Position numbers and translations under genes: made by a program
Shown: positions 1 through 35,313 of the stretch, one piece after another
Numbering within the stretch: position 1 is the stretch's first letter
Layout of the letters: each line of letters opens with the position of its first letter
The notes under the pieces: model-generated
Told to the model about the DNA's origin: nothing
Seen by the model: the letters and a program-made list of their open reading frames with translations, nothing else
The model's database searches: none
DNA from: a virus
Taxonomy: Duplodnaviria > Caudoviricetes
Direction: 5' to 3' (one strand)
Length of the DNA: 35,313 bases
IMG/VR virus record: IMGVR_UViG_3300050026_000116
Location: 1 to 35,313 of that record

Positions 1-2
1 AC

Positions 3-1904
3 TCAGGGGCAAACAGGGTGCTCATATACAATCCAACAAATTGGACTTACACTGGAACGAATATCACAATCGTTAATCCTCCTTACGGCGGCGGAAGCGG
101 ATACTCCGGCATGGCCCTAAGCGGACTGGACAGCAACACACTTTATTTTGACGGCAGGCCGCCAACTGGATTCCCACTACTGAACAACACAAATGTCTTT
201 TTCACCTATTCCCTGAACCCACAAACCGGCATAATGACCACCTTGATAAATAAGTTCACCACAAATTTTGGTCAGTATTATACTGGCGGCGACGTGAAGG
301 TGCTTCCCATTGATCCCGTGTCGCATACTTACAATCCGCACATAATCTATTGGCTTGGGAATGGTGTTGGAACATTGGTGTCGAATGTGTATGGTTCAAA
401 CGCGATGTTGATTCCTAATCAGATCATTTCGTATAGCGTGGATACAACTAACCAACCAGTCGCTTTGAATGCGACTGGGATCAGCAGCATCCCTTTCCCA
501 GTGTTTAATACTAATGCCAATCTTGGTCATGTCGCGTATATCGCACCTTTGACGCTTGATATGCCGATTGGCGGGTCTATTTTTTGGGACGGCGGTGGTT
601 CTAACTTTACAAACACTGGGAACTTAAGCGCAGCGATTGCCTCCAATCAAACCTTCAACATCTTTGATCGAGGTGGGGCGGGATCACTTGTTTTCACACC
701 AAGAACCAGCACAATAAGTGCGACGGGAAATGGCGGAAACACGGTGAACTTTTCTGGGACTGTTAATGCAAACCTTCTACAATCTGCTGGTGGATCGGCA
801 CTTTTCATAAATGGGTCAACAACTCCACCTGTGTCTCGTGGAACGGCATGGTGGCTGTGGGTTTCAAACAGTGTGCCTTACTCGGTTTCACCTGCTGGCA
901 CAAACGCTTTCGCGCTGCAAGGGGCATCCCCTTCATTCGGCACGGTGACCGCCACCAGCTTCAGCGGCAGCGGCAACGCGTTGACGGGCACGAACCAAGC
1001 CAACTCCGGCAACCTCCAGAGCGGCGGCACGAACGGCGCGGCGGGCATGGTGCCGACCTTCACCGGCGCCGGCGGGACATGGACGGCTCAGACGCCCAGC
1101 GGCGGTGTCACACTGACCCAGTTGAACACGGTGGCAACCAATGCGACCAATTACACAGCGACAACGATTGCGAATGGTTTCAACACCGCTACTATCGGAA
1201 TCACGAATAGCCCCGCGAGTTTCACCATATTGACAACGGCCAATGGGCAGATTTACGAACCTTATGCTTTCCAAGGCGGCCAGTTTTGGCGGCAGTTCGT
1301 CCTTAGCAATGTGTGGAATCTTCAGGATGCGAATGCGGCAAATGCAATCACAGTCAGCAACATTACCGATACGGTGAATTTCGCGGGCAACATCAATGGA
1401 GCGAGCAACCTCAACCTCGGCGGCCCGATCACGAGCGCAGCAGGCAGTAACAACTTGCAGGCGCTGAACGTGGTAGGGAACCTGTCGGCGGGGAGCATAT
1501 CCTACGTTCAAACCAATGGGCCTCCGGTAACGAATAATATCGTCACGCAAAGCGGCACGAACATGATTGTTCTGGACGGGACAAATCTTTGGCAGTGGGC
1601 AAACCCATTCTACTATGTTGCGTTGACGGCAAGTTCGGTTGTGCGACTGAGCAACTGGCCATCAGGAACAACGATCACTTTACAGGTTCAAAATAGCACA
1701 GGCTTTGCAACGAACACGCTCAACTATTACACCAATCAATCTACTTCCGGGAGCTATGGATGCGGAGTGCAGCCAAACGTATCTGGGCAGTTTGTAGCCA
1801 TGCCAAACAATGATGCCGGGTGTATCTTGATGGATCAGTTCCTGATTCTGTCTGGGCCAACCAATAGCGCGTGGTTAGGAGTTCAAAACCCGATTATTCG
1901 ATAA
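3..1904 (+). CDS. 5'-truncated Thr/Asn/Gly/Ser-rich beta protein, probable fibre or adhesin-like surface protein
   Basis: Frame is open to the window edge (SGANRVLIY...). Fibre-like motif GTVTATSFSGSGNALT. Only about 2 Lys and 1 Glu in 628 aa. Stop overlaps the next ATG (TAATG). Confidence 0.65.
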   Translation, partial: SGANRVLIYNPTNWTYTGTNITIVNPPYGGGSGYSGMALSGLDSNTLYFDGRPPTGFPLLNNTNVFFTYSLNPQTGIMTTLINKFTTNFGQYYTGGDVKVLPIDPVSHTYNPHIIYWLGNGVGTLVSNVYGSNAMLIPNQIISYSVDTTNQPVALNATGISSIPFPVFNTNANLGHVAYIAPLTLDMPIGGSIFWDGGGSNFTNTGNLSAAIASNQTFNIFDRGGAGSLVFTPRTSTISATGNGGNTVNFSGTVNANLLQSAGGSALFINGSTTPPVSRGTAWWLWVSNSVPYSVSPAGTNAFALQGASPSFGTVTATSFSGSGNALTGTNQANSGNLQSGGTNGAAGMVPTFTGAGGTWTAQTPSGGVTLTQLNTVATNATNYTATTIANGFNTATIGITNSPASFTILTTANGQIYEPYAFQGGQFWRQFVLSNVWNLQDANAANAITVSNITDTVNFAGNINGASNLNLGGPITSAAGSNNLQALNVVGNLSAGSISYVQTNGPPVTNNIVTQSGTNMIVLDGTNLWQWANPFYYVALTASSVVRLSNWPSGTTITLQVQNSTGFATNTLNYYTNQSTSGSYGCGVQPNVSGQFVAMPNNDAGCILMDQFLILSGPTNSAWLGVQNPIIR

Positions 1905-2575
1905 TGAAAACAACACTTCTTTTACTTCTCTGCTGCTCGCGTTGCTTTGCGGGGATGCTAATGCAGAGCGCCATCCCAAGTAACGTCGGGTGGTGGCCTA
2001 TGAATGAAGGTTCAGGAACGAACTTAACCGATTATTCCGTGTCTGGAAAGCCAATGCAGGTTTATGCCAGCCCGCTGTGGACAAATGGTTTGTTTGGTGG
2101 CGAGATCATCTTCACCAATACGGCAAGCCAATATGCCCATACGGCAACCGCACTGACTGTGACAAGCTACACAATTAGTATTTGGGCTTACTATTATAGT
2201 ATTTCGGGAAGTCAGAGTGCTTTTGGCAATGGGAATCCTGGTTCAAGCGGCACGCTTTTATTCACATCGGCGGGTGTGCCTACCGTGTTGCATGGAGCAC
2301 ACGGGCAGGTGTCTGGTGGAACAGCTACTCAAAACGCATGGATTAACTTGTGCGCGACTTACAATGGAACGACTATCACAATCTACACAAATGGCGTATA
2401 TGACACAAGTGGAAATCAATCAATGACTGCTCCCGCCACCTATGAGTCTATTGCTGGGGCGTCTGGAAACTATGCTTATGGTGGATTTAGCGATCCTCGG
2501 ATTTACAACCGAGCATTAACTTCGAATGAAGTATGGAAACTATACGGGGCTGGCTACGGCTGCCCAACGCAATGA
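1904..2575 (+). CDS. LamG / concanavalin A-like lectin domain protein with N-terminal signal peptide
   Basis: Motifs VGWWPMNEGSGT..DYS, YTISIW, WINLCATYNGT..IYTNG and DPRIYNRALTSNEV..LY are typical of Laminin_G_3. Start moved to ATG 1904 (MKTTLLLLLCCSRCFA), coupled to the upstream stop. Confidence 0.88.
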   Translation: MKTTLLLLLCCSRCFAGMLMQSAIPSNVGWWPMNEGSGTNLTDYSVSGKPMQVYASPLWTNGLFGGEIIFTNTASQYAHTATALTVTSYTISIWAYYYSISGSQSAFGNGNPGSSGTLLFTSAGVPTVLHGAHGQVSGGTATQNAWINLCATYNGTTITIYTNGVYDTSGNQSMTAPATYESIAGASGNYAYGGFSDPRIYNRALTSNEVWKLYGAGYGCPTQ

Positions 2576-2949
2576 AACACTTTTTCACACTCATTCTACT
2601 CTGTCTCTGCCTCTGTCTCACGGCGCGGGCGCAGAGTCCTGTTGGAAGCAACTATATAACTGTAGCTTGGAATCCAATTCCAGTAGCATCAAGCTATACG
2701 GTCTATGCTGGCTTGGAGAGCAACAATCTCACAATGAGTTGGACTGCTACGTCTAATCAAGTCACCGTGTTAGCGCCTGTCGGAGTGCTTTACATTGCGG
2801 CAACCTCTACAGTAAATGGATTGGAGTGTCCTTACTCAGCCGTGATTTGCGGCACGAACTATCAGCAGCCAATTACTGGACTGACATGGACAAATAATAT
2901 CACCAATGTGGGGATAACAACTATAATTTTCAACATCAATAACCATTAA
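2572..2949 (+). CDS. Small exported fibronectin type III-like protein
   Basis: Signal peptide MKHFFTLILLCLCLCLTARA-Q. FN3-like pattern ITVAWNP..ASSYTVY...YIAATS..NGLECPYS. ATGA overlap at 2572. Confidence 0.72.
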   Translation: MKHFFTLILLCLCLCLTARAQSPVGSNYITVAWNPIPVASSYTVYAGLESNNLTMSWTATSNQVTVLAPVGVLYIAATSTVNGLECPYSAVICGTNYQQPITGLTWTNNITNVGITTIIFNINNH

Positions 2950-2952
2950 CTC

Positions 2953-3297
2953 ATGAATCCACAAGAACAAGCGCATAATGACTTACTTGACAACAGAGAA
3001 GCAGCTAAGGTATCAGCTAGTATTTCTGACGCCATTACAATAAAGCAAGCCACATTTGGTCATATCTTACAAATGTTAGTTCTTGGTTGTGTTGGTATTG
3101 TTGGTTTCTTTCTACAAAAAGAAGTTTCAATGAACCGCGAAACTCATGATACAGTTATTCAACATGGTGCTGCATTGAATGATATGTCAAACCATCTTGA
3201 TAGAATTGAAGAGAAAATGAAACGTAATTCTTTAATAGATCGTAGCATTGATTCAACTAATGTTACTTTGATTTCTGGATTGGTTAGCAATAAATAA
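2953..3297 (+). CDS. Membrane protein with one TM segment and a coiled-coil tail (lysis-cassette-like)
   Basis: Hydrophobic ILQMLVLGCVGIVGFFL followed by LNDMSNHLDRIEEKM. Confidence 0.65.
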   Translation: MNPQEQAHNDLLDNREAAKVSASISDAITIKQATFGHILQMLVLGCVGIVGFFLQKEVSMNRETHDTVIQHGAALNDMSNHLDRIEEKMKRNSLIDRSIDSTNVTLISGLVSNK

Positions 3298-3301
3298 ACA
3301 A

Positions 3302-3430
3302 ATGAACGACCCTAAGATAGTTTTAGTTGGAATAGCTTTGGTATTAGCTGTTGTTGCTATTATCAAACCAACATGGCCTCTGTGCGCAGTTGCTATTATA
3401 CTGATTAGCACATATCTGTTAATGAAATAA
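3302..3430 (+). CDS. 42-aa two-helix membrane peptide (not in the ORF track)
   Basis: Translated by hand: MNDPKIVLVGIALVLAVVAIIKPTWPLCAVAIILISTYLLMK*. Fills the gap between its neighbours exactly. Confidence 0.75.
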   Translation: MNDPKIVLVGIALVLAVVAIIKPTWPLCAVAIILISTYLLMK

Positions 3431-3433
3431 ACT

Positions 3434-3739
3434 ATGACAAAAACAAACATGAAACTCGCACTGGACTGCATTGCAGTAGCTTGTATGGCACTTGGTGGTG
3501 CATCAACTATTCCAGGAACAGGACTTCCTCCACAGTTTCTTGCTTGGGGGTTGATTATTGGATCGGTTGCTAAAGCTGTATCTAGTCAACTTTCTCAAGT
3601 TAAGGGAAACTCTGATGAAACTCAGGGCATCACCCCCTCACAAATTGCTACTTCACAGGCAATTCATGATGCTGCAAAAACTCCTGTTATTGCAGTGCAA
3701 ACTCCTATTCAAACTGTAACTCCAACTCCATCGAAATAA
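3434..3739 (+). CDS. Membrane protein, holin-like
   Basis: Two hydrophobic segments followed by a Pro/Thr-rich tail; lies in the membrane-protein cluster. Confidence 0.55.
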   Translation: MTKTNMKLALDCIAVACMALGGASTIPGTGLPPQFLAWGLIIGSVAKAVSSQLSQVKGNSDETQGITPSQIATSQAIHDAAKTPVIAVQTPIQTVTPTPSK

Positions 3740-3743
3740 CAAC

Positions 3744-4172
3744 ATGAAACGTAATCTCCTCATGCCAACATTGTTGGCTCTAACTATTACTGCAACAATC
3801 TTTTCTGGTTGTGCAAAACTTCAACCAGGGGCTGATCCTATTGTTGTTCGTGCTGAACAACTTGAAACTACAGCTTATAGCACATTCGATACATTCCTCA
3901 AGTTGGACGATATTGCAATGGCTAATACTACAATTGCTCCTACTTGGACTAATTCTGCACATCCATTTGCAACATATCTTCGCAAGCCAGTTCAGAATGG
4001 AACAAATACAGTGCCTTTTGGTATTGCTACTGTTCTATCACTCGATCAAGTTAAGTTGGCTTATCAAGCTGGAACAACTAGTTCCAACGCACTTGTAACT
4101 GCTATCACTGTTCTGACTACCACAATTAGTCAGGTTTCACAATATACATCGTTAATCTCAACAAACAAATAA
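3744..4172 (+). CDS. Predicted lipoprotein
   Basis: MKRNLLMPTLLALTITATIFSG-C: basic N-region, hydrophobic core and lipobox; helical mature part. Confidence 0.75.
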   Translation: MKRNLLMPTLLALTITATIFSGCAKLQPGADPIVVRAEQLETTAYSTFDTFLKLDDIAMANTTIAPTWTNSAHPFATYLRKPVQNGTNTVPFGIATVLSLDQVKLAYQAGTTSSNALVTAITVLTTTISQVSQYTSLISTNK

Positions 4173-4178
4173 CAACTT

Positions 4179-4367
4179 ATGGCTGCAATTATTCCCATTT
4201 TTATCGAAGCACTTCCCAGTCTTTTTTCTGCTGGTGAGTCATTGTATAGTTACATCACCAACATGAAAACAACCTTGTCACAAGATGCGGCATGGACTTC
4301 TGTTCAAGACCAACAGTGGCAGCAGGCACTTATCGCCGCCGGAAAATCTCCGGAATGGCTCGGGTAA
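4179..4367 (+). CDS. Small amphipathic hypothetical protein
   Basis: 62-aa ORF filling the gap; hydrophobic/amphipathic N-terminus; A-rich leader. Confidence 0.65.
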   Translation: MAAIIPIFIEALPSLFSAGESLYSYITNMKTTLSQDAAWTSVQDQQWQQALIAAGKSPEWLG

Positions 4368-4390
4368 ATCTACATGGCTGTATTGTTGAG

Positions 4391-4403
4391 GTCATTAAAT
4401 GAC
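4391..4403. promoter_or_regulatory. 13-bp palindrome GTCATTWAATGAC, copy 1
   Basis: GTCATTAAATGAC, 8 nt upstream of the portal ATG (4412). Confidence 0.85.
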
Positions 4404-4411
4404 ACGCACTT

Positions 4412-6400
4412 ATGGATGATAAAATTCTAAAAGAGTTAAAAGAGCGAGAGTCTACTCCGTTTATCCAACAAATGCTTGAAGACACTAGAGCATTAGTGTC
4501 TATCAGCAGACGAAAGATGACAGAATACTACCCTTGTTGGGACAAAAACGACGATATTTATCGTTCCATAAAACAGCGTGATAAGTCTGATATTCTAGCC
4601 TTTGAACGCAATGAACCGGAGAAGATGGTCGTTCCAATCTCTTTCGCCCAGATTCAAACGTTCGTTGCGTTCTGTTTCCTTCTTTACTATCAACGAGATA
4701 GGTTTTTTGAGTTGGATGGATTTACCGCAGAGGATGATAAACCCGCAAAAGTGGGTGAGGCGTTGTTAGCCCGTGACCTAACTAAGAATGTTTTTGAAGC
4801 GAAGTTGGTGCAATATCTTTTGGACATTGCTCGTTTTGGGATTGGAGTATTGAAGGTTTCATGGAGCGTGGAAAAGCAGATGGTGCGTAAAGAAACGCCT
4901 AAAATTGCTCCGACGTTTCTGGGGGTGAAAATGGGTAAAGATACTGTAGAAGAAACTGTTGAATGGGCGACGGCGTTTGAGGGTAATCGTATAACCAACA
5001 TAAGCCCTTACCGATTTTTTCCTGATGTGCGTTTACCTTTAACCCGTTTTCAAGAAGGAGAATTTTGTGCAAGTGAAGATTTGTATTCAATGTCGCAACT
5101 TAAACAATGGGAGCATGATGGTATCATTGCCGGAGTTGACCACATTAAACCACTTGGTAAAGACATCGCACAAGACAGAGGGTATCGTTGGGATACTGGA
5201 CTTGATCCGGGCGGCGCTCTTACACAAGGCGCGGGAATCAAGGGAGACGGTCAGACAAAAAAGACTGTTATCATTACTGAATGTCAACGCACGATTATCC
5301 CATCGCAGTATGAAGTCGACGGTGAGCCACTCGGAGAAGAAGATTACCCAATAAAATACAACGTATGGATTGCTAACGACAATCGAGTGATAAAGTGCGA
5401 GCCAATGAATTACTTGCACAACGAGTTTACTTTCGGCGTTGGGCAGTTCATATACGACAACAACGTGCTTCTGTCGCCTGGATTATCAGATGTTATCGAC
5501 CAGTTACAGAACGTCATCTCTTGGTTTATCAATTCACGTATTACCAATGTTCGTAAGGTTATTGCGGATAAGTTGATTGTGAACACCTCAATGGTGAACA
5601 TGTCAGACCTCACAAATCGAAAGCCGATTATTAGGTTGACTGGAGCGGCCACTGGTGATATTGACAAATATATAAAGCAGTTGCAGTTGCAAGATGTCAC
5701 TATCCAGCACATCGCTGACGTTAAGGACTTACACGACATCTTGAAAATGGTGACAGGTATTCAAGACTCTTTGCTTGGTGAGGTGCGTCCCGGACATCGT
5801 TCAGCGACGGAGAACCGTAATACAACAACAGGAGCAGCTTCGCGTAATAAAACCTTAGCCGCTGTTATTTTCAGAAGTGGACTTGAGCCGATTGGACGGC
5901 AGATGTTGTCTAACTTACGTGATGGTCTCGACGAAGAGACTTATGTCCGCGTGCTACAGTCTAAAGCACAAGCCACTCCTGAGTTTATTAAGGTGACGAA
6001 AAAAGACCTTGTTGGCCATTATGATTTTGAAGTGTTTGACGGGACGTTGCCCTCTGACCGTTATCACATTGCAGAGGCAATAGACGAACTGTTACAAGCA
6101 CTTCTTAAAAACCCACAAGCGGCGATGTATCTTGGTATGGACCCAAAGAAACTTCTTATGGAGTCGTTGCAGCTTAGGGGAGTAAGAAACCCAGAGCGTT
6201 TTGCTCTACAACCGGAGCCAAATCCAAATGTTATTGAACCAGGCGCAGGCCAAGCCGTTGCCGGAGGACCCGGAGTTAATCCTGCGGGGACTGCGGGAGC
6301 TATACCAGAATCCTTATTACCGTTACTTACTGGAGCAACTAGCGGTGGAGGAAATAACGGCGACGGCGGAGGTGTTCCAAGTGCTGGAACCCGCCAGTGA
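4412..6400 (+). CDS. Portal protein
   Basis: 662 aa; podovirus portal-like segments (DIARFGIGVLKV, NISPYRFFPD, I..VTGI.D.LLG..SATE); directly before scaffold and capsid. Confidence 0.9.
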   Translation: MDDKILKELKERESTPFIQQMLEDTRALVSISRRKMTEYYPCWDKNDDIYRSIKQRDKSDILAFERNEPEKMVVPISFAQIQTFVAFCFLLYYQRDRFFELDGFTAEDDKPAKVGEALLARDLTKNVFEAKLVQYLLDIARFGIGVLKVSWSVEKQMVRKETPKIAPTFLGVKMGKDTVEETVEWATAFEGNRITNISPYRFFPDVRLPLTRFQEGEFCASEDLYSMSQLKQWEHDGIIAGVDHIKPLGKDIAQDRGYRWDTGLDPGGALTQGAGIKGDGQTKKTVIITECQRTIIPSQYEVDGEPLGEEDYPIKYNVWIANDNRVIKCEPMNYLHNEFTFGVGQFIYDNNVLLSPGLSDVIDQLQNVISWFINSRITNVRKVIADKLIVNTSMVNMSDLTNRKPIIRLTGAATGDIDKYIKQLQLQDVTIQHIADVKDLHDILKMVTGIQDSLLGEVRPGHRSATENRNTTTGAASRNKTLAAVIFRSGLEPIGRQMLSNLRDGLDEETYVRVLQSKAQATPEFIKVTKKDLVGHYDFEVFDGTLPSDRYHIAEAIDELLQALLKNPQAAMYLGMDPKKLLMESLQLRGVRNPERFALQPEPNPNVIEPGAGQAVAGGPGVNPAGTAGAIPESLLPLLTGATSGGGNNGDGGGVPSAGTRQ

Positions 6401-6533
6401 ACATTTCAAAAATGTAGGATTAACCTTGGGGTTAGTCCGTTTGAAAGACATACATCTAGGTAAAATAAAAGACCTAGAAGAAACCATAAAGGAACAAAAT
6501 GCTGAACAGAACGTTGATGTTACTAAGTCCTGA
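6228..6533 (+). CDS. Small helical protein overlapping the portal C-terminus
   Basis: ATG at 6228 gives 101 aa of protein-like helical sequence (LRELYQNPYYRYLLEQL). It bridges the otherwise empty portal-scaffold gap. Confidence 0.6.
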   Translation: MLLNQAQAKPLPEDPELILRGLRELYQNPYYRYLLEQLAVEEITATAEVFQVLEPASEHFKNVGLTLGLVRLKDIHLGKIKDLEETIKEQNAEQNVDVTKS

Positions 6534-7389
6534 CGCTACTGACGGTGGCGGCACGGGCACAGCGACCGTAGAAGGTACTGGTGAGAGTGGAGAACAGTTA
6601 TTTGAAGGTGCAGGTGCAGCCGGTGGTGAAGCGGCGGGTGGTAGTGGTGAGTCTGGCCCTGGTGAAGCGGGGGAGGGTAGTGAAGCGGCTGTTGCAGACG
6701 CGGCGGATGTTCCTACCAGTCTCACCAAAGATGACATAGCTTCGATACTTCGAGAAGCGGGTATTGGTGCGCAACCTACCGCTAAGGCACAGCCAGAAGC
6801 AAAGACCCCACCAACTCAGGACGAGTTGGAAAAGATGTTTAATGTCTGGAAACCGTCAGCGGAGTTGATTGCTCAACTACGGGCTGAAAAACCCGAAGAC
6901 GCTGTTGCGGCGATTGTTGCCATGCGTGACGGTATGCTTAAGCAAGTGATGACTATGGTTGAGTATCGCACGAAGCAAATCATGGATAAACTGCACGCGG
7001 ATAATATAGCACCGTTGCAACAGTATGTCAGCGAAGCACAGGCTACTTCGTTTAGGAATGACTTTTTCGTTAAGTATCCTGACCTTAACAAGTATGAAGC
7101 GCTGGTTGACGCTGTTGCGGCGAAGTTGCAACAGAGTGGGTTCCATGCGGATAATCGTGACGCAGTGATGGCAAAGTTCGCTGAGGAAACGCAGAAAGTT
7201 GTAACACAATTAACAGGTGGTCAAGCGGCGGCCGGTGCTAATAACGGTAAAGGTGGCAAAGCAGCGGCAACGTCTGGCAAAGGTAAGATGTCGACTTTGT
7301 CGACCGGTGGCGCCGCGACCGCGGGTAAAGGTGGTAGTGGCGGCGGCACAGCAGCCAAAGGCCCACCGGGGATCGAAATTTTTGACTAG
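6499..7389 (+). CDS. Capsid scaffolding protein
   Basis: Acidic Gly/Glu-rich N-terminus, helical core and Gly/Lys-rich tail; lies between portal and capsid. Confidence 0.8.
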   Translation: MLNRTLMLLSPDATDGGGTGTATVEGTGESGEQLFEGAGAAGGEAAGGSGESGPGEAGEGSEAAVADAADVPTSLTKDDIASILREAGIGAQPTAKAQPEAKTPPTQDELEKMFNVWKPSAELIAQLRAEKPEDAVAAIVAMRDGMLKQVMTMVEYRTKQIMDKLHADNIAPLQQYVSEAQATSFRNDFFVKYPDLNKYEALVDAVAAKLQQSGFHADNRDAVMAKFAEETQKVVTQLTGGQAAAGANNGKGGKAAATSGKGKMSTLSTGGAATAGKGGSGGGTAAKGPPGIEIFD

Positions 7390-7459
7390 AGTGTTTTAGT
7401 CAAACTAAGTCCACGCATTGTTGCGGAGGGCATTAACACAAAAAAGAAAGTAAACAAAC

Positions 7460-8920
7460 ATGGCAATCTTAGGCTTAGTTAGCACTGAGAGTGTTAGTGC
7501 CGAACGGTGGACGAACATCCGTAGAAAGGTGTTCTACCAATACCCGAATGGCTCTGCACCCCTCATCGGCTTGTTGTCGATGATGAAAGAGGAAGTAACA
7601 AACGACCCAGAGTTCTCGTGGTGGGAAAAGCGTCTGCTTGAACAGACGACTACTACCGTCGCGATGAACTCTGGTGGTCCGTTTGGTAAGACCTCGTCTG
7701 CGTATTACACAGACTTCAACGGCACATCGGATGCAATGGCGTTTAGCGCAACGGCCCCAGTGACGTATGGAGTGGCAGTGGCTGATGCGTCGTTGTTCCG
7801 CCCTGGACACCTTATCAGGATTCAAGGAGTGGTGTCATACTCAACCGGTTACACCTTTGATGTGATTGGTCGGGTTGTTTCCACTAGCGCCACGGGTAAT
7901 GGTAACAGTGGCCCTATCATCACGTTCACAGTAATCTCCCTCCGGCCTAATAGTGCTGGAGGCACGGCATCAGGTATTCCTACAAACGCCGCTTCTGGCG
8001 CAACTTCAAGCGTCGGCTTGGCTGTGTCGGTTGTTGGTTCTGCGTTTGCACAAGGCGTGGTTGACCTCTCGAAGGAGGTTTACTACCTGCCTATCAATCC
8101 GGGTAATAATTCCCAGATTTTCCGTACACCGTTTAGCTTCACTGGTTCAGCTCTTGTGACTCCTGTGAAGTTTGACGACACGGGTATCTATAAGGACAAA
8201 GCCAAGTCGCACAGTATCGACCACATGGTTGAGATGGAATTATCGGTGATCTTTGGTGCGAAGTCGAAGACGGTGGTTACAGGCAATGCCGACCCGACGA
8301 CGGGAGTAGGACTTCCAGTCTACACGTTCGATGGTATCATTGCGTTTCTCAATAACTGGGAAGCTCAGTATTCTATCTATCGTGGTGGTGATGGAGTTGC
8401 CTCTGGCCCTGCGGCGGTTACTGCTGATACTGACGACAACAAGCGTATCATCGTGAACTCCGCTGGCACTATGTCGGAGGATACTTACGATGGTTATCTT
8501 GAACGTCTGTTCCGCACGACGTCGAACGTCTCTAACGAGAAACTCTGCCTTTGCGGCAGCGGGTTCTTGAAGGTGATGAACGAACTCTGGCGGTCGCAGT
8601 CGACGTTGGTTTACCATCCTCCCACCGGAGACACCTTCGGCATGGAATTGGTAGCAACGAAAACAGCGTTTGGCACGGTTTATTACAAGACTCATCCGTT
8701 GTTCTCGCGGAATAGTACGCTGCGTTACAACGCGCTGTATCTCGACGTCCACAACCTGCGTTATCGTCCTATGGACAGGCGCGACACGCAGTTGCTCAAG
8801 AATCGTCAGCCTAACGACGCGGACTATCGTAAGGACGAATGGTTCACGGAGTTCGGCCTTGAGCTGCGTATGCCGGAGTCGTTCATGTATATCCAAAACG
8901 TCCAGAATTACGTTCCATAA
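7460..8920 (+). CDS. Major capsid protein (HK97 fold, DUF5309/SU10-like)
   Basis: Motifs PEFSWWEK, NNSQIFRTPFSFTGSA, H..EMELSVIFG and DYRKDEWFTEFGLE; C-ending codon bias and A-rich leader suggest high expression. Confidence 0.9.
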   Translation: MAILGLVSTESVSAERWTNIRRKVFYQYPNGSAPLIGLLSMMKEEVTNDPEFSWWEKRLLEQTTTTVAMNSGGPFGKTSSAYYTDFNGTSDAMAFSATAPVTYGVAVADASLFRPGHLIRIQGVVSYSTGYTFDVIGRVVSTSATGNGNSGPIITFTVISLRPNSAGGTASGIPTNAASGATSSVGLAVSVVGSAFAQGVVDLSKEVYYLPINPGNNSQIFRTPFSFTGSALVTPVKFDDTGIYKDKAKSHSIDHMVEMELSVIFGAKSKTVVTGNADPTTGVGLPVYTFDGIIAFLNNWEAQYSIYRGGDGVASGPAAVTADTDDNKRIIVNSAGTMSEDTYDGYLERLFRTTSNVSNEKLCLCGSGFLKVMNELWRSQSTLVYHPPTGDTFGMELVATKTAFGTVYYKTHPLFSRNSTLRYNALYLDVHNLRYRPMDRRDTQLLKNRQPNDADYRKDEWFTEFGLELRMPESFMYIQNVQNYVP

Positions 8921-8923
8921 TCT

Positions 8924-9238
8924 ATGGCTAATTACTCAGGCACTCCAGCAAACGTTACAGCTTATCGCTTTGGAGGAACAGCGTCAAAGAAAAAACTGAT
9001 GAAGACGATGACACTTACCCTCTCAACTATGGGTGGTGCCACAAACAACATCCCTGCGTCGGTGCTCGGTTTTACAAAGATCGAGGCTTCGTCAAGTGCG
9101 GTGTTGAGCGACAACAGTGCGATTTATCCGACTTCGCCGTCGTATGATGGAACACTGTTGTTAATCGGTGGAGGCTCTAGTGGCGCTCCGCAAGACCTCG
9201 GTAGTGTAACAATAAGAGTAACCGTTTGGGGTTACTAG
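8924..9238 (+). CDS. Putative capsid decoration/cement protein
   Basis: 104-aa beta-rich ORF right after the capsid gene, ending VTIRVTVWGY. Confidence 0.65.
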   Translation: MANYSGTPANVTAYRFGGTASKKKLMKTMTLTLSTMGGATNNIPASVLGFTKIEASSSAVLSDNSAIYPTSPSYDGTLLLIGGGSSGAPQDLGSVTIRVTVWGY

Positions 9239-9252
9239 AAAGTCAAACGCAC

Positions 9253-9444
9253 ATGGACAGAAACACAAACCTCAGAGACATGGACGCTCCTGGAGTTGCT
9301 AGTGGTAAAGAAGCTGGCGACACGGTTCTTTCGCATACGGCGGTTTATCCGTCGAAAGCGGAGACTGGGAGTAACACGCTTGAAGAACTTGTGACTGAAA
9401 AGCAGCCTGTGAAAGGTGCTAGTGGTCAGGCGAAGTTCAAGTAA
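9253..9444 (+). CDS. Small hypothetical virion-region protein
   Basis: 63 aa from ATG 9253 (MDRNTNL...); ends just before the terminator. Confidence 0.65.
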   Translation: MDRNTNLRDMDAPGVASGKEAGDTVLSHTAVYPSKAETGSNTLEELVTEKQPVKGASGQAKFK

Positions 9445-9457
9445 GCGGTGAATCAAT

Positions 9458-9491
9458 GCGTGGGGGTCATTAAATGACCTCCACGCTTTTT
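9458..9491 (+). terminator. Intrinsic terminator after the capsid operon, built around palindrome copy 2
   Basis: GCGTGGGGGTCATT-A-AATGACCTCCACGC (14-nt arms, one G-U pair) followed by TTTTT. Confidence 0.8.
9466..9478. promoter_or_regulatory. 13-bp palindrome GTCATTWAATGAC, copy 2
   Basis: GTCATTAAATGAC, 16 nt upstream of ATG 9495. Confidence 0.85.
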
Positions 9492-9494
9492 AAT

Positions 9495-10220
9495 ATGCCT
9501 AATCTTAATACTCAATCAAACTTAGCAACGGCAATAGCCGGGTTTATGCACCGTGATGCTAAGGTGTTTTTACGTGATGGGTTTGACTTGCTTTTGCAGT
9601 CGTGTAATAATGCTCGGTTATACGCTGAAAGAATGGTTGACTTTGAGTATGCAATAGCTAATGTCACTATTCCGGCGGTTGATTTACATAATGGTGCGTC
9701 ATTGTCAACAGCGGTGCTCACAGGAACAACGACCCCGGCGAATGTAAAAAAGATAATGACTCCGTGGCTTGGGGAGATTGGCGGAACACAATTTCCTGTT
9801 GATTTAGTGGATAAGCGAACGTGGAACGACCGCTTGAAGCGCCGTTATGAAGGCGCTCGGCCAAAACACACGGCTGATTATGCGTTTATTACGGATTCGC
9901 CGTTTGTGTGTGTGCAAACAGGTAATACTATTTTCGTGGCTCCGGCAGATAACAAAGCATTAGGTGGAACGTTCCCGATTTTTCTGGATGCGTGGTTATG
10001 GCTGCCACCATACGTCGACGGCACAGAAACAGACTTTCTACTTGCTAATTGTTTTGATTGGATGCTTTATAGATGTATTTATGAGTTAAACTTTTTTCTA
10101 AAAGAAGACGAACGAGTAATGCTTTCAACACGTCTTATGGAAAACTCTTGGGACGCGTTGGTGAAGTGGAACAATGAACTAATAAAAGCGGCGGCAGATA
10201 GCGTCGCAGACATGGACTAA
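9495..10220 (+). CDS. Head-tail adaptor / tail tubular protein A-like
   Basis: Size and synteny; motifs IFVAP and ETDFLLANCFDWMLY..IYEL..FLKEDER. Start moved out of the terminator to 9495. Confidence 0.7.
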   Translation: MPNLNTQSNLATAIAGFMHRDAKVFLRDGFDLLLQSCNNARLYAERMVDFEYAIANVTIPAVDLHNGASLSTAVLTGTTTPANVKKIMTPWLGEIGGTQFPVDLVDKRTWNDRLKRRYEGARPKHTADYAFITDSPFVCVQTGNTIFVAPADNKALGGTFPIFLDAWLWLPPYVDGTETDFLLANCFDWMLYRCIYELNFFLKEDERVMLSTRLMENSWDALVKWNNELIKAAADSVADMD

Positions 10221-10221
10221 T

Positions 10222-11736
10222 ATGCCTTATGATAGAATAACACCGGCGACATTAGCAAACTTAGGTGCAGTTGCAACTTTGCCACTTGACACCGAAGACT
10301 CGAATGTTCTTGGTGCAGTTGATAGACAAACAAGGGAGTTTATTTACGACTTTCTTAGTAGCGTTTTTGATGCAAATGGTGATTTGCTTGCTACATCGAT
10401 AAATGTAGCTACAACGTTGGCTGGTGCAGTAAATGGATCTACTGCTAATACCGCCGGTGTTCAGCAACAAATAGTTCAAGGCACAGTAAGCACTCCTGAT
10501 ATTCGCGTAGCAGCAATTACGTCAGCGTTGATTGCGGCAGGTGCAGTTACAACTGGGTGTTTAGCTGATGGTTCAGTTACTACTGCAAAACTTGCAGCGT
10601 TGGCGGTTACTTCTGCGCAAATAGCGAACGCTACTATCACAGAAGCACAGATGGCTGCTTCGTCTATAGGCTCAGCAGAGTTAATCAATTCGTGTGTCAC
10701 AGCTATTAAAATCGCGGATGGAGTTGTTGGCACTACACAATTAGCTGCATTGTCTGTAACCGCGGCTAAAATAGCAAACAGCACAATAACCGAGGCACAA
10801 ATGGCCCCTTTGTCAGTTGGAACCACTGAGTTGATTGCGTTGAGTGTAACAACCGCGAAGCTGGCGTTGGGTGCTGTGACAGCAGCACAGATAGCCGCCG
10901 CGACTATCACAGCGGCGAATATGGCTCCGTTGTCTGTTGGTGCATCACAGTTAGTTCTAGCTTGTGTAACTGCCGCACAAATAGCTAATACAACAATCAC
11001 CGAGGCACAAATGGCTTTGTTGTCTGTTGGAACACCTGAGCTTATAGCGAAGTGCGTGACCACAGCGAAGATTAACGACGGTGCAGTTGGTGCTACACAA
11101 CTTGGTGCTAATGTGGTTGGTGTTGGACAACTAGCGCCGGGCACAGCGGCGGGGCAATTATTGGTATCAGGCACTACGTCACCGTTTAACTTAGCGTTGG
11201 TTAAACCCTCTGGGGACATTACAATGGACGGCACAGGTTTGTTTACTTTAACAGGTAAAGGTATCGCTGTTTTGCAAGAACAGCCGTCGAATGGTGTGGC
11301 TGGTGGGGCAGGTGTAGCTAACACATGGAATGTTCGTGGGGTTACTAACCCATATACAAAAATTGTGGACACAGCTACACCTACTTTTATTACTAGTGTG
11401 ACTAGTGGAAAGATTGTTTTAACTCCTGGTTCTTACCTTTTTGATGGTAGTGCACCGGCGTATGCAGTTGTTGGTCACCAAACAAGAATCAATCACTTCA
11501 ATTCCACGGGGTCTATTGCAGTGTTACATGGAACCACTGAAAATAGTCCGGTAGCAGCCGCCGTTATGACTAAGTCAGTGTTCACTGGTGTAGTAGTAAT
11601 AGCCGCTGGTGATTATGTTCAAATTGAACATTTTATTAACACGCATACTAACGCAAACGATTTTGGTATAGCAGCTGCGGCGGCTGGCTCAGTTTATGAA
11701 GTCTATGCACAAATCCGAATCGAGAAACTAAGTTAA
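10222..11736 (+). CDS. Tail fibre-like protein with decapeptide repeats and a C-terminal beta domain
   Basis: About 22 in-register 10-aa repeats (VTTAKLAxxA type); C-terminal domain with LTPGSYL...AGDYVQIEH. Confidence 0.8.
   Translation: MPYDRITPATLANLGAVATLPLDTEDSNVLGAVDRQTREFIYDFLSSVFDANGDLLATSINVATTLAGAVNGSTANTAGVQQQIVQGTVSTPDIRVAAITSALIAAGAVTTGCLADGSVTTAKLAALAVTSAQIANATITEAQMAASSIGSAELINSCVTAIKIADGVVGTTQLAALSVTAAKIANSTITEAQMAPLSVGTTELIALSVTTAKLALGAVTAAQIAAATITAANMAPLSVGASQLVLACVTAAQIANTTITEAQMALLSVGTPELIAKCVTTAKINDGAVGATQLGANVVGVGQLAPGTAAGQLLVSGTTSPFNLALVKPSGDITMDGTGLFTLTGKGIAVLQEQPSNGVAGGAGVANTWNVRGVTNPYTKIVDTATPTFITSVTSGKIVLTPGSYLFDGSAPAYAVVGHQTRINHFNSTGSIAVLHGTTENSPVAAAVMTKSVFTGVVVIAAGDYVQIEHFINTHTNANDFGIAAAAAGSVYEVYAQIRIEKLS
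10462..11136 (+). repeat. Coding 30-nt (10-aa) tandem repeat array
   Basis: Residues 81-305 stay in 10-aa register without indels. The higher-order unit IANxTITEAQMA recurs three times. Confidence 0.9.
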
Positions 11737-11739
11737 AAT

Positions 11740-11976
11740 ATGATACTAAACATTGTAGAAACATCCAATATGCCGCCGTCTTTGACGGTAGCACAACTGA
11801 GAGACATACTAGGAATGGTAGTGGGCGGTGGTCTTTCAATCGTATTTGCCGGTGCGAAGGGGGCGACGCCGACAACATCACCAACTGTGGCAGGGCAATA
11901 TGCCATTAACCAATCCACAAATGAATTATGGTTCGTCAATAGTTCACTCGCGTGGCAACAAATCATCAAAGTGTAA
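11740..11976 (+). CDS. Small tail-region hypothetical protein
   Basis: 78 aa; PT..PT..GQYAINQSTNELW..W resembles fibre-associated beta modules. Confidence 0.65.
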   Translation: MILNIVETSNMPPSLTVAQLRDILGMVVGGGLSIVFAGAKGATPTTSPTVAGQYAINQSTNELWFVNSSLAWQQIIKV

Positions 11977-11977
11977 T

Positions 11978-12244
11978 ATGAAAAAAATACTTATCTGTGT
12001 TGGTGTAGTCGTTGGCGTTAGTTTACTATTGCTTGCACAGCCTCCTGCGGCGTCTATCTCAGGTTCGTTGACGCTTACTAACGACGGCGTCAATGTTTAC
12101 GTCTCCACCAACCTTCCTGTGGCGTTATCAACAAACTCCATCACACCTCCAACAGCTATCGCCAACTACGGTATACTGTGGAACTCTAACAGCGCTTTGT
12201 ATTGGGTTACAACCTCACACACAAACAGACTTAGCGCACCTTAA
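11978..12244 (+). CDS. Small signal-peptide-bearing protein within the tail operon
   Basis: ATG 11978: MKKILICVGVVVGVSLLLLAQ...; Thr-Asn-rich mature part; abuts both neighbours. Confidence 0.7.
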   Translation: MKKILICVGVVVGVSLLLLAQPPAASISGSLTLTNDGVNVYVSTNLPVALSTNSITPPTAIANYGILWNSNSALYWVTTSHTNRLSAP

Positions 12245-13678
12245 ATGGCCACTACTCGACAGTTTATCCTCCATGAGAACGTCATAGGAGGGATGGATTC
12301 AACGACGCCAGCGCATCTTATAGGTGAAAAATGGCGGAGTCAGCACAACTTTAGGCTGACTCCGACGTTACAACAAGTGCCTAAAAAGGTGCAGTTGACG
12401 GCTCCAACAGGTACACCTATTACGTTTATAGGTTATATTCCTTCTTTTGTGTCTGGTTATGGGCAGCAAGTTATTTTGACATCTCCAACCCGTGCGCAGC
12501 GTTGGTCAACTGCACTTTACAACGGAACGCTTTACACTAGCTTATCAAGTTATATCACAATCTGGTATGACCATTTTGTAAAAGCAGCGGTTAATACAGT
12601 GCAGATAAGCGACTTGTATGATTTTACAAACTTTACTCCTGACGCCACAAACGAAGCAGATTATTACGACTTAGTTGAATGGCAACAGCCAGATTATTTG
12701 TATAGTGGTATCACTGGAGTGGGTAAGTTAGGTAGCACACTTTGGATTTACACACCCACTGCTATTATCCCTATTCAGTATATAGGCTTGCCAAAGGTGA
12801 TACAGGTTGTGGAATCTGGTGTAATTACTCGAATAGGAAATTCGTTTCCGTGGACGTTAGTTTGCTTGGGTAATGTGCACTTTTTTTATGAAGCATACGA
12901 GAGCATGTTTTTTGCTTTTAACGGGGGTGGTGCACCAGAAGCTATTGGTGAACCAGTGAGGGAATTTATCCAACAGAATCTTAACCCCGACCCGACATTA
13001 GCAAAGTTAATGTATGGGTATATTGATGTCGACAATCGAGAAATTTGGTGGCCTTTTGTGTCAAAGAACTCTACAGGCACGTATGATTTAGCTGTGGTTT
13101 TTAATTATCGTTACAAACGCTGGTTCACTGCATCAGTTGAAGATGTTACGTGTTTCTGCGGTCGTGGGTTTGAAACACAACCAATCGAAGATTTGAGTGG
13201 AACTATTGATGGTTTGATTGGGCCGATAGACCATTTGAGTTTATCCCCGGCAGAAACACCTCGGCTATTTGGAACAGGGGTTGGACAGACCTTACGTGAG
13301 GAATTATCGACAGATAGTAGTTCATCTTTACTTCCTACTGATGATCCAGTATTAGAAAGTGGTGATTTTCATTATGGAGATATACGCACTCAAAAAGAAA
13401 ACGATGCTATGGTGCTAAATGCGTGGTGGGAGCAAATAGATTTTGATAAGCCGTTAGTGGAGATTCGCGTAGCCACAAGAAACTATCTAGGTGAAGGTGT
13501 AAAATGGAGCGACGATCCAGTTGCTACTTGGACACCAGACATCCAAGATTCAATTGCAACTTACGAAGCAGTTAATGGCCGTATTTTACGCTATAAATTT
13601 ACATTCAAAAACACTCGGCAAGCTGTGTTATCCGCGTATAGTGATGTTGTTTTGGTTAAACTTAAAGCTGAGAAATGA
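12245..13678 (+). CDS. Tail nozzle / stabilisation protein (tubular B, P22 gp10-like)
   Basis: Beta-propeller-like composition, N-terminal GGMDS, REIWW..YNYRYKRW; synteny before GNAT and ejection genes. Confidence 0.72.
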   Translation: MATTRQFILHENVIGGMDSTTPAHLIGEKWRSQHNFRLTPTLQQVPKKVQLTAPTGTPITFIGYIPSFVSGYGQQVILTSPTRAQRWSTALYNGTLYTSLSSYITIWYDHFVKAAVNTVQISDLYDFTNFTPDATNEADYYDLVEWQQPDYLYSGITGVGKLGSTLWIYTPTAIIPIQYIGLPKVIQVVESGVITRIGNSFPWTLVCLGNVHFFYEAYESMFFAFNGGGAPEAIGEPVREFIQQNLNPDPTLAKLMYGYIDVDNREIWWPFVSKNSTGTYDLAVVFNYRYKRWFTASVEDVTCFCGRGFETQPIEDLSGTIDGLIGPIDHLSLSPAETPRLFGTGVGQTLREELSTDSSSSLLPTDDPVLESGDFHYGDIRTQKENDAMVLNAWWEQIDFDKPLVEIRVATRNYLGEGVKWSDDPVATWTPDIQDSIATYEAVNGRILRYKFTFKNTRQAVLSAYSDVVLVKLKAEK

Positions 13679-13947
13679 ACTTTATACAACATTTGGAATG
13701 TCTTACAATACCGCATTTGTCTCTTTTTGATGAAGAAGCAAAGAAGTTTGAACAGCCCTCTAAACAATTAAAAGGGGCTGGTAATAACTTAATAACTCCT
13801 CGCACTAAAGCTACAGATGGATTGGGTAATGGAGGTGCTTTGTATCTACCAACCTTTATACAAGGCCGTAATACACCTCAACGTGGTTCGCTTTACGTTA
13901 CACCCATGCAAGGTGGAAGAAACCAAAGAAGTAATGATAACGATTGA
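13675..13947 (+). CDS. Hypothetical protein
   Basis: 90 aa; ATGA-coupled to the nozzle gene; overlaps the next start. Confidence 0.6.
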   Translation: MNFIQHLECLTIPHLSLFDEEAKKFEQPSKQLKGAGNNLITPRTKATDGLGNGGALYLPTFIQGRNTPQRGSLYVTPMQGGRNQRSNDND

Positions 13948-14341
13948 ACAGGTGAAAGACGTTAACGAGATTATATCAAAGTGGCGTAGATTAGCTATGT
14001 TAACTGATAATGACCTCGTTAATAATCTTGAGGAAGTTTTACAGATGTATCTACACTGTTTAACTAATGGTGCTGTGTTTTTTGTCTATGGTGCTTCGGG
14101 GTTGATGGGAACTTGTTGCTTAGAATGTTGGCCGGAGTTTGTTAATTTACTATCTTTGCCTAAAGACAATGGTGTAGGGATGGCTAAGAAGTGTATAGAC
14201 GTCGTCAAAACCTGGGCAAAAGAAAATGGATACAGTGAGGTTAGAGTAATGTCCACTAAACTTAATGGTTCGTCGTTTCGCTATTTTGAAAAATCGTTAG
14301 GTTTTCGTCGACATGCAATAACATTCAAATTGAATTTTTAA
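13934..14341 (+). CDS. GNAT-fold acetyltransferase-like virion-region protein
   Basis: KDNGVGMAKKCIDVVKTWAKENGYSEV...RYFEKSLGF fits GNAT motifs A/B; occupies the T7 gp13-like position. Start moved to 13934. Confidence 0.75.
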   Translation: MITIEQVKDVNEIISKWRRLAMLTDNDLVNNLEEVLQMYLHCLTNGAVFFVYGASGLMGTCCLECWPEFVNLLSLPKDNGVGMAKKCIDVVKTWAKENGYSEVRVMSTKLNGSSFRYFEKSLGFRRHAITFKLNF

Positions 14342-14342
14342 T

Positions 14343-15335
14343 ATGCAAATACAACTACCTTCAATGTTTCGTTCAGGCTTGGGTTATGAAGTATCTAAGT
14401 TTGAGTCGCCGTTAATAATCCGTCCAGAAGTCTTTTGCCAAGCAGAGATTAGTATATACGATTATTACGGGAATTACTTAGGTGAGTATGATCCTAGTTC
14501 TGGGGGCACTGGTATAGGTGATGGTGCCACTGTTGGTGATCAGTCTAATAGCTCGTTTGGCGGTACTGGGGGAACCCCGACGGTTAATGTCGACGCGATG
14601 GATACGTCGTTTTTTAGAAGTGGCGTTACAAATCAACAACGACAACCTTCAGGGGATTGGCCAACGAGTAATGTTACTTTAGCACTTAGTGATTGGTTGG
14701 TGACACAACCAGAAGTGACTAGTGAACAAACAGCCCTAAACGCCTTGCTGAAACAATCAAGCACGGTGTTTGATACAAAGGCGTTTTTGAGTAGTGTTTT
14801 AGGCTTGCCGCAGTCTGCTTTAGCTACGGTTAATTTATCGGATATTTATACACTTAATCCGTTCGGTAACACGTATGAAGTTAATACTTTAGCTTTGTAT
14901 ACAAGACAATATCTTATTGCACGAGCGGCCGCACAAAGTGGGCCTACTAATGTTCGTGGTGGAACTGCTCGTCAAGGCTTTGAATTAGCTGAGTTAGATA
15001 CTCTGATGGCAATAAACCAATTTCGTGAGATTTGGCAGAATCAAGTTAAGGTGGCACAAGTGGTTGTTGAGGCAGCTAGTGCTGCTGACGCAGCGTGGGA
15101 ACAGTTGATAAAACTTCAACTAGAAGCCCAAAAACAGCAAGCGGCGACTGAACAAGGTTTGGTTATGCAAACTTTAGCCGCGGCTGAACAACTTACAAAA
15201 GACAAAGAGGTTTATTTACGTGCTATTTCGTTGCAAGCTGAGGCGAATGGGTATATGGTTACAACAGAAAACCTTACTGGGAACGGCTTTCAAGGTGGAA
15301 CTAACACTGGTTTTGGTATGTCAACTTGGAGATAA
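14343..15335 (+). CDS. Putative internal virion / DNA ejection protein
   Basis: Gly-rich N-terminus and Ala/Gln-rich helical core; synteny. Confidence 0.6.
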   Translation: MQIQLPSMFRSGLGYEVSKFESPLIIRPEVFCQAEISIYDYYGNYLGEYDPSSGGTGIGDGATVGDQSNSSFGGTGGTPTVNVDAMDTSFFRSGVTNQQRQPSGDWPTSNVTLALSDWLVTQPEVTSEQTALNALLKQSSTVFDTKAFLSSVLGLPQSALATVNLSDIYTLNPFGNTYEVNTLALYTRQYLIARAAAQSGPTNVRGGTARQGFELAELDTLMAINQFREIWQNQVKVAQVVVEAASAADAAWEQLIKLQLEAQKQQAATEQGLVMQTLAAAEQLTKDKEVYLRAISLQAEANGYMVTTENLTGNGFQGGTNTGFGMSTWR

Positions 15336-15339
15336 ATTT

Positions 15340-17202
15340 ATGCCGAATACGAATATAACAACAAACAGTTTTTCTAATAGTGATCTTTCTTCACGGTTAA
15401 GTCAACGTCCTAAAAAACGTGGTATTTGGGATGTGAATAACGCTGGTTCAAAGCAGCCAGACATGACAGATTATATGTCAAAAGGGTTTCCACGTGTCGC
15501 TGCTCAAGTAACAAATCCTCTGGGGGGAGTAAGTGAACAACCTCCTACGCCGTTACCGAAGGAGTTTCAAAATATATCAAAAAATAATATATTTGATTCT
15601 ACACGTGGTGGGGTAGAACCTACACCAGCACCAACGCCTTCGCCGTCCGCGCCGCCAGCAGCACCAATTAAGTCTCCACAACCAGCAACTAATCCGTTAT
15701 TTAAGTGGATGCCACAAACAGATACTACTCAAAATCAACCAACAGCTTCGACGTCTCCTGTTGAACCACTTGATGCTTTTCTTTCTCGTATGGGAGGTGC
15801 TGTTAATACCGGCGTTCAAAAAACTCAACCACATGGTGGTGGTTTTGGAAATATGGATGCGTTATCTATGCGAGCCGCGGGTGGACAAGCAGGACTTGGT
15901 GGTGGTGCGGGGTTTGGTAGTTCTGGCTCACCTGAAATGAATAATTTTCTTAATAAAACATTGGGTTTTGGTGGATTACAACGCACTATAGGACAAGCAC
16001 AATCTGGTAGTGCGATGGGTAATAGCCTTGCGTTACGTAGAGCGAATGATGAGTCTATGGATTCGCAGATGCGTAGACTGGCACAAGGAGAAGATATTGG
16101 TGCACAGCGCGTTAGAGAACGTGGCGAAATGCAAAAACAATGGGAGGATCAGCAAAGGTTTCCGTTAAACCAGGCACAGCAACAAGAAAGTAACAGAGAA
16201 CAACCGTGGAAGTTTGCTGAAGATATGGTGCAAAGTGAACAAAATCGTAACGAACAAGCGGGAGGTTTTGACTTAGCGCAAAGAACTGGAGAAGAAAATC
16301 TAAAGGAACTACCGATGAAGTTCCAGTTAGACCTAGCAGATAAGCTATCTAAGATAACAGGTATTCCACGTGAGACTGCACTTGATATGTTGCCGTATTT
16401 GTATTCATTACCTCCAGCGGCGAGGACGCAGATTTTAAATACGTTGATGCCGGGAATGGATACTGGTGATATGAGTGGGAATGGTAGTGCTACAGCACCC
16501 CCCGAACAACAACCAACAGAGAAAGCTAGTTTTTTGCAGTCAGCTTTGCATGGAGGTATACCAGCACTGACTAGTGGTGCTGGTTGGGCAGGTGCGGCTG
16601 CTTTAGCGCCTGAGACTGGAGCGGCTAGTTTTATAGTGCCATTTGTTGCGTCGTTGTTATCAGCGTGGTTGGGCGGAAAGGCAGTGAATGCAGTTGATCC
16701 TAGTTTTTCACAGAAAGAACCAAATCCTTATGGTGAAGGACTTGGAAGCATTGCTGGTGCCTTTGCGGGGTATAAAGGCACTAAAGCGTTAATGCCGGGT
16801 AAAACACCAGCAACGAAGCCGACTACATCAGCAAAAACTACAAAACCTGGTGAAGGTCAATGGAAAGATTACGGAACACAAGCATCAAAACCTACTCCGC
16901 CCGACATGACTTTGAAGGGTAATCCTGACATACAAGATGCCTTGAATAAGTCAGGGCTTAGAAACGCCGCTAGAGTACCAAAACAGCTTGGAATGGGTGC
17001 GGGTAATTTTCAAATGTATCCTGGACAGGTGAGACCACCGCCACAAGGTATAGGTGAAATGGAACAGATGCAACTTCCGCAAGGTAGTATATCACCGTTG
17101 GCATTACCCGGACCACAAACAGACCCATCAAAGCTGCTTCCATCGCCAGACCTTAATTTACAGATGTTAGAGCTGCTTTACAAACTCCAGCAAGCTCAAT
17201 AG
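15340..17202 (+). CDS. Putative internal virion / DNA ejection protein
   Basis: Pro/Gln/Gly-rich disordered regions plus Gly/Ala-rich hydrophobic helices. Start moved to ATG 15340. Confidence 0.62.
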   Translation: MPNTNITTNSFSNSDLSSRLSQRPKKRGIWDVNNAGSKQPDMTDYMSKGFPRVAAQVTNPLGGVSEQPPTPLPKEFQNISKNNIFDSTRGGVEPTPAPTPSPSAPPAAPIKSPQPATNPLFKWMPQTDTTQNQPTASTSPVEPLDAFLSRMGGAVNTGVQKTQPHGGGFGNMDALSMRAAGGQAGLGGGAGFGSSGSPEMNNFLNKTLGFGGLQRTIGQAQSGSAMGNSLALRRANDESMDSQMRRLAQGEDIGAQRVRERGEMQKQWEDQQRFPLNQAQQQESNREQPWKFAEDMVQSEQNRNEQAGGFDLAQRTGEENLKELPMKFQLDLADKLSKITGIPRETALDMLPYLYSLPPAARTQILNTLMPGMDTGDMSGNGSATAPPEQQPTEKASFLQSALHGGIPALTSGAGWAGAAALAPETGAASFIVPFVASLLSAWLGGKAVNAVDPSFSQKEPNPYGEGLGSIAGAFAGYKGTKALMPGKTPATKPTTSAKTTKPGEGQWKDYGTQASKPTPPDMTLKGNPDIQDALNKSGLRNAARVPKQLGMGAGNFQMYPGQVRPPPQGIGEMEQMQLPQGSISPLALPGPQTDPSKLLPSPDLNLQMLELLYKLQQAQ

Positions 17203-17207
17203 TCCAT

Positions 17208-17220
17208 GTCATTTAATGAC
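17208..17220. promoter_or_regulatory. 13-bp palindrome GTCATTWAATGAC, copy 3
   Basis: GTCATTTAATGAC, 8 nt upstream of ATG 17229. Confidence 0.85.
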
Positions 17221-17228
17221 CTGCACAT

Positions 17229-20200
17229 ATGCCTGATACATCGTTTCAAGAATTAGCAGCAACGCCGTCTGCGAAGCCTAAACAGACCTGGCCGCAGAAA
17301 GCGTCGGGGTTTGTGGATGAGTTGTTTTCACCAGTGAGTAAACCTATAGGGGCTGTTGCTGGTGGGTTGGGTGAGGCGGCCGCTAGAATATTAGCACCAA
17401 AGCAGGAACAAGCGTGGACAGTGGGGGCAACCACAGCAGGAGAACAACTACCACGAACTGCCGCTGAGGCGTTTTTAACCTCAAAAGGACTTCCTGGTAA
17501 GGCTCTTGGCTTAGGTGATGTCGCGATGCGCACCTTTGCTGAGACACCTACTACGGAACCCCTGTCTGCAAGGTTAGGGGCGACCGCTTTGCAGACAGGT
17601 GCGTTTATGGCTGCACCAAAGGGGGGGGAAATGGCGGGGAATATGACGAAAGCGTTAATGCCGACGACGTTGAATCCGTTGTTACGCACAGCCGCAACAA
17701 GAGGTGCGTCGTTGATAGGGACGCTAGGTGGGTTTGAGGTCGCGAACGCTGCAAGTGCGAAGGTTCAAGGGCAGAGTTATGATCCTTTCACGGCAGAGCA
17801 TTTGGCTGGAGTGGCGGCGAGTGTTTTGCCGTTTGAGGCTGCAGGAATGTATCAAGATGTGAAGCCACACCTGGTTGACCTTGCGGCGAGGTTGGCAGGA
17901 AAGAATGAGGCACAGAGGGTGATAAATACACATCAGCAGCTTGCACCTGTGGCGATGAGACAGGAAGAAGCGTATCCACAAGGAATGGACAAAGAAGAAA
18001 GTATTATTAAGTCTAATCGTTCATGGATAGCTCCTGATAATACTATTACTCATGCAGAAGTTAGTCACCCTAAAACCGCTATTGATATACTTCAGTCAAA
18101 GTTTGGTTTAACACATGATATGGATACATCAGAGGAAGCTCTGTATAAACAGGGTTATTTACGTAAAAATGAAGATTCCACAGACATAATGATTTCAGGG
18201 CAACAACCAAATGCAAAACAACTTCTTGAATTAAAGAACCAAGCAATTGAAAGTAACAAACGATTGTATATTGATGTTCTTGGTGCGGATGGTGTTTATA
18301 GAGGAAAGGCTGTTTTTGATCCCCGACCTCAACGCATGTCCCAACCCCTTCGTGACCACTTCACCAACCTCGAAGAACTCGGCCATAAAGTTGGTGATGA
18401 CTCGATGGATTATGAACGGCTTTCCAAACTCGACCGACTACCAGATGAGAGTCCTTTTGACTGGGCAGTGCGTAAGGCTGGCATTGACCCAAAGGTGTTT
18501 GCGAAAGCTGCACCGGACGAGATGTTTAAGTCACTAAAAGCAGTGTTTGAAAACATTGCACGTGATTCTTTAGGGTTACGTGAGGAGAACGTTCAAGCCT
18601 ACACCCGACAAACGCTTAACTTTGCTTACCGATTTGGTAGTGCTTTAGGGGAGACTAGAGTTATCCCCGCAGCACCAGATCAAAGCGGTGAAGCAGCTTC
18701 GTATCTTTGGCCGAAAAGCTCTAACCATGATGCTATTCTTGGAATACTAGACCCTAATTGGAGGTCTAAACTTCCACTTGATATAGCGTTAAAGGACTTT
18801 TATCAACAACTTGGCCACGAGTTTTATCATAACTGGGTTGATAAAATAGCATTAGGTGTAACCTCCGGGTTAGATGAGAAAACATTGACACATGTTACAA
18901 ATCTTTTTACTGCAGCGAATGATGCAAAGTGGACTACGGTAGAGATGGAACATGCAGTGCAACATATTGCATCGTCAATGACAGACCTGAAATATGCACA
19001 AAGATTACAATATAGAAGTAAGTATTATACTCCTGATGTTGTCGGTCGTCACGAAGCTATGGCAGACATTTTCAGTCTTCTTTCGTATGGTGCAATGCAC
19101 GGAAAAGCCAATGGCCGTGAACTCGGCGTCATCAGTGACCTCTTGAAGTTTTCCAGTGACGACTTTCGTAACGTTGCCCGACCAATGTTTCGTGATATAG
19201 GAACAATGGTAAGTCATTTTATCGACATCGTCAAGCGGTTACTAGGTTGGAAACCTTCGTCGATACGTTCGTTGCAAGACATCGTTGATAATATGAAAGG
19301 CTTGCAGAAGTCAGCAGAAGAGGCCGACCACGCTACAGAAGCGTTCTTACTCCACAATGAAATTCGCAACGCGACACCGCTTGCTCCTATCGCGCCAGTG
19401 TCGTATGATCGAGTTGAGAAGCTGTTTAGCTTACTGCATGGCGAACGTTACGACCCTGACCTAAAGAAAATGGCGCAAGATGTGGGGGAGAATGTTGTGC
19501 CACAAAAAATAGACCGCACGAAAAAGACGTTACCTATCCATCTTAACTGGTTGCACAATATGATTCCTCAAGTGCAGCTTGGACGTATCGTGCCTCAACT
19601 AGCAGACATGGCTAAGTTGGGGTTCCTACGCACTGGGATTATGAAGACTGCTGTTTGGGATTTTATGGAGGAGTTTAGAGGTGGTCTTTTGGATAAGTAT
19701 GGCGAGAAAGCTGTGCAGAGAAGTATAACTCCGGGGGGAGTTAATACAGCAGTGAGTGATGTTCAACGTGCACAAAATGAGATTGAAGGTGCGGACGCGG
19801 GTAGAGCGTTCACACCAGAAGAAAGAGAGAAAGTGCCGTCGTTTGCGGCGCTAAAACCTGAGGACAAAGTCAAGGCGGCAGAGTTTCTTACTAAGTATTC
19901 TTCGGCTGGTATGAAAGCGGCCGCAAGGCAAGTTTTAAGTTCAAAGCACGTTGCTGGGATTACCACTGGGTATTCTGTGCAAGAAGCAATAAGACATGCG
20001 GAGATGGATATTACTTGGGATAAAGCTGAGGCACTTGGTCATGCGATTGTAGAACAACACTTTGATACTGATATTCTGGCTCAGAGTCCTGAACATCCTG
20101 TTTATAGTAAGCAGGCCGCTGATGCGTTACAAGTATTGACTGAATTTGTAAAAGAAGACCCCCGTAACGCCGCTATTATCGCAAAAGCGGCGGAGATTTA

Positions 20201-22781
20201 TACCACTGACGACGAAGGTATACCGATAGAAGCAGGGAAAACTTCTCGTCCTGTGATGAATTATCGTGCCTTCCGTGAACACATGCAAGGAAAGTGGATT
20301 AAAGACGAGGAACATCCAGACGGTTACTTACAAGGTAAGCCAGGGTGGTCGAGTGAAGGACGTGCAGGGCAGTTTCTTATATACTCAAAGATGAAGGGCG
20401 AAGGTGAAGAAGTTGCAAAGCCACGAATGGTGGGGTATAACACACGCAAAGCTGCGAACAAGGCGTATAAAGAAATGGTGGATGCGTATAATAAGGACAA
20501 AGACCTACCAGTAGAGGAACAGAAGTGGGAATCGTTAAAGTTGATTGACAAGGAGAATGACGTGAAGGCGTATCAAGGACTACGTCCTGACTCTTTCAGA
20601 CTTCATAATGAGTTGATGAGTTCGTTAATAACACGTATTGCGTCACAGATGAAGGCAGAATTTCCGGGGAGTGAGGATGTTATTAACGAGATGCAGAAAG
20701 AGTTACAACCTTCTGCGGAAACCGTTGAGTTAATGAAAGCACCGTGGATGAAGGAGAGGGAGTTGGTGGGGGGTAGAGAAACCGTAAATATGCCCGACGC
20801 TCAGTTGAGGTATTACAACGCGGTTGCACATTCTATTGCGAAAAAGGAGATACGTGCGCAGCAACGGCTGTATCTTAACGACCCTAAAATGCGTGGGCAA
20901 GCGGAGTTACAGACAACCGCGAGAAAGTATTTTGACACGTTGGAGAACATGCACGATAGTTCGTACGGGAACTTGAAAGGGTTGGTGTTTATGAATTATT
21001 GTATGTTTTCGCCGTCGTTGGCGTTTGTGGAGTTGTCGCAGCAACTCACGAACCATTCACAAGAGTTAATCCAGTTGTCGGGGGATATTAGTGGGTCGTA
21101 TAAAGGTCTCGCACAAGCCAATAAGGATTATTTTAAGTCTGTGTGGGAAGGACATAAAGCTGGGCTTGGGTATAATAAATACGACCGCGAAGATGAGACT
21201 AACTTTATTCAATGGATGGATAAAAATGGGTTTCTTGGCGGCGGCACGCTGCAAGAGTATGCCCATGCAAGTGATGATGTTAGTTATATAAACGCCCGCA
21301 GCTCTATGGTTGGGGATAATAGTATTCTTGACCGACAAGGCTTGCTTGGTAAGTCGTTGTATCATATACAACAGTTCGGTATGAAGGCTCACGACATGGC
21401 TATACGGCTTAATACAGAGGTTTCCGCGATTTCCTCACGGAGGATGTTGGAAAAGTTACACCCAGACTGGACAGAGCAACAGTTGAATGATGAAGCGAAT
21501 ACAATTAGTCATTACTCTATGCACGGAGGGGGGAGTGCTAATCGTCCGTTGTTCTTTTTAGGGATTAAGGGGGGGTTGAGTCCGCAGGTGGGTGGGTTGA
21601 TGTATATATTACAGATGTATGTATATAACACAATCGCGCAACATGCGATACTAGCGAAGAACGCGATAACGGGAGCAGGACTTAGTGCGACTGAGAAGTT
21701 AGCCGCACAGAAGGCAGCTGGAGTGTCGTTAGCAACAATAGCAACGTTTGCGGGGATTAGTGGTATTCCCCTTGCTACGCAGTTGTTTGCACTTATTGAA
21801 CAGTTCTTTCCTCAAAGCGAACCAAAACGGAAAATGCGTGAGATGTTTTATGGGACGGGTGAGTGGTTGAATAGTAAAACACATCTTTACGCACAAGACC
21901 GTGATATGGGATCGTTTGTTGCAGACGCCGCAATGGATGGACTTATCAATAGTGTTCCTGGCGGAGTCAATATGTCAAGTCGATTTGAGCTTGGTGGACT
22001 TATGGGAGTGTCTCCTTACGGAGGGTTTGATTGGGCTAATATGTTAGGCCCGTCGAAGGATATGTTGAGTAGACTTATGGTGAAGGCCCCACAAGCCGCG
22101 GCTGCGGGTGATTTTTGGGGAGCGGCACGTGATCTGATACCTAACAATCAGATACGGCGAGTTGCGCAACTAGCGACGGACGGGTGGAATGTGCGTAACG
22201 CTGACCAACGGCTTAATGTTAAACTTACTGATGCTGAGAAGGTGATGCAAGCGGCGGGGTTTACTCCTAAAAGTATCTCTGACCAACGTGCTTTAGGGGA
22301 GGCCCAGAAACGGGCAGAGAAGATTGAGTCAGAGGATGCGAAGAAGTTCCACGAGCAGCAAGCGTCGTTGGTATTACAAGACAAGTTTGGTGAGGTAACG
22401 TCGAATCTTTACAATCGAGCGAAGACAGTTCACATGTACGACCCAAAAGAAGGTGCTCGACGTATCGCTGAACTTGTGCAACAAAGGACGACACCATTTG
22501 ATCCGACGAGAACAGGGACACGTGTGGGCCAAACCTATAACGTAGCAAAGTCGTATACTCACCCTCCTCAGAGTTCAGAAACTCAACGTTTATTAGAAAG
22601 GTTTGGCTTAACGCAGAAGCTAGGGTTTCCGCAGCGTCTATCCAAAACTGAGCTGTTGGAAGCGCAAATGCTAGATCAAGTGAAGTCAATGTATCCGACA
22701 ATGACACAAGTGGAGGCAAAGGAGATGATTGATAAGCAGTTTCATGCGGCGACACTGGCACAGCATGGGGTTCAGTTTTGA
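17229..22781 (+). CDS. Large (1850 aa) internal virion / polyvalent ejection protein with a zincin-like motif
   Basis: Last gene of the virion arm. Gly/Ala hydrophobic N-terminus, GHEFYH plus downstream HEAMAD, and a C-terminal membrane-helix-like region. Confidence 0.75.
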   Translation: MPDTSFQELAATPSAKPKQTWPQKASGFVDELFSPVSKPIGAVAGGLGEAAARILAPKQEQAWTVGATTAGEQLPRTAAEAFLTSKGLPGKALGLGDVAMRTFAETPTTEPLSARLGATALQTGAFMAAPKGGEMAGNMTKALMPTTLNPLLRTAATRGASLIGTLGGFEVANAASAKVQGQSYDPFTAEHLAGVAASVLPFEAAGMYQDVKPHLVDLAARLAGKNEAQRVINTHQQLAPVAMRQEEAYPQGMDKEESIIKSNRSWIAPDNTITHAEVSHPKTAIDILQSKFGLTHDMDTSEEALYKQGYLRKNEDSTDIMISGQQPNAKQLLELKNQAIESNKRLYIDVLGADGVYRGKAVFDPRPQRMSQPLRDHFTNLEELGHKVGDDSMDYERLSKLDRLPDESPFDWAVRKAGIDPKVFAKAAPDEMFKSLKAVFENIARDSLGLREENVQAYTRQTLNFAYRFGSALGETRVIPAAPDQSGEAASYLWPKSSNHDAILGILDPNWRSKLPLDIALKDFYQQLGHEFYHNWVDKIALGVTSGLDEKTLTHVTNLFTAANDAKWTTVEMEHAVQHIASSMTDLKYAQRLQYRSKYYTPDVVGRHEAMADIFSLLSYGAMHGKANGRELGVISDLLKFSSDDFRNVARPMFRDIGTMVSHFIDIVKRLLGWKPSSIRSLQDIVDNMKGLQKSAEEADHATEAFLLHNEIRNATPLAPIAPVSYDRVEKLFSLLHGERYDPDLKKMAQDVGENVVPQKIDRTKKTLPIHLNWLHNMIPQVQLGRIVPQLADMAKLGFLRTGIMKTAVWDFMEEFRGGLLDKYGEKAVQRSITPGGVNTAVSDVQRAQNEIEGADAGRAFTPEEREKVPSFAALKPEDKVKAAEFLTKYSSAGMKAAARQVLSSKHVAGITTGYSVQEAIRHAEMDITWDKAEALGHAIVEQHFDTDILAQSPEHPVYSKQAADALQVLTEFVKEDPRNAAIIAKAAEIYTTDDEGIPIEAGKTSRPVMNYRAFREHMQGKWIKDEEHPDGYLQGKPGWSSEGRAGQFLIYSKMKGEGEEVAKPRMVGYNTRKAANKAYKEMVDAYNKDKDLPVEEQKWESLKLIDKENDVKAYQGLRPDSFRLHNELMSSLITRIASQMKAEFPGSEDVINEMQKELQPSAETVELMKAPWMKERELVGGRETVNMPDAQLRYYNAVAHSIAKKEIRAQQRLYLNDPKMRGQAELQTTARKYFDTLENMHDSSYGNLKGLVFMNYCMFSPSLAFVELSQQLTNHSQELIQLSGDISGSYKGLAQANKDYFKSVWEGHKAGLGYNKYDREDETNFIQWMDKNGFLGGGTLQEYAHASDDVSYINARSSMVGDNSILDRQGLLGKSLYHIQQFGMKAHDMAIRLNTEVSAISSRRMLEKLHPDWTEQQLNDEANTISHYSMHGGGSANRPLFFLGIKGGLSPQVGGLMYILQMYVYNTIAQHAILAKNAITGAGLSATEKLAAQKAAGVSLATIATFAGISGIPLATQLFALIEQFFPQSEPKRKMREMFYGTGEWLNSKTHLYAQDRDMGSFVADAAMDGLINSVPGGVNMSSRFELGGLMGVSPYGGFDWANMLGPSKDMLSRLMVKAPQAAAAGDFWGAARDLIPNNQIRRVAQLATDGWNVRNADQRLNVKLTDAEKVMQAAGFTPKSISDQRALGEAQKRAEKIESEDAKKFHEQQASLVLQDKFGEVTSNLYNRAKTVHMYDPKEGARRIAELVQQRTTPFDPTRTGTRVGQTYNVAKSYTHPPQSSETQRLLERFGLTQKLGFPQRLSKTELLEAQMLDQVKSMYPTMTQVEAKEMIDKQFHAATLAQHGVQF

Positions 22782-22790
22782 TAGGAGTGG

Positions 22791-23966
22791 TCATATTTTT
22801 CTCACGTTTCCTGGTAAGCAAACAAAGCGTCTGTCTACCGTATTTACTTTTTCTGTTACGGTTATCGTTTGCCCTGTTTCAGCAAGATACCTTAAAGAGG
22901 TATATTGTTCCATTGAGTTCCTAAAGTGAGTAAAAGTAATCATTTTAAGTTCTTTCTCTAAGATTTTTCCACCAGCGTTTTTAATCACGCTGAGAACATA
23001 AAGGTTCCCTTCGTTCGTTTCAGACTTTCCCATTCGACTAGTGACCATAGGAAGCTGCGTCTGTATCTCGGCCAACAATCCTATTGCGAGTTCGATATGG
23101 GATTTGGTGACAACGAGGTCATTGCTTTCACTGATAGAGGAAAGGAGGGCGACTTTGAGGACGAGGATGTGTAAGGTGCTGTGCCAGTTAGTGAGAAATA
23201 TATCCCCAACTGGTGCTTTGTCTTTTAGATACCACGCCCAGAAGTAAGTCGATGCGTCAGGTGTAAGCCTCGCTTGCCCTGCGAGTGATTCGACTTCTTT
23301 TAAGCGTTTAACGCACGCCGCACGAGCTATTTTTGATTCTTCGGTTAAGATTGGTTTACATTTAACAATCCCTTCGTGGCAGACAAGAATGGCCCGACGA
23401 CCATAACCTTCAGAGAATTGTTTAGCTTTGAGTTGGTCGGTGAGCCATTCTGGTACGCTACAAGCGAGGAGAGTGACGTAAGGGTTTTCAATAAACCGTG
23501 TTTCGCCTTTTAGTCGGTATTTATAGGCTTTCTTACCGTAGACGTTGGTGAGAAAGGTGACCATTGCGATAGGATTTAGTTGAAGATAATCCATTAGTTC
23601 TTCCGCAAAGATGTGGTATGGTTTGAAGTCCACCAACTTTCCGGATTGCATATATTGACGAGTGCTGGCGTCAGTGTCAAGAAAGGTGATAATGCCCTGA
23701 TAGGTTTCGTTGTCGCCGCTGACGTTCAGGTCGGGCATAGCTTCAACAAGAAGGTCTAGGCCGAGAGTCATGGCAACGGTTTTGCGGCCTCCTGACGGGC
23801 CTATAAGAATAATGTAAGTGTCGCAGCGAGCAAAGAAGTAGTCAAGGTCGATGTAGACTTTGTGACCAATGGCGGCAGAAAGAAGTCCGTAGCCTGTCCA
23901 GAGGACGTAGGGTTTAGGACACTCATTGCCGGAGTTATACGACATGAAGTCGTGTAGAAAACTCAT
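22791..23966 (-). CDS. P-loop NTPase, DUF3987-like putative replicative helicase
   Basis: Walker A-like IILIGPSGGRKT, Walker B-like HIFAEEL, GYGRR arginine-finger region and a winged-helix-like C-terminus; near PolA. Confidence 0.75.
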   Translation of the reverse strand: MSFLHDFMSYNSGNECPKPYVLWTGYGLLSAAIGHKVYIDLDYFFARCDTYIILIGPSGGRKTVAMTLGLDLLVEAMPDLNVSGDNETYQGIITFLDTDASTRQYMQSGKLVDFKPYHIFAEELMDYLQLNPIAMVTFLTNVYGKKAYKYRLKGETRFIENPYVTLLACSVPEWLTDQLKAKQFSEGYGRRAILVCHEGIVKCKPILTEESKIARAACVKRLKEVESLAGQARLTPDASTYFWAWYLKDKAPVGDIFLTNWHSTLHILVLKVALLSSISESNDLVVTKSHIELAIGLLAEIQTQLPMVTSRMGKSETNEGNLYVLSVIKNAGGKILEKELKMITFTHFRNSMEQYTSLRYLAETGQTITVTEKVNTVDRRFVCLPGNVRKI

Positions 23967-24244
23967 GCAGTAATAATTCTGTTCGCTTTGTGGTTGCCGC
24001 CGCTGATGCGAGTAATAGTCATTATTTGACCATGTATAGGGTCTTTTACAAACTCGGTGCGGATAGTTTGCATTTCGAGGGTTTTTAGTTTGTCGCCGTG
24101 AACAATAAAAACGCCGTCCTTGCCGTGGTATTCGACGATGTAGTTTAGAAATGCGTTGTATTCGTGCTGCATTAGCTCAAGAGTGGCTAGGCGGGCTTCT
24201 AACGAGAGTATTTTGCGCTGTGAGAAGGATAGGTGATTATTCAT
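23963..24244 (-). CDS. Hypothetical protein
   Basis: 93 aa; ATGA-coupled to the NTPase gene. Confidence 0.7.
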   Translation of the reverse strand: MNNHLSFSQRKILSLEARLATLELMQHEYNAFLNYIVEYHGKDGVFIVHGDKLKTLEMQTIRTEFVKDPIHGQIMTITRISGGNHKANRIITA

Positions 24245-24252
24245 AGGTTGGG

Positions 24253-24265
24253 GTCATTTAATGAC
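24253..24265. promoter_or_regulatory. 13-bp palindrome GTCATTWAATGAC, copy 4
   Basis: GTCATTTAATGAC on +; 8 nt upstream of the minus-strand ATG at 24244; contains the TAA of the upstream gene. Confidence 0.85.
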
Positions 24266-24446
24266 ACGGACAGATTTCGATTTCGATGTCGCCGTCACGA
24301 AAAGTAAATAGTTTCGCGTCGGGCGACATGAACTCGGCTATTTTTCCGTCATCGGTTTGAGCGTTTTTAACAGTGAAGTATACTTCAACTTCACGATAGG
24401 GAAGTTTTAAGCATTCGAGTTCTCGGGTTAGGTCACTTAGTTTCAT
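24258..24446 (-). CDS. Hypothetical protein
   Basis: 62 aa; ATGA-coupled to the upstream ORF. Confidence 0.68.
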   Translation of the reverse strand: MKLSDLTRELECLKLPYREVEVYFTVKNAQTDDGKIAEFMSPDAKLFTFRDGDIEIEICPCH

Positions 24447-24658
24447 ATTTCGTAGTTTTGTGGTGGGGTTATTAGATTGTCTACATTATGAAAGAATGTT
24501 TCATAAGCTGATACGTTTAAAACTCGGTTACTTATTTTGTTAATCCTGGCCATTGTTTTACGGTGTGCGGTTGTTTGATCTGCTATACGATGAGCGTCGG
24601 CTTCACTATCAGTATTGATTTGTTCTTCACCGAACTCGGTTTTAATTTTGTATATCAT
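24443..24658 (-). CDS. Hypothetical protein
   Basis: 71 aa; ATGA-coupled to the polymerase stop. Confidence 0.68.
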   Translation of the reverse strand: MIYKIKTEFGEEQINTDSEADAHRIADQTTAHRKTMARINKISNRVLNVSAYETFFHNVDNLITPPQNYEI

Positions 24659-27297
24659 ATTACGCCTGCTTTTAGATTACCCCATGATTCGCCATACGCC
24701 CCTTCAAAAGGGATTACAATTTTTTGCCCCGCGATTTCCAGTGAGTTGTTAAACCAATGTCTAATCTTTGCAGTTGCGAAGGAGACATCTTCCTTACGGA
24801 ATTGACCAATGAGTGCGTCGTGAACGGTGTGAAGAGGCTGGACTTTAAGATTATATTGCGTAGCTGTTTTGCTATCTTTGGACTCCACGGAGTTATTTTC
24901 TGGGTCTTCCCAGAGAGCGTTGACTGCGAGTTTTGTTGCATAGGTTGTGTTGTGTTGTGGTTCTTCTGCACAGGCTTCCATAAAGGTTTTATGATCGTCT
25001 CGACGACCAAAAAAATCTCTTCTATGTCCACTTGCGCTGATAAGGTATCCTTTTGTTTTTAGTTGAGATTTAATCCACCGATGCCATAAGTGAATACCTG
25101 GATAACGAGAAAGGTAGACACCTGCTTCTATAAGGCACTTAGAAGGGGCGACATAAACCGGCTCTCCAAACAGCTTATAGCTGTCTTTGAGGATTTGGTC
25201 AGACATCGTGGCTTCTTTCATACCGTAATTAGTGCCGTGTTGAATACGCTTGCGAGCAAAATACATCCACTCGTCTTGGTTTATACCTTTGCTTTCTTCT
25301 TTGATACGTTCACGAGGCCAGCTATTTACTTGACGGCCGTGCATGGAGATAAGACTTAAGATTTTCGCTGGCTTTAGTCCGTAGAGATAGTCGTCGAGCA
25401 TCGTTGAATCGCCGACCGATTTACAATGAGCAGCGACGGTCCACCCGTCTGCTCCTGACAAGTCACATTGGAATAACCAATACCCTTCATCAGGCAAGAA
25501 CAAGTCGCGGTCTTTTTTCGTTGCAGTCTGGAGATTAAAGCCGCTGCCTGTGGGAGACTCATAACAAGACAACCTACCAGTCTTTGTCCCGACAAGATTA
25601 TATCCACATCTAATTCTACCATCGTCGTCAGTTTTAGCTTGTAAGGATTCACATCTTGTTCTGAGTGCACGGATTTTGAGGATGAGTTTAAGTGTCGGGT
25701 CTTGTGTTTTGCCGTATAATGTCAGTAATGCAAGCACATCCGTGGTCTCCTTTTCAGTTCGACGGCCGTGCTCTTTTTTGTATTGGATTGGGAGACCTAG
25801 TTGACGGTAGAGAAAGTCTGCGATTTGGTTTTTGCTTTCGACGTTGAGACAATGATCAGTTAAAACACTCAACCTGCCGTGATTCGCAAGGTTAAGGGGT
25901 TCTCGCAACAATCTTTCGGCTTCAACTGCGAGCTGGAGACAAGTATTTTTCGCATGGCTGATGATGTCGGACGTGAGATTGACAAAAGATGCGTCCCGTT
26001 TGAAACATAAGACGTCCCTACAGACGTCCACCCAGGCGGCAATACAATTGGGATGTGGCATACCTGCAATCTCGTTAAGCGCCCACTGGAGGCGGTTGAT
26101 TTTGGTTTGGAGGTCGTTGTATTTTTCACGTGCTTTTTTGCTGTCATAGTTTATTCCTTTTATTTCTTGGTAGAGCGTGGGTTCGAGTAGTTTCATGTTA
26201 AGGCGGTAGTGCTCTAGCTGCCGCCCTTTTAACTGTTTCAACAAAGCATCTCGTATTTCGTAGGTAACGGCGGAGTCTTTACAACAATACCGCCAGCGGG
26301 TGATTTGATCTTCGTCGTCACGTTCCTCTTTCCAGTAAGGTTCACGAGTGTAGATTGACGCTTGGAAGGCTAGGGACTTTTTCATCTCACAAAAAAGTTC
26401 CCAGTGCATAAGCATCGTGTCGTCAACGACGCCGCGAACGGGGATGTTGTAACCGTATTGGAGAACGAAGGTGTCGTAGAGGCTGTTCTGGAGGATTTTA
26501 GGAACTGTTGGGTCTGAAAGCACTTCTGCTAGACGACGTAAAATTTGTGTTTCTGCGGCCGCGTCCCAGTGGTTGGTGAAGGGTATTATGAAAGACTCTT
26601 GGGGTGAAACTGCAACACTAATACAAGTCATTCCGTCGACGTAGCCTTCGATGTCTATACTAATGGTGGTTTTGTTTGCTTGTATACTATCAAGTCGTTC
26701 GCAGATTTCTTCGACCGAGAGGCCGATAGTTAGTTGACGTTCAGGAAGGATTAACTCCGCCGACATCCCTTCATGCTTTGCACGTCGGAGGTCGAAAGCA
26801 AGTAGAGGTTTACCAGAGTATTCACGTAAGATTCCAGCTGGATGCAACGTTGCAAGACATTTGTATCTGACCCCGTTGAGGGAACCGTTAAAAAGACTAC
26901 CACGCCAGTTTGTGATTCCTGTCTCTCCAGTGAAGGCACGTAAAGGTGTGTTGCCAAGCAAGAGACATAGATTTGGCTTGAACTGCACGAGGTCGGTATG
27001 TAACTGTTTAAGTCCATTTTGTATTTCTTCTCCATTCCAGTTGAAGGCTTCGATTTTATTACCAGGAGGACGTATTTGACAAACGTTTCCGACAAAACAC
27101 GCATCACGTAGAATACCAACCTTTGCGGCCTCTGCCCAGAGTAAGCGGCCACTATAACCCACAAAAGGCCGCCCTTCGTATTCTTCGTCAGCGCCGGGAG
27201 CTTCACCGATAATAGCTATGCGGTAGGCTTGGTTGGCGTAGCGTGGGAAGTTATTCGGGACTAGGTTCTTTGTGAGTGGTTGAAGTTCTGAGTTCAT
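24655..27297 (-). CDS. polA: Family A DNA polymerase with N-terminal uracil-DNA glycosylase-like domain and 3'-5' exonuclease
   Basis: UDG family-4 motifs GEAPG, RPFVG.SG.LL, RPPGN, TLHPA. Exo I/II/III: DIEG, QNSLYD, YCCKD. Polymerase: TGRLS, motif A DLSGAD, motif B KRIQHGTNYG, motif C VHDAL. Confidence 0.95.
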   Translation of the reverse strand: MNSELQPLTKNLVPNNFPRYANQAYRIAIIGEAPGADEEYEGRPFVGYSGRLLWAEAAKVGILRDACFVGNVCQIRPPGNKIEAFNWNGEEIQNGLKQLHTDLVQFKPNLCLLLGNTPLRAFTGETGITNWRGSLFNGSLNGVRYKCLATLHPAGILREYSGKPLLAFDLRRAKHEGMSAELILPERQLTIGLSVEEICERLDSIQANKTTISIDIEGYVDGMTCISVAVSPQESFIIPFTNHWDAAAETQILRRLAEVLSDPTVPKILQNSLYDTFVLQYGYNIPVRGVVDDTMLMHWELFCEMKKSLAFQASIYTREPYWKEERDDEDQITRWRYCCKDSAVTYEIRDALLKQLKGRQLEHYRLNMKLLEPTLYQEIKGINYDSKKAREKYNDLQTKINRLQWALNEIAGMPHPNCIAAWVDVCRDVLCFKRDASFVNLTSDIISHAKNTCLQLAVEAERLLREPLNLANHGRLSVLTDHCLNVESKNQIADFLYRQLGLPIQYKKEHGRRTEKETTDVLALLTLYGKTQDPTLKLILKIRALRTRCESLQAKTDDDGRIRCGYNLVGTKTGRLSCYESPTGSGFNLQTATKKDRDLFLPDEGYWLFQCDLSGADGWTVAAHCKSVGDSTMLDDYLYGLKPAKILSLISMHGRQVNSWPRERIKEESKGINQDEWMYFARKRIQHGTNYGMKEATMSDQILKDSYKLFGEPVYVAPSKCLIEAGVYLSRYPGIHLWHRWIKSQLKTKGYLISASGHRRDFFGRRDDHKTFMEACAEEPQHNTTYATKLAVNALWEDPENNSVESKDSKTATQYNLKVQPLHTVHDALIGQFRKEDVSFATAKIRHWFNNSLEIAGQKIVIPFEGAYGESWGNLKAGVI

Positions 27298-27466
27298 TTC
27301 GTAGTTTTTTGTATATTGCTTCTTGCACGCGGAGAGGGAGTGTGTCGTAATCTACAATCTCGCCAAGTCCGTCACGGCATTGAGGATAACGCACGATGGA
27401 GGTGACACCAGTGGAAGTGAAGGTGATTTCGTAGGCGTCGCTGAAAGATATAACGAGAGTGGTCAT
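27251..27466 (-). CDS. Hypothetical protein
   Basis: 71 aa; ATGA-coupled upstream; overlaps the polA start. Confidence 0.6.
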   Translation of the reverse strand: MTTLVISFSDAYEITFTSTGVTSIVRYPQCRDGLGEIVDYDTLPLRVQEAIYKKLRNELRTSTTHKEPSPE

Positions 27467-27627
27467 GGGTGAAGGTCAAAGTATACACGGTTTGACCACC
27501 AAGCGGTGTTGTCAGTGTGCTGTGTCTCGCAATACCAAAGTATATTGGTGTCGTATTGATACTGAATTAACTGCTTATGGTAGGAGCAGCCAGTGCAGCA
27601 TAGAAAGAGAAAAAGTAGGTATTTCAT
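27463..27627 (-). CDS. Small predicted lipoprotein
   Basis: From ATG 27627: MKYLLFLFLCCTG-C, lipobox-like. The longer start at 27657 is also possible. Confidence 0.55.
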   Translation of the reverse strand: MKYLLFLFLCCTGCSYHKQLIQYQYDTNILWYCETQHTDNTAWWSNRVYFDLHP

Positions 27628-27649
27628 TTCACCTGTCCTTTTCGTTCGC

Positions 27650-29056
27650 TCATACAAACGTCACTTTCTTATACATTGTTTTCCAGTAGTCTTTCACTTG
27701 TTCAACTTGATAACTGAAATGGGTTGTGTTCTTTTCTATCGACAACACTCGGCGATTTAACCGTAGTCCACTAATAACTCCACTACCTTCACCCGCAAAC
27801 GGATCAAGGACTGTTTGCCCCTCGGTGCTGACGGCTTCGTATAGATACTTCCATATATGAAACGGTTTCGCAAATTGATTTGACACCCGCTCGGCGTCAT
27901 TAGAACAAACCTCCCAGTTTAATGCCACAGGTTTAGGTAGTTGTGCTTTGCCTTTACGACACACCATAGCAATCTCTGTTGCTTTTGTGATGTTGATGTG
28001 TGCCATTTGGTTTAAGGCTTGGGGTTTACACCAGACTAAAGGCCAACGTTGTACACGAAAGCCAGCGGATTCAGCGAGGGTGTAGAGGTATTGCCACTGC
28101 ATTTGGTCGCACCAGTGGATGAAATAGCCGCCGTCACGGAGGACACGATAGAACGGAGCCATCATGGTTGAAAGTAGGTTTATGTTCTCGTCGACTTCGT
28201 GTTCGTCTTTAACGCGTGAGATGTCGTTAAAACGTGTTTTGGATTGGTCAAGAACGTCAAGATCAATCGCGAATGGTGGGTCGGTGATGATGTGGTCGAC
28301 GCTGTCTGCGGGCCATTCTGCGAGAACTTCGCGGCAATCTCCACAGAAAAGACTATGAGATAAGTCGATTTGGTGGTCGATGACGTCGCCGCCAGAGAGT
28401 TCGTCGTCGGCGAATAGTGATACAGTGGCGGCGTCGGGTGTAGGTAAAGGAGTGGCAACGCTAACCATACCTGTGCGACGTGCTTGCTCTGCAATGGCTT
28501 TGTCTTCGAGGATGCGGTAGTAAACCCTTAAAGCGTCAGTTATGGAAGTGCAATCGTTGTATTTTTCATCCACGATTAACGGAGCAAGGGTAAGGCAGTT
28601 AGTTACATACACACGAGAATACCCGCCCAACAGCTCTCCCGTCATTTCTTGCGTCCATTCAGTGCGGTTAATCGCAGCTTCGCGGCTACGGGTGGTGTGA
28701 ACTGCACAGACAGATTTTATAGTTTCACGCCAGGTTAGGTCAAGCCGACGTAGGTTGGTTTCGAGTTCAACTTCAAAGTATTCAGCGGGGCTTAAAGCGT
28801 CCCGACGGTAGACAGGGATAAGGTTATACTTCTCTGGATTAGCTTTTCGTAACCGCAGCCACGATGTAAACCGACACCAACCATCAACAAGAGTGTTTGT
28901 TTGGTCTAAAAGAATGGGTTGAAGAAGGCCGTAACGTTCGATGGAACTACAAAGCTGTTCAAGGTGAGATTCGATGTCAGGCCGAGAGGCACTAGTGCCA
29001 TCACGGACGCGGTGTTCGATGTTTATTTGTTCAACGGGGAATAATTCTTGGGACAT
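27650..29056 (-). CDS. ParB-domain / HTH / beta-class N4C-N6A DNA methyltransferase fusion
   Basis: ParB box LCSSIERYGLLQPILL..LVDGWCR and ELETNLRR; HTH WTQEMTGELLGGYSRVYVT; MTase motif IV IITDPPF before motif I VLDPFAGEGS. Start moved to ATG 29056. Confidence 0.92.
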   Translation of the reverse strand: MSQELFPVEQINIEHRVRDGTSASRPDIESHLEQLCSSIERYGLLQPILLDQTNTLVDGWCRFTSWLRLRKANPEKYNLIPVYRRDALSPAEYFEVELETNLRRLDLTWRETIKSVCAVHTTRSREAAINRTEWTQEMTGELLGGYSRVYVTNCLTLAPLIVDEKYNDCTSITDALRVYYRILEDKAIAEQARRTGMVSVATPLPTPDAATVSLFADDELSGGDVIDHQIDLSHSLFCGDCREVLAEWPADSVDHIITDPPFAIDLDVLDQSKTRFNDISRVKDEHEVDENINLLSTMMAPFYRVLRDGGYFIHWCDQMQWQYLYTLAESAGFRVQRWPLVWCKPQALNQMAHINITKATEIAMVCRKGKAQLPKPVALNWEVCSNDAERVSNQFAKPFHIWKYLYEAVSTEGQTVLDPFAGEGSGVISGLRLNRRVLSIEKNTTHFSYQVEQVKDYWKTMYKKVTFV

Positions 29057-29065
29057 ATAGTTGGG

Positions 29066-29078
29066 GTCATTAAATGAC
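29066..29078. promoter_or_regulatory. 13-bp palindrome GTCATTWAATGAC, copy 5
   Basis: GTCATTAAATGAC on +; 9 nt upstream of the ParB-MTase ATG; dyad extends to 29060-29084 with one mismatch. Confidence 0.85.
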
Positions 29079-29107
29079 CTCAACGGAGGGGTTAGCCCCC
29101 GTTGAGG
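29078..29107 (-). terminator. GC-rich hairpin after the SSB gene (terminator or stabilising stem)
   Basis: CCTCAACGG(A)GGG-GTTAG-CCCCCGTTGAGG on +. No clear U-tract. Confidence 0.55.
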
Positions 29108-29120
29108 ACAATGTTAGTGG

Positions 29121-29618
29121 TTAGACGACGAAGCGAACAATCTTGTTAGATTCGTCTGGGTAGTCTTCGTTGCCCTTTTGCACTTTGACCTTTGCGCGGA
29201 CAATCTTTCCCTCGTATCGGCCGAGGGGGAAGAACGCACCGATTTCACCACATCCGTCTTTCTCGAAGTTCGCGAGAGCACGGTTGATAGATGAGATGGT
29301 GTAGTCAGGGGTTGGCGTAATGCTGATGGTGTGGAACAACGGAAAGCCGGGGGCGATAGGTTCACCAGTGATGCTGGTGCGGTCGTCCGTGGTTTTCAGT
29401 TGTATTTTGATCACGTCGCCCGTGTCTTTGCTGTTGCGCTTTTGTTCGACTTTCACAACCGCGAGAGCATATTCGTCCGGCGGGAGCAACGGCATTGCGG
29501 TGGAGGTGTCGGTTTGGTCGTTCATCAGGATGGGGTTGATGTCACCTGTGTCTGATTGACTTTGTTGATTAGTCTCGTTAGACTGCGTTTCCTCTGCTGT
29601 TTGCTTTTCTTTCTTCAT
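29121..29618 (-). CDS. Single-stranded DNA-binding protein, DUF669-like
   Basis: PLLPPDEYALAVVKVE..KIQLK...EGKIVRAKVK..Y..SNKI pattern; lies downstream of the Sak4-like ATPase. Confidence 0.8.
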   Translation of the reverse strand: MKKEKQTAEETQSNETNQQSQSDTGDINPILMNDQTDTSTAMPLLPPDEYALAVVKVEQKRNSKDTGDVIKIQLKTTDDRTSITGEPIAPGFPLFHTISITPTPDYTISSINRALANFEKDGCGEIGAFFPLGRYEGKIVRAKVKVQKGNEDYPDESNKIVRFVV

Positions 29619-29643
29619 ACTAGTTGTATTTCTGTTGTTTGTT

Positions 29644-29667
29644 AAAAAGCGGTGAAGCGTCGCCGCT
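29644..29667 (-). terminator. Intrinsic terminator-like hairpin upstream of the SSB gene
   Basis: Minus strand AGCGGCGA-CGCU-UCACCGCU followed by UUUU. Confidence 0.6.
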
Positions 29668-29696
29668 AACGTTGGACAATACGCCCAAAGGTTAAA

Positions 29697-29846
29697 GGCT
29701 GCCTACTAGAAGCCGGTCGAACATATTAAACACTACTTGTGTAGGCTAAGACTGGTCCTTAGATGTGTTAAGCGCGTAAGCCACACTAAGAGTATCCAGT
29801 GCCGTATATTATACGTGCTCATGTTGCCTTGTCCCGTTCAGCAGCC
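29697..29846 (-). ncRNA. Candidate ~150-nt rod-shaped structured RNA
   Basis: Nested helices GGCUGC/GCAGCC, GAA/UUC, CGG/CCG, AACAUG/UAUGUU, AGCAC/GUGUU, central bubble, GGC/GCC, ACUGG/CCAGU, CUUAG/CUAAG, UGUG/CACA. G-U pairs favour the minus strand. No ORF in the track. Confidence 0.6.
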
Positions 29847-29857
29847 AAATCATATTA

Positions 29858-30595
29858 TTACTTCTTAAGGAATTTCTCCACCGCTTCGTAAGAGGCTTCA
29901 AGTGTGTTACCACAAAGGATGGAGTTTTTGAGTTGACTAACGGCAGTGGGGTGGGTGGTTACTATAGCTTTAAGTCCTCTTGTGCCACCTTGATCAACAA
30001 GCGTGCAGCGCCAGATGTCACTGAAGTAGTAACCAAAATAAGCACTAATGCCGGTGCTTATAGAGGGAACGTATGCTTCGATTGCGCCTTTTTTGTCGTA
30101 TTCGATTTTTTCGTGGCAGTTGACGATTACGGTTTTACCAGAGGCTTTACATTCAGATAGGAAAGCGTGAAGCTCACGCTTGTAAGGAGCCCAGTTAAAA
30201 CCTTCGAGTTCTTTGAGACCTTGCACGCGGCAGCTATGGGCGTAGAGTGCTTGGTCACACCAAGTGAGGGTGTCAAGGCCGATGGTTTGGATTGAGGGGT
30301 CTTTTATCGCAGCACGGGCGAGGGCGCGTAGTCGATCCCAACCAAATTTGAGGTCAACAAGGTCGCCTTTGTGGTGCTCGCCTTCGTCGTCTTCGTATTG
30401 AGAGATGGTGTCATACTTAAAAGGCTTGAACTTGTTGATGCTTTTTAAGTAACGGACGGGGCCGGCAAGGTTACGGTCGCAGTTAAGGATATACAACCCA
30501 GGGAACTGCATCATTAAGGTAGTTTTGCCACCACCGGGAGGTCCCATAAGGAGGATTGATAACGCTTCGGTTAGATTTTGGTCTGAGGTTTTCAT
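29858..30595 (-). CDS. AAA_24 / Sak4-like ATPase (single-strand annealing recombinase)
   Basis: ILLMGPPGGGKTT, TIGLDTLT and VIVNCHE; lies between the exonuclease and SSB genes. Confidence 0.85.
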   Translation of the reverse strand: MKTSDQNLTEALSILLMGPPGGGKTTLMMQFPGLYILNCDRNLAGPVRYLKSINKFKPFKYDTISQYEDDEGEHHKGDLVDLKFGWDRLRALARAAIKDPSIQTIGLDTLTWCDQALYAHSCRVQGLKELEGFNWAPYKRELHAFLSECKASGKTVIVNCHEKIEYDKKGAIEAYVPSISTGISAYFGYYFSDIWRCTLVDQGGTRGLKAIVTTHPTAVSQLKNSILCGNTLEASYEAVEKFLKK

Positions 30596-30596
30596 G

Positions 30597-30995
30597 TTAT
30601 TCCTTGTCGATACATTGGAGTTTTAGACGTTTTTCTGTGTGTTCAGGGACGTAAGTTGAAGGAACAACTACTAGTTCTTCAACTAATTTACAGTTTGGGG
30701 GCGGCTCCCCTGCCCAACAACGGAAAGAAAGACCGTCTATGGTTGTGGTGTAGTCAATGACTTTACCTCGGTATGTTTTCTCCCATTTACCTGCTTTGAC
30801 TATCGCCATAACTTTTACGATTTTGTCGTGAGGTAAGTGGTTGAATTCGAGGCTACAACCTGTGTATATTTCAGCTTCTATACTTTCGGCGTCTAATTCT
30901 TCTGCGTGTGTTTGCAACCAAATAACACACTTAACAAACTTACCCCTCCGATTGTTTTCGTCTTTGATTTCTTGTTCTAGTATTTCTTTTATCAT
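30597..30995 (-). CDS. Hypothetical protein
   Basis: 132 aa from ATG 30995; fills the gap between nuclease and ATPase. Confidence 0.7.
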   Translation of the reverse strand: MIKEILEQEIKDENNRRGKFVKCVIWLQTHAEELDAESIEAEIYTGCSLEFNHLPHDKIVKVMAIVKAGKWEKTYRGKVIDYTTTIDGLSFRCWAGEPPPNCKLVEELVVVPSTYVPEHTEKRLKLQCIDKE

Positions 30996-31000
30996 AGTTT

Positions 31001-31984
31001 TTACTTTCTGTATAATGGTGACCATTTGTTTTCTTCGAACGCATTTGATGCTAATGCTGTTGCACGGCTACGTTCAGGCAGTGAACAGACATTGAAAAAC
31101 TCACACATACCATATTTGCCGCGGCAATGGTAGTGATGACGGGGAAAGATATTCCGGTCGTAGTGCCATAAAAACGTCTCAACTTGGTGGAGCATGTTTT
31201 CAAACCATTCTTCGAGTTGACCGGCAGGTTCTTTGGTGAAGAAACGTTGGCTTTCAAATGTGAGGGGAATAGCTGCGCCGGGTTTGCCACTCTTAGTAGG
31301 AGGTGCTATAACCTTACCAAGCACTTCGTCGAAGATAGCGTTTTGGATGCTTTCTCGCACCGCAATGGCGTCGTAGACATAGCCGACAGGTTCAATACCA
31401 GTAGATTCACGCAGCGCCCAACAGTAGCCTTTAAGTTGTTCCGACATTTGAGCTTCGTTCCAAGTGGTTTCACCAAGCATAGAGGTGGTTTTGTAGTCAC
31501 GGACGAACACTCCTTCGGGAAATTTTACAACGCGGTCTATGCGGCCGATGTATATTATTCGACGACCGCGGACGATTTCGGGTATTTCGATAGCAAAAGG
31601 TTGTTCAACCATAGGCCAACCATACTTTGGGTGTGGAAGGATAGTGCTTTTATCCGCCGCAACCATAGGGTCGGTATTATACCCTTTGATTACTTTCACA
31701 GCATTCTCGAAATTACGATAGCCTTCATTTTCACACGGAGTGGACATGAAGTGATGTTCGAGAATACGCACCTGCTTGCCTTCGTCGACTTCGTGGCCGT
31801 AGAAGTGCTTGCGGTTACGGAAAGCAAGAGCGGCGTGAATGTGGCGGCCGAAGCGTAAGGCTGCGCCTTCACCGGCGGTTCGACGGTTGTCGATGAAAGA
31901 GGTTTTACCTTTCCACGGACAGGTGGTGATTTGTTCTATAAGGCCGTTGTCGACCAAGAAACAGTTGTCAATGAAGCGGGTCAT
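31001..31984 (-). CDS. PD-(D/E)xK exonuclease, Cas4/RecB-like
   Basis: TCP, FGRHIH, E, GRIDRV..VRDYKTT, QLKGY and C-terminal HC..KYGMCEFFNVC (Fe-S-type cysteines). Confidence 0.9.
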   Translation of the reverse strand: MTRFIDNCFLVDNGLIEQITTCPWKGKTSFIDNRRTAGEGAALRFGRHIHAALAFRNRKHFYGHEVDEGKQVRILEHHFMSTPCENEGYRNFENAVKVIKGYNTDPMVAADKSTILPHPKYGWPMVEQPFAIEIPEIVRGRRIIYIGRIDRVVKFPEGVFVRDYKTTSMLGETTWNEAQMSEQLKGYCWALRESTGIEPVGYVYDAIAVRESIQNAIFDEVLGKVIAPPTKSGKPGAAIPLTFESQRFFTKEPAGQLEEWFENMLHQVETFLWHYDRNIFPRHHYHCRGKYGMCEFFNVCSLPERSRATALASNAFEENKWSPLYRK

Positions 31985-32277
31985 ACGGGTTCCTCACTTT
32001 CCTCATCCCCCGCCAACAAATCCCCCAACAACTTCGCCTTTTGCGTCGGCGTAGCGTCCGCAGATTTGCGCGAGGTGCGTTGTGGTTTATTCTCTGCTGA
32101 TAGCTGCTGTGACGTTCTCCGCTCCCTTATGAACTTTACGAACTCGTGGAGCTGTTCGTCCGTCATTTCTTCCACTGGTGTTTGAGTTAGTGCACTCCTC
32201 GCTGCATCCGCATTTAGTAAGGATGTAATTGATGAGGGTGTCACGATCGGCAATGGTGTAGTTGTTTGTTCTGACAT
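31981..32277 (-). CDS. Hypothetical protein
   Basis: 98 aa; ATGA-coupled to the nuclease gene; EEMTDEQLHEFV helix. Confidence 0.7.
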   Translation of the reverse strand: MSEQTTTPLPIVTPSSITSLLNADAARSALTQTPVEEMTDEQLHEFVKFIRERRTSQQLSAENKPQRTSRKSADATPTQKAKLLGDLLAGDEESEEPV

Positions 32278-32443
32278 AATCTGCTAGGTGTTTAAGGAAT
32301 AATGCTTGTGCGATTTGGATGCCACCATGTTCGAGTAGAACAAGGCGAATGGTGTTGACGTCGTCCGCAGGCGCGTCGAGGTTTAGGCGGATTGTTTGGC
32401 CGTCGTAGGAACGATAAGGGTTTATGTATGTGGGGTTTTTCAT
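32087..32443 (-). CDS. Hypothetical protein overlapping the next gene by 191 nt
   Basis: 118 aa; ATGA-coupled to the upstream gene; protein-like N-terminal two thirds. Confidence 0.6.
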   Translation of the reverse strand: MKNPTYINPYRSYDGQTIRLNLDAPADDVNTIRLVLLEHGGIQIAQALFLKHLADYVRTNNYTIADRDTLINYILTKCGCSEECTNSNTSGRNDGRTAPRVRKVHKGAENVTAAISRE

Positions 32444-32973
32444 AGGATGGTGTAAGTATCTCCGTCTTTAGTAACGGAGATGTCATATTTCTGTTCGAGG
32501 GATTTGATGTCGAACGTGGTTTGAATGGTTGACGGCTGTAAGAGGAGTTGATGGTGATGAAGAACAACTACTGCGTGGATTAGTTCCTCAGAAGGGTTGA
32601 CAAGGTTGATCTTTGCAAGGTCTTCGATGTCATGGTCGACGTCCTGCGCCCGCATGACCTTATTTGGAGGAGTGAGTTTCCGCACAAGGTCGTAAGGGCC
32701 ACAGACAACCTTGCCGGGCTGTGCGTTGGTGGAGACCACGACCTCGTCGCAGATTTGGATGAACTTCGCCATGTCCCAGTCGATTGGCCATTGGTTGTTA
32801 CGGAGGGATTTTATAGCTATACGGATACGGGTGCTAAGGGTCTCCGTAGAGGCGACAGGTGGTTGTGGGGTAAAGACTGAGAGTTGTGGCCAACGCTCGG
32901 TGAGTTCGCGGAGGTAACGTTCGTAGAGACGAAAGTGCCGCTCGGTTTGGAGGTAAGGGAGGGAGTTATTCAT
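32440..32973 (-). CDS. Hypothetical protein
   Basis: 177-aa ORF with A-rich leader in the coupled chain. Confidence 0.75.
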   Translation of the reverse strand: MNNSLPYLQTERHFRLYERYLRELTERWPQLSVFTPQPPVASTETLSTRIRIAIKSLRNNQWPIDWDMAKFIQICDEVVVSTNAQPGKVVCGPYDLVRKLTPPNKVMRAQDVDHDIEDLAKINLVNPSEELIHAVVVLHHHQLLLQPSTIQTTFDIKSLEQKYDISVTKDGDTYTIL

Positions 32974-33106
32974 GTTCGTTATTTTTAATAGAAAGGTTTA
33001 TTTCTATGTTACGTAGTATACGACGGATTTGTTCAAGCCGATGTAATAGCTCGAAGAAGGCGCAAACAGGTATACCAACTTCAAATATAGTCCATAATGT
33101 TTTCAT
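32966..33106 (-). CDS. 46-aa hypothetical protein (not in the ORF track)
   Basis: Translated by hand: MKTLWTIFEVGIPVCAFFELLHRLEQIRRILRNIEINLSIKNNEHE*. ATGA-coupled upstream and overlaps the next start. Confidence 0.6.
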   Translation of the reverse strand: MKTLWTIFEVGIPVCAFFELLHRLEQIRRILRNIEINLSIKNNEHE

Positions 33107-33285
33107 TTTCTGTGTGTATACTCCTTTCTGATTTGTGCCTCTTGTATTGCAAGCATGTCTTTCAACTTCGCAATGTCGAGTGCGTAACCGTCGTCAGGGT
33201 CGACGTCGGCGGTGAGTTCAAAACGGACACTTTCATAGTTGCCGACGTTGATTGTGCGGCCTAGAGTGATTCGAGTGATTTTCAT
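33103..33285 (-). CDS. Small phage hypothetical protein
   Basis: 60 aa; RTINVGNYESVRFEL resembles a motif common in small phage proteins; coupled at both ends. Confidence 0.75.
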   Translation of the reverse strand: MKITRITLGRTINVGNYESVRFELTADVDPDDGYALDIAKLKDMLAIQEAQIRKEYTHRK

Positions 33286-33449
33286 TCTGGTTTCCTTTCG
33301 TCGGCCACAGTTATGACCTTAATTTGACAACAACGAAGAACACATATTTCGTCAACGTTTATCCACAAAACCTTGCCGTCGGCTCTTATACGCACTTCGA
33401 CAACTTTGGGAGACGTTATATCTAACATACTAACTTTTTCAATTTTCAT
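33282..33449 (-). CDS. 55-aa hypothetical protein (not in the ORF track)
   Basis: Translated by hand: MKIEKVSMLDITSPKVVEVRIRADGKVLWINVDEICVLRCCQIKVITVADERKPE*. ATGA overlap with 33285. Confidence 0.7.
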   Translation of the reverse strand: MKIEKVSMLDITSPKVVEVRIRADGKVLWINVDEICVLRCCQIKVITVADERKPE

Positions 33450-33463
33450 ATTTTTCTGTTCAT

Positions 33464-33476
33464 GTCATTTAATGAC
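33464..33476. promoter_or_regulatory. 13-bp palindrome GTCATTWAATGAC, copy 6
   Basis: GTCATTTAATGAC on +; 14 nt upstream of the minus-strand ATG at 33449. Confidence 0.85.
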
Positions 33477-33487
33477 GCCAACGGATT

Positions 33488-33694
33488 AAAAAATCTAGAG
33501 TTATTTGAGTTATACGTGGACGATATAGCTCTTGATTAGTAAAAGACCACGGGGGCTAACCACCAATACGATGTCACTCCGCCGAAGCAGGTAATACGGT
33601 AAAGATGGATGCCACGAAAAGGTTGCACATCAACACTCCGGTTACTTTCCGTCATCTGGATAGTTGTTAGGCTCCAGTCCATGTTGATGTGCAA
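33488..33694 (-). ncRNA. Candidate multi-domain structured RNA or structured 3' UTR
   Basis: Perfect 13-bp inverted repeat (33623-33635 / 33682-33694) enclosing two small stems, then a long hairpin capped by cUUCGg, then a hairpin followed by U6. Confidence 0.55.
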
Positions 33695-33699
33695 GGTGT

Positions 33700-34383
33700 T
33701 TACGCCTTCAACCCGGCGAGAGGATTGGCACGATAGGCTTTGACTGCGAACGCGACAGCACGAATGTTCTTCGCTTCGTGTTCGGGGTCGGAAGTATCGA
33801 CCAGTTCCACCGGCACGCCGGTGATGTCAGTGATTCTCGCCAACGAGACGCGCAGTTTCTTCTGCCCTTGTGCGAGCAATGCCTTCGCGGTTTCGAGGTC
33901 GAGCTTACCGGGTTCGGTAGAGGACGGACCTTTACGCTCACGCTGAGACGGATCAAACTTGATCTTGTCGTTGCTGTCGTCGGGGAGTGCGGAGTTCACC
34001 GCCATGATTTCGTCCAGTATGGACTGGAAGGTGGTCACTGCCACGCCCTTTGTCGCGGCAACACGACTAATATACTTCCCTTCGGATTCGTCGAAGACTT
34101 GTTCGATTGTGCCGGACGTGTCGGGCTTCGCACCGGGTTTGTTCTTTGTCTCACGCGGAATGTCGGGGTTGAGTTCCGCCAGCTTGATGGCAAGTGCACG
34201 ACGAATCTCTGCGAAAGCGCCGCGATACATGACGTTTTCAATCGCGTCGTCGAGCACCGCGACGCCGGTGCTGTTTTCATCCATCCGGAGCACACCCGCA
34301 AGAGCGGAGTATTCGTCAATGGTGGTGGGTGTAGTTACGCGGAATTTCAATCCGCCCTGAAGTTCCCAACGTGTTTCTTTCAT
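33700..34383 (-). CDS. Hypothetical protein, probably highly expressed
   Basis: 227 aa from ATG 34383; GC-rich, C-ending codons like the capsid and SSB genes; A-rich leader ending TAGT-ATG like the SSB gene. Confidence 0.8.
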   Translation of the reverse strand: MKETRWELQGGLKFRVTTPTTIDEYSALAGVLRMDENSTGVAVLDDAIENVMYRGAFAEIRRALAIKLAELNPDIPRETKNKPGAKPDTSGTIEQVFDESEGKYISRVAATKGVAVTTFQSILDEIMAVNSALPDDSNDKIKFDPSQRERKGPSSTEPGKLDLETAKALLAQGQKKLRVSLARITDITGVPVELVDTSDPEHEAKNIRAVAFAVKAYRANPLAGLKA

Positions 34384-34401
34384 ACTAATGTTTTTTACTA
34401 T

Positions 34402-34465
34402 GCAGCTCACGCTGCGGTGTTTAAACGTAGAGACAGCTACGGTGCTGATGAACCATCAAGGTTCA
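34402..34465 (-). other. Three tandem short hairpins in an intergenic leader
   Basis: Minus strand UGAACC-UUGAU-GGUUCA, CGUAG-CUGUCU-CUACG and GCAGC-GUGA-GCUGC (GNRA loop). Confidence 0.6.
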
Positions 34466-34471
34466 AATTGG

Positions 34472-35311
34472 TTAAAAGTTAATCCCACATTTCTTACCTT
34501 GCGGTATGGTTTCAGAAACGATTGTGTCTAACGACGAGAAGTCGAATGATAGTTCACGACCCTTTACCCCTTCGGCGGTCATTTTACAGCCTTTGACGGC
34601 TTGATCGACGGTGTTGCCAATGCCGACTACACAACAAGCTAAGGACGAAGATGGGAGGACGTAGTAGCTATAGCCAACCTTGTATGCTTTGAAGAGTTTT
34701 ACATACGGGCGGAGTTTATCTTCAAAGACTAACTCCATTCGATGGTCGTTAGCCCAGCCGGAAGTGCCGACTAGGACTGCGGCGTAGGCACAGCGTGGGG
34801 AGAGTTCGACAACGTTGTTTAGACCCCACGCAGCGTTAGTGATAAAGGTGTCAAGGTGCTTTAACGCCTCAAGCATCGCCGCCATTGGTGGGTGAGGCGC
34901 GCGAATTGTAAGGTCGACAGGATAACCATTACCAGAGGGAGCGACACGGACTTCGGTGGAGACAAAGGTGGATGCGGAGGTTAGGTGTGGTGTAATACAC
35001 ACATTGACGTCTTCCAGCACTTTCGGCAGTTGGCTACTGTTAAATTTACCTATATACGCACTATCCTTAGATTCATAACCATACGGATGCACCACTGGCC
35101 AGTTGCCGTGGTTACAGAGACTATCACTCCCAACCTCAACCGCAGGGTCGATTGGAGTTTCGATAATGAATTCTAACGTTGGGTCGTTGCCATACTCTGT
35201 AAAGAGTGGGGCGATAAATTGTTCAAGCGTTGTCTCCCACGTCTCGTGTTTGAATGTTTCAATCTCACGAAAGCCACTACATTTAATAAAACATTCGTCG
35301 TTTTTATGTCT
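34472..35311 (-). CDS. 5'-truncated ATP-grasp protein, PurD/GARS-like
   Basis: Frame is open to the window edge: RHKNDECFIKCSGFREIETF...EFIIETPIDPAVEVGSD...GYESK...FVSTEVRV..GNGYPVDLTIRAPHP, resembling PurD VIEEFLDGEE...EFNARFGDP. C-terminal VVGIGNTVDQAV resembles GARS_C. Confidence 0.72.
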   Translation of the reverse strand, partial: RHKNDECFIKCSGFREIETFKHETWETTLEQFIAPLFTEYGNDPTLEFIIETPIDPAVEVGSDSLCNHGNWPVVHPYGYESKDSAYIGKFNSSQLPKVLEDVNVCITPHLTSASTFVSTEVRVAPSGNGYPVDLTIRAPHPPMAAMLEALKHLDTFITNAAWGLNNVVELSPRCAYAAVLVGTSGWANDHRMELVFEDKLRPYVKLFKAYKVGYSYYVLPSSSLACCVVGIGNTVDQAVKGCKMTAEGVKGRELSFDFSSLDTIVSETIPQGKKCGINF

Positions 35312-35313
35312 AA

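Follow-up and report, generated by a model that had tools for sequence, protein, structure and literature searches.

Dispersed 25-bp palindromes in a group of phages and their probable reader, a ParB–helix-turn-helix–methyltransferase

A 35,313-nucleotide fragment of a peat phage genome (the window) contains six exact copies of a 13-nucleotide palindrome, which are real and non-random and form the cores of 25-bp symmetric elements. These elements are very probably bound by a protein of the same phage that joins a ParB fold, a helix-turn-helix (HTH) and a predicted DNA methyltransferase, a conclusion drawn from sequence comparison. Lineage-specific versions of the site occur in 44 of 49 related records, at 4–12 copies each and with a median gap of 5 kb, and residue 148 of the protein tracks the base six positions from the site centre across these relatives.

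The palindromes in the window and in related phages

The core copies at 4391, 9466, 17208, 24253, 29066 and 33464 were found exactly where the original prediction had placed them, against 0 expected by chance; none of 100 shuffles reached six. Its other positional observations also held: the distances to ATG codons (8, 16, 8, 8, 9 and 14 nt), the gaps of 4.4–7.7 kb between copies, the presence of copies in both arms and the independence of the central base from the direction of transcription. A degenerate motif scan of the window returned no copy with one mismatch and only two with two mismatches. The proposed unit of 13 nucleotides had an exact core but was too short, as the full element is GT-N4-GTCATTWAATGAC-N4-AC, 25 bp, in 6/6 window copies (Table 1). 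In every copy, GT occupies -12/-11 and AC +11/+12 relative to the centre, which chance would give at about 0.004 per site, or 3e-15 for six, and the N4 bases between core and outer GT/AC show the same half-site preference on both arms. Scored with a matrix built from two close relatives, the window sites reach 32–39 bits and the next position 8.

Each window site ends 2–10 nt upstream of a start codon, and one precedes the ParB gene itself. Near-identical records include roughly 11 kb that is absent from the window, and three further copies lie there. Among the gene names given originally, portal, the neighbour of the DUF3987 primase/helicase and methylase are supported, whereas ‘adaptor’ and ‘ejection protein’ have no family match and come from gene order.

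Table 1. Sites in the window and in near-identical records, and parts of the ParB–HTH–methyltransferase
Feature	Position	Strand	Remarks
Site 1	4385..4409	.	25-bp palindrome, 2 nt upstream of portal ATG
Site 2	9460..9484	.	Downstream of capsid operon; upper part of a terminator-like stem (9458-9486), then T run
Site 3	17202..17226	.	Between 660-aa ORF stop and 1850-aa ORF start
Site 4	24247..24271	.	Contains 62-aa ORF stop codon; 2 nt before 93-aa ORF, itself upstream of primase/helicase
Site 5	29060..29084	.	3 nt upstream of ParB–HTH–methyltransferase ATG
Site 6	33458..33482	.	8 nt upstream of 55-aa ORF
Extra site, near-identical records			Upstream of large terminase
Extra site, near-identical records			Upstream of small ORF
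Extra site, near-identical records			ORF-poor divergence region, 269 nt from nearest called ATG
ParB–HTH–methyltransferase gene	27650..29056	-	468 aa; likely reader of the sites
ParB N-terminal nucleotide-binding fold	28742..29056	-	Residues 1-105; R16/R18, GxxR 59-62, E97, N101, R104
ParB-type helix-turn-helix	28583..28657	-	Residues 134-158; R148 aligns with ParB R173, Noc Q158
Beta-class N6/N4 DNA methyltransferase domain	27671..28375	-	Intact motif I and motif IV (DPPF)
Predicted dimer interface, methyltransferase domain	residues 318-381	-	Homodimer model

The site sequence differs between close lineages: applied to 43 records, the window matrix found sites only in three close relatives, plus two sites in one Arg-bearing relative. 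The statement that copies lie just upstream of start codons is true of the six window sites but overstated for the family, in which 60 of 327 sites fall inside coding regions, 28 of them in ORFs of at least 1,200 aa. Of the 327, 33% end no more than 15 nt from a called ATG, against 22% for random junction positions. Gaps between sites are more even than in random draws of gene junctions in 27/43 records (p<0.05; median 5.0 kb), and a site lies within the giant ORF in 18 of the 20 records with an ORF of at least 2,000 aa and in 16/16 above 2,200 aa. The genes downstream of sites vary from lineage to lineage, and just 6/42 records have a site in the 100 nt preceding the ParB gene. The sites do not cluster at one centromere; they are spread evenly.

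These site lists are automatic finder output without hand-refined seeds; the G049 motif is weak, and the 327 include two low-scoring positions in G006 (21 and 19 bits) that are probably false. A fixed-frame search missed lineages with different outer bases, which general finders recovered, and the sites of G050 and G051, both missed by the main finder, come from a separate one. De novo search and all 43 matrices found no site in G026, G048, G055, Mel-JY34 or Kuura; the first four have an intact-looking ParB–methylase fusion despite this, and Kuura gave no ParB–methylase match either.

The ParB–HTH–methyltransferase and its residue 148

A profile of the N-terminal part of the protein (11 sequences) matched Noc, Spo0J and ParB structures through the HTH, with E values of 2e-17 to 2e-14 and Noc as the best matches, and the model of the N-terminal domain aligned with PadC and KorB at Z 11.7 (rmsd 2.4–2.5 Å, 92 residues). 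The methyltransferase domain model resembles MboIIA (Z 23.8, rmsd 2.5, 199 aligned), and motif IV precedes motif I, as in the MboIIA/CcrM fold of beta-class N6/N4 enzymes. Both methylase motifs are recognizable in 44/47 proteins. Box I–III residues (GxxR, ENxxR) are conserved in the family; at the position of the catalytic GERR glutamate, the window protein has Trp, and Glu is present in only 7/46. In the window protein the ParB fold starts at the N terminus, leaving no extension ahead of it that could hold a peptide for ParA or membrane binding, and no ParB C-terminal domain was found. A predicted homodimer passes through the methylase domains with a score of 0.64 (best control 0.00), the mark having been reached by 20/30 solved homodimers and 1/23 single chains; at least 42% of contacts recur between runs, with pLDDT at least 68, and the prediction may reflect memory of solved beta-class dimers. 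The gene is placed in the replication arm, away from the terminase. ParA (PF13614) was found in 0/47 records and in 0/22 of those at least 90% complete (control 14/14).

The methylase is not common to all carriers of the sites. In G011 it is replaced by a domain without a recognized family (searches gave no identification, and the predicted model has a pLDDT of 33); because this record keeps 9 sites, the sites are independent of methylation. G054, with 7 sites retained, has a ParB–HTH that lacks a methylase; the gene after it encodes an ABC-ATPase and gives a weak GNAT signal, an arrangement that suits a targeting module able to exchange its cargo.

In ParB the base read by R173 is G, and in Noc that read by Q158 is A (PMC7383237); the same pairings recur at residue 148. 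Among 34 non-redundant rows, Arg goes with G in 6/6, small or hydrophobic residues with T in 19/19 and Gln with A in 2/2 (Fisher p 6e-6, kinship ignored). Under a chemistry code that was devised after the first 15 rows had been seen, the residue-148 column ranks 1st of 4,885 (kappa 0.72, next 0.46), and no column in 14 other families comes near it; 5/34 rows escape the code (D, K, K, H, P), as does G046, where N is paired with T. On a polymerase+primase tree, 5/5 independent pairs agree in direction, with p 0.0625 being the floor for five pairs. A model-free leave-one-out test over 4,200 columns places the HTH column 2nd, behind one capsid column (kappa 0.90, n 20); when 4,118 columns were scanned by plain mutual information, it lay outside the top 5 at all seven site positions. 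Twelve predictions were set down beforehand: ten matched, two of these needing a one-base register shift (even-symmetric sites), one failed and one concerned a record without a site; four of the predicted records were not fully blind, with low-scoring seeds already visible. A D-to-C residue–base guess failed in G032. The dimeric DNA-binding protein at a dispersed parS-like site that was originally postulated thus gains support, and the ParB–HTH–methyltransferase can be named as its probable identity.

A possible loading mechanism and its relation to known systems

Biology established for ParB, Noc and KorB suggests how such a protein might work, and we lean slightly towards a nucleotide-gated clamp that closes, slides and carries the methylase along DNA in cis. 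The HTH would read the 25-bp sites in duplex DNA, and the protein would load there as a dimer. Nucleotide binding would then close the dimer around the DNA, and the closed dimer would slide a few kilobases, methylating phage DNA in cis, with the methylase dimer standing in for the ParB C-terminal dimerization domain. One site per ~5 kb would give reach over the whole genome, and the lineage-specific site would serve as a private address, sparing host and competitor DNA from modification. The most likely purpose of methylation in cis would be protection from host restriction. The wider reading, of a widespread phage group in which a ParB clamp-methylase loads at private 25-bp sites and modifies strictly in cis, with a one-residue/one-base address and swappable cargo, seems to us evenly balanced; the cargo would be a methylase, an ABC-ATPase/GNAT-like partner or an unknown domain.

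All six window sites lie at gene starts, as for a repressor, an observation that runs against loading and sliding. GTAC and GATC are strongly under-represented in the window (20 against 202 expected and 98 against 215, respectively), and because this avoidance persists, any methylation would not be blanket protection. Near the sites, no adenine palindrome is better tolerated and restriction-word tolerance extends to GC-rich words only, probably from nearby hairpins; word-bias tests found no methylation target sequence. Nucleotide preference is not predictable from sequence or models (PMC12704722), and the NTP binders named in the accessible text of that paper include no N6N4-methylase fusion.

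A close parallel is KorB with its OB operators on plasmid RK2 (PMC11790492, PMC13768133), in which a ParB-family HTH protein uses about a dozen dispersed palindromes with a variable central base. KorB, whose N-terminal domain is among those matching the window protein model, also has a non-canonical residue at the GERR glutamate. The window system differs in belonging to a phage, in its 25-bp sites, in the methylase that replaces the C-terminal dimer domain and in having no ParA/IncC or identified KorA-like partner; sliding has been shown for KorB and would be expected of the window protein by analogy. Chromosomal ParB–parS and Noc–NBS (PMC7383237) share the fold and HTH, with the same position reading the same bases (Arg-G, Gln-A), and Noc–NBS shares the dispersed sites. 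By contrast, the phage sites are odd-symmetric in most lineages and longer, with outer GT/AC, and their specificity diverges fast and includes T-reading variants; the phage proteins carry enzymatic cargo and have no ParA.

The domain pair itself, PF02195 + PF01555, is frequent in phages, where an anti-defence role has been guessed; the accessible text of PMC12704722 gives these ParB–N6N4-methyltransferase fusions no known target or mechanism and names no HTH or cognate site, whereas here sites and a recognition rule are proposed. Phage ParB-dependent thymine dioxygenases (PMC13229309) likewise couple a ParB fold to a DNA-modifying enzyme, and ParB directing modification to loci is cited there as an unconfirmed idea. 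That ParB is a separate protein without a DNA-binding domain, activates the dioxygenase without its NTP residues and, in the accessible text, has no known sites. A literature search, mainly of open-access main texts, found no publication in which a phage ParB-methylase is given its sites; the supplements of PMC12704722 may list tested N6N4 fusions.

The finding names one protein and the sites it probably uses, and adds dozens of natural specificity variants together with a rule linking residue to base, so that a single protein and a single oligonucleotide are enough to put the question to the test. Should loading and sliding hold, one replicon could be modified and others in the same cell spared. 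The finding would also furnish a natural set of near-orthogonal ParB/site pairs; in the wider reading, the system would be a self-marking anti-restriction device and a programmable, site-loaded DNA-painting tool.

Other roles and other readers

The same protein and sites could instead serve KorB-like transcription control, in which the dimer would repress or time operon junctions, including that of its own gene, and the methylase would be secondary. We consider this unlikely but a serious contender. KorB uses twelve dispersed 13-bp odd palindromes in this manner (PMC13768133), and the placement of the window sites just before start codons (one of them that of the ParB gene), the mild family-wide enrichment near ATGs and the retention of sites without a methylase in G011 and G054 all agree with it. 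Against it stand the intragenic sites, including those in ORFs of at least 1,200 aa, the differences in following genes among lineages and the rarity of a site close upstream of the ParB gene. A search confined to tyrosine integrases found one in 0/29 records (many of the records are partial), so there is no sign of a prophage to silence.

Mycobacteriophage stoperators and the conserved inverted repeats of phiC31 are repressor sites present in many copies at gene junctions genome-wide, and they belong to temperate phages with CI-like repressors. Unlike these, the window system has a ParB-type reader, sites that are also intragenic and no tyrosine integrase found.

A role in genome handling as a nucleoprotein, by Noc-like occlusion, compaction, host-ParA positioning of a plasmid-like phage or a self-mark for packaging, appears improbable. 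The even genome-wide spread, the lineage-private sequence and the best matches to Noc would suit it, and a prediction has connected phage methylases linked to ParB with packaging (PMC4738411), but the records lack detectable ParA, the window protein has no peptide extension, its gene does not adjoin the terminase and the methylase motifs are kept in nearly all proteins.

There is only a slim chance that the sites are read by a terminase small subunit, an unannotated regulator or a host repressor, or that they serve a phage RNA polymerase as promoters. A number of conserved ORFs belong to no recognized family, one capsid column outranks the HTH column and four records combine a fusion with no detected site; another reader is nevertheless opposed by the lack of any rival to R148 in the 14 other families and by the change of site between close lineages. 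A phage promoter is opposed by the absence of an RNA polymerase family match and fits poorly with symmetric sites that lie mid-gene or as little as 2 nt ahead of an ATG. Counts of sigma-70 promoters and terminators are the same as in shuffles. Host candidates from a genome scan were two contigs in unrelated MAG bins and are not trusted.

The hairpin limiting low-copy proteins that was originally offered as an option, formed in RNA over the ribosome-loading region, is very improbable, as is an RNA processing site: sites 2 (-25 kcal/mol, z -5.7) and 5 (z -2.8) fold well and the post-capsid site lies within a terminator-like stem in many relatives, but three of the other four show no gain in folding over shuffles and one only a slight gain (z 0.80, 0.41, -0.38, -0.95), G.T is not commoner than A.C at 115 oriented sites (inner 35 vs 34, outer 49 vs 72), unpaired bases separate the invariant outer GT/AC from the core, and Rfam matches number 0. 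With neither a generally stable fold nor pairing-preserving variation on the transcribed strand, the element behaves as a duplex-DNA site and not as an RNA stem. In two studies, site 5 is spanned by RNA-library contigs of a relative with ~92% identity, a kind of evidence that reveals neither starts nor levels of transcripts.

Distribution of the palindrome

The six copies of GTCATTWAATGAC noted in the window are all present at gene boundaries (see table), against an expectation of 0, and no shuffle reaches six. A degenerate scan of the window, allowing up to three mismatches, added matches at chance level only (13 found versus 18 expected). With the flanks read, every window copy forms part of a 25-bp element, GT-N4-core-N4-AC; its four spacer bases show the same half-site preference on either arm, yet are frequently unpaired with each other. 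Near-identical records hold three further sites in an arc that is missing from the window, giving nine in total.

Coordinates of the sites, genes and regions discussed
Record	Position	Strand	Feature
Window	4391, 9466, 17208, 24253, 29066, 33464		Sites 1–6 (13-mer starts)
Window	1–2570		633-aa and laminin-G ORFs
Window	24655–27297		DNA polymerase A with N-terminal uracil-DNA glycosylase domain
Window	27650–29056	−	ParB–HTH–methyltransferase, 468 aa
L018 (near-identical phage)	7860–8140		ORF-poor divergence region holding a site
G054 (relative; L220)	9983–12288		242-aa ParB–HTH without methylase, overlapping start of ABC-ATPase gene
G011 (relative; L106)	2857–4092		ParB–HTH fused to 180-aa C-terminal domain in place of methylase
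G043 (relative)	27768		Site with KorB-like core

We compared 49 records: 22 obtained via the motif or capsid protein, 24 via the ParB–methylase and three GenBank phages. In 43 of them, automatic finders recovered a dispersed palindrome scoring well above shuffles, and a relative's matrix recovered six sites in another, such that the element occurs, in lineage-specific form, in 44 of the 49. Sites occur in 21 of the 22 records chosen independently of the ParB protein. The inner bases vary from lineage to lineage, the window matrix recognizes only three close relatives plus two sites in one other record, and in two distant lineages the symmetry is even, not odd.

Desulfofustis phage LS06-2018-MD01 (L094; OP947158.1) carries its own palindrome in nine copies and a ParB–HTH–methylase annotated as a ParB-like partition protein. 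A 47-kb family member in an archaeal MAG bin (L280), probably misbinned, has four sites under a relative's matrix. One site in G043 has a 13-bp core identical to the RK2 KorB OB operator as printed in PMC13768133, probably through convergence.

A probable reader of the sites

The original prediction of a site for a dimeric DNA-binding protein now has a candidate reader, the ParB–HTH–methylase, which occurs in 47 of the 49 records (of the others, one lacks that arm and the phage Kuura has no match). R148, in its helix-turn-helix, aligns with R173 of Caulobacter ParB and Q158 of Noc; in crystal structures the former reads G and the latter A (PMC7383237). Across 34 non-redundant rows pairing the equivalent residue with base six from the site centre, Arg accompanies G (6/6), A, V, L, M, F, Y, T or S accompanies T (19/19) and Gln accompanies A (2/2). 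G015 and both even-symmetric lineages follow this rule, the latter at position seven; the remaining rows are His (G, G and T), Lys (C and T), Asp (T) and Pro (G, at a weak site).

A residue-to-base code was drawn up from general protein–DNA chemistry once the first 15 rows had been seen. Under it, the R148 column ranks first among 4,885 columns from 15 protein families (kappa 0.72, with 0.46 for the runner-up); in a ranking free of any code it comes second of 4,200. Single column ranks need care, because a plain mutual-information scan did not place R148 among its top five and an unrelated terminase column scored perfectly against a near-constant site position. All five independent pairs on a tree agree with the rule (P = 0.0625). 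Twelve predictions were written down ahead of fetching whole records; 10 proved correct, one was wrong and for one the record yielded no site. Weak seeds for four of the 12 were already visible, so those four were not fully blind. The palindromes are a real feature, likely identified, and the ParB–HTH–methylase very probably binds them.

The kinds of component are already known: clamps of the ParB family that use palindromic sites, and ParB–methylase fusions of phages. Such fusions have been reported without sites or function, and no report of cognate sites for them was found in the literature searched. A ParABS system was rejected, as two of its defining features are lacking.

Loading, repression or RNA

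Palindromes are the loading sites of ParB, Noc and KorB, which then close on CTP and slide (PMC12704722, PMC11790492 and PMC13768133). The phage protein retains the residues that bind phosphate, whereas the GERR glutamate is mostly missing; KorB also departs at this position yet hydrolyses CTP (PMC11790492). The ParB C-terminal domain is absent; a homodimer model instead places a predicted interface in the methylase domain (score 0.64 versus 0.00 for the best control, a mark reached by 20 of 30 homodimers of solved structure and by 1 of 23 single chains; contact agreement at least 42% and pLDDT at least 68), although the model is possibly a memory of solved dimers. The likeness to KorB–OB and Noc–NBS lies in the proposed way of working, here with an enzyme as the cargo.

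The median distance between sites is 5.0 kb, and in 27 of 43 records their spacing is evener than when junctions are drawn at random. A site lies within the giant ORF in 18 of 20 records in which that ORF reaches at least 2,000 aa, and in 8 of 13 with a shorter one. Placement looks constrained by DNA coverage, with junctions taken where available. Given this spread, and because ParA (0/47 records) and tyrosine integrase (0/29) were not found, the most likely use of the sites is to load the methylase onto phage DNA and let it travel. We consider it somewhat better than an even bet that the protein would load at the sites, slide and methylate in cis. Against this, strong GTAC and GATC avoidance persists, G011 and G054 retain sites with other cargo, no site was detected in four records that carry the fusion, and a related phage ParB functions without NTP residues (PMC13229309).

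The main rival is KorB-like repression by the same protein at the same sites, for which it speaks that each window site covers a gene start. The noted placement beside start codons holds for all six window sites but weakens across the family: only 33% of 327 sites have their end no more than 15 nt from a called ATG, versus 22% for random junction positions (a comparison resting on crude gene calls), and 60 fall within long ORFs or coding regions confirmed by family. The alternative of an RNA hairpin is not supported: folding is clearly stronger than in shuffles at sites 2 and 5 alone and, in 115 sites with an assignable transcribed strand, G.T appositions equal or trail A.C (inner, 35 versus 34; outer, 49 versus 72); the element behaves as DNA, not RNA. 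In many relatives the site after the capsid operon also forms the top of a terminator-like stem, which we read as co-option of the palindrome.

Possible domain exchange and other genome features

Seven relatives (G016, G023, G028, G034, G038, G043 and G045) have a site inside the ParB–methylase gene, in six of them 630–790 nt from the gene start, near the linker. The methylase-free arrangement of G054, whose ABC-ATPase gene has a weak GNAT signal (phrog_11143, E = 5e-87), suggests swapped cargo, with seven sites retained. G011 retains nine; its C-terminal domain had no Pfam or Atlas match and its model was unusable.

The window is a fragment of a podovirus-like phage with genes for portal, capsid, DUF3987 primase/helicase, UDG-fused Pol A, methylase, Sak4 and exonuclease, and the records of this phage come from peat metagenomes. 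At its left end, colinearity with near-identical records is lost, which suggests a variable module for receptor binding. Most window genes lack a Shine–Dalgarno sequence and have A/C-rich leaders. GTAC is strongly avoided (20 versus 202 expected), falling to near zero in several relatives; GATC, AATT, GGWCC and several 6-bp palindromes are also avoided in the window, pointing to host restriction pressure. The L018 region is a candidate origin or genome end: a small GC hairpin adjoins its site, a short inverted repeat lies some 220 nt off, and a run of A gives way to a long run of T.
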